Shown here piece after piece: positions 1 to 64,000 of a stretch of DNA of 64,000 nt. The notes under the pieces were generated by a model, which saw only the letters and a list, made by a program, of their open reading frames with translations, ran no database searches and had not been told where the DNA came from. Made by a program: the position numbers and the translations under genes. Location: positions 136,058-200,057 of the forward strand of contig JARLIG010000009.1 of the NCBI GenBank assembly GCA_031291825.1, given 5' to 3'. How positions within the stretch are numbered: the stretch's first letter is position 1; every line of letters begins with the position of its first letter. Source of the DNA: Minisyncoccota bacterium. Its GTDB lineage: Bacteria; Patescibacteriota; Minisyncoccia; Phycocordibacterales; UBA9973.

Positions 1-843
1 GAAGTGATGTTTCCAAGCAAAGATAAAATATCTTCTTGTGTATCAATCGTGAAATCATCTTTATTTGGATTGGTGATGCCATGGTCTTGCTCTAAAATAA
101 ACCCAACACGTGATTTTACAAAAGCGCTGTCGTATTGGGCATTCGCCTGGACTACGATGACATTAAAATAATTAATTCCTAAAAGTTGTGTCTGCGCGAC
201 GGTAATCGGCATCACCACTAGGTTTCCAATATCCACACCAAAGGCTCCGGTTCCTCCTTTAGCAAGAACACCGATAACTCTGAAGGAAACATTTTTCAAT
301 CGAATAACCTTATCAACTGGATTTACGTTCGGTCCAAATAATGTTTTCGCCAAATCGGGTCCGATAACTACGACGTGGTTCGCCGAGTCAACATCACTTT
401 TGGTAAAAGTCTGGCCGATAGAAACTTTTGCTAAATTACTGACCGTGAAAAAATCAGCCGTAGAACCAGTGAAGCCTTCAGTCACATCATTGTTGCCGTA
501 AACCACATCGCCCTGCCCCCGTACTTCTGGCACGGCATAATCAATTGAGGGTTCACGAGAAAGCGCATCAACATCTCTCTGTTGCAGGCTAGTGATGACG
601 ATTCCCTGCGCCGCCGCTGGCGATGAAAATTTTCCGTTAGCTGGTGCGCCTGGAATAATAATAATTAAATTCGAACCAATGCTTTCTACTTGACCCAAAA
701 TCAAGCCTTGGGCAGATTGTCCGATAGACATCAAGATAATAACCGAAGCAATGCCGATAACAATACCGAGCATTGTCAAAATAGAACGCATCTTTCCATG
801 CATCAAACTTCTTGTAGCAGTTTTAAAAGCGTCTCTAAAGAGC
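1..843 (-). CDS. ABC transporter permease, FtsX/MacB family (partial, C-terminus beyond window start)
   Basis: Minus-strand translation from 843 begins [42 protein letters not shown], a typical MacB/FtsX N-terminus. It lies directly downstream of the ABC ATPase in the same operon. Confidence 0.75.
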
Positions 844-846
844 ATA

Positions 847-1554
847 TTATTTCAAATCGCGATGGACACGGTTGGCGATTATTTTTTTATCGCTTTCGAC
901 AACTCCATCTTTTATTCTAATAATGCGATTGGCAAATTCGGCTGTTTGTGTTTCGTGTGTCACCAATACAACTGTGCGACCTTTGTCGTGCAAAGATTCA
1001 AGTATCTCCATTACTTGTAATCCTGATTGTGAATCTAGGTTACCTGTCGGTTCATCTGCAAAAATAACATTCGGGTCGGTCACCAAGGCTCGAGCAATTG
1101 CTACTCGCTGTTTCTGCCCGCCAGAAAGTTTCGCTGCTTCAGTATAAAGTTTTTCTTCTAGCCCAACTGCTCTTACGGCTTCTTCTACTAAAGTTTGTCT
1201 TCCTTTGGGTGGAATATCAGAATACAGAAGGGGTATTTCTACGTTATCATAAACGGATAATCTAGAAAGTAAATTGAAGGATTGAAAAACGAAACCCATA
1301 TCTTTGTTTCTTACTAGAGCCAGCTCTTGGTCGGTCATATCATCAATACTTTTACCCTGAAAGGTATACGTCCCGCCAGTTGGTCGGTCTAGAAAACTTA
1401 AAATGTGCAAAAGGGTAGACTTACCCGAGCCAGAAGGTCCCATAATAGAAACAAACTCCCCTTTTTCGATTGAAAAAGTAACTCCACGCAAAGCTTGAGT
1501 AACTGTTTCTCCCTCCTCTGTATATTCTTTTTTTAAATCATGTAAATCAATCAT
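847..1554 (-). CDS. ABC transporter ATP-binding protein, MacB/LolD-type
   Basis: Walker [13 protein letters not shown] signature [15 protein letters not shown], Walker [12 protein letters not shown]. Start overlaps the upstream membrane-fusion-protein gene. Confidence 0.9.
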
Positions 1555-3095
1555 TACGACTTCAGTCCAATATTGAGAACTTGCTCTCCTTCTGTTACTC
1601 CAGAAAGTACTTCAACATTTCCTGTTTCATCTTGAATACCAAGGGTAACTGGATTTTGGACAATTTTGTTGTTAACAAGTGTCTCCACAAAAGTTCCCTG
1701 GTCATTCTGCAAAATTGCATATTGTGGAAGAATTAAAACACTCGGTTTATATTTTGTTTGTATATCAATATTTGCTGTTAATCCACTCTTTATGCGAGAA
1801 TCTGATTTGTCGAATGAAATTTTGATTAAATAACTTATTACTCCGCCAGTATCTGTTTCTGCTGGGGCAATGTAGAATACCGAGCCAGAAAACGTCTCCC
1901 CTGGAAAAGCATCTAGTGTCATTGACACTGTATCGCCTAAGTTCACTTTGCCAATATCAATCTCGGAAACACCACCATCTACTTCGTATCCAGAATCAGA
2001 CATAATGGATACAAGTGGGGTGACCGTAGAAGCGAACTGCCCTATCTTTGCATCAAATTGAGTAACCGTTCCACTAATCGGAGCAATGATTTGAGCATTT
2101 TCCAATTTGGCTTCGGCGCTTTGTACACTCGCCTGTGCTTGCTCGACTTGCGCTTGCTCTGCAGCTATATCGGTTGTGGTAGAACCCGCTTTTTTAAAAT
2201 CCAACGCAGCTTGTAATTGTGAAACTGTTAATTTTTGTGAAGAAATACTTTGAGAAATGGTATTAAGATTAGTAGTAGCAATGTTTACTTCACTGAGCGC
2301 AGTAGAAACATCCATCTTATAGGTGGCAAGAGTGGCTGCGCTTAAAGAGGGAGAACTCTGAAGTGTAGTGGAAACATTGTTTAGTAATTGCCGAACGGTC
2401 GCAAGATAAGAAATTTCATCCGTTAATAATTTTTCTAAACCAGCATTGGATGTATCAGTATTTGTTAATTCCAGAGACCATTTATTTAAAGCGGTAATTG
2501 AATAAACTTCTGCTAATTGTGCATTGGTCTGAGCTTGAGAATTAGAAGTAGCATATGAAAGATTGGCAGTGGATCCAGTGTTGTTAATAAACATTTGACT
2601 CATTTGAGTATTAACAGCATCGTTACCCTTTGCGTAAGCGTCAGTAGAAGTATCAACAATGCTGGAGTACATGTTTGCTAGGTCTTGATTTGCTTTATCA
2701 AGAGCGGTTTGTGAGACAGCAATATCGTCAGGGGTTGCGCCAGCTTCCAACCCAGCTAGCTTAGCCTGCTCTGTGTCTACGTTCGCCTGAGCTTGGTGTA
2801 GTTGAGCTGTCAGGTCGCTGGTGTCCAAATCTGCCAAAACTTGTCCAGCAGAAACTTCCTTGCCCAAAGCAGAATATACATGAGAAATGATTCCACTGCT
2901 ACCAAAAGCCAAGGAGACACTCTGGCTGGGTGTGGTATTTCCCGTCAAAGAAACTGATTCGGTGATTGGACCACTAACTACCTGAATAAACTGATATTTT
3001 GTAGTGTGGTGAAAAAGAGAGTATCCACCTACGCCAAGAAAAAGCAATGTGATGATACCTATCGTAATTTTTGAACGGATAAATTTTTTAAACAT
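1554..3095 (-). CDS. HlyD/MacA-family periplasmic adaptor (membrane fusion protein) with long low-complexity coiled-coil
   Basis: N-terminal TM, lipoyl-like hairpin motifs, and a long Q/S/T/N-rich coiled coil. First gene of an MFP-ABC-permease operon. Confidence 0.7.
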   Translation of the reverse strand: MFKKFIRSKITIGIITLLFLGVGGYSLFHHTTKYQFIQVVSGPITESVSLTGNTTPSQSVSLAFGSSGIISHVYSALGKEVSAGQVLADLDTSDLTAQLHQAQANVDTEQAKLAGLEAGATPDDIAVSQTALDKANQDLANMYSSIVDTSTDAYAKGNDAVNTQMSQMFINNTGSTANLSYATSNSQAQTNAQLAEVYSITALNKWSLELTNTDTSNAGLEKLLTDEISYLATVRQLLNNVSTTLQSSPSLSAATLATYKMDVSTALSEVNIATTNLNTISQSISSQKLTVSQLQAALDFKKAGSTTTDIAAEQAQVEQAQASVQSAEAKLENAQIIAPISGTVTQFDAKIGQFASTVTPLVSIMSDSGYEVDGGVSEIDIGKVNLGDTVSMTLDAFPGETFSGSVFYIAPAETDTGGVISYLIKISFDKSDSRIKSGLTANIDIQTKYKPSVLILPQYAILQNDQGTFVETLVNNKIVQNPVTLGIQDETGNVEVLSGVTEGEQVLNIGLKS

Positions 3096-3137
3096 AAATT
3101 TTTTGATTTAAAATAGTTATTATAGTATAATTATAGC

Positions 3138-3632
3138 ATGGATACGGAAAATGTATCATCCCAAAAATTAAATTGGTCTGCTCTTGAGTACGAAGAAAAA
3201 GAAAGAAGTATGGATTGGTTTTGGGCACTCGGTATTATTGTGATAACCAGCTCCATCGCTGCAATAATTTTTAATGATTATTTTTTTGCAGTGTTATTGA
3301 TACTTTCTGGTTTATTACTCGGATTTTTTGCTGTTAAAAAACCGGATATGATTTCTTATGAAATGAATGACATGGGACTTAAGATAGGAAGTCGAATATA
3401 TCCTTATGAAAACATAAAATCTTTTTGGGTGCAAACTCCGCAACAAGACAAACCAAACACAAAATCACTACTTTTTATAAAATCAGAGCGTATATTTATG
3501 CCAATAATAACTGTTCCGATCACCGAAGAAATCACGGAAGAAATCCACTCTGCGTTATCTTCAAAAGGTATTGCTGAAGAAGAAATGAGGCAGCACCCGT
3601 CTGAAAAAATAATGGAGGTGCTTGGATTTTAG
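3138..3632 (+). CDS. hypothetical membrane protein (2 predicted TM)
   Basis: 164 aa ORF with two hydrophobic helices, followed by a strong terminator. Confidence 0.45.
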   Translation: MDTENVSSQKLNWSALEYEEKERSMDWFWALGIIVITSSIAAIIFNDYFFAVLLILSGLLLGFFAVKKPDMISYEMNDMGLKIGSRIYPYENIKSFWVQTPQQDKPNTKSLLFIKSERIFMPIITVPITEEITEEIHSALSSKGIAEEEMRQHPSEKIMEVLGF

Positions 3633-3686
3633 CAGACGTTCCACACCTACAAAGCAGGTGTGGAACGTCTGCTATTTTGCTTTTTA
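3631..3686 (+). terminator. rho-independent terminator (perfect 18-bp stem, loop acaaagc, U-tract)
   Basis: agcagacgttccacacct acaaagc aggtgtggaacgtctgct followed by attttgcttttt. Confidence 0.8.
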
Positions 3687-3718
3687 GTAAAAAACTGCTA
3701 ATCTTCAAATGTGAGTTT

Positions 3719-3793
3719 GCCCTCATAGTTCAATGGATAGAATACGAGCTTGCGGAGTTTGTGATGTAGGTTCGATTCCTACTGAGGGCACCA
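3719..3793 (+). tRNA. tRNA-Arg (anticodon GCG by manual fold), CCA encoded
   Basis: Cloverleaf: acceptor GCCCTCA/TGAGGGC, D-arm GTTC..GAAT, anticodon stem CGAGC/GTTTG with loop TTGCGGA, T-arm GTAGG TTCGATT CCTAC, discriminator A, CCA. Confidence 0.7.
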
Positions 3794-3900
3794 GCACGAA
3801 ACAAGCCAATTTATTGGCTTGTTGTAGGAATCGAAAAGCTTTTACTTATTTTTTATTTATAAAAAATGTAAAAGGTCTACTGTTCCCGTAGGGAAAGATA

Positions 3901-3915
3901 TCCTACTGAGGGCAC
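3901..3915 (+). repeat. 15-bp direct repeat of the tRNA-Arg 3' end (tcctactgagggcac)
   Basis: Identical 15-mer at 3777-3791 (inside the tRNA) and 3901-3915. Resembles a remnant att-site duplication. Confidence 0.6.
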
Positions 3916-3918
3916 TAG

Positions 3919-3946
3919 TTGACTTTTTTCTATAAAGTGCTATAAT
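3919..3946 (+). promoter_or_regulatory. sigma70-like promoter TTGACT-16 nt-TATAAT, predicts a leaderless transcript for the CDS at 3953
   Basis: ttgact (3919-3924), 16-nt spacer, tataat (3941-3946). The ATG lies 7 nt downstream of the -10. Confidence 0.55.
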
Positions 3947-3952
3947 AGTCGA

Positions 3953-4924
3953 ATGCTTAAGAAAATAATTAAATTATTTGGAATAACCCTTGCAACAGCT
4001 ATGTTTTTTATAGCTGTACCTTTTACGACACATGCTTATAACGCTTCAGTTACAACAGTTAACGCAACCAGCGTTACCCCCCTAAACGTCACTTTTAACG
4101 GTATTGTAAATACTGGTGGCTTGCCTGGAGCTGCATGGTTTGAATATGGAACCGACTTAAATTTTGCAAATTCTACTGCTAATAATGACATTGTTTTTAA
4201 CAGTGGTTATGATGGAAACTATTCCACAAACGTTTCTGGTCTTAGTTCAAGCACAACATATTATTTCCGTGCTGTTGCACAAAATAGTGAAGGAAGAGTC
4301 TATGGGAATGTTATGTCCTTCGCGACTGGCTTAGATCCTACTGGCTATAACAACCAGATGTCTCCGACGGCTATCACCACTTCTTTTTCAGTCTTGACTG
4401 ATACAGCAGCGCAATTTAATTCTTTGATTTTACCTGGTAATAGCAACAGTGCTAATACTTGGTTTGAATGGGGCACGACTACTCAACTTGGTAATCAAAC
4501 TTCTACGGTTGCTTTAAGCGGAGCTCCGGCAATCAGACACACTAGCACGATAACTGGGCTTGCTGGGGGTACTACATATTATTTCCGCGCTGTTACGCAA
4601 AACTCCTATGGAGTAAGTGATGGCACAATTTTGAGTTTCACAACCACTGGAAACCCACCAGTAAACTATACTTATGTTGGTGGAACAACAAGTACTACTC
4701 CCACAACCCCAACCACTCCGACAACAATCACCAGCACCGACACCACCACTCCAGTGACCACCAACACTTCTTCACTTTCCTCAATGTTGGGAGCAAATGT
4801 GTTTGGAGCTGGATCTTTTTTACCAGTAAACATTTTCGGTTGGCTTATCTTAATTATTTTTATTCTTCTTTTGATACTCTTGAGTAAACATGTCTACAAT
4901 CAATGGAAGGCGCCAACACACTAA
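3953..4924 (+). CDS. cell-surface protein: signal peptide, two FN3-like repeats, Thr/Pro-rich stalk, C-terminal TM anchor
   Basis: N-terminal signal peptide. Repeated segment ..TTYYFRAV(A/T)QNS.G...G..(M/L)SF.T. TTPTTPTTP linker. C-terminal hydrophobic segment followed by basic residues. Confidence 0.6.
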   Translation: MLKKIIKLFGITLATAMFFIAVPFTTHAYNASVTTVNATSVTPLNVTFNGIVNTGGLPGAAWFEYGTDLNFANSTANNDIVFNSGYDGNYSTNVSGLSSSTTYYFRAVAQNSEGRVYGNVMSFATGLDPTGYNNQMSPTAITTSFSVLTDTAAQFNSLILPGNSNSANTWFEWGTTTQLGNQTSTVALSGAPAIRHTSTITGLAGGTTYYFRAVTQNSYGVSDGTILSFTTTGNPPVNYTYVGGTTSTTPTTPTTPTTITSTDTTTPVTTNTSSLSSMLGANVFGAGSFLPVNIFGWLILIIFILLLILLSKHVYNQWKAPTH

Positions 4925-4987
4925 TTAGTTGATAGGGTTGATTTTGGTGGCATAAAAATTAAAAAAAAATTATGCTATATTTATACT

Positions 4988-5587
4988 ATGCAGAGCATAA
5001 AGAATGATGATTCTACGTCAACAGATGAAGAAATTATTATTTTATATAAAAAAAATCCGGAAGAAGCGTTAAAAATTATCGTGAACCGCTATACTTCTTC
5101 TATTTACAATTTTACCGCGCGCCTAGCAAACCGAAATGATGCGCCAGATATCGTTCAGGAGGTCTTTATAAAAATTTGGAAAAATATTACTTATTTTAAC
5201 CCCCTAAAAGCAAGTTTTAAGACTTGGATTTTTACCATTGCCAAAAACACAACCACTGATTTCTTAAGAAAAAGAAGAAGTCTTTTGTTTTCTGATATGC
5301 CCACCCACGCAGGCGGGGAAAAAGATGATGAAAATATAAATTCCTTTGCGGAAAATATTCCCACCGAAGAATTATTGCCTGATTTGGTTTTACAAAAGCT
5401 AGAAGACAGTAAATTTCTAAACGAGGTCCTAGATAAATTGCGCCTAGGTTATAAAGAGGTTTTGGTGCTTCACTATCAAGAAGAAATGACATTTGAGGAA
5501 ATAGGAAAAATCTTAAAAAAACCATTAAATACTGTTAAGAGTCAACACCGCAGAGCCATTATGGAACTTCGAAAAATACTTAACTAA
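4988..5587 (+). CDS. RNA polymerase sigma factor, ECF (sigma-70 family group 4)
   Basis: Region 2 (DIVQEVFIKIW) and region 4 helix-turn-helix (LVLHYQEEMTFEEIGKIL..NTVKSQHRRA). Confidence 0.85.
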   Translation: MQSIKNDDSTSTDEEIIILYKKNPEEALKIIVNRYTSSIYNFTARLANRNDAPDIVQEVFIKIWKNITYFNPLKASFKTWIFTIAKNTTTDFLRKRRSLLFSDMPTHAGGEKDDENINSFAENIPTEELLPDLVLQKLEDSKFLNEVLDKLRLGYKEVLVLHYQEEMTFEEIGKILKKPLNTVKSQHRRAIMELRKILN

Positions 5588-5623
5588 CTGCACCAAAATA
5601 TTTTTTAGAACGTATAATACTGT

Positions 5624-6040
5624 ATGCAAGCTAAACTAACAAAAATATTCAAAAAAGCAAAGTACCAGCCAAGCCCAGATTTGGCTTTTTCTATTTTAAA
5701 TAAAATGGTTATACATAATAAAAATATGGCAAAGTTTAAGTTATGGATTGGCACTTTCACTGGAATTGCTTCACTCATAACACTCATACCCGTATTCCAA
5801 ACGTTGTTAACTAACTTATCGCATTCAGGTTTTTACGATTATTTTTCTCTAATTTTCTCAGACAGTGGATTAATGTTTTCTTACTGGAAAGAATTTACTT
5901 TATCGCTAGCAGAATCGTTGCCAATGACGAGCATCATTTTTACCCTGTCTCTGGTTTTCATATTCTTGTTATCATTTAGATATGTAATGAAGCAAATCAG
6001 CAGAAATCAATTTATTAGTTTTGGAACATTATCAGCTTAA
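5624..6040 (+). CDS. membrane protein, possible anti-sigma factor
   Basis: Immediately downstream of the ECF sigma factor, with a soluble N-terminal region followed by several TM helices. Assignment rests on position only. Confidence 0.35.
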   Translation: MQAKLTKIFKKAKYQPSPDLAFSILNKMVIHNKNMAKFKLWIGTFTGIASLITLIPVFQTLLTNLSHSGFYDYFSLIFSDSGLMFSYWKEFTLSLAESLPMTSIIFTLSLVFIFLLSFRYVMKQISRNQFISFGTLSA

Positions 6041-6048
6041 TAAAAAAT

Positions 6049-6549
6049 ATGAAAAATATACACGACGACCTCGTAAGGGTTTTTGAATCAAAAACTGCTT
6101 TAAAAGTTTTGTGTGGAATTGGAATAATGTTAGTTGCTCTTTTGATATTTTACGCTGGAGTCAATGTGGGGTTCCATAAGGCTTCATTCGGGCGTGCTTG
6201 GGGGGAAAATTATGAACGCAATTTTGGCTTTGGTCCCGACCACCCTCTGTTGGGCACTGATAATTTTCCTAACGCGAATGGCGCAATTGGCAAAATAATA
6301 AAAATAGAACTACCAACCATCATCGTGCAAGATAAAGACAATACAGAAAAAGTAGTTCTATTAGGTAATGACACAAAAATAGAAAAAGCGATGACCTCAA
6401 TACAGCAAAGCGATCTATCTGTGAACGACTTTGTTGTTGTGATTGGCTCACCAAACGACCAAGGACAGATAGAAGCTAAATTTATAAGAGTAATGCCGCT
6501 CGGTATGCCTGTACCACCAACACAGATGCCAGCTCCAATCCAACAATAA
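6049..6549 (+). CDS. hypothetical membrane-anchored protein
   Basis: 166 aa with an N-terminal TM helix. Start codon abuts the next gene. Confidence 0.4.
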   Translation: MKNIHDDLVRVFESKTALKVLCGIGIMLVALLIFYAGVNVGFHKASFGRAWGENYERNFGFGPDHPLLGTDNFPNANGAIGKIIKIELPTIIVQDKDNTEKVVLLGNDTKIEKAMTSIQQSDLSVNDFVVVIGSPNDQGQIEAKFIRVMPLGMPVPPTQMPAPIQQ

Positions 6550-6550
6550 T

Positions 6551-8257
6551 ATGAAAAATTTTTTCAGTAAAATAAAATTATATGTGTTTACTCATAAGAT
6601 CATTAGCACCATTATCGTAGTGTTAATTGTCGGCATTGGATATTGGGGTTATGGAAAAATAACCAGCACCGGCGGAACGACTCGTTATGTATTGTCACCA
6701 GTTACTAGTGGCACGATTGTATCTTCGATCACTGACAGTGGACAAGTGTCAGCTTTAAATCAAATCAACATCACACCAACCGTTTCTGGCGCTTTAACTG
6801 AGGTAAACGTCAAACCTGGAGACCAAGTTTATGCAGGACAAACACTTTTTGTTATTGATGATACAGACGCACAAAAAACAGTCCGCGATGCGCAAATAAG
6901 TTTACAAAATGCCAACCTCGCGTTGCAAAAACTCCAACTTCAAGACTCAAACACAAACTTGAACGCTTCTCTCTCACAAGCCTATGATAATGGTTTTACT
7001 TCTGTCTCAAATGCTTTTCTAGACTTGCCTTCCATCGAGAATGGTATCAATAACATGTTTTTTGAAAGTACAAATGGAGGTACCCAACAAAATATTGATT
7101 GGTACGCTGAACAAGTTACCAGTGCGCAGACAGACCAAGCCAATCTTTACAAACAAAATTTTCTAGATGCTTACAACTTAGCCTTGACCGCTTATAACCA
7201 GAATTCTACTGATTATAAATCAATCTCCAGAACTTCCGACAATAGTACGATTGATGGTTTAATATCTGAAACTTACAGCACCACAAAACTAATTGCGGAT
7301 GAAATACAAGCTGCAAATAACTACATCGACTTTGTCGACAGTACTCTGCAACAATATAACTATAAAATTCCTACAATAATAACAACTCAATTAGCATCAC
7401 TAAATACTTATACTTCTGAAATTAATTCACACCTAAGTGACATATTAACAGCTGAAACAAATATTGCTAGTAACAAGGATGCTTTTCCAAGTAGCAACTT
7501 AGATACTCAGTCAGCACAAATTGCCATCACTCAAGCACAAAATAGCTTATCGGATGCTGAGCAGAATTTATCCTACTACCACATCAAGGCTCCTTTTGAT
7601 GGAGTCATCTCGAGTGTTCCAGTTATAGTGGGAGACAATGTCGGCTCCGGAACAACTCTGTCGACAATTATTACCTCCAAGGAATTGGCAACGGTTACAC
7701 TTAACGAAGTTGATGTTGCAAAAATAGCTCTCGGAGAAAAAGCGACTCTTACTTTTGATGCGATTCCAAACCTAACCATTGCCGGACAAGTTGTGGAGAT
7801 TGATTCTGTTGGAACCGTTTCTCAAGGAGTTGTAAATTATAATGTTCAAATAAGTTTTGATGCTACTAGTGACGATGGAGTCAAGCCTGGTATGAGTGTT
7901 AATGCAGCAATCATTACCAATGTTGCAGAAAATGTTTTGACTGTACCAAGTAGCGCGATAAAAACACAGGGCGGAGTAAGCTATGTACAGATGTTTGATA
8001 CTGCCCTACCAGCTCCACTAGCTGGAGTGCAAGGTTCTCCATCACTAGTTCCACCAAAAAACCAAACTGTAGTAACCGGTGTTTCTGATGGCACATCTAC
8101 ACAAATAGTATCTGGATTAAACTTAGGTGATGAAATTGTCACCAAAACAATCACCTCAACAACCAAAACAACTGCAACAACTACTGCCCCTAGCATTTTG
8201 AGCGGAGTAGGAGGCGGAGGAAGAGTAAGTGGAGGAGCCGTAAGAATAGGTGGATAA
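6551..8257 (+). CDS. HlyD/MacA-family periplasmic adaptor (membrane fusion protein)
   Basis: N-terminal TM, long coiled coil, beta-barrel motif HIKAPFDGVIS. Followed by an ABC ATPase and an FtsX permease. Confidence 0.7.
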   Translation: MKNFFSKIKLYVFTHKIISTIIVVLIVGIGYWGYGKITSTGGTTRYVLSPVTSGTIVSSITDSGQVSALNQINITPTVSGALTEVNVKPGDQVYAGQTLFVIDDTDAQKTVRDAQISLQNANLALQKLQLQDSNTNLNASLSQAYDNGFTSVSNAFLDLPSIENGINNMFFESTNGGTQQNIDWYAEQVTSAQTDQANLYKQNFLDAYNLALTAYNQNSTDYKSISRTSDNSTIDGLISETYSTTKLIADEIQAANNYIDFVDSTLQQYNYKIPTIITTQLASLNTYTSEINSHLSDILTAETNIASNKDAFPSSNLDTQSAQIAITQAQNSLSDAEQNLSYYHIKAPFDGVISSVPVIVGDNVGSGTTLSTIITSKELATVTLNEVDVAKIALGEKATLTFDAIPNLTIAGQVVEIDSVGTVSQGVVNYNVQISFDATSDDGVKPGMSVNAAIITNVAENVLTVPSSAIKTQGGVSYVQMFDTALPAPLAGVQGSPSLVPPKNQTVVTGVSDGTSTQIVSGLNLGDEIVTKTITSTTKTTATTTAPSILSGVGGGGRVSGGAVRIGG

Positions 8258-8966
8258 AAATATAATGATAGAAATAAAAGACATTACAAAAACATATAAA
8301 ACAGGCGACATTGAGTTCCAGGCTTTAAGGGGCATAACTTTTACCATTAAAGACGGAGAATTTGTGGCGATCATGGGACCATCCGGTTCAGGTAAATCAA
8401 CCTTGATGCATATTTTGGGAGGACTAGACAACCCAACCAGTGGAACATATTTTTTGGACGGAAAAGATGTTTCTAAATTATCTGATGATGAATTGGCAGA
8501 TATTCGAAAAGATAAAATTGGTTTCGTTTTTCAATCTTTCAACTTACTCCCCAGAACAACTGTTTTACGAAACGTGATGCTTCCACTTGTTTATGAGGGA
8601 ATAGAACCAGAAGAAAGAGAGAAGAGGGCAAAAAAAGTTCTTCTCTTGGCGGGTTTGGATGAAGGACATTTTCAAAATCTTTCCAACCAACTCTCCGGTG
8701 GACAAATCCAAAGAGTTGCCATTGCTCGTGCGCTAGTAAACGACCCATCGCTTATTTTAGCCGATGAACCGACAGGAAATCTAGATTCTAAAACTAGCGA
8801 AATTGTTCTAGGAACTTTTCAAAAATTAAATAAGGAATTGGGTCGTACAATTGTCTTAATTACTCACGAACAAGATGTTGCAGAACACGCCGACCGCATA
8901 CTCTTTATAAGAGATGGCTTGCTTAGCGAGAAAGAGCCACATATTAAAAAAATAATAAACATATGA
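8250..8966 (+). CDS. ABC transporter ATP-binding protein, MacB-type
   Basis: [35 protein letters not shown]. About 55 percent identical to the ATPase at 847-1554. Confidence 0.9.
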
Positions 8967-10186
8967 AAAACGCTGACTTATTACACGAAACATATTCCGC
9001 TCTATCTGCCAACAAAGCGCGCTCTGGTCTCACAATGCTTGGCATTATAATTGGTATAGCTTCAGTTATTGCTATGACTGCCATCGGCCAAGGAGCTCAA
9101 AATTCTGTATCTTCCAGTATCCAATCAATCGGAGCAAACTTATTAATGATAATGCCTGGAGCAACACGTACCTTCGGTGGACCTTCTGGTGCTCGTGGTG
9201 CAGCAAAGACTTTAACCTTGGCAGATGCTGATGATATAGCGTCTGAGGTTTCAAACGTAGCTGGAGTAACTCGCGAAGTTACCGCTCGAGAACAAGTCGT
9301 GGGAACAGGCACGAACACAAATACTACGATTACTGGTGTTGAACCTTCATATCTAACAGTTCGAAATGTTGCTGTTGATGAGGGAAATTTTATTTCTGAC
9401 CAAAATGTAACAGACGGCGATAAGGTAGCAGTCTTGGGTCCAACGGTTAGAGATACTTTATTTGGTGTTGGATCAACTGATGCCGTCGGACAAATTATTC
9501 GCATAAATGGCGCTGAATATACTGTTATCGGAACGACGGTCGCAAAAGGTGGTTCTGGTTTTAGTAATGCCGATGATATTATTTATGTTCCATATACAAC
9601 AGCGCAACGTTATCTAACTGGAGATAAATACTTAAGTGAAATCGATGTGCAAGCGGCTACTTCTGCAGAATCAACGCAAGTACAAAACGACATTACCACT
9701 CTTTTACTTTCTAACCACAACATTACTGACCCAACGAAAGCTGATTTCAATGTTCTGAACGAAACATCAATTCTAGCTACCGCCTCATCTGTCACTGGAA
9801 CTTTCACTACCCTGCTCGCAGCCGTCGCGGGAATATCACTGGTCGTCGGCGGAATCGGCATTATGAATATGATGCTCACGACCGTAACCGAACGCACCAG
9901 AGAAATCGGTTTACGTAAAGCAATCGGTGCAAAGAAAAGTGATATCAATAAACAATTTTTAATGGAAGCAATAATGCTCACCTTTATCGGTGGCTTCATT
10001 GGTGTAATACTCGGGTGGCTAATATCATTTGGGGTGACGTATTTCGGAATTTTACAAGCCTCGGTATCAATCTCTTCGATTATTCTCGCTTTCTGTGTTT
10101 CAGCTGGGATTGGAATTATTTTCGGTTATTACCCAGCGCGACGTGCAGCGCAATTAAATCCGATTGATGCATTAAGATATGAGTAA
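8963..10186 (+). CDS. ABC transporter permease, FtsX/MacB family
   Basis: N-terminal TM, large extracytoplasmic domain, C-terminal 3-TM FtsX fold, ends ..NPIDALRYE. Confidence 0.85.
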   Translation: MKNADLLHETYSALSANKARSGLTMLGIIIGIASVIAMTAIGQGAQNSVSSSIQSIGANLLMIMPGATRTFGGPSGARGAAKTLTLADADDIASEVSNVAGVTREVTAREQVVGTGTNTNTTITGVEPSYLTVRNVAVDEGNFISDQNVTDGDKVAVLGPTVRDTLFGVGSTDAVGQIIRINGAEYTVIGTTVAKGGSGFSNADDIIYVPYTTAQRYLTGDKYLSEIDVQAATSAESTQVQNDITTLLLSNHNITDPTKADFNVLNETSILATASSVTGTFTTLLAAVAGISLVVGGIGIMNMMLTTVTERTREIGLRKAIGAKKSDINKQFLMEAIMLTFIGGFIGVILGWLISFGVTYFGILQASVSISSIILAFCVSAGIGIIFGYYPARRAAQLNPIDALRYE

Positions 10187-10225
10187 AAATTATTAAAAGT
10201 TATTAATTAATTTAAATAAAAATAT

Positions 10226-10678
10226 ATGAGTAAAAAAATTGTTTGGGGTGTGGTAGGAATTATTGTTTTGGTTGGAGTATTTTTGGGAGGTGCAGCTTAT
10301 GGTAAGAATCAAACAGCGGCCACAAGCACGACAGGTGCTGCAGCATATGCTGGACTAAGAGGTGGCACTAGAGGCGGAAGTTTTGGTGGAGCAACTATTG
10401 GACAAATTATTTCAAAAGATGCTACTAGTATTACCGTTCAACTTATGACTCCGGCTGGTGCGATAACTTCAACGACCCCAGTAGGTTCAAAAATAGTTTT
10501 ACTAGATAGTAGTACACCAATCACAAAAGAAGTAAGTGGAAGTATGGCTGACCTTACTGTCGGAACAAATGTTTCAGTTACTGGCACATCCAACACTGAT
10601 GGCAGTGTCAGTGCTAAATCTATTCAGATTAGACCAAACATGCCAACTGCTACAACCGCACCAAGTGTGGTACAGTAG
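10226..10678 (+). CDS. secreted Gly/Thr-rich hypothetical protein
   Basis: Signal-anchor followed by low-complexity G/T/A-rich sequence. Confidence 0.4.
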   Translation: MSKKIVWGVVGIIVLVGVFLGGAAYGKNQTAATSTTGAAAYAGLRGGTRGGSFGGATIGQIISKDATSITVQLMTPAGAITSTTPVGSKIVLLDSSTPITKEVSGSMADLTVGTNVSVTGTSNTDGSVSAKSIQIRPNMPTATTAPSVVQ

Positions 10679-10682
10679 ATGA

Positions 10683-11381
10683 ATGAGAATCAATAAATAC
10701 CTAGCTGACCAAAAAATCTCCACCCGCCGAGGTGCGGATGAACTTATTAAGGAAAAGAAGGTTTTTATCAATGGGAAATTAGCAGAATTGGGCAGCCAAG
10801 TCAGCGAAGGCGACAAGGTAGAAGTCCGAGACGCCAAGCCAAAAGAATATAAATACTTTGCTTACAACAAACCGGTGGACGTCATCACTCACTCCCCTCA
10901 AGGCGAAGAGAAAGACATCAAAGAAACCATTAAAAATTCTTTAATTCCGAAAGATGTCTTCCCGATTGGCCGACTAGATAAAAATTCCCATGGGCTTATC
11001 ATCCTCACCAACGACGGACGCATTACCGACCAGCTCTTAAATCCAAAATATATTCACGAAAAAGAATATGTTGTGCGAACTTCAAACAAACTCCGCTCAA
11101 GTTTCAAACAAAAAATGGAAGCTGGGGTAAAAATTGAAGACTATGTCACTAAAAAATGCAAAGTCAAAATCGTTGATGAATTTACTTTTCGCGTAATTTT
11201 AACCGAAGGCAAGAAACACCAAATCCGCCGTATGTGTTCTGCCCTCTTTCAAGAAATCGCTGACCTGAAACGAGAGAGAGTTATGAATATAAAATTGGGA
11301 AATTTAAAACCAAACGGTTTTCGAGAAATCAAGGGAGCAGAATTAGCTACTTTTCTAAATCAAGTATTTCATCAATCCTAA
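10683..11381 (+). CDS. rRNA pseudouridine synthase, RsuA/RluB family (S4 domain plus catalytic domain)
   Basis: N-terminal S4 domain RINKYLADQKISTRRGADELI. Catalytic motif GRLDKNSHGLIILTNDG. Confidence 0.8.
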   Translation: MRINKYLADQKISTRRGADELIKEKKVFINGKLAELGSQVSEGDKVEVRDAKPKEYKYFAYNKPVDVITHSPQGEEKDIKETIKNSLIPKDVFPIGRLDKNSHGLIILTNDGRITDQLLNPKYIHEKEYVVRTSNKLRSSFKQKMEAGVKIEDYVTKKCKVKIVDEFTFRVILTEGKKHQIRRMCSALFQEIADLKRERVMNIKLGNLKPNGFREIKGAELATFLNQVFHQS

Positions 11382-12843
11382 TTTGTTTGATAAATTCTGG
11401 AACGTGAGAAACGAGAACCATCGCGCCAGCGTATTTATCTAGGGCTTCGGCAATAATCGGCAAGTGACGGAAATTAATATGGTTTGTCGGCTCATCCAAT
11501 ATTAAAAGTCCGGGCTTTTGCAAAACCAATCTAGCAAAAGCTACCAACCCCTTCTGCCCTTCCGATAAGTCGCCGATTTTTGTGCGGATAAATTCTCCAG
11601 TAATTAAAAATCCAGCGGCGACAGAACGCATATGCTCTTCATTTAATTTTTCTCCGCCCTCAATCATCGCTGAAGCTAAAGATTGATATACTGTGTCTTC
11701 AAAATTTAGTGTAGAAAAATCTTGCCGGTAATATCCAATGCGTATCCCCTCTGCCACCTTTTCTCCATCGGCCTTGCCACTCGCCAATCTCTCTAGAAGT
11801 GTTGTCTTTCCAATACCATTTGGTCCTTGTAAAAGCAAGTGGCCTTTTTTATTTAGAGAGATATGAGCTTTGTGTTTTATAATCTTTCCATTTTTCATCG
11901 TCGTAAAAGCAGAAATATTTAAAACTTCTCCAATTAAGTCCGGCTGGGAAGGAATTATAAACGGCCTAATCGCTTTATCTTCCTTGCGTACGTCCACAAT
12001 CTCTTCTTCGAGTTCTTCCGCTTTTTCACGCATACGCTTCGCCACCAGTCGCAAACGTCCGCCCTTGTAAGCAAAAACATTGGCTTGGTCTTTCTTCGCC
12101 TGAATTTCTTTTTGCAACTGCGCATTTTTCATATTCTCTTTTTCCACCCGCGCGGTAATATCTTTCACGACATTAAAATAATTTCCGACATATTGCTCAA
12201 TCTTTTTCGTATAGACATCCAAATAAAGCACGCCTTCGGTAAAGGCATTTAAAAATTCTGCATCGTGGGAAATAATTAAAACCGTTTTTTTATAATTAAC
12301 TAGAAAATTTGTCAGATGGGCAATTCCGGCTTTGTCTAAATTGTTTGTTGGCTCATCCAAGAGCAATAAATCTGGGTCTTGAATGAGTGCCGAAGCGAGT
12401 AAAAGCCGTGCTTGCTGTCCGCCGGAGAAAGTATTTATTTTTTTGTCGTGAACTTTCGTGTGCCCTTTTAGATTTACTACTTCCAGCACATCGTCAATCT
12501 TGGGGTCAATATCATAAACCTTATCCTTAAAAGATTTCTCAAAAAATTCTCGTACAGTAAAATCCATCTGCTCGCGTGGAATTACTTGCTGTGATGTCGC
12601 AATACTGACTCCTTTAACTATATTTATTATTCCAGACTCTGGCATTGACAATCCCGCAATTAAACCAAAAATAGTACTCTTCCCTGCTCCATTCTGCCCC
12701 ATCAGGGTGAGTTTCATCCCGCGTCTAATAGTAAAACTAACCTCGTCTAAAATAGGCTTATTTACACCCCATTCAAATGAGACTTTCTCAAATCGGACTA
12801 TGGTTTCTTTGGTTTTTTGATTATCGTTTGTTTCTTTCTGCAT
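11347..12843 (-). CDS. ABC-F family ATPase (two tandem nucleotide-binding domains, no TM)
   Basis: Two Walker A/signature/Walker B sets (GQNGAGKST..LSGGQQARL..LLDEPTN and GPNGIGKTT..LSEGQKGLV..ILDEPTN). Confidence 0.85.
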   Translation of the reverse strand: MQKETNDNQKTKETIVRFEKVSFEWGVNKPILDEVSFTIRRGMKLTLMGQNGAGKSTIFGLIAGLSMPESGIINIVKGVSIATSQQVIPREQMDFTVREFFEKSFKDKVYDIDPKIDDVLEVVNLKGHTKVHDKKINTFSGGQQARLLLASALIQDPDLLLLDEPTNNLDKAGIAHLTNFLVNYKKTVLIISHDAEFLNAFTEGVLYLDVYTKKIEQYVGNYFNVVKDITARVEKENMKNAQLQKEIQAKKDQANVFAYKGGRLRLVAKRMREKAEELEEEIVDVRKEDKAIRPFIIPSQPDLIGEVLNISAFTTMKNGKIIKHKAHISLNKKGHLLLQGPNGIGKTTLLERLASGKADGEKVAEGIRIGYYRQDFSTLNFEDTVYQSLASAMIEGGEKLNEEHMRSVAAGFLITGEFIRTKIGDLSEGQKGLVAFARLVLQKPGLLILDEPTNHINFRHLPIIAEALDKYAGAMVLVSHVPEFIKQIRIDEILDLEK

Positions 12844-12861
12844 TTATACAGACTAGCCTAT

Positions 12862-13842
12862 TTAAGGTAAAATAGAAAGTTTATTTTTAAGTTTATAAGT
12901 ATTTCCACGAGAAAGCATTCCTAAATAAGACTGTTGGGACTCTTCTTTAGGATTTTCCTTTAATCGTTTGAACATCCTCCTTTTCGTACTAGTTCTTAAA
13001 ACTCTATGCTTTGAAAAATTAACCCAGCCGAGAAAATCAACTCCCGAAGCAATGGTTTTAATGTAAACCTTATCAGGATGTAATTGTAACTTTAATTCTT
13101 TCTCTAAGAAATCACTGATTTTTGGCAGCAATTCTTCAAGATACTTTTTGTCATCACTCAATATCACAAAATCATCCGCATATCGTATATAATGTTTTAC
13201 TTTTAATTCTCTTTTTACATATTGGTCAAACTCATTCATGTAAATATTCACTAGCAGTTGGGAAGTGAGATTACCGAGCGGTAAACCAACTTCAACTTCT
13301 GGCTTGGTGGAAAAACTATCTATTACTTGAAAAAGTAACCATAAAATATCTGTGTCAAAGACGGTCTTTGACAGTATCTCTTTTAATATTTCATGGTCAA
13401 TATTCGCAAAGAATTTTTTGATATCGCACTTCAAGACGAAACAAGTTTCTGTATTGTTTTTGGAAGCTTTGAGAGAGAAATCACGAAACCTGTTTACGGC
13501 TTTATGAGTTCCTTTATTTATCCTACAAGAATATGAATCGTGGATGAATTTAGAATCAAAATTTGGGTATAAAATTCTGTAAATTGCATGGTGAAGCAAT
13601 CTATCCCGGACATTTGCCTTGTGAATATTTCTTGGTTTTGGGTCTGAAATATTAAAAGCAACATATCCCCCATGTTTGTATGCTTTATTTCTTAAATCTT
13701 TATGTAGAGATAAAATATTATCCATAAAATGCAATTGAAAAATCTCCACATCTTCTTTATTTCTTTTTCCATGTAGAAATTCTTTCCAAGCCAGAAGCAA
13801 ATTTTCAACAGAGGTCATTTTTTCAAAATTTATTGCATCCAT
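12862..13842 (-). CDS. diversity-generating retroelement (DGR) reverse transcriptase
   Basis: Reverse-transcriptase motifs in order: RNIHKANVRDRLLHHAI, SYSCRINKGTHKA, VLKCDIKKFFANIDH. The DGR-diagnostic motif 4 is LGNLTSQ (I/LGxxxSQ rather than QGxxxSP). Motif 5 is YIRYADDFVIL. 326 aa from ATG 13842, the same size as BPP-1 bRT. Adjacent to the TR. Confidence 0.85.
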   Translation of the reverse strand: MDAINFEKMTSVENLLLAWKEFLHGKRNKEDVEIFQLHFMDNILSLHKDLRNKAYKHGGYVAFNISDPKPRNIHKANVRDRLLHHAIYRILYPNFDSKFIHDSYSCRINKGTHKAVNRFRDFSLKASKNNTETCFVLKCDIKKFFANIDHEILKEILSKTVFDTDILWLLFQVIDSFSTKPEVEVGLPLGNLTSQLLVNIYMNEFDQYVKRELKVKHYIRYADDFVILSDDKKYLEELLPKISDFLEKELKLQLHPDKVYIKTIASGVDFLGWVNFSKHRVLRTSTKRRMFKRLKENPKEESQQSYLGMLSRGNTYKLKNKLSILP

Positions 13843-13894
13843 GTTATGATTATAGTTTATCAGTATTAAAATTAAAAAAAAATGACAAATAAGA

Positions 13895-13903
13895 CCCCCC
13901 CCC
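13895..13903. repeat. C9 homopolymeric tract in the divergent RT / Avd-like intergenic region
   Basis: ccccccccc at 13895-13903 in an otherwise AT-rich intergenic region. Confidence 0.9.
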
Positions 13904-13948
13904 ACTTGGAAAATTTTACCAGTTTTAGAAATTATTAAAGGAGTTTAC

Positions 13949-14266
13949 ATAGAGTGGCAGAAATGTTTACCAACTATTCCGAAAACTTCGCGGTATACTT
14001 TAGCCGAAACAATAGACAAATATTTTATCCAAACCATTGAAAGTATTTTGGTTGCAAGTTTTTTGGAAAAACAAGAAAAACAGCCATTTGTCCGAAAAGC
14101 TATTATTTCACTTGATACTTTGAAATTTCTTTTATATATACTCTGGGAAATTAAAGCATTGGACACTAAAAAATTTACTGCTTTATCGGAATCACTTGCG
14201 ATAACTGGAAAACAACTCGGTGGTTGGCATGGACAACTTGTAAAACAAAACTCTCCCACAAAGTAG
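13949..14266 (+). CDS. Avd-like four-helix-bundle protein (DGR accessory variability determinant family), start codon uncertain
   Basis: The open frame from 13886 reads ..EWQKCLPTIPKTSRYTLAETIDKYFIQTIESIL..FVRKAIISLDTLKFLLYI..ALSESLAITGKQLGGW. It matches the four-helix-bundle / 23S IVS protein pattern (WQK, FPK-like, LGxW C-terminus). No canonical start codon lies upstream of the TTG at 14048. An AGGAG at 13938-13942 precedes an ATA at 13949. Confidence 0.45.
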   Translation: MEWQKCLPTIPKTSRYTLAETIDKYFIQTIESILVASFLEKQEKQPFVRKAIISLDTLKFLLYILWEIKALDTKKFTALSESLAITGKQLGGWHGQLVKQNSPTK

Positions 14267-14283
14267 GAGAGAAATGAAAAAAG

Positions 14284-14394
14284 TTGCGACGGAGAGCCGG
14301 GTTGCACGCATCCCAGACGTCGTCGAGGCGGTTCCAGTTCAGAATCACCTTGTCGCCATTCTCGATGAGATACGGCACATTATCGTCCTGGACG
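14284..14394 (-). repeat. DGR template repeat (TR), 111 bp
   Basis: 95 of 111 identity to the VR. All 16 differences are at TR adenines on the minus strand. Non-coding position between the Avd-like ORF and the target gene. Confidence 0.85.
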
Positions 14395-14712
14395 AACGTA
14401 TAAAACACCATCTGTGCCACCACCCTTTAAAATTCCTTCGGAATAGTTCGGGGTTGAATATTATTTCGCATAACAATGCGTCAGTATTCTATACCAAGTA
14501 TTTTCATTTTTTATGAAGTTTCTGCGTATATCACTCTGCTTGAAACCTTAATCTCAAACACTCTCGATATACGGATACTGGTCTCGGCAGAAAGAAATCG
14601 TAATCGCTTTCAGATTCGCCTACTACCATACTTAGTATATCAAAATATAAAACAAAAAGGCCTGGCACCATCACCGAAGTGACAACACAAGGCCTCAAGA
14701 TAAAACGAATGC

Positions 14713-14755
14713 AGGACTAAGATCAAAAATTCAAGAAAACCAAAGTCTTAGTCCT
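14713..14755 (-). promoter_or_regulatory. inverted repeat (10-bp stem aggactaaga/tcttagtcct) immediately 3' of the VR, DGR hairpin-like
   Basis: A perfect 10-bp inverted repeat directly after the target stop codon. A GU-rich hairpin with U-tract (about 14650-14700) lies further downstream on the minus strand. Confidence 0.5.
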
Positions 14756-14761
14756 TAGAAC

Positions 14762-15241
14762 TTACTTGCGACGGAGAGCCGGGTAGCACGCAACCCAGAC
14801 GTCGCCGAGGCGGCGCCAGAACAGAAGCACCCCGTCGCCATACTCGACGAGAAACGGCACATGACCGTCCCGGACGCTTCGCCAACCGAATATGGCCTTT
14901 CCCGCAAAATGCTTCCGGAAAAAATCGATGCCTTTGGTTTGTATCGCTTTGAGTTCGTCAAGGTCCACGCAACCAGCGAGCAGACCAGTTTCTTGCAGGT
15001 GTGAGTAAATCACGCGACCGCGTGTCCAGCCCGTCTTCTGGTCTTCGTGCAACCAAAGTTCGGTGCGACCCTCCACGATAGCGGTAACGATATCGCCACC
15101 ACGACGCAAAGAATCACGGATTCCAACGAGACGATCGCGTCCAGCTTGACCGAGCAGAGTGAGGTCCTCTGTTGTCCAACCTGCGGCTGCAAGTGAATTA
15201 CCAGTCTGACGCAACTGTCCATCTGAAAAGGTTGAAGACAT
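14762..15241 (-). CDS. DGR target (variable) protein, 159 aa, VR in C-terminal 37 codons
   Basis: The ORF carries the VR at its 3' end and is strikingly GC-rich. SD aaggag sits 7 nt upstream of the ATG. No signal peptide is evident. Confidence 0.8.
   Translation of the reverse strand: MSSTFSDGQLRQTGNSLAAAGWTTEDLTLLGQAGRDRLVGIRDSLRRGGDIVTAIVEGRTELWLHEDQKTGWTRGRVIYSHLQETGLLAGCVDLDELKAIQTKGIDFFRKHFAGKAIFGWRSVRDGHVPFLVEYGDGVLLFWRRLGDVWVACYPALRRK
14766..14876 (-). repeat. DGR variable repeat (VR), 111 bp
   Basis: Counterpart of the TR. All 16 substitutions fall on codon positions 1 or 2 of the target reading frame. GC-rich 3' end cccggctctccgtcgcaa is shared with the TR (IMH-like). Confidence 0.85.
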
Positions 15242-15313
15242 GTCTTTCTCCTTTATGGCACATGTGCCATTGCTGTTTGTATTTGGCTTTCGCCACAGCT
15301 TTTAAGAAACACT

Positions 15314-15439
15314 TGTCAAACACCCGATGTTTGACACTTTTATTTCCTTAAAGCTATGGCGATTACGTAATTTAAAAGAACTTATTAACCCATGTATTAT
15401 ACACCTAAATTGTATTTTGTCAATTACCCCGCTTGACAA
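15314..15439. promoter_or_regulatory. two operator-like inverted repeats TTGTCAA-N(9-11)-TTGACAA between the DGR target gene and cspA
   Basis: ttgtcaaacacccgatgtttgaca (15314-15336) and ttgtcaattaccccgcttgacaa (15417-15439). Confidence 0.4.
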
Positions 15440-15542
15440 ACTTATTACCTTTATGATATACTTGTAACTACAAAGTAGGTTCGAAAAGAGTCGATTTCTA
15501 AGGGATATCTATTTGTATTTAAAAACATAAACATAAAAATCA

Positions 15543-15740
15543 ATGACTGGTACAATAAAAAGATTGACTGACAAAGGTTTCGGCTTCATTACTGGAGAAG
15601 GCTTACAGAAGGATTTATTCTTCCACAGCAACTCTCTAGTTGGCGTAACTTTTGACGAGCTCAAAGAAGGTGATACTGTTTCTTTCGAAACAGAACAATC
15701 ACCAAAAGGATTGAATGCTGTGAACGTTCAACGCGCATAA
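15543..15740 (+). CDS. cspA: cold-shock protein, CspA family
   Basis: RNP1 motif KGFGFI and RNP2 in a 65 aa protein. Long 5' leader. Confidence 0.9.
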   Translation: MTGTIKRLTDKGFGFITGEGLQKDLFFHSNSLVGVTFDELKEGDTVSFETEQSPKGLNAVNVQRA

Positions 15741-15757
15741 TATTCTCTCTATACAAA

Positions 15758-15788
15758 AAGCCCCCACTCGGGGGCTTTTTGTATTTTT
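15758..15788 (+). terminator. rho-independent terminator
   Basis: aaagcccccactcgggggctttttgtattttt. Confidence 0.8.
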
Positions 15789-15900
15789 AGTAGTTCAGAA
15801 AATATATTTTATAAAGCAATCTATCTCCGCAAGCTTGCGGAGCGAACTGCTCGGCGCGCCCGCCTGCGCAAGGCTTTCTAAAACATATTTTCTGAACTCC
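15786..15900. repeat. GC-rich palindromic intergenic element, copy 1 (core gccttgcgcagg..gcgcgccgagcag on the minus strand)
   Basis: Inverted flanks agttcagaaaatat / atattttctgaact enclose the palindromes ctccgcaagcttgcggag and ctcggcgcgcccgcctgcgcaaggc. The core recurs at 21556 and 61448 and inside pcrA. Confidence 0.65.
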
Positions 15901-17687
15901 TAACTTTGCCTTTTACCATGTAAAAGCATATCAACGGCGTGTTGCATGTCTCCAGCTAGCGTTACCTCTCCCCCGTTTACAAAGAATATTTCATCTGCGT
16001 TTTCAATCGTATTTAGGCGGTGCGCGATAATCACGCGAGTTGTATTTACCGGTAATTTTCTTAAAATTTCTTCTAGTAATTGCTCTGTCACGGTATCGAT
16101 GTTTGCTGTCGCCTCGTCTAAAATCAAAATATCAGGATTACGAAGCACTGCGCGTATGAAAGCAATGAGTTGCTTCTGTCCGAGACTGATAGCGTCACCA
16201 CCTGGATGAATTCTGGTGTCTAACCCTTCCGAAAACCTATCTAGTAATTTTGTGAGGTTAGCCTTTTCTAAAACTTCGGTTAGTTCTTCGTGGGAAAATC
16301 CCGCATGTTCCTTGTTCCCATAGATAATATTTTCGTAAACCGTTCCAGTAAACAAGAATGGTTCTTGTAAAATAAATCCGATTTTTTTTGCCCGTTCTTC
16401 TCCGCTGTATAGTCTGATATCTTTGCTTTCCAAATATATTTCACCCTGTGCTGGATCGTACAACCGCGCCATGAGTGAAGCTGTAGTGGTTTTACCACCG
16501 CCCGTCGGACCAACAAAAGCATAAGTTTTTCCTTTTTCTAATTTGAAATTTATATTTTTTAAAATTTCTTTACCCTCTCCATATCTAAAATAGACATTTT
16601 TAAATTCCAAAATTGTTGAGGTAGAAGAAGAAATTATTGGTACATTTACTTCTTCAGGTGATAATATTTTTATATTTGATTCCAAGGTCAAAATTTCAGA
16701 AATACGGTCGAGGCCAGCAAGCGCAAGCTGTAGTGATGGCCAAACTGAAGCCAGCTGTCGAAGTGGATTGTAAAAATTGTTCACATAAAGGAGAAAACTG
16801 ATTAATAAACCAACCGTAAAATGTCCGACAGAAATTAAATAAATACCATAAGCTAAAACACCTATCTGCCCCAATATCCCCGCCAAGGTGTAAAGTGGAG
16901 TGAAAACGTTGCTGGCGATACCAGCTGAAATAGATGCTTTATAATTTACTTCATTACTTTCTCTAAATTTATCACGGAAATAATCTAATCGATTAAATGC
17001 CACAATCACTTTGAAGTTATTGATACTTTCAGAAATTTCACCACTCATACTGCCTAAGGTTCGCAAGCTCTTAAGACTAGTGCGTTTAACCCAAGGTGTA
17101 AGGAACTGTGTCACAACGAGAACGATAACTGCGGGAATTAAGGCCACACCACCCAAATGTATATTAATAGCTAAAAGAAATATTCCCGTGCCAACAATTA
17201 AAACTATATTACTAATAAACTGCATGAAGGCTTGCGAAAAAAATTGATTGAGTTTGTCTGTATCATTATTTATACGCGAGATAATATCACCTTCTTTGTT
17301 TTGATTAAAAAACGCAACAGGTAGAGCTTGTAGTTTTTCAAAAATTTTATTACGTAAATTGAAAAGCAGTCTTCTGCCAACCCCACCCATGACTTTTACT
17401 TGTATATAACTGGAGATAAGTCCGACAATGTAAACAGCGGTAAGTAAGATAGAAAACATTAAAACCCCGTGAAAATTTTTACCCTGAAGATAAACATCCA
17501 CGATATGTCCAATAATAATCGGCACGACAAGAGTTGCCGCCGAAGAAACAAAAATTGCAGCTAAGGCAAAGATAACCGAATTCCCTTCTTCTTTCATTAA
17601 GGGAATGAGTCTCTTAAAAGCGGTGACTAATACACCCTTTTCTTTTTCCTTTGCTATATCAGTTTTGTTTAAAGAATAATCACTCAT
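15900..17687 (-). CDS. ABC exporter, fused permease-ATPase (type I exporter, MsbA-like) subunit B
   Basis: 6-TM domain followed by a nucleotide-binding domain with GPTGGGKTT, LSLGQKQLIAFIRAVL, ILILDEATANID. Confidence 0.9.
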   Translation of the reverse strand: MSDYSLNKTDIAKEKEKGVLVTAFKRLIPLMKEEGNSVIFALAAIFVSSAATLVVPIIIGHIVDVYLQGKNFHGVLMFSILLTAVYIVGLISSYIQVKVMGGVGRRLLFNLRNKIFEKLQALPVAFFNQNKEGDIISRINNDTDKLNQFFSQAFMQFISNIVLIVGTGIFLLAINIHLGGVALIPAVIVLVVTQFLTPWVKRTSLKSLRTLGSMSGEISESINNFKVIVAFNRLDYFRDKFRESNEVNYKASISAGIASNVFTPLYTLAGILGQIGVLAYGIYLISVGHFTVGLLISFLLYVNNFYNPLRQLASVWPSLQLALAGLDRISEILTLESNIKILSPEEVNVPIISSSTSTILEFKNVYFRYGEGKEILKNINFKLEKGKTYAFVGPTGGGKTTTASLMARLYDPAQGEIYLESKDIRLYSGEERAKKIGFILQEPFLFTGTVYENIIYGNKEHAGFSHEELTEVLEKANLTKLLDRFSEGLDTRIHPGGDAISLGQKQLIAFIRAVLRNPDILILDEATANIDTVTEQLLEEILRKLPVNTTRVIIAHRLNTIENADEIFFVNGGEVTLAGDMQHAVDMLLHGKRQS

Positions 17688-19419
17688 ATTGGTTCATACT
17701 TTTTTGTGAATCATAAATTTGCACATATTCCGGAGAAGATTTTAATAGTTCTTCGTGTGTCCCTTTAGCCAAAACTTCCCCTTCCATCAGTAAAACAATT
17801 TGGTTGTAGTGTTCAATTGATTGAATTTTTTGTGTGACCGAGATTAGTGTTAGGTCCGGATAATTTTTAGTAATATTGTCCAGAATCTTTGCTTCAGTCT
17901 GATTATCAACTCTTGATGTAAAATCATCTAGTAAAAGTATTTTTGGATTAAGCGCGAGCGCGCGAGCCAGCATAATGCGTTGCTTTTGACCACCAGAAAG
18001 ACTCGTCCCTCGCTCAGAAACAACTGTGTCTAGTTTCTCCGGAAGAGTATCAATAAAATCTTGTAATTCAGCTGTACTAATTGCCTTTTCTAGGTAAGCA
18101 TCTTTAGCCAAGTTACTGAAGGCGATATTCTCACGCAAACTTAAGTTGAACAAAATACTATCTTGAAAAACAAAACCGATTTGGCTGTGTAAACTTTCTT
18201 TGTCGTATTCATTTATATTTTTACCATCGATGATAATCTCTCCTTTAGTTGGATAAAGAAGTCCTGTTAATAAATAAAGCATTTGGGTTTTTCCAGCAGC
18301 CGTCGGACCAATAATGGCAGTTTTACTGCCAGCCAAGACTCTAAAAGAAACGTCTCGCAAAGCAGCTTTTTCTCCAAAAAGCACAGTTACGTCTTTGACT
18401 TCAATATCGCCTCTAAGCGTTGATGCTAATGTTCCATTTTTCTTTTCTTTGGATACATAGAGCACTTCCCCGATACGTCCATAAGAAGCACGCGCCGAAG
18501 CAATAACGTTGGTCATAAAACCAATTATCAAAATAGGAAAAATAAGAATTGCCAGATAGCTGTTAAAGGCAGTAAAGTTTCCGAGAGTCATAGTACCTTG
18601 GATGACAAAGTGTCCGCCCAAAACAACAATTACCAACGTCGCTAGGTTGGTAAAAAAAGTAATAACTGGAATAAGGCTGGCAAATAAAGCTAGAATATTT
18701 AAACTGATTCTTTTCGCTTCAGTACTAGCAACTAAAAATTTATTATATTCAATATCTTTTGAGTTGAGTAATCGAATAATTCCAGAACCCAAGATACTTT
18801 CACTAATGACTTTGTTTAACCAATCAATTGCTTTCTGTGATTCCAAAAAAAGTTTCCTGACTTTAGATAAAACATAAAAAAATGTTACTGCAATGATTGG
18901 TACAATAGCTAGCACGCATAGTGCCAACCTAAAATTAATTAAAAGCAACAGCACGGCTGCGCCGATAATTAAGAAAACGGAAGAAATAATAGAAGCGATA
19001 GCGGTAGACACAAAAGTCTTTATCGCATCAACATCGGAAGTCAGATTGGTTAAAAGTTTAGCAGGAGTGATTCTTTCAATGTAGGAATATTCTTGAATTG
19101 AAATCTTAGCGGTTAATTCGTTACGTAAATCTCTCGCAACTTTTTCAGAAACATAAACCTGAACAATGTTTTGTAAGTAAGTAAAAATAAAAACCAGAAC
19201 TGCAACAATAGAAAATTCTATAATTAAACGACTGACAACAAAACTACCTTTCATATAGGTATCAATAGCATTTGCGATAATTTTCGGCACAATCAAATTA
19301 AAACCATTGCCAACGATAGTAACAGCTATAAGGATAAAAAGAAGAAGTTTATATGGTTTTAGCAATCCAAAAAGACCAGGTTGATTTTGTTTTTCTTTTT
19401 TAGTATCCAAAATTTTCAA
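17680..19419 (-). CDS. ABC exporter, fused permease-ATPase subunit A (heterodimer partner)
   Basis: 6-TM domain plus nucleotide-binding domain [36 protein letters not shown]. Overlaps the downstream paralog by 8 bp. Confidence 0.9.
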   Translation of the reverse strand: MKILDTKKEKQNQPGLFGLLKPYKLLLFILIAVTIVGNGFNLIVPKIIANAIDTYMKGSFVVSRLIIEFSIVAVLVFIFTYLQNIVQVYVSEKVARDLRNELTAKISIQEYSYIERITPAKLLTNLTSDVDAIKTFVSTAIASIISSVFLIIGAAVLLLLINFRLALCVLAIVPIIAVTFFYVLSKVRKLFLESQKAIDWLNKVISESILGSGIIRLLNSKDIEYNKFLVASTEAKRISLNILALFASLIPVITFFTNLATLVIVVLGGHFVIQGTMTLGNFTAFNSYLAILIFPILIIGFMTNVIASARASYGRIGEVLYVSKEKKNGTLASTLRGDIEVKDVTVLFGEKAALRDVSFRVLAGSKTAIIGPTAAGKTQMLYLLTGLLYPTKGEIIIDGKNINEYDKESLHSQIGFVFQDSILFNLSLRENIAFSNLAKDAYLEKAISTAELQDFIDTLPEKLDTVVSERGTSLSGGQKQRIMLARALALNPKILLLDDFTSRVDNQTEAKILDNITKNYPDLTLISVTQKIQSIEHYNQIVLLMEGEVLAKGTHEELLKSSPEYVQIYDSQKSMNQYE

Positions 19420-19421
19420 AT

Positions 19422-19703
19422 TTATTCGCCTTGGCTAAACTCTTCCCCTTTAGCCCATTTTTTTAAATTATTATAGTCAGTCTCTCCACAAATCCATTTA
19501 TTAGTTTTAGTATTATAGAAAAATGGTACTCCACCACAAAATTCTTTATCGAGCTCAAGCAAACGAGCTTCATTTTCTTTGTTGTGCCAAACTTCTAAAC
19601 TTTCAATCTTTATTCCTTCCTCTTTTTCTAATTTTTCCACAAGTTCATGCATCCGCACACAGTGTGGGCATTCAGTTCCATAAAACTCTAAAAGATGGTT
19701 CAT
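19422..19703 (-). CDS. glutaredoxin/thioredoxin-fold protein (CPHC active site)
   Basis: 93 aa. EFYGTECPHCVRM near the N-terminus, and a later CGGVP motif typical of the glutaredoxin-like fold. Confidence 0.6.
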   Translation of the reverse strand: MNHLLEFYGTECPHCVRMHELVEKLEKEEGIKIESLEVWHNKENEARLLELDKEFCGGVPFFYNTKTNKWICGETDYNNLKKWAKGEEFSQGE

Positions 19704-19706
19704 TTT

Positions 19707-19958
19707 TTATTTAACTAGTTTTGATAAACGAGACTTTTTGCGGGCAGCGTTGTTTTTCTTAATAACGCCTTTTTGTGCAGATTTATCAATAGCCTGAAAA
19801 GCAGCAGAGAGCATTTTTTCGGCTCCAGCTTTATCTGTTTTTACAGTTTTCTCAATTTTTTTGATGATTTCCTTCATGACTTTCTTTCTCTGGTCATTGA
19901 AGGCCTTTTTGCGGAGTGAACCGCGAATTGCTTTTTTAGCTGATTGTGTTATTGGCAT
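19707..19958 (-). CDS. rpsT: 30S ribosomal protein S20
   Basis: Basic alpha-helical protein matching the S20 pattern SAKKAIR..RK..N...K..MKT.IKK...A. Confidence 0.8.
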   Translation of the reverse strand: MPITQSAKKAIRGSLRKKAFNDQRKKVMKEIIKKIEKTVKTDKAGAEKMLSAAFQAIDKSAQKGVIKKNNAARKKSRLSKLVK

Positions 19959-20031
19959 ACAGATAATATAGCTTAAAATAACGATAAATGCAATCCCCGC
20001 CACGGCGGGGTAAATATGCTATGATAAATAT

Positions 20032-20598
20032 ATGATTGGTAGCATTAGGGGGAAAATAATATTCAAAACGGAGAAATTTTTAACTGTGGAAACAGGCGGG
20101 GTCGGCTATAAAGTAAGTGTCTCTCCCGATACATTGTCTAAAACAAAAAAGTTAGATAGTGAGATTTTTCTTTGGATTCACACTCATGTTCGCGAAGATG
20201 CCCTGGATTTATACGGATTTTTAAGCCAAGAGGAGTTGGAATTTTTTGAAATGCTCATAAATGTCTCCGGTATTGGACCAAAGGGGGCACTCTCCATTCT
20301 AGGAATTACATCTATCGAAACACTAAGAAAAGCTATTGGTATCGGCGATACAAGTTATCTCACAAAAATTTCTGGTATTGGGCGAAAAACTGCAGAAAAA
20401 ATTGTTATTGAGTTGAGAGATAAAGTTGGTAGAGAATTAGAAGGCAGTTCTCTGCAAGTAGAGTTAGATGCACTGGAAGCATTAAAATCACTCGGCTATT
20501 CTGCCATTGAAGCTCGCGATGCACTTAAAAAAGTTTCCGTAGATGCTAATACCAACACCAAAATCCGCGAAGCCTTGAAAATTTTAGGCGGAAAATAA
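20032..20598 (+). CDS. ruvA: Holliday junction branch migration protein RuvA
   Basis: MIGSIRGKI..GVGYKV.VS...L, HhH motifs LINVSGIGPKGALSIL, C-terminal domain III. Confidence 0.9.
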   Translation: MIGSIRGKIIFKTEKFLTVETGGVGYKVSVSPDTLSKTKKLDSEIFLWIHTHVREDALDLYGFLSQEELEFFEMLINVSGIGPKGALSILGITSIETLRKAIGIGDTSYLTKISGIGRKTAEKIVIELRDKVGRELEGSSLQVELDALEALKSLGYSAIEARDALKKVSVDANTNTKIREALKILGGK

Positions 20599-20604
20599 AA
20601 ACCC

Positions 20605-21504
20605 ATGCCGGAATTACCAGAAGTTGAAAATCTTAGAATGGGTTTAGCGAAAAATATCCTAAACCAAAAAATTCTTAGCGTGGAAATAAGAAAACCAAAA
20701 CTTGTTTCTGGTAAGGGAACCTTGCGAAAAATTTCCCAAAAAAAGAAAGCCCAATTTATAAATGGTGTTGTGGGTGAAAAATTTATCGCCGTAGAAAGAA
20801 GAGCCAAGAATCTCATTTTCAAATTAACTCACGAAAAAATTATCATTGCTCATTTAAAAATGTCTGGGCAGTTTGTATATCAGAAAAAAAGTGGGCAGAA
20901 AGCTGTTATGGGCGGTCACTCCATAGAACTCTCAGAAACCAGACTGCCAAATAAACATTCACATATCATATTTAAATTAAGTAACGGGGTTTTGTACTAC
21001 AACGATACAAGAATGTTTGGGTATGTTCTCTACTACCAGAGCGCAAAAACATTTGAAGCAGAGAATCATTTTGTTATGTATGGGCTAGAACCATTGTCTC
21101 CAAAATTTACCGCTAAATATTTTTTTGAATCCCTGAAAAACAAAAAAGGAAAGATTAAAGCCGTGCTGATGGATCAGAAAATTGTCACTGGTCTCGGAAA
21201 TATCTATGCAGACGAGAGTTTGTTTGAGGCAAAAATACGTCCAGACAGACAAGCTTTCAGCATCTCAAAAAAGGAAGCCGAGGAACTACACAAAGCAATA
21301 ATTCGTATTATAAAGCGAGCTATCAAAGTTGGAGGTTCATCTGTGGCTACTTATCGTCTTTTAGATAATACTCGAGGTAATTACGCCAGAGAACACAAAG
21401 TATATGGAAAAAATGGAGAAATGTGTCCAAATTGCAAAAAACCGCTCACAAAAATAATAGTTGCCGGAAGAACAACGATTTTCTGCAAAACTTGTCAGAA
21501 GTAA
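20605..21504 (+). CDS. mutM: formamidopyrimidine-DNA glycosylase (Fpg/MutM)
   Basis: N-terminal MPELPEV catalytic motif, H2TH domain, C-terminal zinc finger CPNC..C..C. Confidence 0.9.
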   Translation: MPELPEVENLRMGLAKNILNQKILSVEIRKPKLVSGKGTLRKISQKKKAQFINGVVGEKFIAVERRAKNLIFKLTHEKIIIAHLKMSGQFVYQKKSGQKAVMGGHSIELSETRLPNKHSHIIFKLSNGVLYYNDTRMFGYVLYYQSAKTFEAENHFVMYGLEPLSPKFTAKYFFESLKNKKGKIKAVLMDQKIVTGLGNIYADESLFEAKIRPDRQAFSISKKEAEELHKAIIRIIKRAIKVGGSSVATYRLLDNTRGNYAREHKVYGKNGEMCPNCKKPLTKIIVAGRTTIFCKTCQK

Positions 21505-21540
21505 AAAAACAAAATAAAATTTTTCTGAAAGTGTGTAGAA

Positions 21541-21615
21541 TTCTTGGTTTTTAAGGGCTTGCGCAGGCTGACGAGCCGAGCAGGAATAAAAATTCAGTAG
21601 AATTTTATATGTACC
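21541..21615. repeat. GC-rich intergenic element, copy 2 (ggcttgcgcaggctgacgagccgagcag)
   Basis: A 28-nt GC-rich core shared with 15849-15876 (reverse complement) and 61448-61475, followed by an AT-rich tail with cag.a.aatat-like motif. Confidence 0.6.
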
Positions 21616-22095
21616 TTAAAAATTAAGAATTCGGAACAAAGCAATTCCAGTTGCCACAGAAACATTCAACGATTCTTTTTTGCCTCGCATTGGAATTTCA
21701 GCAACAATATCGCATTTTTCCAAAACGTTTTTAGGTATACCCGTCACTTCTGTGCCAACAATGAAAACATTTTTGTTTTGCAATTTAATTTTTTTGTAAT
21801 CAATGGATTTTTCATCTTGCTCAATAGCAATAATCTGAAAATTGTCCTTCTTTAGTTTTGCAAGTAATGGTAAAACACTTTTTTTCTGTTCCCAAGCAAC
21901 AAACTCTTCTGCCCCCAGCGCAGACTTTGCTAAATCTCTCCTCTTTCGCCCAAATCTATCTAAGGGTGTCGGCGTATAGCCCGTCAAATAAATTTTATTG
22001 ATTCCTGCAGCATCTGCCGTACGAAACATCGCCCCAACGTTTTCCACACTTCGGATATTATGCAAAATTAAAATGTTTTCCTGTTGTTTTTTCAT
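21616..22095 (-). CDS. SpoU/TrmH-family RNA 2'-O-methyltransferase (TrmL-like size)
   Basis: 159 aa SPOUT fold: ILILHNIRSVENVGAMFRTADAAG and C-terminal SLNVSVATGIALF. Confidence 0.8.
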   Translation of the reverse strand: MKKQQENILILHNIRSVENVGAMFRTADAAGINKIYLTGYTPTPLDRFGRKRRDLAKSALGAEEFVAWEQKKSVLPLLAKLKKDNFQIIAIEQDEKSIDYKKIKLQNKNVFIVGTEVTGIPKNVLEKCDIVAEIPMRGKKESLNVSVATGIALFRILNF

Positions 22096-22098
22096 ACT

Positions 22099-23319
22099 TT
22101 ATTTTAAAAAATTTTTATTTCTCATTTTTTTATGATAAGTAATTGCAAAACGGTGCGCTTCGCTGTTAGCCAACAAAATCTCTCTCTTGTATTTTAACCC
22201 AAATTTTTCATCTCCCATAATGGCCCTTGCTTTATGGTGTTCATCTTTTACTACTGAGACAATTGGAATTTTTAATCCAATATTCCTTAATATCTTCTGT
22301 GTAGCATTTATCTGCGCGATACTTCCATCGACAACAACCAAGCTCGGATAAGACCATTCAGTGTGCCCGAACCTCCTCTCCAAGACTTCGGCAAGCGCTC
22401 CAGTATCATTAGCATCAGCCTGTGTTCGGATTTTAAATTTTCGATATTCATTTTTATTTACTTCTCCGTCTTCTACTACGACCATTACGCCGACCATATT
22501 TTTACCGCCCATGTGGGCAATATCATAAGCCTCAATGCGTGTACTGATTGCAGGTGTCAGGCTTCTGCCTTGCAGAATACCGACATCTGCAACCACATCC
22601 GAGTTTTTTATAAGCGCTACATCATTGATGTGTTGCAGAGCAAAAAGTTGTCTTTTTATTTCTCCAGCTTTTTCAAATTCTCGCACCTTAGAATATTCGT
22701 GCATTTCTTTTTTGAGATTTCTGAAAATTTGTTGTTTTTTGCCAGAGAAAAATAAAATTATATTTTTTATATTTTGTTTGTAGAGTTTTGTATCATTTAA
22801 ATCTGGAACTAAATTTATTTGTCTATAAAATTCTATATAATTTTTACTTTTATCATCTAAGAATGGGAAAATTTTGCGAATAATTTTTAAAGCTTCTTTT
22901 AATTGACTGCCGTTTGGATAGGGCCCAAAAACTTTATAAAAAACTTCTTGTTTTAAATTTTTTCCCCTTACTAAAACAACTCTAGGCAATTTTTCTTTAG
23001 TAATACAAACATAATTAAAACTTTTATCTGATTTTTCTTTAGTATTGTATTTGGGCTGATATTTTTTAATTAAATTAGCTTCTAGAATTAAAGCTTCAAG
23101 AACACTATCGGTTGTCTGCCAATCTATCTTATCTGCCTTAAAAACCATATCCAAAATTATTGGCCCCCTGGTTTCAATTAAGTCCTTTCCAAAATAACTT
23201 TTCACTCTGTCTTTTAAGGAAGTGGCTTTACCAATATATAAAATTTCCTTACCCTTCAGGAAGAAATAAACCCCTGGTTTATCTGGAAGCTTTATTTTTT
23301 TAAAAGTTTCTTTTTTCAT
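22099..23319 (-). CDS. uvrC: excinuclease ABC subunit C, short form (GIY-YIG plus RNase H-like endonuclease domain; HhH region absent)
   Basis: GIY-YIG motif GVYFFLKGKEILYIGKA. C-terminal IEAYDIAHMGGKNMVGVMVVV..YRKF UvrC endonuclease domain. Only 406 aa. Confidence 0.8.
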   Translation of the reverse strand: MKKETFKKIKLPDKPGVYFFLKGKEILYIGKATSLKDRVKSYFGKDLIETRGPIILDMVFKADKIDWQTTDSVLEALILEANLIKKYQPKYNTKEKSDKSFNYVCITKEKLPRVVLVRGKNLKQEVFYKVFGPYPNGSQLKEALKIIRKIFPFLDDKSKNYIEFYRQINLVPDLNDTKLYKQNIKNIILFFSGKKQQIFRNLKKEMHEYSKVREFEKAGEIKRQLFALQHINDVALIKNSDVVADVGILQGRSLTPAISTRIEAYDIAHMGGKNMVGVMVVVEDGEVNKNEYRKFKIRTQADANDTGALAEVLERRFGHTEWSYPSLVVVDGSIAQINATQKILRNIGLKIPIVSVVKDEHHKARAIMGDEKFGLKYKREILLANSEAHRFAITYHKKMRNKNFLK

Positions 23320-23320
23320 C

Positions 23321-25981
23321 CTATTTTCTTAATACTTTTTTAAGATATTTTCCTGTGTAACTTTTTATATTGTTTGCCACATCTTCTGGTGTTCCCTTTG
23401 CTACAATATTACCACCATTTACTCCACCTTCTGGTCCGATATCTATTATATAATCAGAACTTTTCACAATATCAAGATTGTGTTCAATCAAAACCACAGT
23501 ATTACCGTGTGAAACCAATTTATTTAAAACTTCTAAAAGTTTATGCACGTCATCGTAATGCAACCCAACGGTTGGTTCATCTAAAAGATAAATTGTTTTT
23601 TCTAGGTGTGGACGATAAAGCTCACTACTAATTTTTACACGTTGCGCTTCGCCACCAGAAAGAGTCGTAGCAGATTGCCCTAATTCTAAATATCCCAACC
23701 CTACGTCCAGCAATGTTTGCAGTCTATCAGAAATAGCTGGGATATCTTTAAAGAAAACCAATCCTTCTTCCACTGTCATATGTAAAACTTCATAAATACT
23801 TTTTTTCTTATATTTTACAGTCAGTGTCTCTTTATCAAAACGAGCTCCATTACAAACGTCACACGTGACATAAACAGTCGGTAAAAAATGCATCTCTACG
23901 GCAATTTCTCCATTTCCTTCACAAGCTTCACAACGCCCACCTTTTACGTTGAAAGAAAAACGGTTAGATTTCCAGCCACGCAATCGCGCTTCTTCTGTAG
24001 TAGCGAACAAATCACGAATGTGTGTAAAAGCTCCAGTGTAAGTCGCCAAGTTTGAACGTGGCGTTCTACCAATTGGAGATTGGTCAATCAAAATTGCTCG
24101 AGATAAATATTCAGTACCAGAAAAAGAAGTACAGTTGAAAATTTTGGCTGTACGGTATTTTCGTTCGTAGCGCGCTTGAAGATTTTTATAAAGAATCTCA
24201 TACATAAAAGAACTTTTACCAGAACCAGAGACTCCTGTAATAGAAGTCATCACTCCAAGGGGAACTTCAATGTTTAAATTTTTTATATTAAAAATTTTTC
24301 CACCAGCAATACGAAGTGCACCTTTGGCCTCTCGACGTTTTTTAGGAATTTCTATTTTCGTTTCACCGCGTAGATAACTTAGAGTGCGAGAATTATTGGT
24401 ATTCTTTTTAGCAGTCAATAAATCTTCCAAAAAACCAGCAACGATCACCTGTCCTCCATGTACTCCAGCCTTCGGCCCAATATCAACAATATAATCTGAG
24501 GCATAAATAGTGTCCTCGTCGTGCTCTACAATTATAATTGTATTTCCTAAATCACGTAGATTTTGCAAGGTTTTTATAAGTCTGTCGTTGTCTCGCTGAT
24601 GTAAGCCAATCGTTGGTTCATCAAGCACATAAAGCGCTCCAACCAACCTCGAGCCAAGTTGAGAAGCCAAGCGAATACGTTGCGCTTCGCCACCAGAAAG
24701 AGTATTGGCTTTTCTGGAAAGTTGTAAATAATCTAGTCCGACATCCAACATAAATTGGAGTCTAGCTTCTATTTCTCGAACCACTGGTACAGAGATTTCT
24801 TTTTCTTGTTCAGAAAGTTTCAAATTTTTGAAAAAATCATGCGCATCTTTAATCGAGAGTGAAGATAATTCTAAAATATTTATTTTTTTGTTTTTATCTT
24901 CCAAAAATACATTCAATGCCTCTGGGCGCAGACGCGCTCCGTGACAAGCATCACATGGTTCATCACCCATAAAATATTTTGAACCAAGACCGTTACAGGC
25001 AGGGCAAGCTCCATAAGGAGAATTAAAAGAAAATAATCTCGGTTCAACTTCTGGAAAAGAAAACCCATCGTTCTTACAAGCAAACTTGGCAGACATGATG
25101 AATTCCTCTTCACCAATCTTGATTGTGACTAAGCTGTCAGATTCAAGCAATGCTCGTTCTAGAGCTTCCGATAAACGCATCCTGCTTCCATCCTTATCAT
25201 CAGTAAATTCATGCACAGCAAAATGGTCCACTAGAATATCAATATTATGCGCTTTGTTCTTGGAAAGAATAATTTGCTCACGAAGTTTTTTCATTGCTCC
25301 ATCTAAGCGAATTTCGGTAAAACCTTTATTAAGCAAATCATAGAGTAATTGATAATATTCTCCTTTTCGTCCGCGGACAACTGGAGAAAAAATACTGATT
25401 TCAGTTTCATCCCATTCCACTCCCATCACCTTTCTTTTTTTGCTTTTAGGGACTTGGGGGGAAGAATTCTGAACGGGGAAGGTTCCAGCCGAAGGCTGGA
25501 GTAATCCAGAGGAATTCTTTCCCCCGAGTCCTTTCACCTTTTCCAAAATAAAATTTAAAATTTGTTCGTTGGAAAGTTTTTTAATTTCTTCTCCACATTG
25601 CGGACAATGTGGATGCCCGATGCGTGCATACATCACACGCAGATAATCATAAATTTCGGTAATCGTCGCCACGGTGGAGCGCGGATTATTTGAACGAGAT
25701 TTTTGGTCAATAGAAATTGCTGGAGAAAGTCCAGTGATTTCATCTACGTCTGGCTTTGGCATTTGATTTAAAAATTGGCGCGCATAAGAAGACAGGGACT
25801 CTACATATCTTCTCTGCCCTTCTGCAAAAATTGTATCAAAGGCTAATGATGATTTGCCAGAGCCAGAAACACCGGTAATTACCACCATTTTGTTGCGAGG
25901 CATTTCCACACTTATATTCTTCAGGTTATGGGTCTTTGCTCCTTTAACTATTATTTTATCTATATTTTGCTGTATTTTCAT
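23321..25981 (-). CDS. uvrA: excinuclease ABC subunit A
   Basis: Two ABC modules, zinc fingers ([13 protein letters not shown]), signature LSGGEAQR twice. Start taken at [10 protein letters not shown]. Confidence 0.95.
25450..25531. repeat. GC-rich palindromic element inserted in-frame in uvrA
   Basis: ggacttggggggaagaattc ... gaattctttcccccgagtcc, a 20-bp inverted repeat flanking a GC-rich core. It encodes the low-complexity stretch ..[27 protein letters not shown].., which is absent from the corresponding region of canonical UvrA. Confidence 0.7.
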
Positions 25982-26102
25982 TTGAATTTCATAAAATTTA
26001 AGCCCTAGAACACAAGAGACCTCACTAAGTAGATAGGGGGTCAAGATGACTCAAGCTCAATATTAAACTGGTTTTAGTATAGCAGAAAAAATAAAAAAGT
26101 CT

Positions 26103-28307
26103 TTATCTTTTTTCTTGACCAATCCGCTGTCTCAAAACTCCAATTTCATCTCGTAAAATCGCGGCAGTTTCAAAATCTAATTCTTTAACAGCTTTATTCA
26201 TTTCTTTCTCTTTGATTTTTATTATTTTTTCGTAAACCAAGTTACTTCGTTCTTCGTCTGACATGTGTAATTTTACTTCGGTTAATCCATCTTTTTTAGT
26301 TACCTTACTTTTATCACTCTTTAATTCTTTGGCATAAGCGCGTTTGAAAACTTCTAAATCAAGATTTAACTCTGCGTTGACTGTTTTTCCGTGTTCACTT
26401 TCTAATTCTTCAGTAATGTCTTTGATCTTTTTCATAATCGTCTTCGGAGTAATACCATGTTTTTTGTTGTAAGCCAATTGAATATTTCTTCTGCGGGCGG
26501 TTTCACCTAGGGCATACTCCATAGCAGGAGTTATAACATCAGCGTAGAGAATTACTCTTCCTTCACTATTTCTAGCCGCACGTCCAATTGTTTGTACCAA
26601 GGATGTTTCCGAACGTAAGAATCCAGACTTATCAGCGTCTAAAATGCCAATCAAGGCGACTTCTGGTAAATCAAGTCCTTCGCGAAGCAAATTCACTCCA
26701 ACTAAAACATCAAACTCTCCTTTTCTAAATTGGGTTAAAATTTTTATTCTATCAATTGTCTTAATATCGCTATGTAAATATTCTGCTTTAATTTTTTTAT
26801 CTTTTAAATAGACAGAAAGGTCTTCTGCCATTTTTTTAGTGAGCGTTGTCGCTAAAACACGAAAACCTCTTTTAATTGTTTTTTCCGTTTCGTTTATAAA
26901 ATCTTGAATTTGGCCAGGAAAGTGAGTGTTCTCGTAGGAATCTTCGCTGTGGCCAGAAAGACCTTGCCCTCCCAAGACAGAGTGCGAATGACGAAGAGAA
27001 TACTCGCTTCCCTGGCCCTCTGAGATTGGTCTAATTATTGTTTCGGGGTCAACTAGTCCTGTTGGACGAATAATTTGCTCTACTATTTGTTCGCTCTGAG
27101 TTCTCTCTTGTTCACTTGGTGTAGCACTAGTATAAATAACCGAACCAATTCTTTTTTGAAATTCTTCATATTTTAAAGGTCTATTATCTTTGGCCGAAGG
27201 CAGACGAAAGCCATATTCCACAAGGGTATTTTTACGTGAAGCATCTCCCGCATACATGCCTTGCAGTTGCGGCAAAGTCACGTGGGATTCATCAATGATA
27301 GTGAGAAAACCTGTTTTTGGAAAATAAGAAAGTAATGTTTCTGGCGGTTCACCTGCAGCTTTGCCTGACAAATGTCTAGAATAATTTTCGATGCCGTTGC
27401 AATAACCAACTTCGCGAATCATCGCCAAATCATAGTTGGTTCTTCTTTTTATACGCTCAGCTTCAAGTAATTTTCCTTCTTTTTCGAATTTTTTTAACTG
27501 TCCATTTAATTCTTTTTTTATTTCAACTAATGCTCTTTTCTTTTTTACATCTTCGGTAATAAAATGTTTCGCTGGAAAAATAAAAATATTTTTTTCTTCA
27601 GAAATTATTGTAGAAGAAACTGGGTCAATTTTAGTCATTTTTTCTAGGACCAAACCTTTAAATTCTATTTGGTACATGTTGGTCTCCGACACAGGCATAA
27701 ATTCAACTCTCGTACCAATAGAGCGAAATTGTCCTGGACTTAAGTCAGCATTGGTGCGTTCAAAGTGAATTTCGATTAACTTTCTCATTAAAGTCATGCG
27801 ATCAAGCTTCATACCAAGCTCAAGTTTAAGATTCACTTTTTCATATTCTTCTGGAGAGCCTAATCCATATATACAAGAAACCGAAGCAACAATTATCACA
27901 TCCTTTCTGGTGAGTAATGCCTGGGTTGAAGCATGACGCAGTCTGTCTATTTCTTTATTTATCTGCGCATCTTTTTCAATGTAAGTATCAGAGGCTGGCA
28001 TGTAAGCTTCTGGCTGATAGTAGTCATAGTAAGAAACAAAATAATGCACCGCTGAGTCGGGGAAAAATTGTCTGAATTCTTGCGCAAGTTGCGCAGCTAG
28101 GGTTTTATTGTGCGCAATTACAAGTGTTGGCTTATTGTACTCTGCAATAACATTAGCCATCGTAAAAGTCTTCCCAGTGCCAGTGGCCCCCAGAAGAGTT
28201 TGTTTATTCATTCCTTTGTTTAAACCATCCATCAACTTTGAAATAGCTACTGGCTGATCCCCCGCGGGCTGAAAAGGATTATGCAGTTTGAAAATATTTT
28301 TTTGCAT
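26103..28307 (-). CDS. uvrB: excinuclease ABC subunit B
   Basis: Helicase motifs GATGTGKTFT, DESH, beta-hairpin region, C-terminal UvrB/UvrC interaction helix. Confidence 0.95.
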   Translation of the reverse strand: MQKNIFKLHNPFQPAGDQPVAISKLMDGLNKGMNKQTLLGATGTGKTFTMANVIAEYNKPTLVIAHNKTLAAQLAQEFRQFFPDSAVHYFVSYYDYYQPEAYMPASDTYIEKDAQINKEIDRLRHASTQALLTRKDVIIVASVSCIYGLGSPEEYEKVNLKLELGMKLDRMTLMRKLIEIHFERTNADLSPGQFRSIGTRVEFMPVSETNMYQIEFKGLVLEKMTKIDPVSSTIISEEKNIFIFPAKHFITEDVKKKRALVEIKKELNGQLKKFEKEGKLLEAERIKRRTNYDLAMIREVGYCNGIENYSRHLSGKAAGEPPETLLSYFPKTGFLTIIDESHVTLPQLQGMYAGDASRKNTLVEYGFRLPSAKDNRPLKYEEFQKRIGSVIYTSATPSEQERTQSEQIVEQIIRPTGLVDPETIIRPISEGQGSEYSLRHSHSVLGGQGLSGHSEDSYENTHFPGQIQDFINETEKTIKRGFRVLATTLTKKMAEDLSVYLKDKKIKAEYLHSDIKTIDRIKILTQFRKGEFDVLVGVNLLREGLDLPEVALIGILDADKSGFLRSETSLVQTIGRAARNSEGRVILYADVITPAMEYALGETARRRNIQLAYNKKHGITPKTIMKKIKDITEELESEHGKTVNAELNLDLEVFKRAYAKELKSDKSKVTKKDGLTEVKLHMSDEERSNLVYEKIIKIKEKEMNKAVKELDFETAAILRDEIGVLRQRIGQEKR
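26911..27018. repeat. GC-rich palindromic element inserted in-frame in uvrB (108 bp)
   Basis: Imperfect 23-bp inverted repeat tggccaggaaagtgagtgttctc / gagaatactcgcttccctggccc. Encodes ..GQGSEYSLRHSHSVLGGQGLSGHSEDSYENTHFPGQ.. Confidence 0.6.
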
Positions 28308-28497
28308 AAAATTAAATCAATTATAAAATTTACCTAAAAAATAATCCTCCTATATTAATAGCTAGTGTAAGCATTATCATACGCTTTAACAACAATTTTA
28401 TATGTAAGCAATGAGCCAATTATCGTTATGATAAGAAAATATAAAAATACTTTATTGAATTTAAACATAAAAACATTATAGCATTTACTTTATCTTG

Positions 28498-28570
28498 TGC
28501 GCCCAGTTGGAATCGAACCAACGACCTTATCCTTAAAAGGGATCTGCTCTACCAGCTGAGCTATGGGCGC
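28498..28570 (-). tRNA. tRNA-Lys (anticodon TTT), CCA not encoded
   Basis: GCGCCCA TA GCTC AGCTGGTA GAGC A GATCC CTTTTAA GGATA AGGTC GTTGG TTCGATT CCAAC TGGGCGC A. Confidence 0.85.
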
Positions 28571-28603
28571 AAAATTACCAACAGGTTTGATAATACCACA
28601 ATT

Positions 28604-29251
28604 CTAAAAAGCTTCAAGTAAAAATTTTTCAAGGGCTGCTTCGGCGTCCTGTCCATTTTTTCTAGCTTCTGGTAAAAGATAGCTTAATCTTGAAATTAAA
28701 GTTTTTAATTGCTCTTCTTTGAATTTACTAAAGTTCTTTTTTAAAATCATATCTTTAACTTTCCAAAAAATGATGCCGTTAATTTCTTCCAAACTAGCGC
28801 CAAGGTCTATTGCTTGCCTAAAGTAAATCCAAGTATTTAATTTGTCCTTGTTGGCAAAGGCATTTGCTACCAAAAAATTATCAAATTTTTCTTTTTTTTC
28901 TTTGGGCAATTCAAAATAATTCAACTCCGCTCTGGCTTTTTTAAAAATATCTATAACAGGTTTGTTTAATTTGCCTTCTAAGAAGGCAAATACATTATTA
29001 GCGTCTCCCATAAGATTTAGTCTATCTAAAAGAAAATTTCTAGTTTCTTCGTTTTCTAAAATACCTGAAAAAACAATAGTAGATTTACCATAAAATAAAC
29101 CGGAACCAGAATACAAACTTTCAATTTGCATTGGATTAAAATTGTTTCTACTAATAAAAAGGGTTTCTGTATTTTGGGGTGTGGCTTTTATAAATTTTTC
29201 GTATACAGAAAATTTTTTTTCTGTATCATCACCATAAAAAAGATATATCAT
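28604..29251 (-). CDS. DNA polymerase III delta subunit (HolA)-like, short
   Basis: N-terminus MIYLFYGDD... and overall helical pattern resemble HolA. At 215 aa it is shorter than usual. Confidence 0.4.
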   Translation of the reverse strand: MIYLFYGDDTEKKFSVYEKFIKATPQNTETLFISRNNFNPMQIESLYSGSGLFYGKSTIVFSGILENEETRNFLLDRLNLMGDANNVFAFLEGKLNKPVIDIFKKARAELNYFELPKEKKEKFDNFLVANAFANKDKLNTWIYFRQAIDLGASLEEINGIIFWKVKDMILKKNFSKFKEEQLKTLISRLSYLLPEARKNGQDAEAALEKFLLEAF

Positions 29252-29254
29252 ATA

Positions 29255-29719
29255 TTAAAATAAAACTGATTTTTTGTATGCTAAATAAGGAGCACCATAT
29301 TTTTCCGCTAGAATTTTTTCCTCCTCTTCTAGAAAAATAAATTTAGCTATCAAAAAAGCAAAAAAGGAAAGGAAAATTACAAAAAAAGCATTGGCAATCA
29401 TTCCACAACCCAACATTAAAAAGAAAAGTCCAAAATTGGTTGGAGTTCTAGTAAAAGCATAAGGTCCATGAGAAAAAAATTCTTTATCGGGAGTGCCTTT
29501 TTGTAAACTTCGGGATGTTTTTTGTGCCCAAAAGACTAAAATTGTGCCGAGGATTAAAAGAACAATGCCAGTTGTTGCAACCGAACGACTAAAAACCTGC
29601 AAATTAAAAATTAAATCAAGGCAGATTGCGATCACAAACAAGAGAAAGTACGCAAAGTACGAATGGAATAAAACTTTATGCACTTTGTTTTTATGAAGTT
29701 GTGCTTTTTTGCCTTCCAT
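29255..29719 (-). CDS. isoprenylcysteine carboxyl methyltransferase (ICMT)/PEMT-family membrane methyltransferase
   Basis: Multi-TM protein with SHGPYAFTRTPTNFGLFFLMLG resembling the G.Y...RHP.Y.G motif. Confidence 0.5.
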   Translation of the reverse strand: MEGKKAQLHKNKVHKVLFHSYFAYFLLFVIAICLDLIFNLQVFSRSVATTGIVLLILGTILVFWAQKTSRSLQKGTPDKEFFSHGPYAFTRTPTNFGLFFLMLGCGMIANAFFVIFLSFFAFLIAKFIFLEEEEKILAEKYGAPYLAYKKSVLF

Positions 29720-29741
29720 TACCTTATTATATCACAATTTA

Positions 29742-32243
29742 CTATTTAACTTCACCAAAATTATCACCAAAACCAGAGTGAACTAAGAGTGGAATTTCTG
29801 TTTTATACTGTAAATATGACCTTTCTAGCACATGCTCCATAGCATTTTTTATAACCGCATCGGCTTGATCTAAAACTTTTTCATCTATTTCATAGACCAG
29901 TTCGTCGTGTATCTGAAGCACTAAGTGGGCTCTGTCTATCAACCCAGCTAAGGTCAAATCCTCTTCTGCATATCTAATTGCCAACTTTATAATATCTGCC
30001 GTGGCTGTGCCTTGAATTGGCGCATTGGTGGCAGTTCGTTCAGCCATATTTTTTAAAAAAGGAATTCTCGAATTTATATTTGGAAAATAACGTCTACGAC
30101 CAAACAATGTTTCAGTATAGGAATGTTTCATTGTAAATTCTTTTACGCTTTCCAAATAATCTCGCACACCAGAAAATTGATTAAAATAATCATCGTAAAA
30201 TTTTTGAGCTTCCGGACGCGTTCCCCCAAGATTTTTACGCAGAGCAGAAACCCCCATACCATAAATAATTCCGAAGTTTATAACTTTCGCCTTGCGACGC
30301 ATTTCAGCATCAACCTTATCTATCGGAACACCGAAAACAAATGAGGCGACTCCGGCATGAATATCTTTTCTCGCGCGGAATATCTGAGTCATGTTTTTAT
30401 CACCAGAAAGTATTGCGGCGACGCGTAATTCAATTTGACTGTAATCAAAAGCACAAAGCTTAAATCCACTGGGAGCAATAAATCCAGTGCGGATTCTCCT
30501 ACCAAGCTCTGTCTTAATCGGCAGATTTTGCAAATTTGGATCCTGTGAAGAAAACCTGCCAGTCGTCGTGCTGTTTTGTAAAAATTTTGCATGCAATCGT
30601 CCATCAACGCTAACCATTTGAGGAATTACATCGATATAAGTTGAGAGTAGTTTTTGTAATTCCCGATAAGCTAAAATTTCTTTAACGATTGGGTTGTCTT
30701 CCTCTAGTTCTTCTAAGACTGAAACTTTTGTAGAAAAAGAACCACTAGAATTTTTTTTCTTTGTTGTTTTAATACCCATCTTAACAAAAAGCACTTCGGC
30801 TAATTGCTTCGGTGAATTAATATTAAATTCCATTCCAGCTATGGAATAAATTTTTTTAGTAAGTGAATTTAGTTTTGTGTGATACTCTGTAGATAATTTT
30901 TCAAAATATTTTTTATCTATTAATATTCCATAATCTTCCATCTTTTTTACAATACTAATAATCGGTTTTTCTATTTCTTCGTAAATTTTTTCTAAGCTTG
31001 CCCCGCCTTGGCGTGGGGTTTTTTCTTTCAGTTGTTGAAAAATATATTCATAAGCTTTATCAAAAGAATCCGTTTTTGCGAAAAAAAGTATGTCTTCCAA
31101 GCTCGGAGTGGAAATATCTGAATTAATTAGCCAAAGAGCTATGCTGGCTTCTTGGAATTTTTTTGGGTCCACCAGAAGAGAGTGTTGCTCAGAGGAGTCT
31201 TCGCCCTCAGAAGACGAACCTAGAGAATTTTTGAGTGGTCTGGCCAGGGTTTGGGGCCCCGGAGAACCGAGGACCCGAGAAAATTCTACTGGGTTCGTCT
31301 TCTGGTCTTGGTTTCCAAAAAAACTTTTTAAACGTCCCAGCAAGCTCCTAAATTCAAAATCAGCAAAAACTTGTTCTATTTTTTTAGAATCAGCGTTTTC
31401 CCAAAAAGTTTTTTCGGGTAACACAAAATTTATCGGTGCATCTGTTCTAATCGTGGCTAATGTTTTAGAAAATAACGCTTCTTCTTCGTTATTTTTAAGC
31501 AAATCAATCATTCTGTCTGACACGCCCGCTTTTTTAAAACGTAATTCGTAATCTGTCATTCGCAATTGCTTATATATTTCTTCAATCGTGCCAAAATTTA
31601 TAATCAAGTTTTCAGCAGTTTTTTCACCGACACCTTTTATACCAATAATGTTGTCCGACGGGTCTCCACGCAGACCTTTGTAGTCTGGTAAAAGTTTTGG
31701 CTTAAAATTAAATCTTGCAACAACGGCCCCCTCATCATATAAAATGGTTTCATTTATGCCTTTTTTTAAGGTATAAACCTGCACTTTTTTACCATCCACT
31801 AGTTGCATGGTATCCATATCACCAGAAGCAATAATAATATTTATTTTTTTATCTTTTTTATATTTTTCAACAATTGTTCCCAAAATATCATCCGCCTCAA
31901 AACCTGACGCATCATAAATTGGTATATTAAAAGCTTCAAAAATTTGACGAGATTTTTTTAATTGTACAATGAGAGCTTCGTCTGTCTTTGCTCGTCCTGC
32001 TTTATATGCATCATAAGCTTCGTGCCTGAAAGTTTTTTGCGGTAAATCATAACAGGCAACAATATAATCTGGCTTTAACTCAGTAATAATTTTCATCAAC
32101 ATACTAGAGAGTCCATAAAGCGCACCTGTTGGTTCGCCCTTTATAGACAAAAACTCCGGCAGTGCATGATAGGCGCGATGTATTATTGCGTGAGCATCCA
32201 AGAGAACTAGTGTTCTACTGTTTTGTTCTTTTACTTTGGACAT
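29742..32243 (-). CDS. polA: DNA polymerase I (5'-3' exonuclease plus polymerase domains)
   Basis: N-terminal 5' nuclease (LLDAHAIIHRAYHAL, GIKGVGEKTA). C-terminal pol A motifs (DYSQIELR, RRKAKVINFGIIYG, HDELVYE). Confidence 0.9.
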   Translation of the reverse strand: MSKVKEQNSRTLVLLDAHAIIHRAYHALPEFLSIKGEPTGALYGLSSMLMKIITELKPDYIVACYDLPQKTFRHEAYDAYKAGRAKTDEALIVQLKKSRQIFEAFNIPIYDASGFEADDILGTIVEKYKKDKKINIIIASGDMDTMQLVDGKKVQVYTLKKGINETILYDEGAVVARFNFKPKLLPDYKGLRGDPSDNIIGIKGVGEKTAENLIINFGTIEEIYKQLRMTDYELRFKKAGVSDRMIDLLKNNEEEALFSKTLATIRTDAPINFVLPEKTFWENADSKKIEQVFADFEFRSLLGRLKSFFGNQDQKTNPVEFSRVLGSPGPQTLARPLKNSLGSSSEGEDSSEQHSLLVDPKKFQEASIALWLINSDISTPSLEDILFFAKTDSFDKAYEYIFQQLKEKTPRQGGASLEKIYEEIEKPIISIVKKMEDYGILIDKKYFEKLSTEYHTKLNSLTKKIYSIAGMEFNINSPKQLAEVLFVKMGIKTTKKKNSSGSFSTKVSVLEELEEDNPIVKEILAYRELQKLLSTYIDVIPQMVSVDGRLHAKFLQNSTTTGRFSSQDPNLQNLPIKTELGRRIRTGFIAPSGFKLCAFDYSQIELRVAAILSGDKNMTQIFRARKDIHAGVASFVFGVPIDKVDAEMRRKAKVINFGIIYGMGVSALRKNLGGTRPEAQKFYDDYFNQFSGVRDYLESVKEFTMKHSYTETLFGRRRYFPNINSRIPFLKNMAERTATNAPIQGTATADIIKLAIRYAEEDLTLAGLIDRAHLVLQIHDELVYEIDEKVLDQADAVIKNAMEHVLERSYLQYKTEIPLLVHSGFGDNFGEVK
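31208..31304. repeat. GC-rich palindromic element inserted in-frame in the polA interdomain linker
   Basis: Inverted arms cagaagacgaacctagagaatttt / aaaattctactgggttcgtcttctg. The core tggtctggccagggtttggggccccggagaaccgaggacc is about 80 percent identical at DNA level to the ksgA element but read partly in a different frame. Confidence 0.75.
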
Positions 32244-32261
32244 TACCTTAATTATACCATT

Positions 32262-32741
32262 TTAAACTAGCCTAGCCTTAAAAACTTTTTTAAACTCAAA
32301 AAATTTTTGTCCATTTTCATCTTCAGAGATATGAACAAATTTTGTGTTTGGTGGCATAACTTTTAAAACATTCTGTGGCCATTCAATAAAGATTATATTT
32401 TTCTCATCGTCTAATATCTCCTCCCAACCCAAAAGCAACAACTCTTCCTCGTTCTTAAGTCTATATGCATCTAAGTGAAACAAAAAATTATATTGCTTGT
32501 TTTTAATAGGGTACTTTTTCATAATCACAAAAGTTGGGCTGCTTACTCTGCCTTTTACTCCTAGATGTTTAGCTACTGTTTGAAAAAAGGCTGTCTTGCC
32601 AGCACCCAAATCTCCCACAAGCCCTACTACTAATGCACCCTGGTTTGGATTTTCTATGTTTAAAATTTCTTCAAGAAAAATAGCGGCTATTTCACTAGTT
32701 TCTTTTATGCTTTTTGAAGTTTTTGTGACCAACTTACGCAT
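32262..32741 (-). CDS. tsaE: tRNA threonylcarbamoyladenosine biosynthesis protein TsaE
   Basis: P-loop LVGDLGAGKTAF, SPTF, HLDAYRL motifs in a 159 aa protein. Confidence 0.8.
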   Translation of the reverse strand: MRKLVTKTSKSIKETSEIAAIFLEEILNIENPNQGALVVGLVGDLGAGKTAFFQTVAKHLGVKGRVSSPTFVIMKKYPIKNKQYNFLFHLDAYRLKNEEELLLLGWEEILDDEKNIIFIEWPQNVLKVMPPNTKFVHISEDENGQKFFEFKKVFKARLV

Positions 32742-32814
32742 GTTTTTATATTAACATAATTTAATATTTATAATATTATCTTTTACTATTAAAATAAGCT
32801 ATAATTTAGCATAA

Positions 32815-34512
32815 ATGGCTTTATTTGACGAAGAAAAACAAAACAAGCAACTAGACGAATTACACAAACAAGAAGAGGAAGAACTGGTTGCAACTTTGGC
32901 CGAATCAAAGTATGGTCTTCCTTATATTGATTTATATCGTTTAGGTATAGACAACGAAGCGCTTCGCGTAATTTCGGAAAAAGATTCTAGAGAAATGAAC
33001 GTAGCGCCATTTAAACTTTTTGGGAAAAATATTTTTATTGCCTTGCGTGTACCCAGTGAAGACCTTATAAAAAGACTCAAGGATGACATGGAACGAAAAA
33101 GTTTAGTTCCAACTTTTTATATGGCTTCCGCGGCCAGCATCAGTAAAGTCTGGGACAGATACAAAGAACTTTCGATGGCAGAAAGTTCCCAGGTTGGAGG
33201 AATAGATATTTCTGGAGACGTCTTAAGAGAAACAGTAAAAAAGATAGAAAAAATACAAGATATACAAAAAATGGTGACAGAGGCATTGGAAGGAAATAAA
33301 ATTCACAAAATTTCCCGCTTACTAGAAATTATTTTAGCTGGTGCAATTGCAATCAAAGCTTCAGATATTCACATTGAACCAGAAAAAGAAAAAGGTAGAT
33401 TGCGTTTACGTCTAGATGGTGTCTTACAAATAACTAATTATTTTGGCTTAGATGTTTACCGCCTACTTAACTCGCGAATCAAACTTCTCTCAGGCATGAA
33501 GCTAACTTCAAAAATAGCTCAAGATGGACGTTTTAATATCGAAGAAGGGGTGGAAGAAATAAGTATCCGTACTTCTTTAATTCCTGGAGCCTATGGTGAA
33601 TCAATCGTTATGCGTATTTTGGATCCGAAATCTATTCAGGTTAATCTAGAAGAGATAGGAATAGAACCACACCTTTTTTCTGTGATTCAAGAAGAAATTA
33701 CCAAACCAAACGGTTTAATTTTAGTCACTGGTCCAACCGGTTCCGGAAAAACAACCACTCTTTACGCATTCCTAAGAAAAATCTATTCGCCAGAAATAAA
33801 AATAATCACCATTGAAGACCCAATCGAATACCATTTACCTGGAATAACTCAAACTCAAACCAATGAAGAAAAAGGTTACACTTTTGCGGAGGGTTTACGC
33901 TCAGCTCTTCGCCAAGACCCCGACGTAGTGATGGTTGGAGAAATCCGCGACAACGAAACAGCCGAGACAGCTGTACAATCAGCCCTGACTGGTCATATTG
34001 TTTTCTCAACTCTACACACCAACAATGCTGCTGGTGTTATTCCTCGTCTAATTGACCTTGGAGTAAATCCGAAAATTTTAGTTTCTGCATTAACACTTTC
34101 AATCGCTCAAAGATTGGTGCGTAAACTATGCCAGTTTTGTAAAAAAGAAAAAGAAACTACGGGAGAAGAAATAAAAACATTAAAATCAATTATTGAAGGA
34201 ATGACAGCAGAAGGTAAAAAAATATCAGATTATGGCATAAATGCCGAAGCACCAATTAAACTTTTTGCTGCTGTCGGTTGTGATAAGTGCAATATGACTG
34301 GTTATAAGGGACGAATCGGAATCTTCGAAGCGATTCAAACAACTGAAGCAATCGAAAAAATAATGCCAGAAAATCCAAGCGAGCGCGAAATTAAAAAAGT
34401 CGCCAGCACGCAAGGCATACTTTCAATGCGTCAAGACGGACTAGTAAAAATGTTGAGTGGAATCACTTCGATAGAAGAAGTGCAAAGCGTGGTGGACTTA
34501 AATGAAGCTTAG
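32815..34512 (+). CDS. pilB: type II secretion/type IV pilus assembly ATPase (GspE/PilB family)
   Basis: N1/N2 domains, Walker A GPTGSGKTT, Asp box, His box, tetracysteine CQFC..CDKC motif. Confidence 0.85.
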   Translation: MALFDEEKQNKQLDELHKQEEEELVATLAESKYGLPYIDLYRLGIDNEALRVISEKDSREMNVAPFKLFGKNIFIALRVPSEDLIKRLKDDMERKSLVPTFYMASAASISKVWDRYKELSMAESSQVGGIDISGDVLRETVKKIEKIQDIQKMVTEALEGNKIHKISRLLEIILAGAIAIKASDIHIEPEKEKGRLRLRLDGVLQITNYFGLDVYRLLNSRIKLLSGMKLTSKIAQDGRFNIEEGVEEISIRTSLIPGAYGESIVMRILDPKSIQVNLEEIGIEPHLFSVIQEEITKPNGLILVTGPTGSGKTTTLYAFLRKIYSPEIKIITIEDPIEYHLPGITQTQTNEEKGYTFAEGLRSALRQDPDVVMVGEIRDNETAETAVQSALTGHIVFSTLHTNNAAGVIPRLIDLGVNPKILVSALTLSIAQRLVRKLCQFCKKEKETTGEEIKTLKSIIEGMTAEGKKISDYGINAEAPIKLFAAVGCDKCNMTGYKGRIGIFEAIQTTEAIEKIMPENPSEREIKKVASTQGILSMRQDGLVKMLSGITSIEEVQSVVDLNEA

Positions 34513-34809
34513 AAAATAAAAAAAGCATTAATCTCCAAACAATCCTTTTAAGGCTGGGCCTCAAAAGTAACAAAGAATTATAGGATAGTTCCAGTGAACT
34601 AATAAAAGTACCAAAACGTCCTATGCAAATTCGTATAACCGGTGGCTGATTGCTTAGAGATTAATGCCTTCTTGGCAAAACTCTCCCAAAACTATTTAAT
34701 TGGCTACAAAAAGATTATACTATATGCTATCTAAAGCAAATGATATAATGTTGATAGGGCTGTTAATACCCTGTTGATAAACATACTAACATCACCAATA
34801 TAGCATACT

Positions 34810-35862
34810 ATGAAACCAATGTCAAGTAAAAACACCGAAGAAAAAATAAAACTCGATTTAGACAAAACATCCAATGCAGATGAATCTTTTCTAGACCAAA
34901 CCCTCCGCCCAACTCATTGGGATGAATATATTGGCCAAAAGCATATAAAAGACAACGTTAAAATACTTTTACGGGCTGCGGAAGAGCGTGGGCATATTCC
35001 AGAACATATTCTTTTTTATGGACCACCAGGGTTGGGCAAAACTACTCTGGCACACTTGATTGCTAAGGAAACTGGCAAGCAGATGAAAATTACTTCTGGG
35101 CCAGCGATTGAAAAAGTTGGAGACTTAGCATCAATCTTGACCAACTTAGCGGCTGGCGACATACTTTTCATCGACGAAATTCACCGACTCAATAAAATGG
35201 TTGAAGAAATACTTTATCCAGCAATGGAGTCGGGTGTTTTAGATATTATTATCGGCAAAGGTCCTTCGGCGCGCACAATTCAGCTTGACCTTCCACCTTT
35301 TACCTTAATTGCAGCGACGACTCGCGTAGCCTTAGTTTCCTCTCCCCTTCGTTCACGTTTTTCTGGTGGAGTATTTAGGTTGGAATTTTATTCAAATGAA
35401 GAAATCGCTAAAATTATCGAGCGTTCAAGTAAACTTTTAAAAACCGAGCTAGACGAAGAAGCTTTAAAAGAAATTGCCAAGCGCAGTCGCTTTACTCCTC
35501 GCACCGCAAATTATTTTTTGAAACGCTGTCGAGATTTTGCACAAGTACATAAAAAAAGTTTAGACCAAAAAACTGTTAGAGAGGCATTGAACATGCTCGC
35601 AATTGATGAGATTGGTTTGAATTCATCCGACAGAAAATTTTTAGAAATATTAATTGAAAAATTCAACGGCGGACCAGTTGGATTAAAAACTATTGGCGCG
35701 GCAATGTCTGAAGAAGAAGCAACTGTGGAAGAAGTTATTGAACCATATCTGATTCAGCTTGGATTACTTGAACGCACAGCACGTGGCAGAGTTGCTACCC
35801 AAAAAGCATATGAACATTTAGGATTTGACGTTCCGGAAAGTTTACAAAAGAAATTATTATAA
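34810..35862 (+). CDS. ruvB: Holliday junction DNA helicase RuvB
   Basis: LRP..WDEYIGQ, GPPGLGKTTLA, DEIHRL, winged helix C-terminus. Confidence 0.95.
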   Translation: MKPMSSKNTEEKIKLDLDKTSNADESFLDQTLRPTHWDEYIGQKHIKDNVKILLRAAEERGHIPEHILFYGPPGLGKTTLAHLIAKETGKQMKITSGPAIEKVGDLASILTNLAAGDILFIDEIHRLNKMVEEILYPAMESGVLDIIIGKGPSARTIQLDLPPFTLIAATTRVALVSSPLRSRFSGGVFRLEFYSNEEIAKIIERSSKLLKTELDEEALKEIAKRSRFTPRTANYFLKRCRDFAQVHKKSLDQKTVREALNMLAIDEIGLNSSDRKFLEILIEKFNGGPVGLKTIGAAMSEEEATVEEVIEPYLIQLGLLERTARGRVATQKAYEHLGFDVPESLQKKLL

Positions 35863-35876
35863 AAAAAACAAACAAC

Positions 35877-36413
35877 ATGTCAGGACATAATAAATGGGCG
35901 CAAATAAAACACAAAAAAGCTATTACTGATTCCAAGAAAAGTAAAATTTTCTCTAAGCTTGTACGTTTCATTTCCGTAGAAGCTAAACTTTCAGGAGGAA
36001 AAGACTCCCCTGGTTTACGCGCAGCCATTGAAAAAGCAAAAAAGGTAAACATGCCTGCAGAAAACATTGAAAGGGCAATAAAGAAAGCGAGTGAGCCCGG
36101 AGCCCATATGGATGCAATTACTTATGAAACATATGGCCCGGGTGGGGTTGGAATAATTATTGAAACCTTAACTGACAGTAAAAACAGAACCGCGCAAGAC
36201 ATAAAACATATTCTGACCAAGAATGGATTTTTGTTGGGAGCAATTGGTTCCGTCACTTGGGGTTTTAAAAAAGAAAAAAGCCCTGAAGGACTTGTGTGGA
36301 CACCAAATATGTTTGTTCCTGTTTCTGACCAAGACTTAGAATTGCTAGATAAACTAGTAGAAGAGTTGGAAGAAAATGATGACGTGCAGGATGTTTATAC
36401 TAACGCAGAATAA
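35877..36413 (+). CDS. YebC/PmpR-family transcriptional regulator
   Basis: MSGHNKWAQIKHKKA start typical of the YebC family. Located between ruvB and ruvC. Confidence 0.8.
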   Translation: MSGHNKWAQIKHKKAITDSKKSKIFSKLVRFISVEAKLSGGKDSPGLRAAIEKAKKVNMPAENIERAIKKASEPGAHMDAITYETYGPGGVGIIIETLTDSKNRTAQDIKHILTKNGFLLGAIGSVTWGFKKEKSPEGLVWTPNMFVPVSDQDLELLDKLVEELEENDDVQDVYTNAE

Positions 36414-36587
36414 AAAAATCAGAGTAGAAGCAATAAAAGTCGTAGACTTTCATTTTAAATAATGAGGGAAGTCAAACGACTTTTAGATGGGTGGTGCTTT
36501 TGAGGGCACCGATATAAATAAACCCTATAAAACAGGAACTAATCTACTTCTATATTTTAGTCTTATATATAAATAAGGGCAAGAAAG

Positions 36588-36596
36588 TTATCCACA
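36588..36596 (+). promoter_or_regulatory. consensus DnaA box TTATCCACA upstream of ruvC
   Basis: Exact 9-mer. The 11-mer gttatccacag is identical to the site at 37103-37113. Confidence 0.5.
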
Positions 36597-36623
36597 GCCT
36601 TAAAAAATGTTAAACTTACTATT

Positions 36624-37100
36624 ATGAAAATTTTAGGTATTGACCCAGGCTTTGAAAGGCTCGGTGTGGCGGTTTTGGAGAAAAACAAAGGCGACAAGAA
36701 GGAAAAGGTGCTTTTTTCAGAGTGTTTTAAAACATCAGCTAAATTAGACTTTAATGAAAGATTGCTTTTAATTGGTGAAGAAGTCGATAGGGTTATAAAG
36801 AAATTTAAACCAGAAGTTCTTTCTATTGAAACTTTGTTTTTAACAACCAACCAAAAGACAGTTATGCACGTCGCTGAGGCTCGTGGGGTGGTTGTTTACG
36901 AAACTACTCGTGCTGGCCTCAAAATATTTGAAGCCTCTCCCCCGCAAATAAAGACAGCCACCACTGGTTACGGTAAGGCCAGCAAAGAACAGATAATAAA
37001 AATGGTGAAAATCTTGGTTGATATCGATAATTCTAAAAAATCTGATGATGAATTGGATGCGATAGCTATTGCTTTAACCGCCTTTGCTTGTTTGCGATAA
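36624..37100 (+). CDS. ruvC: crossover junction endodeoxyribonuclease RuvC
   Basis: MKILGIDPGFERLGVAVLE, catalytic Asp/Glu pattern, 158 aa. Confidence 0.9.
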   Translation: MKILGIDPGFERLGVAVLEKNKGDKKEKVLFSECFKTSAKLDFNERLLLIGEEVDRVIKKFKPEVLSIETLFLTTNQKTVMHVAEARGVVVYETTRAGLKIFEASPPQIKTATTGYGKASKEQIIKMVKILVDIDNSKKSDDELDAIAIALTAFACLR

Positions 37101-37103
37101 TAG

Positions 37104-37112
37104 TTATCCACA
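37104..37112 (+). promoter_or_regulatory. consensus DnaA box TTATCCACA immediately downstream of ruvC
   Basis: Exact 9-mer in the same orientation as the box at 36588. Confidence 0.5.
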
Positions 37113-37207
37113 GATTCTATTGCCAAGATTTTTAAATTTTGATACAAAGGAAGAAATTAATAGATTTTGTGAGTTGGTCGCTTAAAAATTAATAAAAAAT
37201 AAAAAAC

Positions 37208-37330
37208 ATGTACGACGAAGAGCCAGAAGAAAAAGATGAATTAAATTTAGATGATGATGGTGAGATGACTGACCTAGAACTTGAGGGAATCAACGACTAC
37301 GAAGAAGAAGATCCCGACAAAGACAGTTAA
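37208..37330 (+). CDS. small highly acidic protein (40 aa), hypothetical
   Basis: ATG..TAA ORF MYDEEPEEKDELNLDDDGEMTDLELEGINDYEEEDPDKDS directly followed by a strong terminator. No obvious SD. Confidence 0.25.
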   Translation: MYDEEPEEKDELNLDDDGEMTDLELEGINDYEEEDPDKDS

Positions 37331-37339
37331 CTTAAAAAT

Positions 37340-37368
37340 AAAAACACCCACTCGGGTGTTTTTATTTT
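37340..37368. terminator. bidirectional rho-independent terminator (acaccc actc gggtgt plus T-tract)
   Basis: Hairpin with U-tracts on both strands, between the small acidic ORF (+) and the tyrS 3' end (-). Confidence 0.7.
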
Positions 37369-38540
37369 ATTAAAACCTTTATAAATCTTTTTTTGCCTAT
37401 TTTAAGTGTTAGATTTTCTGAAATTTTTAAATTTTGGTCTGTTATGTTTTTACTTTTATCGAGATTGTGTATGGCATTTCCTAAAATAAGTCTACGCCAT
37501 TCCCCTTTTGAAGATAAAATCTTATTTTTTACTAAAGCCTCACTTAATAACTCTCCATTAAGAACATTTATTTCTTCCATTTCTTCTGGGATTTCTTTTT
37601 TTTGAAAAGTATTAATGAAAGATTCTTGTGCTTCTCCTGCTTTCTTTTCTCCGTGATAAATTTTCACAATTTCAAAAGCCAATTTCATTTTAGCATCACG
37701 TGGATTTTGATTTATTTCGTTGATTTTAGGAATGGGGACACGAGTACAAATTTCAAAAGCTAATGGTATTAAACTGTCAGGCCAACTCATTATTTTTCCA
37801 AACATATTTTCTTCACTATCTTCCAAGGTAACCATATTACCTTCACTTTTTCCCATTTTTTTACCAGTTGGATCTACCAGAAGTTTTGTAGTTAAAATAT
37901 ATTTTTCCTTGCCACGATTTTTCATCATCGTACGCCCAATAAGCATATTAAAGGTTTGGTCATTTCCACCTATTTCCATATCTATATTCATCGCAACAGA
38001 ATCATATCCTTGCATAAGAGGATAAAAAAATTCATGCAGATGAATGGGTTGCCCTTCTTTTATTCTTTTTTCAAACATATCCCTTTCAATCATTTGCTGA
38101 AGAGTAAACTCTGAAGCAATCTCCATGCCTTCCTCAAAAGAAAGTTTTGATAACCATTTACTATTAAATTTAACTTGGGTTTTTTTCATATCCAAAATCT
38201 TACCAGCCTGTTTTGTGTAAGATTTAAGATTTTCTTTTATCTCTTTTATAGAAAGTTGTTTTCTGGTTGCTGTTTTATCGGTTGGATCACCTATCCTACC
38301 AGTAAAGTCACCAATGAGTAAAATTATTTTATGCCCCAAATCTTGCAATTCTCGTAGTTTAAGAAGGGTTGAACCGTGTCCGATGTGTAAAGTTGGTCCA
38401 GTAGGATCAATACCGTTATAAATAGATAATATTTTTCCAGACAAAAAAACTTTTTTTACCTCTTCTTTGGAAGGGTAAATATTTTCGACCCCCCTACTTA
38501 ATACTTCATCTATTTTTTTCTCGTCAGTTATCACTTTCAT
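37362..38540 (-). CDS. tyrS: tyrosine--tRNA ligase
   Basis: Class I HIGH motif (TLHIGHG), KMSKS-like KMGKS, TyrRS-like overall pattern and size. Confidence 0.7.
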   Translation of the reverse strand: MKVITDEKKIDEVLSRGVENIYPSKEEVKKVFLSGKILSIYNGIDPTGPTLHIGHGSTLLKLRELQDLGHKIILLIGDFTGRIGDPTDKTATRKQLSIKEIKENLKSYTKQAGKILDMKKTQVKFNSKWLSKLSFEEGMEIASEFTLQQMIERDMFEKRIKEGQPIHLHEFFYPLMQGYDSVAMNIDMEIGGNDQTFNMLIGRTMMKNRGKEKYILTTKLLVDPTGKKMGKSEGNMVTLEDSEENMFGKIMSWPDSLIPLAFEICTRVPIPKINEINQNPRDAKMKLAFEIVKIYHGEKKAGEAQESFINTFQKKEIPEEMEEINVLNGELLSEALVKNKILSSKGEWRRLILGNAIHNLDKSKNITDQNLKISENLTLKIGKKRFIKVLIK

Positions 38541-38567
38541 AACTCGAATTATAACATATTTTCTGTT

Positions 38568-41117
38568 ATGATTAAGGGGATGAAAAGGTTCTGGAGAAGA
38601 TTAAGAAAAATTTTTAAAAATAAGAAGTTATTGAAAAATCTGGCACTATTTTTTGCCAGTCTTGTTATTTTAATGTCTGGGGCACTAATTGTTCTAATTT
38701 TTTCTCTAAAAATTCCAGACTTTCATTCTCTTCAAGACCGCAAGGTGGTAAATTCCACCCAGATATATGACCGTACAGGGAAAATTTTACTTTATGATAT
38801 ACATCAAGATGTAAAAAGGACGGATGTTCCACTCGACGAGATGAGCCCAAATATTAAAAGTGCCACAATCGCAATTGAAGATTCTAATTTTTACAACGAA
38901 GGAGGCGTAAGGATAAGTTCTACCTTGCGAGCTCTTTTTTCGGATATTTTTCATATTGGCATAGGGGGTGGTGGTTCTACCATAACTCAACAGTTAGTAA
39001 AAAATACCCTTCTGACATCTGATAGAAGTTATATTAGAAAAATAAAAGAGTGGGTTTTGGCAATTAAAATTGATCAATCAATGTCTAAAGACGCAATATT
39101 AGAAGCATATTTAAATGAAATTCCTTATGGTGGAAATGTTTATGGTATCGAAGCAGCTAGTAAAAACTATTTCAATGAAGACGCATCACAACTAACACTT
39201 GCTCAAGCTGCGTATCTTGCATCAATTCCACAATCACCAACCACACTTTCTCCATACGGACCAAATAGAGATAAACTTGATGAAAGAAAAAATTTAGTAT
39301 TATCTAGAATGTTAGACTTAAAAATTATTACAGAAGCACAATATGGTGAAGCGAAAAATGAAGTTGTAACTTTTGTTCCACAAGCAACAATGGGAATCCG
39401 AGCACCGCACTTCGTTTTTTGGATTAAAAATTATCTGGAACAAAAGTATGGAAGCGATGTAGTAGATAATGGTGGCCTAAAAGTTATTACAACACTGGAT
39501 GCAAACCTACAATCACAAGCAGAACAAATTGTGGAGGCAGGCGCTTTACAAAACGAAAAAACTTGGAATGCCTCAAATGCTGCCTTAGTGGCGATAGATC
39601 CAAAAACTGGGCAAGTTCTGGCAATGGTAGGTTCTAGAAACTATTTTGACACAACAATTGATGGAAATTTCAATGTCGCCACAGCGACCAGACAACCAGG
39701 GTCTTCTTTTAAGCCTTTTATTTACGCCACAGCCTTCAATGACGGGTTTACTCCAGACACAGTGCTCTTTGACCTACCTACAGAATTTCAAACAACCTGT
39801 GACGCTTATGGTAAGGCCCTACCAGGCCACAACCAAAGCGATTGCTATATGCCGCAAGATTTTGATGGAAAATATCGAGGACCCATGACCCTACGAAATG
39901 CACTTGCTCAATCTATAAACATTCCAGCGGTAAAACTTTTTTACTTAACTGGGGAACAAAATTCTCTACAAACAGCAGAAAATATGGGTATTAGTACACT
40001 TGGAGATGCTGGACAATATGGACTGACGTTGGTTATCGGAGGTGGTGAGGTGTCACTCTTAGACATGACATCAGCTTATGGGGTATTTGCCGATGATGGT
40101 GTTAGAAATCCATATACTGGAATTCTGGAAGTTCAAGATTTAAATGGAAATGTTTTGGAACAATATCAATCCAACCCACAAACAGTTCTACCGAAAAACA
40201 CAGCTCTAACTATTTCAAATATTCTTTCCGATGAAACAGCCCGTGAACCAACCTTCGGAGTACATTCAGCTTTATATATTCCAGGTAAGGATGTGGCCGT
40301 AAAAACAGGAACAACCAATAATGATAAGGATGCTTGGACAATTGGCTATACTCCTTCTTTGGTTGTGGGAGTTTGGGCAGGAAACAATGACGATACTCCA
40401 ATGAAAAGTGGTGGCTCAGCCGTAGCTGGACCGATTTGGAATAAATTTATATCGACTGCCTTGGCAAACACCACAACTGAAACTTTTGAAAAACCAGATT
40501 TGGACGTAGACCCTACTTTAGTAAAACCAGTCTTGCGTGGTCTATGGGAAGGAAACGATAACTTTTTTATAGATAAAATTTCAGGACTTCTGGCTACTCC
40601 AAACACGCCCAAGGAAACAACCGAAGAAAAGGTGGTGACCGATGTTCATTCTATTTTATATTGGGTGGATAAAAATAATATTTTAGGACCTCCTCCAGCA
40701 AATCCAGAAAATGACCCGCAGTTTGAACACTGGGAGATACCTGTTCAAAATTGGTGGGCGCAAAATAAAGGAAATTATCCGACAACAACAGAAGCAGATA
40801 AGCCAACAGCGACTGACAACATACACACAGAGCAGAATAAACCCGTAGTTTCCATTATCTCTCCAGACGACACAACTACTTACCAACCAAACCAAAAAAT
40901 AAATCTACAAATAACCAGCTCTGGAAATTATTCTTTACAAAAGATGGATGTTTTTATAAATGATGTTTATATGGAAACCCTCCAGCCACCTTTTACTTAC
41001 TCTTTTAGACCAGAGGATTTAGAAAACTTACAAACTACTAATGATTTAAAAATAATTTCTTATGACACTGTCTATAATAGTAGTGAGTCTGATGTTGTTT
41101 TTAAAGTAGCACAATAA
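38568..41117 (+). CDS. penicillin-binding protein 1A (bifunctional glycosyltransferase/transpeptidase) with C-terminal extension
   Basis: GT51 motifs (EDSNFY, GGSTITQQ). Transpeptidase SSFKP (SxxK), SxN and KTGT motifs. N-terminal TM. Confidence 0.9.
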   Translation: MIKGMKRFWRRLRKIFKNKKLLKNLALFFASLVILMSGALIVLIFSLKIPDFHSLQDRKVVNSTQIYDRTGKILLYDIHQDVKRTDVPLDEMSPNIKSATIAIEDSNFYNEGGVRISSTLRALFSDIFHIGIGGGGSTITQQLVKNTLLTSDRSYIRKIKEWVLAIKIDQSMSKDAILEAYLNEIPYGGNVYGIEAASKNYFNEDASQLTLAQAAYLASIPQSPTTLSPYGPNRDKLDERKNLVLSRMLDLKIITEAQYGEAKNEVVTFVPQATMGIRAPHFVFWIKNYLEQKYGSDVVDNGGLKVITTLDANLQSQAEQIVEAGALQNEKTWNASNAALVAIDPKTGQVLAMVGSRNYFDTTIDGNFNVATATRQPGSSFKPFIYATAFNDGFTPDTVLFDLPTEFQTTCDAYGKALPGHNQSDCYMPQDFDGKYRGPMTLRNALAQSINIPAVKLFYLTGEQNSLQTAENMGISTLGDAGQYGLTLVIGGGEVSLLDMTSAYGVFADDGVRNPYTGILEVQDLNGNVLEQYQSNPQTVLPKNTALTISNILSDETAREPTFGVHSALYIPGKDVAVKTGTTNNDKDAWTIGYTPSLVVGVWAGNNDDTPMKSGGSAVAGPIWNKFISTALANTTTETFEKPDLDVDPTLVKPVLRGLWEGNDNFFIDKISGLLATPNTPKETTEEKVVTDVHSILYWVDKNNILGPPPANPENDPQFEHWEIPVQNWWAQNKGNYPTTTEADKPTATDNIHTEQNKPVVSIISPDDTTTYQPNQKINLQITSSGNYSLQKMDVFINDVYMETLQPPFTYSFRPEDLENLQTTNDLKIISYDTVYNSSESDVVFKVAQ

Positions 41118-41375
41118 TTATCTAATGTCTTTGGGTATTTTTTCACCCAAAGATTCTTTTAGGGCTAGAAAAATTTTTTCTTGTTTCAAGAAAATTTCAT
41201 TCTTGTAAATAGGTCTAATATTTAAATAGATTGTATTGTTTTTTATTTTTATATCTTCAGATTTTATATCTATTCCAATTGTTTTTTGTAAAACATCTCG
41301 AATGGCTCCTTTTTTAACTTCTCCAGAGACTAGAAGTTTACTAAACTTACCCAATAAATCTTTTATTTCAATCAT
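41118..41375 (-). CDS. small protein downstream of dnaN, possibly DUF721/DciA-like
   Basis: 85 aa ORF immediately following dnaN on the same strand. Assignment by position and weak pattern only. Confidence 0.3.
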   Translation of the reverse strand: MIEIKDLLGKFSKLLVSGEVKKGAIRDVLQKTIGIDIKSEDIKIKNNTIYLNIRPIYKNEIFLKQEKIFLALKESLGEKIPKDIR

Positions 41376-41376
41376 C

Positions 41377-42474
41377 TTACTTATTCATTGGCATAATAAG
41401 ATATGTAAACAGTGAATCAGAAACAGGGGAAACAACTATTGGCTTTCCGTTTCCAGCCATTTTTATAGAAACACTATCGGTAGTAATTGACTGGAAGCAA
41501 TCCAAAAAATATTTATAATTAAACCCTAGCTCAATATTTTCTCCATTAATAACAGCATCCAAATAGGTTTTGTTTTCTCCAATATCGTTGTTTATAGAGG
41601 AAAGTTCGAAGATTTTTTCCTTGGGTAAAATTTTAAGATTAACTTGATTAAATTTATCAGAAAAAATATTTGAGATTCTAAGCGCATTTAATAAATCTTG
41701 TTTTAAAACAACAATTTCGGTGGTGGAATCTTTGGGAATAATCTGACGATAGTCTGGGAAAATTCCATCAATCACCCTAGAGGTTAAGTAAATATTATCG
41801 GAAGAAAAAGAGATTTGGTTTTTATTGAAACACACCTTTATGGAGTCTTGAATTTCTCCAAAAATTTTTAATATTTCAGAAATGTTTTTATAAGGAATAA
41901 GTATTCCCGATATTTCTGGAACTCCTTTTGTTTTTATTTTTTTCTCAGCCAACCTAAAAGAGTCAGTTGCAACAAAAACTAAATTTTCGTTGTTGGTGTA
42001 CATAAAAACACTTGAGATTTCTGGTTTTATATCTGAGACAGAAGAACTGTAGTAAACTGATTTTATCCCATCAACTAATTTTTTTGATTCTATCTCAAAA
42101 CTTGTTCCATCAACTATTGGTATTGTTGGAAAGTCTTCGTGTGGTTGGCTTTTTAGTTTTATTTGAGTTTTCTTTGTTTTAATTAACAGGTTGTCATCCT
42201 TATTTTCAAGTTGAACATTTTCATTTTGAGAAACATTAGAAAAGATTGCATTTAAAACAGAACCAGAAATAGCTAAGGTTCCTTCTTTTTCTATTTTCGC
42301 CGGAATTTCAATTTCAATACCAAGACTTAAATTGGTTGACCTTAATTTCAAAGATTTTTGAGAAGCAATTAATAAAATAGAACTCAATATTGGCAGGGTT
42401 AAATTTTTACCAGTTATTTTTTCAACTTGAGCAACTGCATTTTTTATTTTTTCAATTGAACATTCTAATTTCAT
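41377..42474 (-). CDS. dnaN: DNA polymerase III beta subunit (sliding clamp)
   Basis: Three-domain beta-clamp pattern, immediately downstream of dnaA. Confidence 0.9.
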   Translation of the reverse strand: MKLECSIEKIKNAVAQVEKITGKNLTLPILSSILLIASQKSLKLRSTNLSLGIEIEIPAKIEKEGTLAISGSVLNAIFSNVSQNENVQLENKDDNLLIKTKKTQIKLKSQPHEDFPTIPIVDGTSFEIESKKLVDGIKSVYYSSSVSDIKPEISSVFMYTNNENLVFVATDSFRLAEKKIKTKGVPEISGILIPYKNISEILKIFGEIQDSIKVCFNKNQISFSSDNIYLTSRVIDGIFPDYRQIIPKDSTTEIVVLKQDLLNALRISNIFSDKFNQVNLKILPKEKIFELSSINNDIGENKTYLDAVINGENIELGFNYKYFLDCFQSITTDSVSIKMAGNGKPIVVSPVSDSLFTYLIMPMNK

Positions 42475-42690
42475 ATATGTTTATATCTTTATATAATTAA
42501 ATTATTAATAATATTAGTTGTGTTGATAAGTGGATTAAGTAATCATAGCTATGTTTATATAATTATATTTGTTTTTTTAATTTTTAATCTAAGTCTAACA
42601 ACTCCCGTCTGTTTTTCTTAAATTGTTTCTTTTTAATTAAAATTAATACTTATTATTTTTTAATACCATCTTTTAAACACATTATTAAGT
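42475..42690. other. extremely AT-rich dnaA-dnaN intergenic region with degenerate DnaA boxes (candidate DNA unwinding element / oriC part)
   Basis: 216 bp, almost entirely A/T, containing tgttgataagtggattaag. Confidence 0.45.
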
Positions 42691-44031
42691 TTATTTAAAC
42701 ATAATTCTTATCTGTTCTAACTCTTGTAATAGTTGGGGGTCATTTTTTAAGTCGGTTTTAATTTTTAAACAGGAATGAATAACCGTGGTGTGGTCCTTAC
42801 CGCCCAGTTTTTGTCCAATTAAAGGATAAGAGACATTAAAATCTTCACGCAATAAATACATAACAATCTGTCTAGCCTTAACTATCTCTTTTTTTCTGGT
42901 TTTTTCATAAACAGAAGCCTCTTCAAGTTTATAGTATTCACTAACAATTTTTACAACATCTTTAATTGCCATATTTTTCTTAGGACGCATGTTGTTTTTT
43001 AGCAAACTCTTAACCTCCATAAGGGTTAAAGGCTTATTTTTCAAGCGATATTGGCAAACAATAAGATTTAGACTTCCCTCCAACTCACGAATATTTCCTT
43101 GTACAGAGCTGGCAACATACTCAACTAGTTCTTGTTCTAAATCAACATTAAGTTCACGAAGTTTTACTTTTAGAATAGCTAAACGCGATTCATATTCTGG
43201 TTCAGAAATATCGACAATCATTCCAGCAGCAAACCTTGATTTTAAACGGTCGGCTAACTCTGGAATATAGTTGGGGTGTTTGTCAGAAGAAAAAATAATT
43301 TGTTTATTGTTTTCATAAAAAGTGTTAAAGGTGTGAAAAAGCTCTTCTTGAATTTTTTCCATTTTTCCAATAAATTGAATATCATCTATGATTAAAAGGT
43401 CATATTTACGATATTTTTCCTTAAAAGAATTTGCCTTATTGCTTTGGAGAGAGTTAATAAAATCTGTCGCAAACTTTTCTAAAGTCATATAATGAACTTT
43501 TTTGTTTGGATACTTATCTTTAATGGAGTTTCCAACAGCCTGAATAAGGTGTGTCTTTCCAAGTCCAGTACCTCCATAAATGAAAAACGGATTATATTTA
43601 GTTCCAGGAGACTCTATGATCGCCTGAGCGGCCGCGTAGGCTAATTCGTTGAAGGTTCCAACAATAAAAGAGTTAAAATGATAGCGTGGATTTAGGTTGT
43701 CATCCGGGTTTATATATAAATCTCTTAAAGGCAATTCTTTTTCAATTGTTTCTTTGGTTGTTACCACCTCTTGTGTGGTATTTTCTACCTTAGTGATGAT
43801 ATATTCAACCGCACGCATATTTTCATACTCATCCGCAATTGTTTTGGTGATAAGTTTGTGATATTTATTCATAAGCCAATCACGAACAAACTCATTTGGA
43901 ACTCCAATATAGATGATGCCAGTATCTTCTTTGGCAATAGACGTATTTTTAAACCAAGTACTGAAATTCGCTTTTGAAATACCAGTTTCAATTTCAGCTA
44001 GACAGTTTTTCCAAAGCTGTTTTGTATTCAT
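42691..44031 (-). CDS. dnaA: chromosomal replication initiator DnaA
   Basis: AAA+ Walker A GGTGLGKTHL, box VII, C-terminal DNA-binding domain (..VSYPLIGQKLGGKDHTTVIH). Confidence 0.95.
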   Translation of the reverse strand: MNTKQLWKNCLAEIETGISKANFSTWFKNTSIAKEDTGIIYIGVPNEFVRDWLMNKYHKLITKTIADEYENMRAVEYIITKVENTTQEVVTTKETIEKELPLRDLYINPDDNLNPRYHFNSFIVGTFNELAYAAAQAIIESPGTKYNPFFIYGGTGLGKTHLIQAVGNSIKDKYPNKKVHYMTLEKFATDFINSLQSNKANSFKEKYRKYDLLIIDDIQFIGKMEKIQEELFHTFNTFYENNKQIIFSSDKHPNYIPELADRLKSRFAAGMIVDISEPEYESRLAILKVKLRELNVDLEQELVEYVASSVQGNIRELEGSLNLIVCQYRLKNKPLTLMEVKSLLKNNMRPKKNMAIKDVVKIVSEYYKLEEASVYEKTRKKEIVKARQIVMYLLREDFNVSYPLIGQKLGGKDHTTVIHSCLKIKTDLKNDPQLLQELEQIRIMFK

Positions 44032-44208
44032 AGTTTCATATTATACTATTTCTATTTTAGATGACATCTTTTAAAACTTACTAACTCTGTTGATAAGCTG
44101 TGGATAAAAATCGTCGGTTCATGCACGTATAGACAGCAAGGTGTTTTTGTTTATTGATTTATTCTTAATTATATTATAGACTCTATTATATGTCACAAAC
44201 ATATCAAC
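44032..44208. other. candidate oriC segment upstream of dnaA: perfect DnaA box TGTGGATAA (44099-44107) plus a 1-mismatch box tgttgataa (44088-44096)
   Basis: Divergent dnaA/rpmH intergenic region. Two adjacent DnaA boxes. AT-rich. Confidence 0.5.
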
Positions 44209-44343
44209 CAAAAAAGCGAAAAAGAGCAAAATCTCATGGATTTCTAGTAAGATCTAGGACTAAAACTGGAAAGCGTGTTTTAAAGAGGAGACGTCAAAAA
44301 GGCAGAGCCAAACTTTCAGTTTAAGCTATTAAGTTCATAAAGT
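44209..44343 (+). CDS. rpmH: 50S ribosomal protein L34
   Basis: [44 protein letters not shown], 44 aa, canonical L34. It is not in the supplied ORF track (below 60 aa). Confidence 0.9.
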
Positions 44344-44401
44344 TGAAAGTTTTTAAAGCAGTTTAATCTTTACGAACTTTATAACTTTTTACTTTATAAC
44401 T
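44332..44401. repeat. AT-rich MITE-like element, copy A (termini agttcataaagtt ... actttttactttataact)
   Basis: The same terminal motifs recur at 52501-52616. The termini are imperfect inverted repeats of each other. Confidence 0.5.
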
Positions 44402-44407
44402 ATTTTT

Positions 44408-44734
44408 ATGCTTCCTAAAAAAAATAGAGCCGATAGAAAGGCAATAGAAAAAATCTTTAAAGAAGGTAAGTTTTTAAATTCTTCTAATCTTACTTTCAAA
44501 TTCCTTCTAAACAAAAATTCTCTAGCTCCACAAATTTCTTTTATTGCTCCAAAAGGTGTGGCAAAACTTGCGGTTAAAAGAAATTTACTAAGACGGCATG
44601 GATATACTGCTTTAAGTAGGTACATTAACCAATTCCCTCTTGGTATAGTGGGCGCTTTTCTTTACAAGAAAGCCCAAAGCGATGTTTTGATAATTGAAAA
44701 TGAAATTAAAAACATACTTTCTAAAATTAATTGA
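44408..44734 (+). CDS. rnpA: ribonuclease P protein component
   Basis: Basic 108 aa protein with the RnpA pattern (RLLRRHGYTAL) downstream of rpmH. Confidence 0.85.
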   Translation: MLPKKNRADRKAIEKIFKEGKFLNSSNLTFKFLLNKNSLAPQISFIAPKGVAKLAVKRNLLRRHGYTALSRYINQFPLGIVGAFLYKKAQSDVLIIENEIKNILSKIN

Positions 44735-44915
44735 TTTTTATCAAAAATATATTTCAGTATATTTAAAGCCGAGCTGTGTTTTTTATCCTACTTGTTCAGA
44801 ATACACAAAGCAGGCAATAGAAAAATATGGAGTGCTGAAGGGCAGTTACCTTGGGTTTTTACGAATCCTCCGTTGTCATCCTTGGCAGAAAAAACACATG
44901 GACCCACTGAAATAA
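44694..44915 (+). CDS. yidD: membrane protein insertion efficiency factor YidD
   Basis: YQKYIS..L...C.FYPTCSEY...AI.KYG, conserved YidD cysteines. Confidence 0.8.
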   Translation: MKMKLKTYFLKLIDFYQKYISVYLKPSCVFYPTCSEYTKQAIEKYGVLKGSYLGFLRILRCHPWQKKHMDPLK

Positions 44916-45006
44916 ATTAAGAATTTCGATTTACGAATTAAGAATTAAATTCGTAATTACTCATTCGTAATTTGTAATTGAATCAGTTTTCATATAGAAT
45001 GGGGAG

Positions 45007-45795
45007 ATGATTAGTCAGATCTGGAATCTAGTTTTATATCAGCCACTATTAAACGCATTGGCTTTTTTAGTCTCAATTATCCCTGGTGGAGATGTGGGTA
45101 TTGCCGTTATAGTTCTTACTATTCTGGTAAAAGTTATACTATTCCCTCTTTCTAGAAAATCTATTGAAAGTCAGGCTCAAATGAATATGCTTGCTCCAGA
45201 GTTGCAGAAAATAAAGGAAAGTGGTGCAAGTAAAGAGGAGCAAGCGACACGTACTTTTGAGCTTTATAAACAACACAAAACTAATCCATTTTCCGGATGT
45301 CTTTTGATGTTAATTCAGATTCCAATTATTTTCGCTTTGTACTATGTTTTCTTAAAGGGAATACATTTCCAGAACGGAGTGCTTTATTCCTTCGTTCATA
45401 TCCCAGCACACATGAATATGATTTTCCTAGGGATAGTTGATATTGGTAAAAAAAGTTTATTACTAGCGATTCTTGCCGGAGTTTCTCAGTCCCTTCAGGC
45501 ACACTTTATGCCAATGCCGGCTCTTTCAGGAGGCGCCAATCCATCATTCCAAGATAGTTTTGGAAAAAGTATGAATATGCAGATGAAATATGTTTTCCCT
45601 TTTATTGTCGCCTTCATCGCCTATAATATTTCTGGAGCAGTTGCTTTATATTGGATTACCAGTAATTTATTTATGGTTGGTCAACAAATTTATATTAAAA
45701 AGAAAGTATTTACCCCGAATATGATAAAAGTAGAGTCAAAAGTTATTTTAGAAGAAATGAAACAACTTGATAAAGAAAAAAAGTTAACCAAATAA
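45007..45795 (+). CDS. yidC: membrane protein insertase YidC (short, Gram-positive/Oxa1-like form)
   Basis: 5-TM core with conserved hydrophilic groove residues. Located after rnpA-yidD. Confidence 0.85.
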   Translation: MISQIWNLVLYQPLLNALAFLVSIIPGGDVGIAVIVLTILVKVILFPLSRKSIESQAQMNMLAPELQKIKESGASKEEQATRTFELYKQHKTNPFSGCLLMLIQIPIIFALYYVFLKGIHFQNGVLYSFVHIPAHMNMIFLGIVDIGKKSLLLAILAGVSQSLQAHFMPMPALSGGANPSFQDSFGKSMNMQMKYVFPFIVAFIAYNISGAVALYWITSNLFMVGQQIYIKKKVFTPNMIKVESKVILEEMKQLDKEKKLTK

Positions 45796-45796
45796 T

Positions 45797-46297
45797 ATGG
45801 ACAAAGATGAAATACAAAATTTAATAAAAGAGTTAATTGAAAAAACTACAATAAAACTGAACAGTATTTCTGTGACTGAGGAAGGCTCTAAAAATATTTG
45901 GGTTTCTCTCGACGTTGGTGAGCCAATGTTCTTTACTTCGCGTGAGGGCGAAGGACTGCAAGCCTTAAATCATCTTGTACATAGAATTATTGAAACAAAA
46001 ATGTTGCCAAAAAGAAACGCGGGCACAATGGAATCCAATATAGAAAATACTCTAGGTAATATTCTTATCGACATAAACGGTTTTCAAAAAAAACACATCG
46101 AGGGTATTCGAGCAGTAGCACACATGATGTCTGAACGAGCACGATATTTTAAATCAAATATAGAAGTTGACCCCATGTCTGCTTTTGAACGTAGAATTGT
46201 TCATGAATTTTTATCGGAAGCAACTGACTTAAAAACCGAGTCAGTTGGTTTTGGCCCTTCTCGTAGAGTGGTTATAAAATATGTTGGAGCGATTTAA
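45797..46297 (+). CDS. jag: Jag/KhpB-like RNA-binding protein (KH plus R3H domains)
   Basis: C-terminal R3H motif ..ERRIVHEFL.. and conserved synteny after yidC. Confidence 0.75.
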   Translation: MDKDEIQNLIKELIEKTTIKLNSISVTEEGSKNIWVSLDVGEPMFFTSREGEGLQALNHLVHRIIETKMLPKRNAGTMESNIENTLGNILIDINGFQKKHIEGIRAVAHMMSERARYFKSNIEVDPMSAFERRIVHEFLSEATDLKTESVGFGPSRRVVIKYVGAI

Positions 46298-46298
46298 T

Positions 46299-47720
46299 TT
46301 AATTTAAATTAAATTCCCAAAGGAAAGAGTCCTTTTTGTTTACAAAAAATAAGTAATTTCCACTACTATCTAATTGAAGTTTGATACCATCAATAGCTTC
46401 TCCCCCGCTAACTGTAAGTGGGTCTACAAGCATCGTCGTGTTGCCTGTTGTTGTATCTATTTTCCAAATTTCGTCTGAGAAAGATACTTCTCCTTGATAC
46501 CACCCATCAGGATATTGAGTATTGGGAATAAGTCTGGGTACCGCACAATAAACAACCGTACTCGTGTTCCCCCAAACGCATTTTTCTGGGAGAGTTTTAA
46601 CGCCTAAAATAGTTGAAGTATTTGTGGCTGTGTTATAAACACTTAAGTTTAAACTATCATCTCCATAAAGAAGAAGTTTTCCATCAGGACTAGTCAGTGT
46701 AGTAAGACCATTTATATTGCCTAAAATTTGATTAAAATTATTACCACTTTGATTCATCTCATATACATACCCAGGGATGCCGTTAGCGGGCTTGGTCGTC
46801 AAAGTAATATCCTGATTATTTGGCCACCAGGATGTCCACTCAGTGAAAGGTGAACTAAAAATTTGTACTTTTTTATTAGTTAAAAAATTTAAGGTTGTAC
46901 CAATCATATTAGTACCATTATTAAATAAATAAAAGATACTTGAACTGTCTGGTGAAACACTTATGGATTTAATATTGTTTGGCAACAAAGAACCCGTAAG
47001 GGCATTGTTTACAATTGTATCTGCTCCTAAATATTCTTTTGGGAGAGTGCCCATAAAAGTCTCAATTGTTTTTCCATCTGATTGCAAATATCTCATGACT
47101 ACAGAATTTCCACTATTTCCAAAATAGGCATCATAAACTTGGGGAATAACGGTTGTTGTATATTGTCCTTCTGCTATAACATCGGCAAAAGTCTCGTAAA
47201 TATTACCCGTAGCTCTCGCGACATATCTCAAAGCTGGGGCAAATTCTGTCAAAGGAGCAGTAGGTTTGGTAGTAGTTTTTTTTGTACTACTAGTAGTTTT
47301 TGAAGTACTTGTTGTTGGTGTTGCTTGCGGTGAGCTTGTCGAAACTGTTGCGTTTGTGGTGGAAGTCGTTGTGGCGGGAGTTGAATTAGTTGATGGTATT
47401 GCTGGTGTTGGCGTTACAGGAACTATTAATCTTTGTTTACTAAAAACAGTGTAACCAGCGATCGGCATACTAGAAACCTTTTTTAATTTCACATTAGCTG
47501 CAGGAGTTACAACAGGAGGAGTGACTGTGGTTGGTGGTGTGGTCGTGGTTGGTGGCGTTGTTTTACTTGCAAAAGGATTAAACTGCGCGAAAAAATTTGT
47601 GCCAGGGGTATTACTCCCCGTTGTATTTGTTGCTGGTTTACTAAAATAAAAAAATCCAAAAACTGCAATGATTGCGATGATTAGAACTATCATTAAAAGT
47701 ATAAAATTTCTTTTTGACAT
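46299..47720 (-). CDS. membrane-anchored secreted protein with Thr/Pro-rich stalk and TolB-like beta-propeller repeats
   Basis: N-terminal signal-anchor, TTPPTTTTPPTTVTPP linker, repeated SPDG..L.Y motifs typical of PD40/WD40-like propellers. Confidence 0.5.
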   Translation of the reverse strand: MSKRNFILLMIVLIIAIIAVFGFFYFSKPATNTTGSNTPGTNFFAQFNPFASKTTPPTTTTPPTTVTPPVVTPAANVKLKKVSSMPIAGYTVFSKQRLIVPVTPTPAIPSTNSTPATTTSTTNATVSTSSPQATPTTSTSKTTSSTKKTTTKPTAPLTEFAPALRYVARATGNIYETFADVIAEGQYTTTVIPQVYDAYFGNSGNSVVMRYLQSDGKTIETFMGTLPKEYLGADTIVNNALTGSLLPNNIKSISVSPDSSSIFYLFNNGTNMIGTTLNFLTNKKVQIFSSPFTEWTSWWPNNQDITLTTKPANGIPGYVYEMNQSGNNFNQILGNINGLTTLTSPDGKLLLYGDDSLNLSVYNTATNTSTILGVKTLPEKCVWGNTSTVVYCAVPRLIPNTQYPDGWYQGEVSFSDEIWKIDTTTGNTTMLVDPLTVSGGEAIDGIKLQLDSSGNYLFFVNKKDSFLWEFNLN

Positions 47721-47724
47721 AAAA

Positions 47725-48918
47725 TTATTGTATAACCACTGTTGTTCCTTGCTGCATACAAGGAGCCAAAAGAGCCAAATCATCATTCGTCATTCTAACG
47801 CATCCGTTGGTTGTTCCAAGGGTGTCACCTGCATTTCCGTGAAAACCTATCCCCCTGTTAACTCCATTGGAATCTGTTACACCAATATTAACAAATGCTG
47901 CTCCGAAATTATAGCCATTAGAAATAACAGCACTTCCATTGCTTCCCACGGTTTTACTACCCAATTTATAAGTTCCTACCGGGGTTTTTGCATCGCCGTC
48001 TGTTGCTGTTCCTGGTTGTGCTACACCTTTATAGCCAATATTTATAGGCACAGTAACACAAGTGAGACCCGCGCAAAAAGCTGCTGTCTGATTGGTTGTA
48101 TCTACTCCAATAGAGCTTAGTGATGAACAATTGTTTTGTGCAAAGGCAGCAACTCCAGCATCGGGGGCATTGGTTTTATATCCAGTTCCAACAGAAGATG
48201 TGGTCTGTTCACTGTTTGCCAAGGTTGCCTGGTCAGCAGCGTCCATTGTCGTAATATTCGCATTCGGTATTGATGGATCGGAATTAAGTATGTCTGGATT
48301 AATAGTATGTAAAATTGTCCAAGCGCCGAGAGCAAGGATGAGTCCAAACAAAGCATTTCGAATTCTTTCCTTTCCTGCCTCTTTACTGGAAACTAATTCA
48401 CTAGTCATGTATTCAATACCACCCATCAAAATCATTATGACTGCCAAAACTCCACAAATACCAATGAATACAGTTATCATTGGATTTAAATACCTACCCA
48501 AGCTGTTTGGCTGGGCTGTATTGGTGTTGGCATCAAAAAGAGGACCTACTTGAGGTAGTGGAGCTAGAAGATTGTAGTAACCTGTAAAACTGCCATTATT
48601 TCCAGGAGTTTGTAGGCTTTGGTCACAAGATGCTCTTGTTGTGCACTGTTGTGTTGCGCCATTAATTGTACAATCTCCATACGTATCAGGCGTGAATGAT
48701 TTTGCATCTCCCGTAGCAAGCTGCGGAGCACAATCACTTTCTGTTGTATTTTCTATGTAATCTTGACCATTAGCTCCAGGGCCATAATCACACTGACCTG
48801 TTGGGTCAGATTGAGTAGCTTGAGGACAGAATGACGACTGCGCATCTATTCTCACTGTCGAACCAAGGAGTCCAACCAAAGCAATCAGTATTAAAATATA
48901 AAATTTGAATTTTTTCAT
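47725..48918 (-). CDS. secreted Cys-rich protein with internal pilin-like hydrophobic hairpin and C-terminal L,D-transpeptidase (YkuD) domain
   Basis: Signal peptide, 8-Cys region, two hydrophobic helices (ITVFIGICGVLAVIMILMGG..ALFGLILALGAWTIL), and a C-terminal catalytic motif GFHGNAGDTLGTTNGCVRM (H..G...S/T.GC.R). Confidence 0.6.
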   Translation of the reverse strand: MKKFKFYILILIALVGLLGSTVRIDAQSSFCPQATQSDPTGQCDYGPGANGQDYIENTTESDCAPQLATGDAKSFTPDTYGDCTINGATQQCTTRASCDQSLQTPGNNGSFTGYYNLLAPLPQVGPLFDANTNTAQPNSLGRYLNPMITVFIGICGVLAVIMILMGGIEYMTSELVSSKEAGKERIRNALFGLILALGAWTILHTINPDILNSDPSIPNANITTMDAADQATLANSEQTTSSVGTGYKTNAPDAGVAAFAQNNCSSLSSIGVDTTNQTAAFCAGLTCVTVPINIGYKGVAQPGTATDGDAKTPVGTYKLGSKTVGSNGSAVISNGYNFGAAFVNIGVTDSNGVNRGIGFHGNAGDTLGTTNGCVRMTNDDLALLAPCMQQGTTVVIQ

Positions 48919-48922
48919 TTGT

Positions 48923-49909
48923 TTAAAAATTTACTACTATTTCTTTTGTGGCCGTATTCACGAGACTGTGAATGTTATCAACCTCGAGGCCTATCTGCGA
49001 TATTCCTGATTTCCCCGATTGTACTTGTAAAGGTAACATATTTTTGGTGTTATCGGGAACAGAAATTGACTGACCGTTGATAGACCAAGCAAAGGTTAAA
49101 AATGGAATTCTAATATCTGCGGGTGATATGAAATATGGTGCTGCGAGAACATTTTCGTCATTTGTTATTGTGGAGCCGTCAGAAAGTGCTTGCTCCCAGA
49201 TTGTTCCAAGATTTGGGTCGTTTTTATAAAATTCTATTTTTGGAGTTACTGTAGCTATGTTTAAACTGGCGGTTGCTGAATTTTGTTGGTCTATTGATGA
49301 TGCCGTGACGCTAACATTGTTTGAATTGTCTAAATAATCACTTGTGTAGGTATAATAATTTTTACCATAACCAGAATTGGATTGGTCGTTGGTATCGTCC
49401 AAACTCCAAGAATAAAGCATATTGTTTGGGTCAATAAAACTAGAACCACTTTTTATTTCTGGTATAGCTACCACTTTTACTTCGCTTTCAGGTGAGGGCA
49501 TGGATTTTCCCTCATAAAATGGTGGCACATAAGAACCGTCTGCCTCCCAAAGCAGTGTCATTATGGCGGGTTTTACTACAATTGTTTCATTTACATCACC
49601 ATCAGACAAGGCCAGAGTGGCAACCACAGTAGTTTGCTGACCCAAAGCTGGGGCTGTTAAAGAAAAAGATTTTTGACCAATTCCCGATAAAGAACTTTTA
49701 CCGTTGATAGACCAAGATATTAAAACACCATTTAAATCATCAACATAACTACTTAAAGTAATTGTTACATTACTGTTGGGAGTTGGATTTTCTGGAGATG
49801 TGGTTACCGATATGTCTGACGGGGAAGAAGCTTTTGCTTTATATGGTAAAATAACTCCCGCTACTGTAACTACTGCTATTAAAGATAATAATATAAACCT
49901 AAATTTCAT
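48923..49909 (-). CDS. secreted beta-rich hypothetical protein (two internal repeats)
   Basis: Signal peptide. Repeated segments centred on SWSINGKS / AWSINGQS. Confidence 0.4.
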   Translation of the reverse strand: MKFRFILLSLIAVVTVAGVILPYKAKASSPSDISVTTSPENPTPNSNVTITLSSYVDDLNGVLISWSINGKSSLSGIGQKSFSLTAPALGQQTTVVATLALSDGDVNETIVVKPAIMTLLWEADGSYVPPFYEGKSMPSPESEVKVVAIPEIKSGSSFIDPNNMLYSWSLDDTNDQSNSGYGKNYYTYTSDYLDNSNNVSVTASSIDQQNSATASLNIATVTPKIEFYKNDPNLGTIWEQALSDGSTITNDENVLAAPYFISPADIRIPFLTFAWSINGQSISVPDNTKNMLPLQVQSGKSGISQIGLEVDNIHSLVNTATKEIVVNF

Positions 49910-49961
49910 ACTCTAATTATATCATTTGCTAATGCCCAATGCCTAGAGCCCAAGGCCTGTA

Positions 49962-51860
49962 TTATTGTTTTTCCGCTACCTGCCCTGTCGCACCAGCGGT
50001 TTCGGCCGCTTCTTGCTCCTGCTTGGCTTTTTTGTTGGATAATATTTGTGAAGGGTCAGAAGTAATGATTTGGTCTTCCGTATAGGAAGAAATTATTTTT
50101 ATGGCGACATGTTTTAATCCAGCGAAAAAGATTCCTTCTCCCACGTTTGACTCCAAAAGCAAATATTTTTCTTCGTCTGTCAGGTTGAAAGTTTTCTGTA
50201 GAAGGTCAATCGTGGTTGGTGATTGTTTTAATAAAAGTTGAATGGAAGAGTTGGTGATAATAGGCACTCCATATGGAGATTTCATAAAGTCGGCTGCATC
50301 TTGGGTGATTGTAGAAAGACCTAAATAATATTTTCTACCTCTTTTGGCGATGGAATATAAAAAAGATGCGGTGTCTTCGGATTTCATCATCCACCAAGCC
50401 TCATCCACTACAAGCAAACGTTTTTTTAGATTTTTGCGTACCTCAGTCCAAATATAATGCATGATGATATACATTGCGACTGGCTTCAATTCATCTTCCA
50501 TGTCGCGCACGGAAAAGACTACGAATTTTTTATTAATATCAACATTAGATGGTCTATTTAAAAATGTCGCCCAAGAACCCCGGGTGTATTTTACCAACCT
50601 CTGTACCACAGAATCACTTCCATCCATTCCAGAGAGAACCATTTCAAAATCCGAAAGTAGTGGAGGTTCGATATTGGAAAAATCCGAATCAGGCGTGATA
50701 TCTTTCATCGCATAGGTTTCTGAAATCGCTCGGTCCACCATGGAGTCTTCTTCTGGAGTCAGCCCTCCCAACATCAATCGTAAAAGTCCGACCAAATTTA
50801 TGATGTTAGAACGCAAAACATCTTCGGCTGTCTCATCTTCGCGTGGTGCTGGCAAATCAAAAGGATTGATATGGTGGTCAGAAGAAAGAGAAATATTGAA
50901 ATATCTTCCGCCAACGGCTTCTGCTAAAAATTCATATTCTCTCTCTGGGTCGATGACGATGACGTCGGTATCAAACATCAGAGACCTTAGTATTTCCAAT
51001 TTTGTCGCGTAAGATTTTCCCGAACCAGACTTAGCAAAAGTTACAGAGTTATAATTTTCTAATGAGAATCTATCAAAAATAACCATACTAGAATTGTGTC
51101 TATTTATCCCATAAAGTATTCCTTTGTCTGAAGTTAAGTCTGAAGAAATAAATGGGAAAATACTAGAAAGTGGCTCCGAATTTAATTTTTGATGAATTCC
51201 GAGCAGGTCTGTTTCAATTGGGATAACGCTTTTAAAACCTTCTTCTTGTTGAAAAAGCGCTGGTTTTATATAGATAAGTCTGGATTCAAGAATTGATTTT
51301 ATTTCGTTTTCAATTTTAAAAAGTTCCATATCATTGTCTGCGTAGATGGTGATATAGACACCCACATCAAACATCTTTTCTTGTGCTTGTATTAAGTTAT
51401 CACGCAACCCTTCCAAGTCTTGATAAGCAGTATCCAGCATTGGGTCACGTACCATGCCTTTTGTTTCACGTACATTTATCTGACTCTGTACTTCCGCTAC
51501 CTTTTTTTGGAACTGGCGTAACATCAAGGATGTATCTATTGGATGAACAAAAATTGCAATATCAAAAACCTTATCTAGGTTAATGATTGGAGAGAACCAA
51601 TTGTCTGTCAAAAATCTTGGATAAGATATTATGAAAAATGTGCGGGCAATTTTTTCACCCAAATTTATGGATTTCGATTCAATTTTTAAAGCTGACGGCG
51701 CAATGACGTCTTGAAGTTCCAAGTTTGCGGACTCATAAATTTCTTCGGGCATTACTGCCATAGTCGAAGCCCTCGCTTCTCCCCCAGCTGTTTTCTTTTG
51801 CGGTTTAAATAATTTTTTAAAAAATTCCATCATAAAAATTAATTCGTAATTGTTATTCAA
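49962..51860 (-). CDS. VirB4/TraC-like type IV secretion ATPase, C-terminal (ATPase) portion
   Basis: Walker A AKSGSGKSYATK, Walker B LLVVDEAWWMM, VirB4-like arrangement. The TTG at 51860 overlaps the upstream ORF. The first ATG is at 51833. Confidence 0.6.
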   Translation of the reverse strand: MNNNYELIFMMEFFKKLFKPQKKTAGGEARASTMAVMPEEIYESANLELQDVIAPSALKIESKSINLGEKIARTFFIISYPRFLTDNWFSPIINLDKVFDIAIFVHPIDTSLMLRQFQKKVAEVQSQINVRETKGMVRDPMLDTAYQDLEGLRDNLIQAQEKMFDVGVYITIYADNDMELFKIENEIKSILESRLIYIKPALFQQEEGFKSVIPIETDLLGIHQKLNSEPLSSIFPFISSDLTSDKGILYGINRHNSSMVIFDRFSLENYNSVTFAKSGSGKSYATKLEILRSLMFDTDVIVIDPEREYEFLAEAVGGRYFNISLSSDHHINPFDLPAPREDETAEDVLRSNIINLVGLLRLMLGGLTPEEDSMVDRAISETYAMKDITPDSDFSNIEPPLLSDFEMVLSGMDGSDSVVQRLVKYTRGSWATFLNRPSNVDINKKFVVFSVRDMEDELKPVAMYIIMHYIWTEVRKNLKKRLLVVDEAWWMMKSEDTASFLYSIAKRGRKYYLGLSTITQDAADFMKSPYGVPIITNSSIQLLLKQSPTTIDLLQKTFNLTDEEKYLLLESNVGEGIFFAGLKHVAIKIISSYTEDQIITSDPSQILSNKKAKQEQEAAETAGATGQVAEKQ

Positions 51861-52494
51861 CCTTAATTTTCCCCTCCAACTCCCCTGGGTTGAAAACTTT
51901 ATAGAAAACTTCTACCACTTCTTCTGTTCCCAATTGAGCCGAATTAATTCCACAGCGTCCGAGACCTTGCTGAATCACAGACACTCTTTCTTCTAGCTGT
52001 GACCTTTTTTCTTCAAAATCAACTTGTTGCAAGGCTCGGGCTTCTTCTTTATTTTTTTTCTTGGAAAATATTTTATCAAAAAATCCAGCATCTGATTTTA
52101 AAACAGTGTGGGTGTAAGGTACCACTACAAAAAAACTTTTAGTCATGATACTGACTGTGTCGGTAAAATTTTTAATAAACTCTATGTATTCCTTGGTTTG
52201 CAATTTAAGCAATGGCTCTGTCTGTACTTTTAATCTATTTTCCAAGAGCAGTAAATAGGGTCTGATGTCTAATCTCCTTGATTGGATAGATATTTGGATT
52301 GGAAAATCCAGAGTGTTTAGAAAATTTTGAAATTGCAAAATAGTTGCTCTCTGCTCGTCCGTTGATTTCAGAGAAAGGTTGATTGAATTAGCCAGCACAA
52401 TCGCTCGAAGTTCCTCGTTTTTTAGAACGATGATTCCATCGCGTACTTCTTTGATTGGTATAAATTCTTGTGTTGCTTTTGCGTTTAAGGCCAT
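51853..52494 (-). CDS. VirB4-like N-terminal domain encoded as a separate ORF (split or frameshifted VirB4)
   Basis: The pattern ..IPIKEVRDGIIVLKNEELRAIVLANSINLSL.STDEQ.A resembles the N-terminus of VirB4/TrbE. It ends 8 bp into the next ORF, in a different frame. 213 + 632 aa is roughly a full VirB4. Confidence 0.5.
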   Translation of the reverse strand: MALNAKATQEFIPIKEVRDGIIVLKNEELRAIVLANSINLSLKSTDEQRATILQFQNFLNTLDFPIQISIQSRRLDIRPYLLLLENRLKVQTEPLLKLQTKEYIEFIKNFTDTVSIMTKSFFVVVPYTHTVLKSDAGFFDKIFSKKKNKEEARALQQVDFEEKRSQLEERVSVIQQGLGRCGINSAQLGTEEVVEVFYKVFNPGELEGKIKVE

Positions 52495-52500
52495 AGTGCT

Positions 52501-52616
52501 AGTTCATAAAGTTATAAAGTTCGTAAAGTATAAAGTAATTAGGTTTATAAAGTTGAATTAATTTAATTTGCATTGTATTTTCTTGATGTACTTGAAAAAC
52601 TTTTTACTTTATAACT
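52501..52616. repeat. AT-rich MITE-like element, copy B (agttcataaagtt ... actttttactttataact), inside the T4SS-like operon
   Basis: 13-mer and 18-mer termini identical to copy A at 44332-44401. Internal TAAAGT tandem motifs. Confidence 0.5.
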
Positions 52617-53076
52617 GACGTTTTTGATCTTTACTAAGATCTAAAACGTCTAAACTCCAAGCCAAGTCTCTTAATTTGCTCCCACTCAACCTTGCCTCAC
52701 CTTGAGACATCATTTTTATTTTATCTCCTTCGTTTTCCACAGACTGTCCAGCAGTCTTTTTCTTTACGACACTTTTTTTCCAAATATAAAGTCGGTCTTT
52801 TGCAAAAAACTTAAAACCCGATTCTAGAGTAAAAATTAAAGGTTTACCATTTGGACGATAAAAAGTAAGCGCAGCTGAAATTCCAGCCATTATCAATATT
52901 GGTATAGCTCCAACCAATAACCCGAGCCATTTAAATAAAACAAAACATATTCCAGCTCCGCCAGCCAAATAAGCAAACTCCTTAAATGTAAAGGGTCCGA
53001 AAATCTTATCTTCTATGTCTAAAAATTGTGGAACTTTGAATTGCATAAGAGAGGCCTCAGAACTATGAAAAGCCAA
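52609..53076 (-). CDS. small membrane protein with TM hairpin, VirB3-like (by topology and position upstream of VirB4)
   Basis: 155 aa. Hydrophobic hairpin FAYLAGGAGICFVLFKWLGLLVGAIPILIMAGISAALTFY. Immediately upstream of the VirB4 ORFs. Confidence 0.4.
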   Translation of the reverse strand: MAFHSSEASLMQFKVPQFLDIEDKIFGPFTFKEFAYLAGGAGICFVLFKWLGLLVGAIPILIMAGISAALTFYRPNGKPLIFTLESGFKFFAKDRLYIWKKSVVKKKTAGQSVENEGDKIKMMSQGEARLSGSKLRDLAWSLDVLDLSKDQKRQL

Positions 53077-53126
53077 TTTAATTATAACCTTAAAGCTTTA
53101 TTTTTCATAACCGCCAAGCACCTTTT

Positions 53127-53867
53127 CTATTCTATCGGTAAACGATAAGGGTCTCGGTTTTTTGCATAAGTTGCTGGCGTAGTTGCCCCGCCTGCTTCAG
53201 AAGCAGGGCGAGTTGGTTTTGTGATATTTTCCAAAGAGTGCTCGGTTTTCACTGTAGTCGTTTGTACTGGGACAGACAATTTTTGTGCCAAGATTGATGG
53301 AGCTGGAGGCTGTACCTTGCCGGTGATTTCCAGTTTCTCTAAGGTAGGTAAAACTTCCTCCTTGTTGATTTGAATCGGAGATATAGGTTTAGCACTTCCA
53401 TCCAGAATTTCAATACCGGCGGTGTTTAATATTTGCGCGTTATCTTTTTTTTCCTCTTCACTTTCGTTTGACAGTGGTGTTATAGAAACATTTTGACTAG
53501 AAGGTATTGTTTGTTCTTGTTTCGCAAGACTACTTTTTCTGTCTGTAGCTTTAATCATTTCTTCTTTTATCTTTGCAAAAACCTGCTCATTCATTTCCTT
53601 AACCAAATCATTGGACTGAGTTCTTGAAATCCTCATTCGCTTTTCAAGTTCTTTTGGATAGTCTTCCGGTCTTAATAACCCACAGAGTAATAATTCTGTT
53701 TCAGTTTCCAGGTCGCCGAGTTGTTCAAAACTATATCCCATTTTATCTCGCAACTTCAAAATGGTGCCTTTCCAGTCAACCGCATTAATTGCATTAAGCG
53801 TGTCTTCTGACAATTGAGATTTTGCCTTTTCTATTTTTATTTGCAAGAAATCTATATTTTCATCCAT
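53127..53867 (-). CDS. hypothetical protein, paralog A of a duplicated N-terminal domain
   Basis: Shares ..DW...L..K......L..ETE.LLL.GL..ED.. with the adjacent 159 aa ORF. Acidic, with no TM helices. Confidence 0.4.
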   Translation of the reverse strand: MDENIDFLQIKIEKAKSQLSEDTLNAINAVDWKGTILKLRDKMGYSFEQLGDLETETELLLCGLLRPEDYPKELEKRMRISRTQSNDLVKEMNEQVFAKIKEEMIKATDRKSSLAKQEQTIPSSQNVSITPLSNESEEEKKDNAQILNTAGIEILDGSAKPISPIQINKEEVLPTLEKLEITGKVQPPAPSILAQKLSVPVQTTTVKTEHSLENITKPTRPASEAGGATTPATYAKNRDPYRLPIE

Positions 53868-53881
53868 ACTTTTATTAAAGA

Positions 53882-54361
53882 TTACTTCTTAAAATTTTCT
53901 TCTTTCAGAGAAAAGACCGGGACCACTGGTTCTTCCTCTTCAACTGTTTCTTCTCTTGGTTCCAGAAAAGCGGAATAATCTCCGCCGGAGAGAACAAAAT
54001 TAATATTTTCCTCGGGTTTTGAATTTTTTATCTTGTCGCTTTGTTTAACTTTGTCTATCAGCAGGTCATTTATTGGTATAAATATTTTTTGAGTAATTTC
54101 TCCAGAGATTTTTTCCGCTTCATTCTTACTGGTGCCAACTTCAGACTCAATGTTGTCTATATATGAATCAATGTCTTCAATACCAGTTAAAATCAGAAGT
54201 GTTTCTACTTGAAGATTATTTATGTCATCTTTAGATAGTAAATATTTTTTACCGATTTCTTCCGTAAGTTTTACCCAGTCAAAAGAAGTCAAAACATCTT
54301 GTGTTTCCTTTGGTAGTTTTTCAATCTCTTTTTTAATTGTTGTTTTTAATTCATCTGTCAT
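53882..54361 (-). CDS. hypothetical protein, paralog B
   Basis: N-terminal domain similar to paralog A (FDWVKLTEEIGKK..LQVETLLILTGIEDID). Confidence 0.4.
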   Translation of the reverse strand: MTDELKTTIKKEIEKLPKETQDVLTSFDWVKLTEEIGKKYLLSKDDINNLQVETLLILTGIEDIDSYIDNIESEVGTSKNEAEKISGEITQKIFIPINDLLIDKVKQSDKIKNSKPEENINFVLSGGDYSAFLEPREETVEEEEPVVPVFSLKEENFKK

Positions 54362-54366
54362 AAATT

Positions 54367-56778
54367 TTAATGTCCCCCTCCATGTCCTCCTGCATCATGT
54401 CCACCTCCTCCACCATGGTCATCTTTTGCCGGTGCGGCGTGGGCATCTGGAGTTGGAGCATGTGCTACCGGCGCATGACTAGCAGCTTGACTAGCAGCTG
54501 CTGGTTTGGGTGCGGGGGTGTGTCCTCCTCCACTACCTCCTCCACCATGACCACTGTCTCCACCTCCGTGTCCTCCACCATGTTCTATTTTGGCATCGGT
54601 TCTAATCTTAAAGGCAGCTTCCCTGGCACCTCTGAAGCTGTGCTGTCCCATACTAAAGATAAAGTCTTTTGTTTGCGTTAATCCGCTTTCTACTGTGTGA
54701 GCATAAACGTGCTTTCTTCTTATATTTTCCATTTTTATTGCTCGAGCCGCATCTCTTTTCTGTTCTTCTAAGCCCTCAATACTTATACCAGTTCCTTTCT
54801 GTATTGCTGTGTTTCCAACACTGTCTGTAACCATGTAATCTGCACCCGATCTGAATTCTTTTTTACTTCGCTTCGCAAAATCATAATCACGGTTTGCTTG
54901 TGCTAGTTCTTCTCTTGCTGCTCCTTCTCCATCAGTACCCTTGGCGGCATTTAGTTTGTTGTTTGCAACACTCACTTCTTCTTTTTTCTTTTCAATTGCC
55001 TTATCAAGTTTTTCCATTACTTCTGAATTTTCACTTAGCAAGTCGTGCAAATCCGTTTCTGTTTTGTTTAAGTTCTGCTTTAATGTTTCGTCTTCTCCAA
55101 CCTCTATGCTCTTTGCTCTCTCTTGTCTCTTTGCTATTTGTTCTTTTCTTCTCTCTGTAAAGCCACCTTTTTGTGCTGTGCCCAAATTCAAACCAGTTGC
55201 GGATGCCAAAGTCTTTCCACCAATCTTTGCTGCACGTACATCAAAGCTTGCAGAACCGGCAGCCCCAGTTATTTTTCTAAATGCCTCACCTCCCCATCCT
55301 TTAGCTTCCCATTTCTTCGCAAAACCAGATTCAGAGATAGCTGCACCAGCTCGTCCGACAGTCGCTCGGCTTACAGCGGCCGCTCCACCCAAAGCTACTG
55401 TTGATGCTCCGCTTGTTGCAGCACCTAACGCAAGTCCACCCACAGCCTTGGCTGCCCCAATTGCCATTTCGCCAAGCTTGCCTGAACCATCGAGGGCAAA
55501 CTTTGTCGCTTTGAGAAGTAAAATCACAACAATCAATTCTGGAATTAAAATGGAAAGTAAGGTCACCATTATGCTTGAAGGATTTGGCGTGAGCAGGCTG
55601 CCAAACATATTTGAATGGACCAAGAGGAATATGAAATACATAAAGAACATAAAAATCGGCGCCATGAATGATGTCTTGAGCAAGCGCTTAAGCCACGCAT
55701 CCCAGCCGATATATTCAATATGTTCCAATACGGGCGTAGTGAAAGACATAAATGCAAAAGGCGAAAAGATGATCAAAATAAAGAGTTCAATCATACGGCT
55801 GATTAAACTAAACCCAGCCACAAAAAATGCATAGCAGGCAATCTCCATCAGCGTTCCAGCCAATATCATTATCCCAATTACTGTTCCAGCAGATGGCGGC
55901 TGCGGTTGTGGGGCTGGTTGCCCCACCACACCGATTGCTCCAGCATCACCAAAGAATGTCGGACTCAAAAGTGTCATTGGGTTAAAAGCATTAACTAACC
56001 CTCCAGCGATATCTCTTTCTCCGGCAACGCTTTCATAAGGTCTTGGGCTGCCATCTGCGTTCAAAGTAGTCACACTCATTTTATTATAAAAAATCAAAGC
56101 TAAAATATTTGAAGAATCAATCACCACTTCCGTGAAAAACATCGAGAAATTTATCAACAAGGCAATGATGATAACCTTTCCTATCATCTGCTTTGTGTCG
56201 TGTCCGCCAATACCTAAAATTAATCTGACAGCTATATAAAGCAAAATCAGAATGAAAAAGATATTAGAAAGGTCACGAACGACTGCCCAAGCTGTTGGCA
56301 AAAAAGTAGAGCCAGAATATATATTGCTGTAGAGAGTGATTGATGCTACGAAGTTGAAAAAGTAAGCGATGCAGAAAAGCAATAAACCTGGAAATGTAAT
56401 GAAAAGCCAATTACCAATTGCCAAACCGCAACCTGGCCAAATGGTAGCCTTGCTATTATCCGTAGTAATGCCCAATATGCCTATTCCACAACTGTTATTT
56501 GCAAGAAAATCGTTAAGGTCTTTACCTGGATTTGTTAAATTTGTTGATTGTTGCTGTAGCGTTGCATACGCGTTTGCCATAGTTTGTGTCGTAAACCATT
56601 GTCCGTGAATGGTGTTGCAATCCGTAAATGTATCAGCGCTTACTGTGTTTGTTGGAGAAACACACCATCCATTTTGTGTTTGCGCCTTAGCTTGTCTTGT
56701 CGGTATCAAGCCAAAAACTCCGACTAAAAAAATCAGTGCTAGGAGGTACGGGGTTATTTTTTTAATTTTTAAATTCAT
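54367..56778 (-). CDS. large polytopic membrane protein, VirB6/TrbL-like, with coiled-coil region and His/Gly-rich C-terminal tail
   Basis: Signal peptide, at least 8 TM helices in the first 460 aa, then a charged coiled coil. The C-terminus is GGGHGGGDSGHGGGGSGGGH...HGGGGGHDAGGHGGGH. Confidence 0.5.
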   Translation of the reverse strand: MNLKIKKITPYLLALIFLVGVFGLIPTRQAKAQTQNGWCVSPTNTVSADTFTDCNTIHGQWFTTQTMANAYATLQQQSTNLTNPGKDLNDFLANNSCGIGILGITTDNSKATIWPGCGLAIGNWLFITFPGLLLFCIAYFFNFVASITLYSNIYSGSTFLPTAWAVVRDLSNIFFILILLYIAVRLILGIGGHDTKQMIGKVIIIALLINFSMFFTEVVIDSSNILALIFYNKMSVTTLNADGSPRPYESVAGERDIAGGLVNAFNPMTLLSPTFFGDAGAIGVVGQPAPQPQPPSAGTVIGIMILAGTLMEIACYAFFVAGFSLISRMIELFILIIFSPFAFMSFTTPVLEHIEYIGWDAWLKRLLKTSFMAPIFMFFMYFIFLLVHSNMFGSLLTPNPSSIMVTLLSILIPELIVVILLLKATKFALDGSGKLGEMAIGAAKAVGGLALGAATSGASTVALGGAAAVSRATVGRAGAAISESGFAKKWEAKGWGGEAFRKITGAAGSASFDVRAAKIGGKTLASATGLNLGTAQKGGFTERRKEQIAKRQERAKSIEVGEDETLKQNLNKTETDLHDLLSENSEVMEKLDKAIEKKKEEVSVANNKLNAAKGTDGEGAAREELAQANRDYDFAKRSKKEFRSGADYMVTDSVGNTAIQKGTGISIEGLEEQKRDAARAIKMENIRRKHVYAHTVESGLTQTKDFIFSMGQHSFRGAREAAFKIRTDAKIEHGGGHGGGDSGHGGGGSGGGHTPAPKPAAASQAASHAPVAHAPTPDAHAAPAKDDHGGGGGHDAGGHGGGH

Positions 56779-56810
56779 TATTTTTCTTTCGCGAAAACCT
56801 TACTGTATTT

Positions 56811-59552
56811 TTAATTTGCCGTCCAGATCGTGCCAGTTCCTTCACAAGAAGATTGTGGTACATTGTCTCTAACAACAACGCAGGCTCCATTTGTCCAATT
56901 TCCATTAATAGTAGAACAAGCACTTTCTGGCACTCCGTTTATGGTCATCGAACAGGTTCCTAGCTGGCTAGAGGTTGAAGATACGGTAATAGTTGATGTG
57001 ACAGTTTGATGAACCGGTGTCGATGAATCCTGAACTGTAAAAGGAGTAGAACCTTGTGAGTTTCCAGTGATTGTAATATTCGAGCCAGAAAGCGCGACAC
57101 TTGCGACTGTTCCATTTGGCCATGTGGATATGCTATATGGCACTGTGCCACCAGTGATGGTTATTGTCTGGGAATTATTAATTGACTCAGAAATATTTTG
57201 GGGAATAGTTAGAGAATTTGATGTCGGATTACTGGGAGTAGTGCCATTTCCTGTCACAGTTATGTTGAGTGAGTCAGTATCGTTAGATTGATCTTGCACT
57301 ATCATTGATGTGGTTCCCGATGCCACTCCTGTGAGAGAAAGAGTATTTCCGTAAATTTGAGCAATCGCGACCGCAGAACTCGGTTCTGTTTTTATACTAT
57401 ATAGTGCCGCTGAACTTGTGTTGCTTGTATTTACTTTTCCATTAACAAGGGTCAGGTTGGTTGTTCCGCTTGCAGTTAAAGACACATTCTGGGTTTGTGG
57501 GTTGCTGAAATCAATTATTGAAGACTTGGTCGCACCGACTGTGATTGGAACATTAATAGTTTGCTCCGGAGAGAATGAATCCTGAATAGTCACTGATGTT
57601 GTTCCAGCTGTGGATCCGATAACAGTAAGAGTGTTGCCAGAAACCAACGCTGATGCTATGGATGAATTTGATGGTGTTATTATGGCGAAAGGAGGTGTGC
57701 CACCAGAAATAGTTACATTTGTTGTACTTCCTATATTCGCAGAAACAGCTGGAACAGAAAGTGAAGACTCACTACCAATTACAATTTGCAAAGTAATAGT
57801 ATTAGCTGGAGTTGAAGAATCTTGAAGAATAATTGAAGTATTTCCAGGCGCGACACCGATAATTGTAAGAACATTATCGGAAATAAGTCCCAACGCAATA
57901 GTTGAATCTGGTTCGGATTGTATACTATAAGGAGCCGTACCATTTGATATAGTTATGTTTGTTGAGCTTCCGACGCCGGCAGAAATTTTTTGTAAGGCGG
58001 TTGGGTTATTGAAATCAACAATTAAACTGGTTGTCACTTGCACCGTAGCTGTTTGGGCTGGAGTTCCGGAATCTGTAACTACGAATGATGTTTGACCTCC
58101 GGCAACACCCGTGACAGATAGATTGGTTCCAGAAATATTAGCTGTTGCTACGGATGAACCAGGTGGTGTTTGTATTGTATAAGGTGCTGTGCCCCCAGAA
58201 ATGATTGTTGAAGTTGTGTTGCCAGGTTTGACTAGGACACTTGTCGGGACGACTAATGGATTTGTTGTACCACCACCACCTGCGCCGTTTAAAGTTTGTC
58301 CTGCATAACTCCAACTATCTGGTGAAGGGATAGACTGGACTGTTTGTGAAAGTGCGCTTAAACCTTGTTGCAAGAAATGATTTATGAAAGCATTTAAAAT
58401 AGCAGAAATACTGTTTCCAAGGGCTGCATCTAGTTGGGCTGAGCCAGTTTTTAAATTTAGAGCACTCGTTATTTGATTTGCCACAACTGCGCCCGGAGTG
58501 GTTGTAACTAAACCACTTGTGCCGTTAGGTTTTATACATTGATTTGTTTCAGCCCATGTGTCTTGGGCTTCACTATACAAAATGTCATAATCTTTTTGTG
58601 TTTGTGCTTCACAGGTTGCGTTAATGCCGGTAGGGCAATCTGCTGCTTCGGTTTGGTTCCAGATGCTACCGTCAGTATCAAAAGTAAAAGTTGGTTTATG
58701 CCACTCGTCGGCACTATTGTTGTAGCTTGGGTTTACGCTTGCGGGGCAAACTTGTGGAGACAAAAATCCCATTCCTTGCTGAAGCGTCGAAGTCACTTTT
58801 TGTGCATCATTCTGCGTGGTTCCTGCAAGTTGTGAAGCCAAGTTTTGACTTGCAAGCATGCTGTATCCTGGATAATTATTTTGTGGATACTGAGTATTTA
58901 AAAAGAAAGCATTCCATCCGCCAGCGTTAAAATTATTTTGATAACTTTGCACTAAAGCTGGGTCATTAGTTATCTGACTGTAACTGGATTGCATGTCAGC
59001 ATTGCCTGCTTGTTTATACATATTTATTACCTGCAAATCCCAAGCCTTACCGAAAGGAAACTGAACCGAATTATATCCAGTCTGATTTATTATATTTTTT
59101 ATTTCAAATTGACCGATGTCTCCAAAGAATTGGCTTGGATTTTGTACGAAAAGTGGAGAGCCAGAAAAACCAGAATTAATCCAATTGACTGTACTTTGGG
59201 TTATAGAATCTAGCAATTTATGCTCAATAACAATAATAGCTTGTCTTAAAACCTCTTTAGCTGCAGCCTCTATTTTCATTGCAAGACTTATGTGTGTGTC
59301 TACTGCTGTAGACGCGGTTGCGGGTGCTACAACACCTGCAGTTGTCCCCGATGTGACAGTATTTTCGCCAAGATCTGCTGAGTTTTCGCCAAGATCTGCA
59401 TAATTAAATCCTTCATCTAAAAATTCAGGAAAGTCGCCATTGTAGTCATTAGCCTTTGCTTTTTTAGGGACAGAAAGTAAAACAACTGGCGTTATTATTA
59501 GAATAATAACAATAGAAGAAATTAATTTTACTATATATTTTTTTCCTATCAT
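56811..59552 (-). CDS. large secreted surface protein with about six tandem Ig-like (Big-type) repeats and a Cys-rich C-terminus
   Basis: Signal peptide, about 430 aa N-terminal domain, then repeats of about 85 aa (GGTAPY.IQT.P.SS.A.A.ISGN.L.V.G...G.TS..VQDS..P....T). The C-terminus contains 6 Cys. Confidence 0.6.
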   Translation of the reverse strand: MIGKKYIVKLISSIVIILIITPVVLLSVPKKAKANDYNGDFPEFLDEGFNYADLGENSADLGENTVTSGTTAGVVAPATASTAVDTHISLAMKIEAAAKEVLRQAIIVIEHKLLDSITQSTVNWINSGFSGSPLFVQNPSQFFGDIGQFEIKNIINQTGYNSVQFPFGKAWDLQVINMYKQAGNADMQSSYSQITNDPALVQSYQNNFNAGGWNAFFLNTQYPQNNYPGYSMLASQNLASQLAGTTQNDAQKVTSTLQQGMGFLSPQVCPASVNPSYNNSADEWHKPTFTFDTDGSIWNQTEAADCPTGINATCEAQTQKDYDILYSEAQDTWAETNQCIKPNGTSGLVTTTPGAVVANQITSALNLKTGSAQLDAALGNSISAILNAFINHFLQQGLSALSQTVQSIPSPDSWSYAGQTLNGAGGGGTTNPLVVPTSVLVKPGNTTSTIISGGTAPYTIQTPPGSSVATANISGTNLSVTGVAGGQTSFVVTDSGTPAQTATVQVTTSLIVDFNNPTALQKISAGVGSSTNITISNGTAPYSIQSEPDSTIALGLISDNVLTIIGVAPGNTSIILQDSSTPANTITLQIVIGSESSLSVPAVSANIGSTTNVTISGGTPPFAIITPSNSSIASALVSGNTLTVIGSTAGTTSVTIQDSFSPEQTINVPITVGATKSSIIDFSNPQTQNVSLTASGTTNLTLVNGKVNTSNTSSAALYSIKTEPSSAVAIAQIYGNTLSLTGVASGTTSMIVQDQSNDTDSLNITVTGNGTTPSNPTSNSLTIPQNISESINNSQTITITGGTVPYSISTWPNGTVASVALSGSNITITGNSQGSTPFTVQDSSTPVHQTVTSTITVSSTSSQLGTCSMTINGVPESACSTINGNWTNGACVVVRDNVPQSSCEGTGTIWTAN
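57000..58300 (-). repeat. tandem DNA repeats of about 250 bp encoding the Ig-like repeats
   Basis: Recurrent units visible at DNA level (for example ggtgtgccaccagaaat / ggtgctgtgcccccagaaat and ccatttgatatagttatgtttgttgagcttcc-like segments). Confidence 0.5.
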
Positions 59553-59589
59553 TTTAATATTTTTACTTGCTTATTATACGATTTTATAC

Positions 59590-60516
59590 TTAATCTTTCA
59601 ATCCCACGTCTATTGCATTTGCTAACGTATTAATAGAAGTTCCCAGAACTACGGTGTTTGTTTCATACTTACTTATCCCGCTGAACGAAACCAGTGGGTC
59701 ATTGTTGTATTGTTGTATGTCGTTTAGATTTTCAATCACCTCTTCTAGTGAGTTTATAACACTCAAATGGGCAACTGCTAAAGATTGTGGAACTTCTGTT
59801 TTTAGCATTCCGTTCAGCATAGTACTTAATACTTTGATAGTTGGGCTAAGTTCTGGTAATACAGTTGGGTCTACGTTGTTCCCTGTGTCGTCTGGGGCAA
59901 ATTGTTGCAATACGTCCATTACGGAAGGTTTTACATATGTTTTTGGAAAAAAGACATCTAACGCATCACTATATTTTTTTATTGATTTTGTACCATTGTC
60001 ATTGCTAATTTTTAAGTCGGACAACGAATATATTTTTTTTTGTGGAGAATTCTGTACATTATTTTCCAATGTGTTGGTTATTTGATCTGCTGTAGCTTGG
60101 TCCATATTACCATTAGCATCTATCGCGCCAGTTTGTGTTAGTGTTGTAAGTGTCGCAAGAAACTCTCTGGAAAATTGGTCAGTTTGTGTCAAACTAGAAC
60201 TGGAGCCTTCGACGTTTGCCTGACCGCCTGCCTCTTGTTCTTGCTCTTGTTCCAACTTTGCGATTGTCACACTGTCTGGAACTCCAGGAACATTTTCTGT
60301 CTTTGTGGGGTCGAGTCCAAATAGAATCTTTTTCCAATCAGGTATACCATCTCCTGTGGTGCTTTTGTTGACCAAGTCCGCCACCGTTTCGTTGCCGTAG
60401 GTTAATCCAGATTGTTGATTTCCACTAATGTAACTGATTGTATTTTTGAATAGATTTTTATTTTTTACACAAAAAATTACAACGACAAAAAGAATTGCAG
60501 AAGCAACCCAAATCAC
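59590..60516 (-). CDS. bitopic membrane protein (N-terminal TM, extracytoplasmic domain), first gene of the T4SS-like operon
   Basis: N-terminal hydrophobic anchor followed by a Q/E-rich linker (EQEQEQE) and an alpha/beta domain. VirB8-like topology only. Confidence 0.35.
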   Translation of the reverse strand: MIWVASAILFVVVIFCVKNKNLFKNTISYISGNQQSGLTYGNETVADLVNKSTTGDGIPDWKKILFGLDPTKTENVPGVPDSVTIAKLEQEQEQEAGGQANVEGSSSSLTQTDQFSREFLATLTTLTQTGAIDANGNMDQATADQITNTLENNVQNSPQKKIYSLSDLKISNDNGTKSIKKYSDALDVFFPKTYVKPSVMDVLQQFAPDDTGNNVDPTVLPELSPTIKVLSTMLNGMLKTEVPQSLAVAHLSVINSLEEVIENLNDIQQYNNDPLVSFSGISKYETNTVVLGTSINTLANAIDVGLKD

Positions 60517-60569
60517 TCTTTTTTGTTTTGACCAATTTAATTTAGTTATGCAGTGATTATATCATTTTC

Positions 60570-61406
60570 CTATTGTTTGGCTAGTGAAATCCAGTCTTCT
60601 AATGCTAAGTCTTCCGCTCTTTTATTGCCCAAACTTTCTATTAAAATGCTATTTTTATAATTTTTAAGAGATTTTAGATTACTGGAGAGTTTTTTTCTCT
60701 TATGTGCGAAACCAGCCTTCACTGTTTCCCAAAATTTTTCTTCGTTTACTTCATTTTTTTCAAAAACTTGTCGAGAAATATTTTTTATGACAATAATTGC
60801 CGAGTCAACCTTCGGAGCGGGTGAAAAATATCGTGCTCCAACCTTCATTACCATTTTCGGTTCCCCGTAAGCCTTCACTGAAACCGAAAGGATGCTTTCT
60901 TTCTTATCCGAAGCTACAATTCTTTTAGCAACTTCGTGCTGTACCATCAAAACCATTCGTTCTGGCTGATTTTTTTCTGTTAAAAATTTTTTCAAAATGG
61001 CACCAGTAATGTTGTAGGGAATATTGGCGATAATCTTGTAAGAAAACAGTTTTGAGTTTTTTAAATGGTCTGGCTGGGATAGGGACCCAGAGGACCGAGG
61101 ACCTTTAAAAAATTCCAAAACTGTTTTCTTAGGATCAAATTCTAAAATGTCATCATTTATTAAAATTAATTTTTTTTCTGTAATTTCTTTTACAAATTTT
61201 TCTTTCAAAAATTCAAAAAGCTCACGGTCTTTTTCTACCGCAACCACAACTCCAGCTTTCTCCAAAAGTTTTTCGGTCAACGCGCCCTTGCCTGGACCAA
61301 TCTCTAGGATTATGTCGTCGGTTTTTATTTCTCCAGCTTCAATAATTTTATTTAGAGCTAATTCTGACTTTAAAAAATTTTGCCCTAATGATTTTTTTGC
61401 TTTCAT
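60570..61406 (-). CDS. rsmA: 16S rRNA (adenine1518/1519-N6)-dimethyltransferase RsmA/KsgA
   Basis: LGQNFL, EIGPGKGALT SAM-binding motifs, ANIPYNIT motif. Confidence 0.9.
   Translation of the reverse strand: MKAKKSLGQNFLKSELALNKIIEAGEIKTDDIILEIGPGKGALTEKLLEKAGVVVAVEKDRELFEFLKEKFVKEITEKKLILINDDILEFDPKKTVLEFFKGPRSSGSLSQPDHLKNSKLFSYKIIANIPYNITGAILKKFLTEKNQPERMVLMVQHEVAKRIVASDKKESILSVSVKAYGEPKMVMKVGARYFSPAPKVDSAIIVIKNISRQVFEKNEVNEEKFWETVKAGFAHKRKKLSSNLKSLKNYKNSILIESLGNKRAEDLALEDWISLAKQ
61043..61129. repeat. GC-rich palindromic element inserted in-frame in ksgA
   Basis: Arms gaaaacagttttgagttttttaaa / tttaaaaaattccaaaactgttttc around the core tggtctggctgggatagggacccagaggaccgaggacc. Homologous to the polA element. 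Confidence 0.75.
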
Positions 61407-61440
61407 ATTTTTTAAATAAAATTCGTTGCAGGTATACTTT

Positions 61441-61500
61441 TTGTAGAGCCTTGCGCAGGGCGACGGCCCGAGCAGAGCAATTTTTCATCAGAAAAATATG
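61441..61500. repeat. GC-rich intergenic element, copy 3 (gccttgcgcagggcgacggcccgagcag)
   Basis: The same 28-nt core as copies 1 and 2, followed by cagaaaaatat. Confidence 0.6.
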
Positions 61501-61542
61501 TGTGCTCTACCAAAAAGTTGTACCAAAAAAGAATTTTATTAA

Positions 61543-63636
61543 TCATAAATAAATTGTTTTTATGCCGCTAGCCTCACCTTCCTTTTCTAATAAATCTGCT
61601 GGGATGTCGCTGATAAATTCTGATGGCGCGTTGATGTTGCGAGAGCCGAAAATTGTGCGGAAATTTGCAAACGACAAAAACAATTTTTCCTTCGCGCGAG
61701 TGATGGCCACATAAAAAAGCCTTCGCTCCTCTTCTTTGTCTTCCCCTTCTCCGCTGTTGTTTTGTCTTTGGTGTGGGAAAAGTCCATCTTCCAGTCCAGT
61801 GACAAAAACATATTTAAATTCAAGGCCTTTTGAGGCATGCACTGTCATCAATTTTATTCCGTTAGAGGCAGAGAGTCGCTGCGAGCCCTCGCGGCCTCTA
61901 ACGGGATTCTCTGAATTTATCATTAAACTATCTTGGTCGGAAGCGAGCGAAGCGTCTTCCAAAAGTTTTTCTACCCCTCTATAATTTCCTTCTGCATTTT
62001 CTAAATTATCGTATTTAAGTGCTAGTGTCGCCAGCTCTTTAATATTTTCGAGTCTTTCCAAGTCTTCTTCTCCGCCAGCTTGTAATTCTTGCTCAATGCC
62101 AGACTTCTTGACCACAAATTTTATCACTTCACTTACTTTTAAGGTTTTCCCTCCAGAGGAGGATCCAGATATTTTTTCTTTTATTTCTTCCAGAGTTTCA
62201 TAAAAATTATTAATTTTTAGACGCATTTTTATTGGTAGATTTTCTGTTTCATTGGCAAATATTTTTAGCAAAGTTACTTTTCCGATGCCTCGCGCTGGAA
62301 AATTTATTATTCTTTTAATGTCTGACAAGCTGTCTTTGTTTAAGGCTGCGCGCAAGTATGCCAAAGTATCTTTGATTTCTTTTCTTTCAAAAAATTTCAC
62401 ACCCAAGACTTGATATGGAATATTATAACGCAGCATCGCTTCTTCCAGCGCGCGGGATTGGAAATTTGCACGATAAAGTACGGCGATTTCAAACAACCCA
62501 GAAAATCTTTCCTTCTCGGGGTCGCTGTCTGTGCGTGCTCGCACAGCGCTCCCTCTCGGCGCGTCCGCCTGCGAGAGACCCCGTGAAGAAAAATTTTTCG
62601 GGTTGTCTATGATCTCCAAAATTTTTGTCGCGACAAACTCCGCTTCATCCGTCTCATCCATCGCTTCATAGAGTCCTATTTTCTCTCCTACCACATTGTC
62701 GGTAAATAAATTTTTGTCTGGTCGGTAGACATTTTTTTTAATTATTTCGTTGGCCGCCTCCAAAATATTTTTGGTAGAACGATAATTTTGTTCCAATAAA
62801 ATTATTTTTGCATTCGGATAATCTTTTTCAAAATTTAAAATATTTTTCAAATTTGCCCCACGCCAAGAATATATGTTTTGGTCTGCATCGCCGACCACGC
62901 AAATATTTCTATTTTTTTCTGAAAGCAATTTTGACATCAGATACTGCACTTCATTGGTGTCTTGATACTCATCGATATGAATATATTCCCACTTATCTTG
63001 ATAAAATTCTCTAACTTCTTTGTTTTCTTTCAGCAATTTTGTCGCTTTTAAAAGTAAGTCGTCAAAATCCAACGAATTTTCTTTCATTTTTTGTTTTTCG
63101 TATAAATTCCAAACCTGAGAAACTATTTTACTTAAAGTGTTGTTTTGTCCTTCGGCGTATTCTGTTAAGTGAATAAATTTTCCCTTCTCGCGCGAGATAA
63201 TATTTTTTATCTTCTTCGGGTCGTATTGTTTTGGATCTATCCCCAGACTTTTCATTATTTCTTTTATCATTCCGGTCGCATCCGATTCGTCCAGAATGGT
63301 AAAATATCTAGTTAGTCCGAGCAACCTAGCATTTTCTTTAATAATGTAAACTCCCAAAGAGTGAAAAGTGCTGACAAAAGGAATTGTATTTTGCCCTTTG
63401 GCGTTTTTTTGAATTTCCGCAATTATTCTTTCTCGCATTTCTTTGGCGGCTTTATTTGTAAACGTGACTGCTAATATTTTTTCTGGGGCAATCCCGTGCT
63501 TTATCAAGTTTACAATTCGATGCGTGATTGTTTTAGTCTTTCCCGCTCCCGCTCCCGCGACAATAAGAAGCGGACCCGTCATATGCAGAGCCGCTTCTTT
63601 TTGTTCACTATTTAATCCGTTTAGATGGTCTTCCAT
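61543..63636 (-). CDS. pcrA: ATP-dependent DNA helicase, UvrD/PcrA/Rep family
   Basis: Motif I AGAGAGKT, Ia, II DEYQDT, III, IV YRANFQSR, V/VI. 697 aa. Confidence 0.9.
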   Translation of the reverse strand: MEDHLNGLNSEQKEAALHMTGPLLIVAGAGAGKTKTITHRIVNLIKHGIAPEKILAVTFTNKAAKEMRERIIAEIQKNAKGQNTIPFVSTFHSLGVYIIKENARLLGLTRYFTILDESDATGMIKEIMKSLGIDPKQYDPKKIKNIISREKGKFIHLTEYAEGQNNTLSKIVSQVWNLYEKQKMKENSLDFDDLLLKATKLLKENKEVREFYQDKWEYIHIDEYQDTNEVQYLMSKLLSEKNRNICVVGDADQNIYSWRGANLKNILNFEKDYPNAKIILLEQNYRSTKNILEAANEIIKKNVYRPDKNLFTDNVVGEKIGLYEAMDETDEAEFVATKILEIIDNPKNFSSRGLSQADAPRGSAVRARTDSDPEKERFSGLFEIAVLYRANFQSRALEEAMLRYNIPYQVLGVKFFERKEIKDTLAYLRAALNKDSLSDIKRIINFPARGIGKVTLLKIFANETENLPIKMRLKINNFYETLEEIKEKISGSSSGGKTLKVSEVIKFVVKKSGIEQELQAGGEEDLERLENIKELATLALKYDNLENAEGNYRGVEKLLEDASLASDQDSLMINSENPVRGREGSQRLSASNGIKLMTVHASKGLEFKYVFVTGLEDGLFPHQRQNNSGEGEDKEEERRLFYVAITRAKEKLFLSFANFRTIFGSRNINAPSEFISDIPADLLEKEGEASGIKTIYL
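62512..62588. repeat. GC-rich palindromic element inserted in-frame in pcrA (before helicase motif IV)
   Basis: Arms cttctcggggtc / gaccccgtgaag with nested palindromes ctgtgcgtgctcgcacag. ctcggcgcgtccgcctgcg matches the intergenic core at 15855. It encodes the extra stretch ..NFSSRGLSQADAPRGSAVRARTDSDPEKERF.. Confidence 0.7.
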
Positions 63637-63663
63637 GTTTTACCATCTTAACATATAAAGAAT

Positions 63664-64000
63664 TTATTTTTGTAGGCTTTCTTCAAATTTATCCAGTCTT
63701 CCTTCTGCCATTATTTTTTCTAGAGCGCGCCCCATATAGTGTTTTGCGTTTTCACCCCCTATTCCAAAAATTCCTTTTTCTGGTTTTAAGCCTGAAGCAG
63801 CTCTTAGTTGGTCAAAATATTTTATCAAGTGGTCGGTTCCTTTTGCATGGTCTAGTATTGCACTGGCTTTCATGCCCCCTAGAGAGTCGGACATGATTCC
63901 TGAATCAGTTCCAAAAAGTATTTCCATATTTTTGTAACTTACTTCACAAATTTTTTTCAAATTTTCATATCCCAAATGATATATATCTTTTTTACCGATG
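63664..64000 (-). CDS. amidohydrolase-family protein, C-terminal fragment (gene continues beyond window end)
   Basis: The C-terminal segment contains ..FGTDSG.. typical of metal-dependent amidohydrolases. The ORF is open to the window edge. Confidence 0.3.
   Translation of the reverse strand, partial: IGKKDIYHLGYENLKKICEVSYKNMEILFGTDSGIMSDSLGGMKASAILDHAKGTDHLIKYFDQLRAASGLKPEKGIFGIGGENAKHYMGRALEKIMAEGRLDKFEESLQK

Follow-up and report, generated by a model that had tools for sequence, protein, structure and literature searches.

We are highly confident that the cassette described here is a chromosomal diversity-generating retroelement (DGR) with the CPR-specific B3 layout in a Candidatus Pacebacteria genome, for which we propose a mechanism and a putative gate on the avd gene. 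It lies in a stretch of 64,000 nucleotides (the window) from a Candidatus Pacebacteria MAG. The first-pass annotation had called it a DGR, and this call is well founded: the TR/VR pair is adenine-specific, VR forms the 3' terminus of the target ORF, the RT is bRT-like, an Avd homologue is present, the hairpin behind VR is conserved, and VR turns over in relatives. The genes are arranged in the order target, TR, inverted avd (on the opposite strand) and RT, which is architecture B3 of the CPR, and all related loci have the same TR-(avd)-RT order. The elements of the minus strand on which the call rests are the following.

14762..15241 (minus strand): target gene, 159 aa; 56% GC in a window of 37% GC
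14766-14876 (minus strand): VR, last 37 codons of the target; hypervariable in the family alignment exactly at the TR-adenine codons
14713..14755 (minus strand): post-VR stem-loop, 7 nt after the target stop codon
14284-14394 (minus strand): TR, 111 nt with 25 adenines, conserved in relatives
12862..13842 (minus strand): DGR RT gene, 326 aa; motif 4 LGNLTSQ, motif 5 YADD; Pfam RVT_1 2.3e-25

The ungapped alignment of minus strand 14394-14284 (TR) with 14876-14766 (VR) reproduced the 111-nt repeat pair that had been claimed, with 95 of 111 positions identical, and at either end of the 111 nt the homology breaks off sharply. The adenine specificity was confirmed as well. All 16 mismatches fall on TR adenines and the 86 non-adenine positions are all identical; the probability of placing 16 of 16 mismatches on the 25 A positions at random is C(25,16)/C(111,16) = 2.5e-13. 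As claimed, the changes are confined to two codon positions of the ORF 14762-15241, with eight at position 1 and eight at position 2, while the TR adenines themselves are distributed 9, 16 and 0 over positions 1, 2 and 3. The GC-rich 3' segment that had been compared with an IMH, CCCGGCTCTCCGTCGCAA, is indeed present in both repeats, and beyond index 91 of the TR/VR alignment, towards the 3' end, no adenine is substituted. Scanning the whole 64-kb window with TR words made degenerate (N) at every A returned no further VR. The TR/VR pairs of relatives contain 11-20 mismatches each, at most one of them at a non-A position. The TR of this genome has lost six adenines that are invariant in relatives, which suggests some erosion.

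The RT gene was described correctly: the ORF at 12862-13842 on the minus strand encodes 326 aa and contains both LGNLTSQ and YADD. Its best PDB match is the Bordetella phage bRT (8ub7_A, E 7.7e-45, residues 7-308), whereas the best group II intron RT scores 7.5e-22 and the retron-type RTs 1e-21. The DGR-clade signature (motif 4 [LIV]GxxxSQ with catalytic YxDD) is present as LGNLTSQ/YADD, the clade placement being made by structure-database scores. In one relative, L009, we observed a 2-nt deletion in the RT.

The cassette is a member of the CPR B3 group and nothing essential about it is different. It shares with these DGRs the gene order, the inverted avd, the host phylum and the chromosomal location, a small target without recognisable domain, signal peptide or TM segment, and the adenine specificity with A in the first two codon positions. 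CPR DGRs of this kind are reportedly also the subject of Paul et al. 2017. This architecture accounts for 90% of CPR DGRs (PMC5758913, Wu et al. 2018), and DGRs of this layout are abundant in CPR bacteria (PMC5758913; PMC8144416, DGR clade 2 of Roux et al. 2021).

Comparison of close relatives indicates that adenine-restricted turnover of VR occurs in nature and that the family is active. L013 and L014 have identical TRs and differ at 23 VR positions, 22 of which correspond to TR adenines. The cluster P0005 contains at least five VR alleles on identical N-terminal parts, and the target family alignment varies only at TR-adenine codons. Clusters 2-4 of the relatives kept the same VR across samples. 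The target of this genome is a single sequence (P0001, a cluster of one), and activity in this particular genome is putative.

The target protein consists of a helical N-terminal part and a C-terminal domain, the latter probably a minimal C-type-lectin-like fold; by eye, neither a signal peptide nor a TM segment is visible. Scores against the C-type-lectin-fold variable proteins of other DGRs (Mtd 1yu0, TvpA 2y3c) were weak, a Foldseek search gave no significant match, and the FGE-sulfatase and DUF1566 sequence signatures are absent. The target differs from Mtd and TvpA in being only 159 aa long and in its helical N-terminal part. The gene is flanked by its own putative expression signals.

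15423-15396 (minus strand): predicted target promoter TTGACA-16-TATAAT, promoter scan 12/12
15242..15423 (minus strand): target promoter and leader region, with a predicted structured leader of about 148 nt
14649..14695 (minus strand): GC-rich hairpin followed by a T-run; a covarying hairpin and then a T-run at the same place in relatives

In the predicted leader, 15361-15350 pairs with 15302-15291 to form a long stem, and a hairpin precedes the SD; on 10 lineages RNAalifold predicted 25 pairs, 8 of them covarying. The hairpin and T-run at 14649..14695 are likely the intrinsic terminator of the target gene.

Behind the VR stop we found the claimed 10-bp perfect inverted repeat, AGGACTAAGA/TCTTAGTCCT, at 14755-14746 and 14722-14713. 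The stem-loop has a folding energy of -15.7 kcal/mol here and of -14 to -26 kcal/mol in eight other lineages, with compensatory changes, and is a candidate homing or target-recognition structure. Its conservation agrees with the likening to the DGR homing hairpin, but its shape does not: the stem has 10 bp and the loop 23 nt here, relatives have a stem of three tiers, and the structure is long, unlike the short GC stem with a tetraloop of BPP-1.

TR is embedded in a larger structured RNA, predicted from the alignments as follows.

14634..14642 (minus strand): extended -10 promoter-like TGaTATACT preceding the TR RNA; alignments A2 and A3 both show it conserved
14398..14627 (minus strand): structured non-coding RNA upstream of TR (RNAalifold and pair counting, 15 lineages)
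14627-14525 (minus strand): helices H1-H5 of this RNA
14509-14495 (minus strand): 5' arm of a long-range duplex, pairing with 14286-14272 (helices 6 and 7)
14494-14398 (minus strand): H8-H10 domain of the RNA upstream of TR
14272..14286 (minus strand): 3' arm of the long-range duplex, made up of CAA (the final 3 nt of TR) and the flank CTTTTTTCATTT
14251..14271 (minus strand): stem-loop 12 nt downstream of TR, then TTTTGTTTTA; terminator scan, 9 pairs; overlaps the avd stop codon of the plus strand

The predicted RNA of about 385 nt enclosing TR is supported by covariation. Over 15 lineages and 72 pairs, 96% of the cells are paired, compared to 40-52% when the partners are slid, and compensatory changes occur at 38 of the 72 pairs, a number reached by none of 500 shuffles. 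In alignment A2 the long-range helices 6 and 7 are 96-100% paired, with one pair being GC in 8 sequences and AU in 6. Three of the four pairs counted in helix 11 (14271-14251) covary. This stem-loop is a candidate Avd-binding element and terminator of the TR RNA, and TGaTATACT would be the promoter of that RNA. Rfam contains no match for the RNA upstream of TR. A stem-loop 3' of TR and a duplex between upstream and downstream sequences have been described for DGR RNA (Handa et al., bioRxiv 10.1101/2023.10.23.563531). Both were found here (helix 11, and helices 6 and 7), conserved with covariation, and the types of RNA element match those of BPP-1 and 207 other DGRs.

We propose that this RNA would be transcribed from the extended -10 promoter at about 14642, through TR, to the hairpin and U-tract at about 14250. 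As a putative priming geometry, the long-range duplex would clamp the 3' boundary of TR to the conserved upstream segment, and TR would therefore sit in a closed loop. RT and Avd would copy TR into cDNA, misincorporating opposite adenines, and the cDNA would replace the last 37 codons of the cytoplasmic-looking target, recoding up to 25 first or second codon positions. The conserved stem-loop after VR would mark the recipient site.

Compared to the BPP-1 DGR (mtd-avd-TR-brt), the cassette is alike in its Avd homologue, the C-terminal VR, the GC-rich 3' segment of TR and VR and the presence of a post-VR hairpin. The RTs are homologous and of nearly equal length (328 aa in BPP-1), and both RNAs have a stem-loop just 3' of TR and a duplex joining the sequences upstream and downstream of it. 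However, BPP-1 is phage-borne and the element described here is cellular, and its avd is inverted and placed 3' of TR. The conserved accessory RNA (about 230 nt) is placed almost entirely 5' of TR, whereas BPP-1 has a 140-nt 3' spacer, and the strand predicted to pair with the TR 3' boundary is an upstream one. Over 18 nt the IMH-like segments of TR and VR do not differ at all, unlike those of BPP-1, and avd bears a slippery C-tract which the BPP-1 gene does not have.

The avd gene was absent from the first-pass annotation. It is positioned between RT and TR in the opposite orientation and consists of the following parts.

13882-14266 (plus strand): avd gene
13882..13938 (plus strand): avd start codon and short frame MTNKTPPHLENFTSFRNY, then a stop (three-frame translation); offset by +1 from the frame of the conserved avd ORF
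13895..13903 (plus strand): C9 homopolymer at avd codons 5-8; G9 on the RT/TR strand
13904..14266 (plus strand): conserved avd reading frame (TWKILPVLE...KQNSPTK, then a stop), inverted relative to RT, TR and target

NCBIfam DivGenRetAVD matches the C-terminal 72 aa of the avd product at 1.8e-6, and Pfam bAvd matches the frame-corrected protein at 1.6e-8. The Avd homologues form 120 clusters, nearly all with PF22296. Because of the C9 tract, which lies 53 nt upstream of the RT ATG of the other strand, the avd ATG is +1 out of frame. Eight or eleven cytosines would bring it into frame, and no in-frame ATG, GTG or TTG for the conserved frame occurs before 14048. The description of the DGR as complete was right in that an avd homologue exists, but it was made without seeing this gene, whose ATG is out of frame. 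Likewise, since the tract puts the ATG out of frame, the cassette is working-looking only if slippage restores the avd frame. Avd is essential in the Bordetella system.

This tract is the sole run of seven or more C or G in the 64 kb. It runs counter to codon usage, CCC being the rarest proline codon and CCC-CCC being used at none of 23 Pro-Pro dicodons. The arrangement of an ATG followed by a tract recurs in relatives: a C-tract occupies the same avd codons in all related loci with a readable avd 5' end except the degenerate copy L060. Homopolymer assembly errors are possible in low-coverage contigs such as L013, L014 and L060. The ATG is out of frame in most relatives too. Nevertheless, the median avd dN/dS among out-of-frame lineages is 0.11, and the gene is, by this measure, under strong purifying selection, including in those lineages. 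In the literature searched on CPR DGRs we found no description of a poly-C tract or frame problem at the avd 5' end, nor of a covariation-supported RNA upstream of TR or a structured target leader.

The C9 tract may be a slippage-dependent gate on Avd, acting via phase variation or recoding. We put at about even the chance that a C-tract kept by selection, with nine as its modal length, gates hypermutation in this CPR clade, together with an accessory RNA that is permuted relative to Bordetella. Avd, and hence diversification, would then arise only after slippage at the tract, which could be replicative (phase variation), transcriptional or ribosomal. With such a gate, a contingency switch or recoding site would be superimposed on a diversity generator, making mutagenesis itself stochastic, heritable and reversible.

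It is quite possible, if somewhat short of an even chance, that avd is a contingency locus at the DNA level, where slipped-strand mispairing adds or removes one base, most cells are OFF and a minority of ON cells diversify the target. Near-identical contigs differ in tract length. Between L023 (C10, in frame) and L024 (C11) the tract length is the only indel in 6.3 kb, and L009 (C10) and L010 (C8) flank an in-frame C9. Every observed tract length is at most one base from an in-frame length. The 120 Avd clusters comprise 44 full-length, in-frame proteins and 70 truncated gene calls, close to the one-third expected for drifting frames, and the close relative P0045 (93% identity) is in frame with an N-terminus exactly as predicted for C8. 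However, C9 is by far the commonest length and +1 the prevailing offset. Six lineages showed no length variation within lineages: over their 28 sample assemblies, both the tract (C9 or C10) and its +1 offset stayed constant in each lineage. These lineages, all of them +1, were picked via truncated gene calls and are therefore biased towards out-of-frame states; alleles retrieved via the target protein were +1 in eight cases, -1 in four and in frame in two. Minority alleles would be invisible in consensus assemblies. The uniformity of the 28 assemblies is not obviously expected from a fast DNA switch, and constitutive recoding fits it equally well.

Such recoding, programmed or leaky, with C9 as the normal low-expression form of avd, is possible but on the unlikely side. 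It could occur by +1 ribosomal slippage of tRNA-Pro on CCC-C close to the ORF start or by slippage of RNA polymerase, the run having the length of the 9-bp RNA-DNA hybrid. The same C9, offset by +1, recurs unchanged in many samples and in lineages with saturated synonymous sites, the downstream frame is under strong purifying selection, and the product predicted for a +1 shift, MTNKTPPTWKILPVLE, matches the in-frame alleles of relatives exactly. CCC-C close to a start codon is a known site prone to +1 shifts, whereas transcriptional slippage is documented chiefly at A/T runs. Recoding would, however, have to work in the opposite (-1) direction in four lineages (L001, L020, L010 and L013), many lineages are simply in frame, and we identified no stimulatory element.

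We consider it improbable that the cassette is an inactivated relic in which avd is a frameshifted pseudogene, TR is eroding and VR is frozen at its last state. The out-of-frame avd with no alternative start codon, the six missing TR adenines, the unchanged VRs of clusters 2-4 and the damaged RT of L009 would all agree with decay. On the other hand, zero non-adenine mismatches between TR and VR argue for a recent homing event, and the RT, the avd frame, the RNA helices and the post-VR hairpin are all intact. Purifying selection on avd was observed in exactly the out-of-frame lineages, and the sole defect is at the one site conserved as a homopolymer. Finally, a sequencing or assembly error in a truly in-frame (C8) avd of an ordinary, constitutive DGR is very improbable. 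Homopolymers do attract errors, and the coverage of some related contigs is as low as 2-5x. However, C9 was called identically in 20 assemblies that were built independently, and with different assemblers, from three lineages. If errors were scattered about a genuine in-frame length, the majority of alleles should have remained in frame, whereas most are not, and the long ORFs of the window show no frameshifts despite many A/T runs of 8-9.

The putative gate on avd resembles the poly-G/C contingency loci of Neisseria, Campylobacter and Haemophilus, and the contingency loci of phages (PMC12633550), in having a homopolymer of 8-12 G or C in the opening codons of an ORF and length differences of 1-2 bases between near-identical genomes that toggle the frame. 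Those loci gate surface antigens or restriction systems, whereas avd encodes a hypermutation cofactor in CPR hosts, and its tract is unusually uniform (C9) within several lineages.

The DGR as such is one more well-formed example of a class already abundant in CPR bacteria. The avd genes in these DGRs are systematically misannotated, being called as truncated ORFs from downstream TTG or ATG codons, and the covariation-supported TR RNA offers a CPR counterpart of the Bordetella DGR RNA for structural work. Part of the interest lies in the control of DGR activity, since the gene of an essential cofactor contains a conserved slippery homopolymer and is out of frame in most sequenced relatives, yet selected. 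If the tract is a switch, it would explain why many DGR targets appear static from sample to sample and others turn over. Tract length against VR heterogeneity in metagenomic reads would then provide a handle on when hypermutation is allowed.

The first-pass annotation had described a complete, working-looking diversity-generating retroelement (DGR) here. The TR/VR pair and the reverse transcriptase (RT) bear out the reading as a DGR, and it is a genuine and well-formed one. That it works cannot be demonstrated from the cassette as assembled, in which avd needs a frame correction. On the minus strand the TR (14394-14284) and the VR (14876-14766) align ungapped over 111 nt with 95 identities, as had been claimed, and the homology ends abruptly at either side. 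The adenine specificity is complete: all 16 mismatches fall on the 25 adenines of the TR, and the other 86 positions are identical. If 16 mismatches were placed at random over 111 positions, the chance that all would hit these adenines is 2.5e-13. The reported codon bias is also present, with 16 of 16 substitutions at position 1 or 2 of codons in the 159-aa target ORF (14762-15241, minus strand). The TR adenines themselves are distributed over position 1 (nine) and position 2 (16), with none at position 3. A scan with TR words that carried N in place of A found no second VR or target in the window besides the VR and TR. The lack of any non-adenine mismatch, in the single sequence available for this genome, argues for a recent homing event.

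We also compared the TR with eight related TRs. The relatives all agree in 67 columns, 23 of them A and 44 non-A. The window TR departs from them in six of these, especially at 14305-14321, and each of the six is an A column (chance ~1e-3). The codons affected change from AAC AAC to GAC GTC, from AAC to GAT and from AAC to TGC, and the adenine count is lowered to 25 from the 30-34 of the related TRs. Judging from these columns, the TR itself seems to have taken adenine-type mutations, via VR-to-TR conversion or homing into the TR. The latter would be permitted, since the IMH-like ends (the GC-rich 3' segment common to TR and VR) are identical over 18 nt. Target gene and TR form a GC island (14284-15241) with 53-67% GC, compared with 37% in the window and 31% in the AT-rich RT and avd. 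Since the non-VR part of the target also has 53% GC, adenine loss in the VR does not explain the island.

The ORF at 12862-13842 (minus strand), annotated as the RT, indeed encodes a 326-aa reverse transcriptase with LGNLTSQ and YADD (Pfam RVT_1, 2.3e-25). Its closest solved relative is bRT, the RT of the Bordetella phage BPP-1 DGR (8ub7_A, 328 aa; E 7.7e-45, residues 7-308 aligned), with group II intron RTs (7.5e-22) and retron-type RTs far behind. The first-pass annotation lacked avd: a homologue of this gene (13882-14266, plus strand) occupies the opposite strand between RT and TR. Its C-terminal 72 aa match NCBIfam DivGenRetAVD (1.8e-6) and the frame-corrected protein matches Pfam bAvd (1.6e-8), while a single-sequence search of PDB gave no match. 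The CPR B3 class of DGRs, with the layout target, TR, inverted avd, RT, has been on record since 2017. Every related locus examined had target, TR, (avd) and RT in this order. It is the order of B3, so the cassette as a DGR falls within this already known class. B3 accounts for 90% of CPR DGRs (Wu et al. 2018, PMC5758913).

By eye, the cassette is flanked by housekeeping genes (an ABC-F protein, a cold-shock protein and ABC transporters). Its relatives occupy other chromosomal contexts, e.g. between Sua5/YciO at one end and Nramp and MurB at the opposite end, and the gene surroundings of the window cassette and its relatives gave no sign of phage. A hypothetical protein encoded on a 211-kb contig of a Candidatus Pacebacteria MAG is identical to the target, so the host is a CPR bacterium. 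The target has no match in Pfam, NCBIfam or a PDB sequence search, and none of the 44 clusters of its homologues is annotated. CPR DGR targets typically have no recognisable domain (Roux et al. 2021, PMC8144416). The family alignment is conserved to about residue 122, hypervariable exactly at the TR-adenine-templated codons, and conserved again at the PALRRK end. An AlphaFold model built from it is confident (pLDDT 91), and by this model the target likely carries a minimal C-type-lectin fold. Four sets of related loci (L031, L032-34, L035-38 and L039-59) combine the same RT/avd/TR-RNA backbone with different, longer targets (183-220 aa); the L032 cassette adjoins the genes for ribosomal proteins S7 and S12.

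In thirteen related loci, which represent nine distinct sequences, TR and VR mismatch at 11-20 positions, and almost all of these are TR adenines. Two near-identical contigs from two groundwater wells, L013 and L014, have identical TRs and VRs that differ at 23 sites, 22 of them TR adenines. One target cluster at 90% identity (P0005) combines identical N-terminal parts with five or more different VR alleles; other target clusters keep a single VR across samples. With VR turnover in some relatives and a static VR in others, the family diversifies in nature, though not everywhere or always. Within the RT gene, L013:5911-6005 has 15 substitutions in 95 nt relative to the otherwise 99% identical L014. 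They are not adenine-specific and could be a recombination patch or an assembly mosaic. Contig L023 reads N at three positions of its TR (4788, 4824 and 4855), for which L024, at 99.9% identity, gives C, C and T; this may reflect read ambiguity between the repeats or TR polymorphism.

The cassette contains the following promoter and RNA elements:

within 15242-15423, minus strand: target promoter TTGACA-16-TATAAT, perfect sigma-70-type
15361-15350 with 15302-15291, minus strand: 21-bp stem of the target leader
14695-14649, minus strand: ordinary terminator after the VR stem-loop
14642-14634, minus strand: extended -10-like element TGaTATACT
14620-14586 and 14573-14525, minus strand: two hairpin domains
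14509-14495 with 14286-14272 (the last three TR bases and the 3' flank), minus strand: long-range duplex
14494-14398, minus strand: three-helix domain that stops 4 nt short of the TR
14271-14251, minus strand: stem-loop, 12 nt past the TR
14271-14242, minus strand: the same stem-loop with its T-run, a hairpin that closes the TR-containing unit

The 367 nt that separate VR from TR are no mere "spacer" but are conserved as part of a ~400-nt unit that runs from the extended -10-like element through the TR to the hairpin with the T-run. Fifteen lineages have the unit, and in three of these the DGR diversifies proteins other than this target. RNAalifold on these lineages gave 72 pairs outside the TR with 96% of cells paired, compared with 40-52% when partners were slid by 1-3 columns. 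Compensatory changes were found in 38 pairs (8-20 in the slid controls), and 0 of 500 shuffles attained the observed pairing or compensation values. The TR-flanking RNA matched no Rfam family. The inverted repeat noted after the VR is real (14755-14713) and corresponds to a three-tier stem-loop that nine lineages conserve, with compensatory changes.

The Bordetella DGR RNA has an Avd-binding stem-loop directly 3' of the TR, a template:primer duplex at the TR 3' end and an upstream:downstream "stop" duplex, and related elements were predicted in 207 other DGRs, CPR ones included (Handa et al., bioRxiv 10.1101/2023.10.23.563531). The elements flanking the TR in the window are of the same kinds. 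However, nearly all of the accessory RNA lies upstream of the TR, and the strand that pairs with the TR 3' boundary also comes from upstream. We infer that cDNA synthesis would begin at or beside G14287. At the extreme 3' end, TR and VR of the relatives differ as C/T at the paired C (two lineages) and as A/G one base further on (L003); these three cases fit such a start.

The conserved target leader (~148 nt) also contains a variable apical hairpin and a covarying hairpin directly before the Shine-Dalgarno sequence. Compensatory changes occur in 8 of its 25 predicted pairs, and the leader may be regulatory. Rfam gave no family for it, only a sub-threshold preQ1-II hit (25.6 bits with a gathering score of 47, E 0.26) that we treated as a chance match.

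The avd ATG (13882) is followed by four codons and then by a C9 tract (13895-13903). Relative to this ATG, the conserved avd frame (TWKILPVLE..., stop at 14266) is shifted by +1; C8 or C11 would bring the two into register. The window has no ATG, GTG or TTG in the avd frame before 14048, and a start at 14048 would remove helix 1. The tract is the sole C or G run of at least 7 across the 64-kb window. It is not explained by coding needs, since CCC is the rarest Pro codon here (10%) and CCC-CCC occurs in 0 of 23 Pro-Pro dicodons in long ORFs. Read on the opposite strand it is G9 and precedes the RT start by 53 nt (by 24 nt in L009); given this place in the RT leader/promoter region, it may also affect the RT.

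An ATG and a C-tract stand at the same avd codons in every related locus with a readable avd 5' end, except the degenerate L060. Fourteen distinct alleles retrieved via the target protein, a sample unbiased for the avd frame, have tracts of 5-12 (mode C9), all at most one base from an in-frame length, and only L008 (C8) and L023 (C10) are in frame. L023 differs from L024 by one C in the tract, which is the only indel over 6.3 kb. L009 (C10) and L010 (C8) flank the in-frame C9, with 0 substitutions in 2.6 kb. This pair also differs by a 2-nt (AG) indel in the RT 5' part (L009:1725) that frameshifts the RT in L009, and in their lineage RT and avd are arranged head to head with overlapping start codons. 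Another six lineages, chosen via truncated gene calls, all have an ATG and C9 (one C10) with the +1 offset, identical in 28 of 28 sample assemblies. In the L061-63 lineage C9 is in frame, since the sequence after the tract is one base shorter.

The Avd proteins fall into 120 clusters, of which 44 are full-length and begin with M..KTPP(P)..LPVLE and 70 are truncated calls with various downstream starts. The C-tract has thus led to systematic mis-annotation of Avd in public databases: about 70 of the 120 clusters (P0069-P0147 and others) begin at arbitrary starts, e.g. MKSAY.., MPTIPK.. or MWQSY.., and some carry names such as 'uncharacterized membrane protein'. The median avd dN/dS among out-of-frame lineages is 0.11, with synonymous sites near saturation, so over evolutionary time the downstream frame has clearly been translated. 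In the literature covered by full-text searches and in the text of Roux et al. 2021 (PMC8144416), no paper connects a DGR or avd with homopolymers, phase variation or frameshifting.

Two readings of the C-tract remain. DNA-level phase variation is a tenable way of switching avd, to which we give somewhat under an even chance. Tract length differs between near-identical contigs, in-frame and out-of-frame alleles are mixed across the family, and close relatives are in frame. Recoding, in which avd is decoded by ribosomal or transcriptional slippage at the tract, is somewhat less likely. In its favour, C9 and its +1 offset are uniform both inside lineages and between them, and the predicted +1 product has the same sequence as the in-frame alleles. 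That the tract is an assembly artefact is unlikely, because many independent assemblies give identical tract calls and out-of-frame states predominate.

Several simpler solutions were rejected. A plain avd pseudogene as the main reading is ruled out by purifying selection (dN/dS ~0.11). A downstream start as a general solution fails because no ATG, GTG or TTG stands in frame between tract and helix 1 in the window, L008 or L013/L014, and it is also contradicted by the residues from the tract to LPVLE, which are conserved in the avd frame. One fixed direction of programmed frameshifting does not suit lineages that differ in needing +1 or -1. The Avd clusters P0058 and P0081 do not give a clean comparison as an ON/OFF allele pair of one lineage, as the L060 tract is degenerate and the post-tract sequence differs.

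The features that deserve follow-up are the conserved slippery tract of avd and the permuted, covariation-supported DGR RNA. Through either phase variation or recoding, the C-tract would gate the supply of Avd and, with it, diversification.

Follow-up and report, generated by a model that had tools for sequence, protein, structure and literature searches.

A hypermutable C-run behind the start codon of an antisense avd gene may gate DGR mutagenesis in Patescibacteria

The avd gene of the Patescibacteria DGR described here carries a run of nine cytosines (C9) a few codons after its start, and we lean towards the view that this hypermutable repeat phase-varies the supply of Avd and so gates DGR mutagenesis, the sequenced allele having one C too many. 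The missing start of the gene is a 1-nt offset within the C9 run at 13895-13903, downstream of the true ATG at 13882. Since C9 is one C beyond an in-frame C8, the assembled allele would yield an 18-aa peptide, with the Avd body left in the +1 frame. Avd is an obligatory partner of the DGR RT in studied systems, and the repeat would therefore gate mutagenic retrohoming; as the same repeat is present in about 100 related candidate-phyla bacteria, it probably represents an on/off switch for targeted hypermutation.

Layout of the DGR locus and identity of Avd

The window, that is, the whole 64,000-nt stretch of DNA that was analysed, contains the following features of the locus:

12862-13842, minus: DGR RT, ATG at 13842 (MDAINFEKM), head-to-head with avd with 39 nt between the two ATGs
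13822-13850, plus: candidate avd promoter (TTCAAA, 17-nt spacer, TG-TATGAT), inside the first RT codons
13882-13884, plus: true avd start ATG, offset by 1 nt from the frame of the avd body as assembled
13882-13938, plus: predicted zero-frame product of the C9 allele, 18 aa, MTNKTPPHLENFTSFRNY, ending at TAA
13895-13903, plus: C9 homopolymer, a slippage-prone simple-sequence repeat, avd codons 5-8
13904-14266, plus: avd body (TWKILPVLE...KQNSPTK and TAG stop), four-helix bundle
13945-14307, minus: spurious 120-aa ORF, antisense to avd and sharing its wobble positions
14241-14271, minus: conserved hairpin (14271-14251) and GTTTTGTTTT run, directly 3' of TR
14284-14394, minus: TR (the VR match reaches about 14399)
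14766-14876, minus: VR, at the 3' end of the target gene
14762-15241, minus: DGR target gene, 159 aa

The locus is a canonical DGR. Its RT matches the RVT_1 profile (E=2e-25) and carries LGNLTSQ at residue 189 and YADD at residue 221, in keeping with the DGR-type [LIV]GxxxSQ and YxDD motifs. The ORF finder had extended the RT N-terminally from GTG 13905 through the G-run; we rejected this extension, as relatives lack the GTG and RT alignments start at MDAINFEKM. TR and VR form a 111-nt repeat in which all 16 mismatches fall at TR adenines, and the VR ends 2 nt ahead of the stop codon of the target gene (14762-14764), a gene with a G+C content of 50-57% vs 37% for the window. The candidate avd promoter is a consensus match at 9 of 12 positions, which is weak evidence.

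As the original prediction stated, avd is opposite in strand to the RT, TR and VR/target. It had treated this orientation as anomalous; the gene lies antisense between TR and RT, which is the published Architecture B3, and the accessible part of Wu et al. 2018 (PMC5758913) assigns the order TR-(avd)-RT to 90% of CPR DGRs. Comparison of related genome loci gave the same arrangement, avd being head-to-head with the RT in 53/53 of them.

The plus frame, which stays open from 13886 until the TAG at 14264-14266, encodes a true Avd, and in this respect the earlier reading from sequence alone was right. Searching its translation against Avd families yielded significant matches to NF033474 DivGenRetAVD (E=1.1e-12, profile positions 8-102 of 104) and to PF22296 bAvd (E=1.5e-8), both below the curated cut-offs (48.2 bits vs 80 for NCBIfam, 35.5 vs 40 for Pfam). 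The reconstructed full-length Avd likewise remains below both cut-offs; the window Avd is a member of a divergent subfamily, and PF22296 is matched by 19/19 family members. The AlphaFold model (pLDDT 92.5) comprises four helices, at residues 6-24, 27-52, 56-82 and 88-116 of the body segment 13904-14266. A profile search against PDB sequences reached no Avd, and a fold comparison was therefore needed: Foldseek aligned the model with 4dwl (TM 0.80/0.89, rmsd 1.6 A) and also matched the Avd chains of 8ub7, 8ube and 8ubb.

Similar to BPP-1 Avd and the bRT-Avd-RNA complex (4dwl, 8ub7), the window protein is a four-helix bundle of ~120 aa (TM 0.76-0.89, rmsd 1.6-2.3 A, 18-21% identity), is basic, and is coded beside the DGR RT and TR. 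Unlike BPP-1 avd, the gene is on the opposite strand, within the TR-RT spacer, and features a slippery repeat after its start codon. The characteristic assembly of the Avd family is a homopentamer that binds the RT and on which retrohoming depends. With 127 aa and a pI of 9.55, the product is small (about 110-130 aa) and basic; the published mean pI of Avd is 9.5 +/- 0.7, and avd genes are described as usually poorly conserved (accessible part of Wu et al. 2018, PMC5758913). Among close relatives of the window, avd is better conserved than the RT (89% vs 76% in L001).

The minus-strand 120-aa ORF at 13945-14307, called spurious in the original prediction, was rejected as a real gene: in a strict test, only 3/36 relatives keep the homologous antisense frame open, whereas 36/36 keep the plus frame open. 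A first test based on stop counts was confounded by indels, and codon periodicity could not decide the strand because the ORF shares wobble positions with avd.

Start codon and reading frame of avd

The first in-frame ATG, GTG or TTG of the open plus frame is indeed the TTG at 14048, as had been noticed. Upstream, the frame is closed by TGA 13883-13885, which overlaps the ATG at 13882, 4 nt upstream of the earlier frame start at 13886. Read with eight cytosines, ATG 13882 gives MTNKTPPTWKILPVLE, and either C8 or C11 places the Avd body in frame. The homologs P0001 and P0002 both begin in this way (MTNKTPPTWKILPVLE, MTNKTPPTWKIL), and in the closest relative, L137, the DNA is identical from the ATG through the linker except for C8 vs the C9 of the window. 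Relatives that lack the tract have a plain in-frame ATG or GTG a few codons before helix 1 (L044, L112, L021, L072/74/75, L143, L146, L151), and the ATG assigned as start in more distant loci is probably the correct one. An in-frame or shifted Avd product would begin MTNKTPPTWK, and the zero-frame peptide carries MTNKTPPHLENFTSFR. A frameshift, one of the explanations offered before, thus accounts for the missing start; its proposed position near 13960-14040 did not hold, since L137 and P0001/P0002 place it in the C9 run.

Another earlier explanation was initiation at an unusual or internal codon, for which the candidates are ATA 13949 after AGGAG, ATA 13889 and TTG 14048. We regard this as highly improbable. 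The window does carry AAGGAG at 13938, 5 nt ahead of ATA 13949, and gene callers assign a downstream start to many homologs (~55/96 in the database), but helix 1 begins with LPVLE at 13919, and half of helix 1 would be lost with a start at 13949, helices 1-2 with one at 14048. Moreover, the open frame matches the profile from residue 18 onwards, an upstream ATG is reached in homologs and tract-less relatives alike, and the window lacks the internal Met (EIMK) found in some relatives. The out-of-frame ATG at 13963, which follows the TGG of EWQK at 13955, has no role as a start, given that homologs reach the upstream ATG.

For annotation, this means that more than half of these loci receive from gene callers a shortened avd or none at all, which biases DGR censuses, for example in counts of 'avd-less' DGRs or in short Avd entries. 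We advise checking the 5' end for a C-run and the DNA ahead of it for an ATG.

Conservation, length variation and selection

Many of the related contigs come from a public groundwater time series. A tract of C7-C12 is present in 97/105 distinct related alleles, with a mode of C9-C10, and it persists even where Avd identity is 36-50%. By frame state, 19 alleles are in frame, 51 need a +1 shift, as does the window, and 28 need a -1 shift, an uneven spread (chi-square p=2e-4) among loci that are phylogenetically related, such that tract and frame counts are not independent. The +1 state accounts for 51/98 alleles overall and for 25/41 among close relatives. Such unevenness is not predicted by simple unbiased switching and could instead point to recoding as the way in which the +1 state is read.

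Apart from the C9, no G/C run in the 64-kb window reaches 7 nt (expected number of runs of at least 9: 0.03), and 586 kb of flanking DNA contains only seven others of 7 or more. The intergenic DNA around the tract is poorly conserved (0.61-0.68). Among 66 canonical same-strand phage avd genes, none (0/66) has such a repeat. At the same site, two loci carry a dinucleotide repeat instead, (CT)8 in L056 and (GA)19 in L141, each one unit above an in-frame length. From these patterns the tract appears to be selected at the nucleotide level, and because (CT)8 and (GA)19 stand at the same position, the selected property would be slippage and not composition. Poly-proline coding was rejected as the cause of conservation, since no more than 10% of Pro codons are CCC and the run can be replaced by (CT)n or (GA)n. 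We found no earlier report of the avd tract: a literature search combining DGR with homopolymer, slippage and phase variation, and CPR with phase variation, returned nothing relevant (a mention in Paul et al. 2017 is possible), and the accessible part of the Architecture B3 description (Wu et al. 2018, PMC5758913) concerns gene order alone, with homopolymer, avd frame problem and phase variation unmentioned there.

Tract length varies between nearly identical loci. It differs between L111 (C11) and L113 (C9) and between L118 (C9) and L120 (C10), with 0/500 flank mismatches each, and L004 and L066 have C5TC and C6, respectively, with the 1,100 nt downstream of avd identical outside the VR. Tract length agrees in 15/17 near-identical pairs, including pairs in out-of-frame states whose contigs are of different length and stem from two collections. 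This agreement bears on the idea that the true tract is C8 and the extra C a homopolymer miscall in the window. Nine-base homopolymers are error-prone on several platforms, and removing one C restores a perfect gene, but most close relatives show the same out-of-frame state, in many separate public assemblies (L001, L002, L003/L059, L005, L007/L077, L057, L065, L089 and others). Together with the matching lengths of near-identical pairs, this makes a sequencing or assembly error very improbable.

The Avd body is under equal purifying selection in every frame state, and avd reads as a functional gene in each of them. Its conservation is codon-periodic, and at codon positions 1/2/3 out-of-frame loci diverge by 0.136/0.080/0.452 and in-frame loci by 0.147/0.093/0.438. 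These values matter for another suggestion of the original prediction, namely that avd is a decaying accessory gene, inactivated by a frameshift and on its way to being lost. The assembled gene is untranslatable from its own ATG, as a pseudogene would be, yet none of the 36 relatives (0/36) has a second lesion, be it a stop or a frameshift, in the avd body, constraint is the same in out-of-frame and in-frame loci, and the window mismatches between TR and VR are adenine-specific throughout, with VR turnover continuing in relatives. We therefore give decay hardly any credence.

The DGRs of relatives are also active now, with adenine-specific VR change ongoing. TR/VR mismatches are adenine-specific in 37/42 loci in the +1 state, 21/22 in the -1 state, 18/18 in frame and 8/8 without a tract. 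In four pairs of otherwise identical contigs, VR differences fall at TR adenines (8/8, 22/23, 3/3 and 2/2), and in two of the four the tract differs as well. The VRs of L004/L066 and of L101/L102 differ though both alleles are out of frame, whereas seven other pairs with both alleles out of frame have identical VRs and may each represent one population. VR diversification between out-of-frame pairs fits either a minority of ON cells or recoding.

Phase variation, recoding and the opposite strand

Under phase variation, slipped-strand mispairing during replication would alter the tract by one unit and switch translation of Avd between ON and OFF. The target protein would be diversified in cells with C8 or C11, and the existing VR kept in those with C9 or C10. 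The repeat sits in a disordered N-terminal tail of Avd throughout a large Patescibacteria DGR lineage, and the window, with one unit more than an in-frame length, represents the most frequent of the states. Switching of this kind would act at the DNA level, would probably be reversible within populations and would be expected to control DGR activity. It presupposes a strict requirement for Avd in the Patescibacteria lineage, which we assume by analogy with BPP-1; some DGRs have no avd altogether, according to the accessible part of Wu et al. 2018 (PMC5758913). In its broader form, the proposal is that the avd repeat acts as a master switch across Patescibacteria, mostly OFF with a proven VR being inherited, until rare one-unit slippage to ON releases a burst of diversification. 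We put this broader form at slightly short of an even chance.

The avd repeat has the hallmarks of SSR contingency genes: it is a repeat of mutable length in the 5' coding region, its length varies between identical flanks, and it sets the frame. As in the poly-G/C contingency genes of Campylobacter jejuni, Neisseria and Helicobacter pylori, 7-12 G/C residues form a run close to the 5' end of the CDS, and genomes that are otherwise identical differ in the length of the run, which determines the frame that is read. Related examples are the poly-C tract of GAS mga (PMC10330708) and homopolymers of M. tuberculosis (PMC10334774). Contingency genes switch surface or restriction-modification genes, whereas the gene affected here encodes the cofactor of a targeted hypermutation machine. 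Further differences are the uncultured CPR host, the conservation across many candidate phyla, and the fact that switching is here deduced from sequence. Little is known of how DGR mutagenesis is regulated in nature, and retrohoming left unchecked ought to be costly. If the proposal is true, a stochastic switch on an obligatory cofactor would be a simple answer to DGR regulation, with one contingency locus controlling another diversity generator. The switch would apply to CPR/Patescibacteria, which so far resist cultivation and rank among the organisms richest in DGRs.

The main competitor is recoding, in which the C9 (+1) allele is the working design, rescued either by RNA polymerase slippage yielding C8 transcripts or by a +1 slip of tRNA-Pro on CCC_C. 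Avd would then be made constitutively at a low level, possibly alongside DNA-level variation. We consider recoding unlikely, if well worth weighing. It would account for the dominance of the +1 state, for the recurrence of this state in near-identical contigs from different collections, for full purifying selection on out-of-frame loci, and for the VRs that diversified between pairs with both alleles out of frame. Transcriptional slippage is efficient when a run reaches the length of the RNA-DNA hybrid, as is established for A/T runs, and the modal length of 9-10 equals that length. CCC_C is a classic +1-prone proline site, and the tract offers it: in ACC CCC CCC C/AC, CCC re-pairs as CCC in the +1 frame.

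Several features do not agree with recoding. While 51 alleles need +1, 28 need -1 and 19 need no shift, and (CT)8 and (GA)19 could not be rescued by tRNA-Pro slippage. There is a slippery P-site, as in programmed +1 frameshifting, but neither a conserved stimulator nor a uniform shift direction; in the zero frame the run is followed by CAC or CGT, neither a stop nor obviously rare, and a stop comes 11 codons downstream. The run has the length associated with transcriptional slippage (about 9 or more) but consists of C and not A/T, and efficient slippage is less documented on C/G than on A/T runs. Finally, tract length demonstrably varies in DNA. With prfB +1 frameshifting, CCC_C slippage, the A9 of Thermus dnaX, IS elements and endosymbiont poly-A rescue, the avd repeat shares a slippery homopolymer between the start and the shifted body, and the needed shift is most often +1. 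Unlike prfB-type and transcriptional-slippage systems, it comes without a 0-frame stop, a hungry codon or an upstream stimulator, the shift is not uniform, the run is C, and dinucleotides substitute for it in two relatives.

A role on the other strand, where the G-run would be a structural or regulatory element of the RT leader or TR-RT RNA and disruption of avd incidental, is very unlikely. In every locus the run precedes the RT ATG, which is 53 nt away in the window and ~17-22 nt away in distant loci, and the hairpin at the opposite end of avd is clearly under constraint from both the gene and the minus-strand RNA. The distance of the run to avd helix 1, however, is nearly fixed (8-13 nt), while that to the RT start is variable; (CT)8 and (GA)19 read (AG)n and (TC)n on the minus strand, which leaves no common RNA motif, and tract-less loci have fully diversified VRs (8/8). 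We also rejected the G-run as a Shine-Dalgarno sequence of the RT, because it stands 17-55 nt away, too far and at too variable a distance.

The hairpin itself lies at 14271-14251 and is antisense to the C-terminus of Avd (KQNSP) and its stop codon. Six of its eight pairs stay paired despite changes on both sides, and third-position conservation of avd climbs to 0.82-0.86 over it. With its GTTTTGTTTT run, the segment at 14241-14271 gives a terminator-like match; the hairpin may be either a terminator-like element or a structured portion of the TR RNA.

Avd identity and organisation of the DGR cassette

The window carries a compact diversity-generating retroelement (DGR) with the following parts.

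Elements of the DGR cassette (positions in the window)
12862-15241, minus strand: compact DGR
12862-13842, minus strand: DGR reverse transcriptase (RT), starting MDAINFEKM
13882-13884, plus strand: avd ATG, four bases upstream of 13886, where the original prediction began its frame
13895-13903, plus strand: run of nine cytosines (C9), downstream of this ATG
13886 to the TAG at 14264-14266, plus strand: open avd frame, between TR and RT
14241-14271, minus strand: hairpin (14271-14251) and invariant GUUUUGUUUU, directly 3' of TR, with equivalents in L001-L025 (close relatives)
14284-14394, minus strand: template repeat (TR)
14766-14876, minus strand: variable repeat (VR), at the 3' end of the target gene (159 aa)

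The RT matches RVT_1 (E=2e-25) and features the DGR-type LGNLTSQ motif and YADD, and TR and VR match over 111 nt with 16 mismatches, every one at a TR adenine. The target protein has no Pfam or NCBIfam match. TR and the whole target gene (14200-15300) have a G+C content of 47-57%, compared with 37% for the window and 26-33% around RT and avd. An ORF finder starts the RT at a GTG at 13905 (347-aa ORF, with Gly-Gly-Gly from the G-run), which is an artefact, as relatives lack this GTG and RT alignments begin at the ATG at 13842; the artefactual extension covers 13843-13905 (minus strand).

The frame at 13886-14266 encodes an Avd, as the original prediction proposed. Its translation matches NCBIfam NF033474 (DGR protein Avd; E=1.1e-12, 48 bits against a curated cut-off of 80) and Pfam PF22296 (bAvd; E=1.5e-8, 35.5 bits against a curated cut-off of 40), and its AlphaFold model (29 homologs) comprises four helices with a confident pLDDT of 92.5. 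Foldseek aligns the predicted structure with BPP-1 Avd (4dwl; TM 0.80/0.89, rmsd 1.6 Å, 21% identity), with Avd chains of DGR ribonucleoprotein structures (8ub7 and others) and with related IVS-type bundles (2gsc, 2rld); a profile search against PDB sequences reached no Avd. The protein has 127 aa and a pI of 9.55, in line with the mean given for Avd proteins in passages of Wu et al (2018; PMC5758913). Plus-frame conservation among 36 close relatives is codon-periodic (0.9-0.99 at positions 1 and 2, 0.65-0.72 at position 3). Since a 120-aa minus-strand ORF shares its wobble positions with avd, this periodicity alone is not decisive for the coding strand; the plus frame, however, is open in 36/36 relatives, whereas only three keep the homologous minus frame open, confirming that the minus-strand ORF is spurious, as first suspected.

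Both the Avd identity and the placement of avd antisense to RT, TR and VR are already known. This orientation, initially regarded as an oddity, is present but not unusual: passages of Wu et al (2018; PMC5758913) describe Architecture B3, TR-(avd)-RT with a reverse-strand avd, for 90% of their candidate-phyla (CPR) set, and RT lies head-to-head with avd in all 53 related genome loci having enough sequence. Viral contigs from IMG/VR (L142-L151) also carry head-to-head avd and RT, with the avd ATG within or adjoining the first RT codons on the opposite strand. These cassettes lack a repeat; thus, a B3-like arrangement occurs on predicted phage contigs too, without the putative switch.

Six of the eight stem pairs of the hairpin retain pairing despite changes on both sides (13 loci), and together with GUUUUGUUUU it resembles an intrinsic terminator or else a structured element at the 3' end of the TR RNA. 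On the opposite strand, this stretch specifies KQNSP, the nearly invariant C-terminal end of Avd, plus the stop codon, and is thus under dual constraint. Should the hairpin stop transcription, avd would be spared antisense readthrough by the TR RNA, and RT would depend on a promoter of its own within avd. Just upstream of TR on the minus strand, a block at 14404-14493 shows conservation of ~0.8 that is not codon-periodic in the avd frame, exceeding that of the more variable TR (0.60-0.71); it may act as the promoter or form the 5' portion of the TR RNA. A plus-strand 80-aa ORF (14274-14516) runs antisense through TR, and in some database homologs (P0012, 189 aa; P0013, 154 aa) the avd frame extends into the frame of this ORF, so that these 'four helix bundle' proteins are artificially long.

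A one-nucleotide offset after the avd start codon

The ATG at 13882 is the true avd start, and a 1-nt offset lies in the C9 run. The original prediction noted no start codon upstream of the TTG at 14048, which is indeed the first ATG, GTG or TTG in frame, but the ATG at 13882 sits one base out of frame through the C9 run; a TGA overlapping this ATG closes the avd frame upstream. A run of C8 or C11 brings the ATG into frame, with a product that starts MTNKTPPTWKILPVLEIIK, whereas C9, as assembled, yields MTNKTPPHLENFTSFRNY and then a stop. P0001 (93% identical) and P0002, the nearest homologs in the database, start exactly MTNKTPPTWKILPVLEIIK, and L137, the contig encoding P0001, equals the window over ATGACAAATAAGA-Cn-ACTTGGAAAATTTTACCAGTTTT with C8 as the sole difference. 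The frameshift first suspected is therefore real, but its location is the run. In the predicted model, helix 1 starts at the P of LPVLE (13919-13933), which would leave the run in a short unstructured N-terminal tail.

Non-canonical initiation could draw on the AGGAG with an ATA at 13949, the ATG at 13963 or the TTG at 14048. These are real sequence features, but initiation at any of them would cut into helix 1 or helices 1-2 and has no support from a homolog, making it highly improbable.

Lineage-wide conservation of the run

The comparison drew on 56 genome loci, each from a different GTDB species, together with 80 metagenome loci and three further contigs, the genome loci covering Nomura-, Zambryski-, Lloyd-, Lipton-, Niyogi-, Wildermuth-, Jorgensen-, Portnoy-, Nealson-, Harrison-, Brenner-, Wolfe-, Vogelbacteria and others. 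The 123 analysable loci yielded 105 distinct 5' alleles, 97 of which carry a C-run of 7-12 at the avd 5' position; the others have C6 (three) or no run (five).

Run lengths among distinct 5' alleles
C7: 6 alleles
C8: 11 alleles
C9: 40 alleles
C10: 32 alleles
C11: 7 alleles
C12: 1 allele

The run is a lineage feature rather than a one-off, and the interest lies in this lineage-wide pattern of a slippage-prone repeat, not in the single locus. It is retained even at 36-50% Avd identity, and the intergenic DNA around it is the least conserved part of the region. The 586 kb of flanks contain only seven other G/C runs of at least 7, four of them at a single locus, the window holds one such run (0.03 expected of at least 9), and CCC makes up only 10% of its proline codons; the background is thus negligible. 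No long homopolymer was found at the avd 5' end in 66 viral contigs with canonical same-strand avd then RT, used as an outgroup. At one related locus (L034, 5374-5549), G13, C32, C21 and C28 runs cluster ~2.3-2.5 kb downstream of the avd start, probably an assembly artefact.

Frame states were called from the nearest upstream ATG with a frame open to the run, +1 denoting one C too many, as in the window, and -1 the opposite shift.

Frame states of avd alleles
All alleles with an open ATG (98): in frame 19, need +1 51, need -1 28
Close relatives with a clearly homologous ATG (41): in frame 10, need +1 25, need -1 6

Both distributions depart from equal thirds (chi-square, p=2e-4 and p=6e-4), although the loci are related, so that independence is overstated. 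About 55 of 96 classifiable protein-database homologs are called from a downstream start (MKSAY..., MPVLE..., MPTIPK...), as expected of gene callers when the upstream ATG is out of frame. In run-less loci (L044, L112, L072/74/75) and in L021, with only C6, an upstream ATG or GTG is in frame with avd, and the same is true of the run-less, divergent head-to-head viral relatives L143, L146 and L151.

Repeat mutability, candidate switching and DGR activity

Two relatives carry another simple-sequence repeat at this position, (CT)8 in L056 and (GA)19 in L141; each puts the ATG out of frame, and removal of a single repeat unit restores it. These substitutes argue against poly-proline coding, against tRNA-Pro slippage as a general explanation and against a G-run motif on the minus-strand RNA, a role that we consider very unlikely. 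The comparison points to repeat-length mutability itself as the selected property.

Run length is equal in 15 of 17 locus pairs with flanks at least 97% identical (mostly 0/500 mismatches), among them pairs that share an out-of-frame state although their contigs differ in length and come from two collections (L007/L077, L003/L059, L029/L108, L017/L086). Random sequencing error is therefore not the cause, and a plain miscall in the window is unlikely. Length does differ at zero flank mismatches between L111 (C11) and L113 (C9) and between L118 (C9) and L120 (C10); the tract also differs between L004 (C5TC) and L066 (C6).

Gene decay, raised at first for the start-less frame, is most unlikely. 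Constraint on avd is equal in each frame state: pairwise divergence at codon positions 1/2/3 is 0.136/0.080/0.452 in 24 out-of-frame loci versus 0.147/0.093/0.438 in nine in-frame loci, and the avd body is free of stops and frameshifts in all 36 loci. Wu et al (2018; PMC5758913) report, in part of their text, that avd genes are poorly conserved. Among close relatives (L001-L025), Avd is more conserved than RT (89% versus 76% in L001, 84% versus 65% in L008); RT is the better conserved of the two in distant relatives (58-67%, against 36-50% for Avd).

We infer that the repeat would switch Avd supply stochastically, and mutagenic retrohoming with it. Simple-sequence contingency switches are a known kind of switch, which would here be applied to a DGR cofactor; a full-text search, with Paul et al (2017) outside its coverage, found no paper that connects DGR avd with homopolymers, slippage or phase variation, and none that connects CPR bacteria with phase variation. 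As the switching route, we lean towards slipped-strand mispairing at the DNA level, since length varies between identical genomes, dinucleotide repeats can replace the run and tract-less alleles are simply in frame. Transcriptional or ribosomal slippage is a less probable alternative: in its favour are the excess of +1 alleles, the reappearance of this state in near-identical contigs and VR diversification between pairs with both consensus alleles out of frame (L004/L066, L101/L102), whereas the (CT)8 and (GA)19 alleles speak against its tRNA-Pro form. Slippage may well act on top of DNA-level switching.

VR differs in four near-identical pairs (L111/L113, L004/L066, L101/L102, L028/L107), in two of which the run differs as well; VR and the run are the only two things changing on this timescale. 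Over ~1.6 kb, the two contigs of a pair, taken from different samples, diverge only at VR positions matching TR adenines, which account for 8/8, 22/23, 3/3 and 2/2 differences (35/36 sites). Such adenine-specific differences show that the DGRs are active in nature, and are direct evidence of ongoing diversification in groundwater Patescibacteria populations. Among loci with a detectable TR/VR pair, mismatches are adenine-specific in 37/42 +1, 21/22 -1, 18/18 in-frame and 8/8 run-less loci.

Follow-up and report, generated by a model that had tools for sequence, protein, structure and literature searches.

Rickettsia palindromic elements (RPE), described by Ogata and colleagues in 2000, are reportedly about 100-150 bp long and lie both between genes and in frame within housekeeping genes, where they add a peptide to the protein. 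An RPE family is recognised by similarity over the whole sequence within a single genus, and to our knowledge the enzyme that mobilises these elements is not known. RPE are also mentioned in PMC10969869 and PMC1779305. Repeats of the MITE type carry target-site duplications and show conservation of their terminal inverted repeats from copy to copy; some of them insert into genes, or are co-transcribed and influence mRNA. REP sequences are extragenic by definition and species-specific, and binding of gyrase and IHF has been proposed for BIME/REP repeats. The single-stranded-DNA transposases that are known recognise simple hairpins. The genomes of CPR bacteria (Patescibacteria) are among the smallest and most streamlined, and are thought to be poor in repetitive and mobile DNA. 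As outlined in one account, a REP sequence is a plain hairpin, 20-40 nt long, headed by GTAG or CGTC (PMC3733652).

The repeat family described here combines, in CPR bacteria, a specific junction fold supported by covariation with in-frame insertions in essential enzymes (PcrA, TsaD, TruB, ArgRS, MnmA and others). It resembles RPE in that palindromes of ~100-150 bp are dispersed through a reduced genome that is small and AT-rich, some of them intergenic and others in frame within genes. The likeness is one of description, and is an analogy rather than membership because the hosts are CPR bacteria and not Rickettsia, which belong to the Alphaproteobacteria. It differs from RPE in having a three-way junction at its apex, a core that is invariant over many genera, and stems that are free in sequence but paired. 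With REP, REPIN and BIME sequences the family shares structured intergenic palindromes at high copy number, persistence with concerted evolution, adjacent inverted doublets, recognition probably of a single-stranded hairpin, and side effects that may arise at mRNA ends. In contrast to REP and REPIN sequences, its members are ~95-126 nt long with a three-way junction and no GTAG head, they also lie in frame in genes, and one core is common to many genera. Like the MITEs Correia/NEMIS, ERIC, RUP and BOX, they are small non-coding fold-backs, but their outer arms vary and it is the center that is conserved, and no target-site duplication was found.

Copies of the element in the window

We analyzed a 64-kb stretch of DNA, referred to as the window. 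A first-pass annotation had noted a core shared by three intergenic regions, and an exact pattern search of the window recovered the three copies where they had been placed. The pattern CTTGCGCAGG-N8-CCGAGCAG occurs once in each region (P2 cores of copies 1-3, Table 1), and all 18 specified bases are identical in the three copies, with no mismatches. In 100 dinucleotide-preserving shuffles the mean number of matches was 0.01, even with up to three mismatches allowed, and none of the shuffles reached three. The larger symmetric structure proposed around copy 1 is also present, with 31-nt arms (15787-15817 and 15873-15903) that are 90% complementary, as is the perfect palindrome ctccgcaagcttgcggag, which coincides with the P3 hairpin of this copy. 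Within the tip of a dispersed palindromic repeat, the 26-28-nt core forms P2, the hairpin that is conserved best. The AT-rich tail with a cag(a/t)a(a)aatat motif that was said to follow each copy is not a single homologous motif, and its letters fall in different structural parts. In copies 2 and 3 they make up the P3 loop, the P3 3' strand and the next junction strand, whereas in copy 1 they lie within the outer stem P1, the P3 of this copy being the GC-rich palindrome.

The statement that each copy sits at a gene's 3' end is only roughly correct. Copy 1 lies in the sense orientation after an ABC-transporter gene, the stop codon of that gene (15900-15902) being inside the outer P1 arm. The fold of copy 1 has a predicted energy of -71 kcal/mol over the tested stretch (z = -6.8), and a canonical terminator (15751-15784) follows downstream on the same strand. 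Copy 2 is located between the convergent genes fpg (20605..21504, +) and a spoU-type methylase gene (21616..22095, -), and its P1 3' arm overlaps the spoU stop codon. Copy 3, between pcrA and ksgA, is antisense to both; its class X P1 has a GUUGCA/CAAAAAA internal loop.

A fourth copy, diverged and missed by the earlier annotation, was found with the covariance model R1. Copy 4 lies in the sense orientation and in frame in pcrA, and encodes ~34-41 extra residues (KNFSSRGLSQADAPRGSAVRARTDSDPEKERFSG). When the window PcrA was aligned with the PcrA structure 1pjr, the alignment broke at query residues 345/383, compared to 346/353 in PcrA. The basal helix of P2 is altered to CUCUC/GAGGG in this copy, with the GCA/GA internal loop and a GACG loop retained. 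A copy at positions 6018-6120 of locus L118, within a stretch syntenic with the window pcrA, shows paired changes in P2 and P3 relative to copy 4 when the two are compared by eye. The four copies in the window are split 2:2 between the strands, and GC skew is uniform in this region.

The proposal that the intergenic copies belong to the same palindromic family as inserts within genes was right in that in-gene members exist (the pcrA copy, and copies in at least seven other genes in relatives). However, the inserts that were probably meant, in polA and ksgA, differ in their apex and score low with R1 (Table 1). These two hairpins are a sister family, of the same design but distinct.

Table 1. 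Elements, apical hairpins and sister-family hairpins located in the window
Feature	Position	Strand	Description
Copy 1, whole 117-nt hairpin element, type A	15787..15903	-	31-bp P1, then P2 and P3; R1 94.4 bits, E = 8e-22
Copy 1, P2 core	15847..15872	-	C-UUGC-GCA-GG CG [GGCG] CG CC-GA-GCAG; exact match and fold
Copy 1, P3	15825..15842	-	7-bp stem and tetraloop, CUCCGCA-AGCU-UGCGGAG
Copy 2, 95-nt element, type B'	21538..21632	+	R1 85.9 bits; P2 core 21558-21583
Copy 3, 126-nt element, type B apex, extended 'class X' P1	61415..61540	+	R1 85.7 bits; P2 core 61450-61475
Copy 4, GC-rich variant within pcrA/uvrD (61543..63636, -)	62488..62610	-	R1 match 62498-62599, 69 bits, E = 3e-15; P2 core 62552-62577
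In-gene hairpin, polA	31208-31304		Different apex, GGUCUGG...CCGAGGACC; ~13 bits with R1
In-gene hairpin, ksgA	61039-61131		Different apex, GGUCUGG...CCGAGGACC; ~13 bits with R1

A conserved three-way junction fold

Every element is a single long fold-back; the median length is 116 nt overall, and lengths in the window are 95-126 nt. The stem P1 (median 31 bp) has an A-rich 5' arm and a U/T-rich 3' arm, and its sequence differs among copies. It ends in a three-way junction with conserved junction strands that carries the hairpins P2 (consensus C-UUGC-GCA-GG-NN-[GNCG]-N'N'-CC-GA-GCAG) and P3, the latter with 7 bp of free sequence and an A-N-C/U-A/U tetraloop. All copies share this fold (z of -5 to -7), and it was recovered in ~100 further copies.

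A covariation analysis across the copies, as the first-pass annotation had suggested, gave strong support for the shared fold. In an alignment of 102 sequences, 86% of cells were paired, compared to 62% in shuffles, and the covariation score was 0.60, compared to 0.17 in shuffles, with slid registers far below. P3 was 98.9% paired and all seven of its pairs covaried, as did the two inner pairs of P2. The P2 tip carries extensions of variable length in some copies. At the base of P2 there is a conserved asymmetric feature that is not Watson-Crick, with U24 wobble-paired or bulged, and this feature is kept despite changes in the helix sequence.

These properties bear on the main rival to the reading that we favor below: the element could be an RNA module useful to the host, its junction docking a conserved RNA-binding protein or RNase. 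The ends of transcripts or the borders of operons would in this way be marked for processing, stabilisation or factor-dependent termination, and host selection would keep the copies. The very strong covariation, the invariant loop and junction nucleotides, the variable P2 tip extensions (as in RNA families) and the retention of the U24 feature all fit such a module. So does the placement of copy 1, in sense in a 3' UTR with a canonical terminator after it. Within inner P1, G.U pairs outnumber A.C mismatches (85 vs 29, counts that are inflated by shared ancestry), which mildly favors an RNA of the motif strand. In contrast, P3 is nearly without G.U (two such pairs in ~714 cells), and mismatches in the outer part of P1 lack strand asymmetry (G.T 27 vs A.C 24). 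The fold is also kept equally well in antisense in-gene copies, whose arms remain complementary (L023 compared with L101), and the structure is thus maintained irrespective of the transcript strand.

Genomic distribution and gene context

We identified more than 100 further copies, almost all of them in Parcubacteria-type CPR bacteria, with the core common to many genera. There are four copies in the 64 kb of the window, and ~26 copies beyond the seed matches were found in ~650 kb of CPR loci, a spacing of about one per 16-25 kb. From the observed density we estimate several dozen copies per ~1-Mb genome. The label 'Saccharibacteria' on many of these loci is unreliable, because locus L021, which carries it, is syntenic with the window (71-87% nucleotide identity); loci labelled Nomurabacteria or Paceibacterota are likewise syntenic with it. 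There were no matches to the exact core in viral contigs.

Every intergenic context is occupied, in both orientations. The flanking genes were both opposite to the element in 38 cases and both in the same direction in 21, and were convergent in 20 and divergent in 18, with no link to gene orientation. Intergenic copies take up the whole gap and overlap stop codons, and many lie just after stop codons. Seven adjacent inverted pairs were found, 17-80 nt apart (L017, L022, L056, L060, L065, L114 and L118). In-frame copies, again in both orientations, were present in at least eight housekeeping genes, encoding PcrA, TsaD, TruB, an IscS-like aminotransferase (Aminotran_5), KsgA, ArgRS, MnmA and PGM/PMM; ~10% of copies are inside essential coding sequences. 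The family is thus one explanation for some of the lineage-specific insertions in CPR proteins. Genes next to the copies have no function in common.

This distribution argues against the RNA module that would mark transcript ends. Orientation is near random and, if anything, antisense (38 vs 21 between co-directional genes), 18 copies lie between divergent genes, about a tenth interrupt essential coding sequences in either orientation, and the neighboring genes share no function. We regard a host-useful RNA module as possible but somewhat unlikely.

Independence of gene orientation would instead be expected of a host site acting at the level of DNA, in which a cruciform or a folded single strand is bound by a protein of chromosome organisation, topology, replication or recombination. 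The nearly pure Watson-Crick covariation of P3, the symmetric mismatches in outer P1, the regular spacing and the conservation across many genera are all consistent with this. However, the copies show no tie to origin, terminus or strand, with two of the four window copies on each strand and a uniform GC skew throughout this region. In addition, the in-frame copies and the filled and empty sites described below point to opportunistic insertion rather than placement, and a binding site in double-stranded DNA needs no covarying stems. A DNA site of this kind seems to us distinctly improbable.

The copies also leave traces in protein predictions. ORFs of 43-71 aa overlie copies and appear as unannotated or 'hypothetical' predicted proteins, making the copies a source of mis-annotated small ORFs. 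A profile of 21 insert peptides, searched against a collection of 5.8 billion proteins, returned six such tiny ORFs (43-71 aa) and no host proteins, and a single insert peptide had no match in the same collection, the word index of which is ill-suited to queries of this type. An exact look-up of the window PcrA returned no record.

Searches for known RNAs, transcription signals and hallmarks of mobile elements

At the gathering score, Rfam 15 identified two tRNAs in the whole window and nothing else. With the threshold relaxed to E <= 1-10 around all four copies, the matches were to terminators, microRNA-like hairpins and coding sequence, and nothing relevant was recovered. The families without a match at or near the gathering threshold include hammerhead, twister, twister-sister, pistol, hatchet, SRP, Y RNA, HEARO and IS605-orfB. 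The element is therefore similar to Rfam RNA motifs and ribozymes in its covarying stems and its invariant loops and junctions, but matches no family. Several candidates were set aside by inspection. The hammerhead-like CUGANGA is in the P2 loop of only some copies; the register of a kink-turn conflicts with the covarying pairs 33:40 and 34:39; and SRP helix 8/Alu domain, Y RNA, retron, bridge and omega RNAs are single-copy and lie beside a gene.

A compact conserved junction with invariant nucleotides, present in many copies per genome, might belong to independently transcribed small RNA genes or to a new self-cleaving ribozyme carried on a repeat, and there is a promoter-like site just 5' of copy 2 (21492-21520, 10/12 matches). 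However, in a promoter scan of the three intergenic copies such matches were no more common than in shuffled sequence and their positions were not conserved, and copies that fill a gap and overlap stop codons leave no room for signals of their own. No ribozyme or small RNA of Rfam 15 matched even at E <= 1-10, and efficient self-cleavage would destroy the mRNAs of TsaD, PcrA, ArgRS and other hosts. We give this explanation very little credence.

The first-pass annotation had also raised the possibility of a terminator module, and the copies could be bidirectional intrinsic terminators or insulators, built from a GC-rich apex between an A-rich and a U-rich arm. Whichever strand is read, its A-rich arm is 5' and its T-rich arm 3', many copies come right after stop codons, and copy 2 is conserved between convergent genes. 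However, a consensus terminator scan called none at copies 1-3; the only call was 15751-15784, the separate canonical hairpin after copy 1. The three copies lack a GC-rich hairpin followed directly by a U-tract, the U-rich arm being base-paired and apart from the GC-rich hairpins. Copies between divergent genes and inside essential genes also do not fit, and intrinsic termination has no need for an invariant junction. Such a function for the family is highly improbable.

Classical marks of transposition were also sought. The longest direct repeat in the flanks averaged 4.20 nt, compared to 4.12 nt in flank-swapped controls, so that no target-site duplication was evident. A boundary profile revealed no boundary motif and no conserved head, and no terminal inverted repeat was conserved between copies. 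An autonomous parent, sought as a 5' half-motif lacking its partner, did not emerge, the only matches being variants with a 5-nt loop. A tblastn search with an IS200 TnpA query, a weak test for a Y1 transposase such as the RAYT associated with REP/REPIN repeats, returned nothing below E = 0.4 in ~1 Mb (~8 kb per genome). No description of the motif or the repeat family was found in a full-text literature search.

Turnover between genomes and a possible mode of spread

Comparison of genomes indicated both turnover and persistence. Copies are 88-98% identical between genomes in which genes are 68-80% identical, and one subfamily (P1 CCAGGAAGC/GCUGACGGG) is inside three unrelated genes, those for TsaD, TruB and PGM/PMM. 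Copy 1 is 93% identical over 102 nt to a copy in L015, and the flanks of the two are different. At syntenic sites there may be an element, none, or a different variant. The site flanked by homologues of window 19703/19707 is filled in L021, L029 and L060 and empty in the window and in L087, and in L118 the stretch syntenic with the window pcrA has a second element without a counterpart in the window. At the same time, the site of copy 2 is occupied in the syntenic loci L021, L033, L058, L060 and L087, and L118 has a class X element in the position and orientation of copy 3. Elements of intact structure are thus kept at the same sites (the copy 2 site, and pcrA with the site downstream of it) at a nucleotide identity of ~70%. 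Such persistence, which also counts in favor of the RNA module, would not be expected of a purely selfish decaying repeat, and suggests host-level selection or constant gene conversion.

We favor, with about an even chance of its being correct, the interpretation that the family is a non-autonomous mobile palindromic repeat, similar to RPE and to REP/REPIN, in which the junction is the recognition module. The whole hairpin would be a selfish mobile element, copied to new sites and surviving where it is harmless, whether in short gaps between genes or in frame where the encoded protein has a surface loop. A putative trans-acting enzyme that moves or copies the element would recognise the invariant asymmetric junction together with the P2 internal loop, and would most likely act on a folded single strand, of DNA or possibly of RNA. 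Selection on the fold, templated correction of one arm by the other and gene conversion among copies may keep the stems almost perfectly complementary. Effects on transcripts, for example where an mRNA ends in a stable hairpin, would be secondary. Against a mobile repeat, a junction with invariant loops and variable extensions of the P2 tip is closer in appearance to a functional RNA than to the simple hairpins recognised by known single-stranded-DNA transposases. It is conceivable, but unlikely, that the family is instead a CPR-specific structured nucleic-acid replicator or ribonucleoprotein site, punctuating the streamlined chromosome or transcriptome in ~40-60 copies per genome, with a junction that is bound or used catalytically by a putative conserved enzyme. 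Candidates for this enzyme would be a new single-strand transposase or recombinase, a copier of the reverse-transcriptase type, or an activity akin to RNA processing or splicing that would also act on the in-gene copies.

The junction points to a putative enzyme or RNA-binding factor that recognises it, and R1 could serve without modification for annotating the family and searching for a co-occurring gene. The copies may also be used as landmarks of rearrangements and indels.

Copies of the element in the window

We searched the window for the pattern CTTGCGCAGG-N8-CCGAGCAG and found exact matches at the three places where the first-pass annotation had noted a GC-rich core (copies 1-3; see table). 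The window has ~37% G+C, and in 100 dinucleotide-preserving shuffles the pattern matched 0.01 times on average with three mismatches permitted. Folded singly, the copies have one common structure on the motif strand, the strand carrying the core, with z = -5 to -7. A long stem (P1), the sequence of which differs from copy to copy, has a three-way junction at its tip. The core is hairpin P2, C-UUGC-GCA-GG-NN-[GNCG]-N'N'-CC-GA-GCAG, with a 3x2 internal loop that places GCA opposite GA. The second hairpin, P3, consists of 7 bp and a tetraloop and is followed by a 6-7-nt strand leading back to P1. The symmetric structure seen earlier around copy 1 corresponds in the fold to P1, and the palindrome inside it, ctccgcaagcttgcggag, to P3. 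In copies 2 and 3, the AT-rich 'cagaaaatat' tail described for every copy comprises P3 and the junction strand; in copy 1 it is part of P1 instead.

Positions of the element copies and of the second hairpin family
Feature	Position	Strand	Remarks
Copy 1, whole element	15787-15903	-	core match 15847-15872 (-)
Copy 2, whole element	21538-21632	+	core match 21558-21583 (+)
Copy 3, whole element	61415-61540	+	core match 61450-61475 (+)
Copy 4, R1 match	62498-62599	-	69 bits, E = 3e-15
Second family, window copy	31208-31304		in polA (29742..32243 -), in frame
Second family, window copy	61039-61131		in ksgA (60570..61406 -), in frame
Second family, other loci	L053 ~4094, L087 ~5089, L101 ~185, L110 ~3982

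Using R1, a covariance model of the element family, we identified a fourth, diverged copy within the UvrD/PcrA helicase gene (61543..63636), in the sense orientation and in frame. Its basal P2 helix is changed from UUGC/GCAG to CUCUC/GAGGG, with the GCA/GA loop and a GACG tetraloop retained. In an alignment to the PcrA structure 1pjr, the query runs from residue 345 to 383 where PcrA runs from 346 to 353, an insertion of ~31 residues that coincides with the element. The stretch of L118, a locus from another genome, that is syntenic with the window pcrA has two head-to-head elements, 5900-6000 (-) and 6018-6120 (+), and the window a single one, so that related genomes differ in the presence of an element inside a gene.

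Two other features were seen inside pcrA. A short GC-rich inverted repeat at 61856-61907 (20-nt arms, 85% complementary) coincides with ~11 extra residues (…NSENPVRGREGSQRLSASNG…) relative to PcrA 1pjr and may have been left behind by another insertion. RF03531 (n00280, 'C. difficile sRNA included into helicase gene') was matched below threshold at 61664-61761 (-), with 44.7 bits where the gathering score is 65.2; conservation of the helicase coding sequence, not an RNA, is the most likely cause.

No Rfam family matched around any of the four copies; over the whole window the gathering thresholds returned two tRNAs only. Promoter and terminator signals at the three intergenic copies did not exceed those in shuffles, and a separate canonical terminator (15751-15784) follows copy 1. 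The terminator module suggested by the first-pass annotation is therefore very improbable; its suggestion of a palindromic repeat with members inside genes has held, with copies in PcrA and seven more host genes. Taken as a whole, its interpretation is supported in part. A promoter-like TTGTCA-17-TAAAAT (10/12 matches) at 21492-21520 (+) ends ~18 nt before copy 2; the regional count of such matches is within the shuffled range.

Relatives and covariation

A scan for the exact core in one genome per species gave at least 118 loci. Among the matches listed, about a dozen arose by chance in GC-rich sequence of other phyla, and a further one is archaeal (Nitrososphaera). The remaining listed loci are Patescibacteria MAGs labeled Nomurabacteria, Zambryskibacteria, Taylorbacteria, Giovannonibacteria, Paceibacterota or Parcubacteria. 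The loci labeled 'uncultured Candidatus Saccharibacteria' (among L007-L111) are third-party (TPA) assemblies. Because at least one of the loci so labeled, L021, shows synteny with the window at 71-87% nucleotide identity, and so do loci labeled Nomurabacteria or Paceibacterota, the Saccharibacteria label appears unreliable, and we did not rely on it. Synteny assigns the window to a Nomurabacteria-like organism. The exact core had no match in viral contigs, and a full-text literature search found no published description of the motif. On 740 kb of listed core-matching loci, R1 found 114 copies, ~26 of them beyond the seed matches, and seven adjacent inverted pairs. The density is ~1 per 25 kb in the loci, calculated from the ~26 extra copies, and 1 per 16 kb in the window, from which we infer several dozen copies per ~1-Mb genome.

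About 100 non-redundant copies among the matches listed share the fold, with a median length of 116 nt and a median of 31 aligned P1 pairs (maximum 44). The covariation analysis across copies that the first-pass annotation had suggested was done on an alignment of 102 sequences, and the stems covary. RNAalifold found compensatory changes at 14 of 20 predicted pairs. In a 35-pair structure, 86.1% of cells were paired (62.5% when shuffled), and the covariation score was 0.598 as compared to 0.173 in shuffles; none of 500 shuffles reached it, and all slid registers scored far below. P3 was 98.9% paired with all seven pairs covarying, and both inner P2 pairs covaried (CU/AG, CC/GG, GC/GC, CG/CG, AC/GU).

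The family is divided by its apex into type A (J23 UUCG, J31 AUAGAUU, J23 and J31 being junction strands) and type B (AGCA, AUGUGU). P1 also falls into recurrent subfamilies: in class X, which includes copy 3, the internal loop GUUGCA/CAAGAAA is conserved; class Y carries AAAUAGUUCUUGAGAAAAGC; and a third, CCAGGAAGC/GCUGACGGG, is seen inside three genes unrelated to one another. The P2 tip is a site of variable-length extension: in some members (L025 7196-7335, L082 275-414, L047 47-202) ~40 nt or more are added and the tip becomes a much longer hairpin, with the basal helix and internal loop retained.

Gene context and strand

The window copies lie beside ordinary housekeeping genes (ABC transporters, S20, Fpg, SpoU, KsgA, PcrA), and the neighboring ORFs at L056 we take, by eye from their translations, to be FtsK, RecA, EF-P, L11 and NusG. 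The element fills the intergenic gap wholly and often overlaps stop codons. Its orientation relative to genes is not consistent: both flanking ORFs were opposite to it in 38 cases and in the same direction in 21, with 20 convergent and 18 divergent, an antisense excess that is modest at most (p ~ 0.04, binomial estimate). Fourteen copies lie inside long open frames. Ten further in-gene copies were examined with Pfam, which confirmed the host of nine and had no match for one host ORF; the confirmed hosts are Aminotran_5 (IscS-like), TsaD, TruB, PGM/PMM, KsgA, ArgRS and MnmA, making eight host genes with PcrA. The in-gene copies are found in either orientation, and they do not all use one reading frame. 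Six public predicted tiny ORFs without Pfam domains (P0001-P0006, 43-71 aa, one named 'hypothetical protein') are translations of element copies and are likely annotation artefacts.

Several features count for a motif-strand RNA: G.U outnumbers A.C in inner P1 (85 vs 29, counts raised by sequence sharing within subfamilies), an invariant U at the P2 base is wobble-paired with G or bulged (two A...U-for-C...G variants favor the bulge), and the pattern of conservation resembles that of functional RNA. Others count against RNA. In outer P1 the numbers are close (G.T 27, A.C 24), P3 has only 2 G.U pairs in ~714 cells, copies antisense to the host gene retain the fold (L023 vs L101), and orientation is unrelated to transcription. 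We conclude that the fold is maintained whichever strand is in the mRNA, which fits folded single-stranded DNA, or either RNA strand, recognized during copying. We consider it unlikely that the element is an RNA module useful to its host, improbable that it is a host site acting at the DNA level, and highly improbable that it is an sRNA gene or ribozyme.

Turnover and possible mobility

Closely similar copies occur in different surroundings. Copy 1 and the L015 copy are 93% identical over 102 nt and have different flanks; copies in L029, L093 and L118 are 96-99% identical to copy 1 over 77-85 nt, whereas their flanking genes reach only 68-80%. At the S20 site, between window positions 19703 and 19707 or their homologues, L021, L029 and L060 have an element, whereas the window and L087 have only a few bases. 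The relatives' element at this site has the opposite orientation. Copy 1 adjoins, exactly at its edge, a 3.5-kb ABC-transporter segment without counterpart in L021, L029 and L033; elements may lie at the junctions of rearrangements or indels. The segment (15900-19419) consists of two tandem ABC-transporter genes and is lineage-specific, since these genes are missing from those three syntenic loci.

At shared sites, double changes outnumbered single changes (12 vs 0 in L021/L029, 8 vs 2 in L061/L063, 13 vs 3 in copy 2/L033), and some same-site differences are exchanges of entire P3 stems. This suggests replacement or gene conversion to the same degree as stepwise compensation. We looked for target-site duplications and for a boundary motif at the element ends and found neither. 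A search for a Y1 transposase in the window and the collected loci sequence, a weak test, gave none.

The reading we prefer, which we regard as about evenly balanced between true and false, is that the element is a non-autonomous selfish palindromic repeat, analogous to Rickettsia palindromic elements (RPE) and REP/REPIN. The invariant three-way junction would serve as the recognition module for a putative trans-acting enzyme. The element has descriptive features in common with RPE, among them in-frame insertion into genes, but the host differs; with REP/REPIN it shares structure, doublets, long-term persistence and concerted evolution. It does not have the defining features of a REP, a MITE, an intrinsic terminator or any tested Rfam family.

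Other hairpins in the window

A second hairpin repeat family is built likewise: the stem is long and differs from copy to copy, and the GC-rich apex, U-GGUCUGG-[hairpin]-AGRA-CCGAGGACC, is conserved. It has the 'GG...CC-GA' signature in common with the P2 core, scores just ~13 bits with R1, and is probably a sister family whose recognition factor is shared with the element or related to its own. The gap that follows ORF 32815..34512 holds a 155-nt inverted repeat (34519-34673; 26-nt arms, 85% complementary). Its minus strand folds at -62 kcal/mol, and the apex is branched and unrelated to either family. Between ORF 3138..3632 and tRNA-Arg (3719-3793), a hairpin (3630-3674) with 19 bp free of mismatches and a loop of 7 nt precedes UUUU and looks like a strong terminator; R1 matches the stem only (21 bits).
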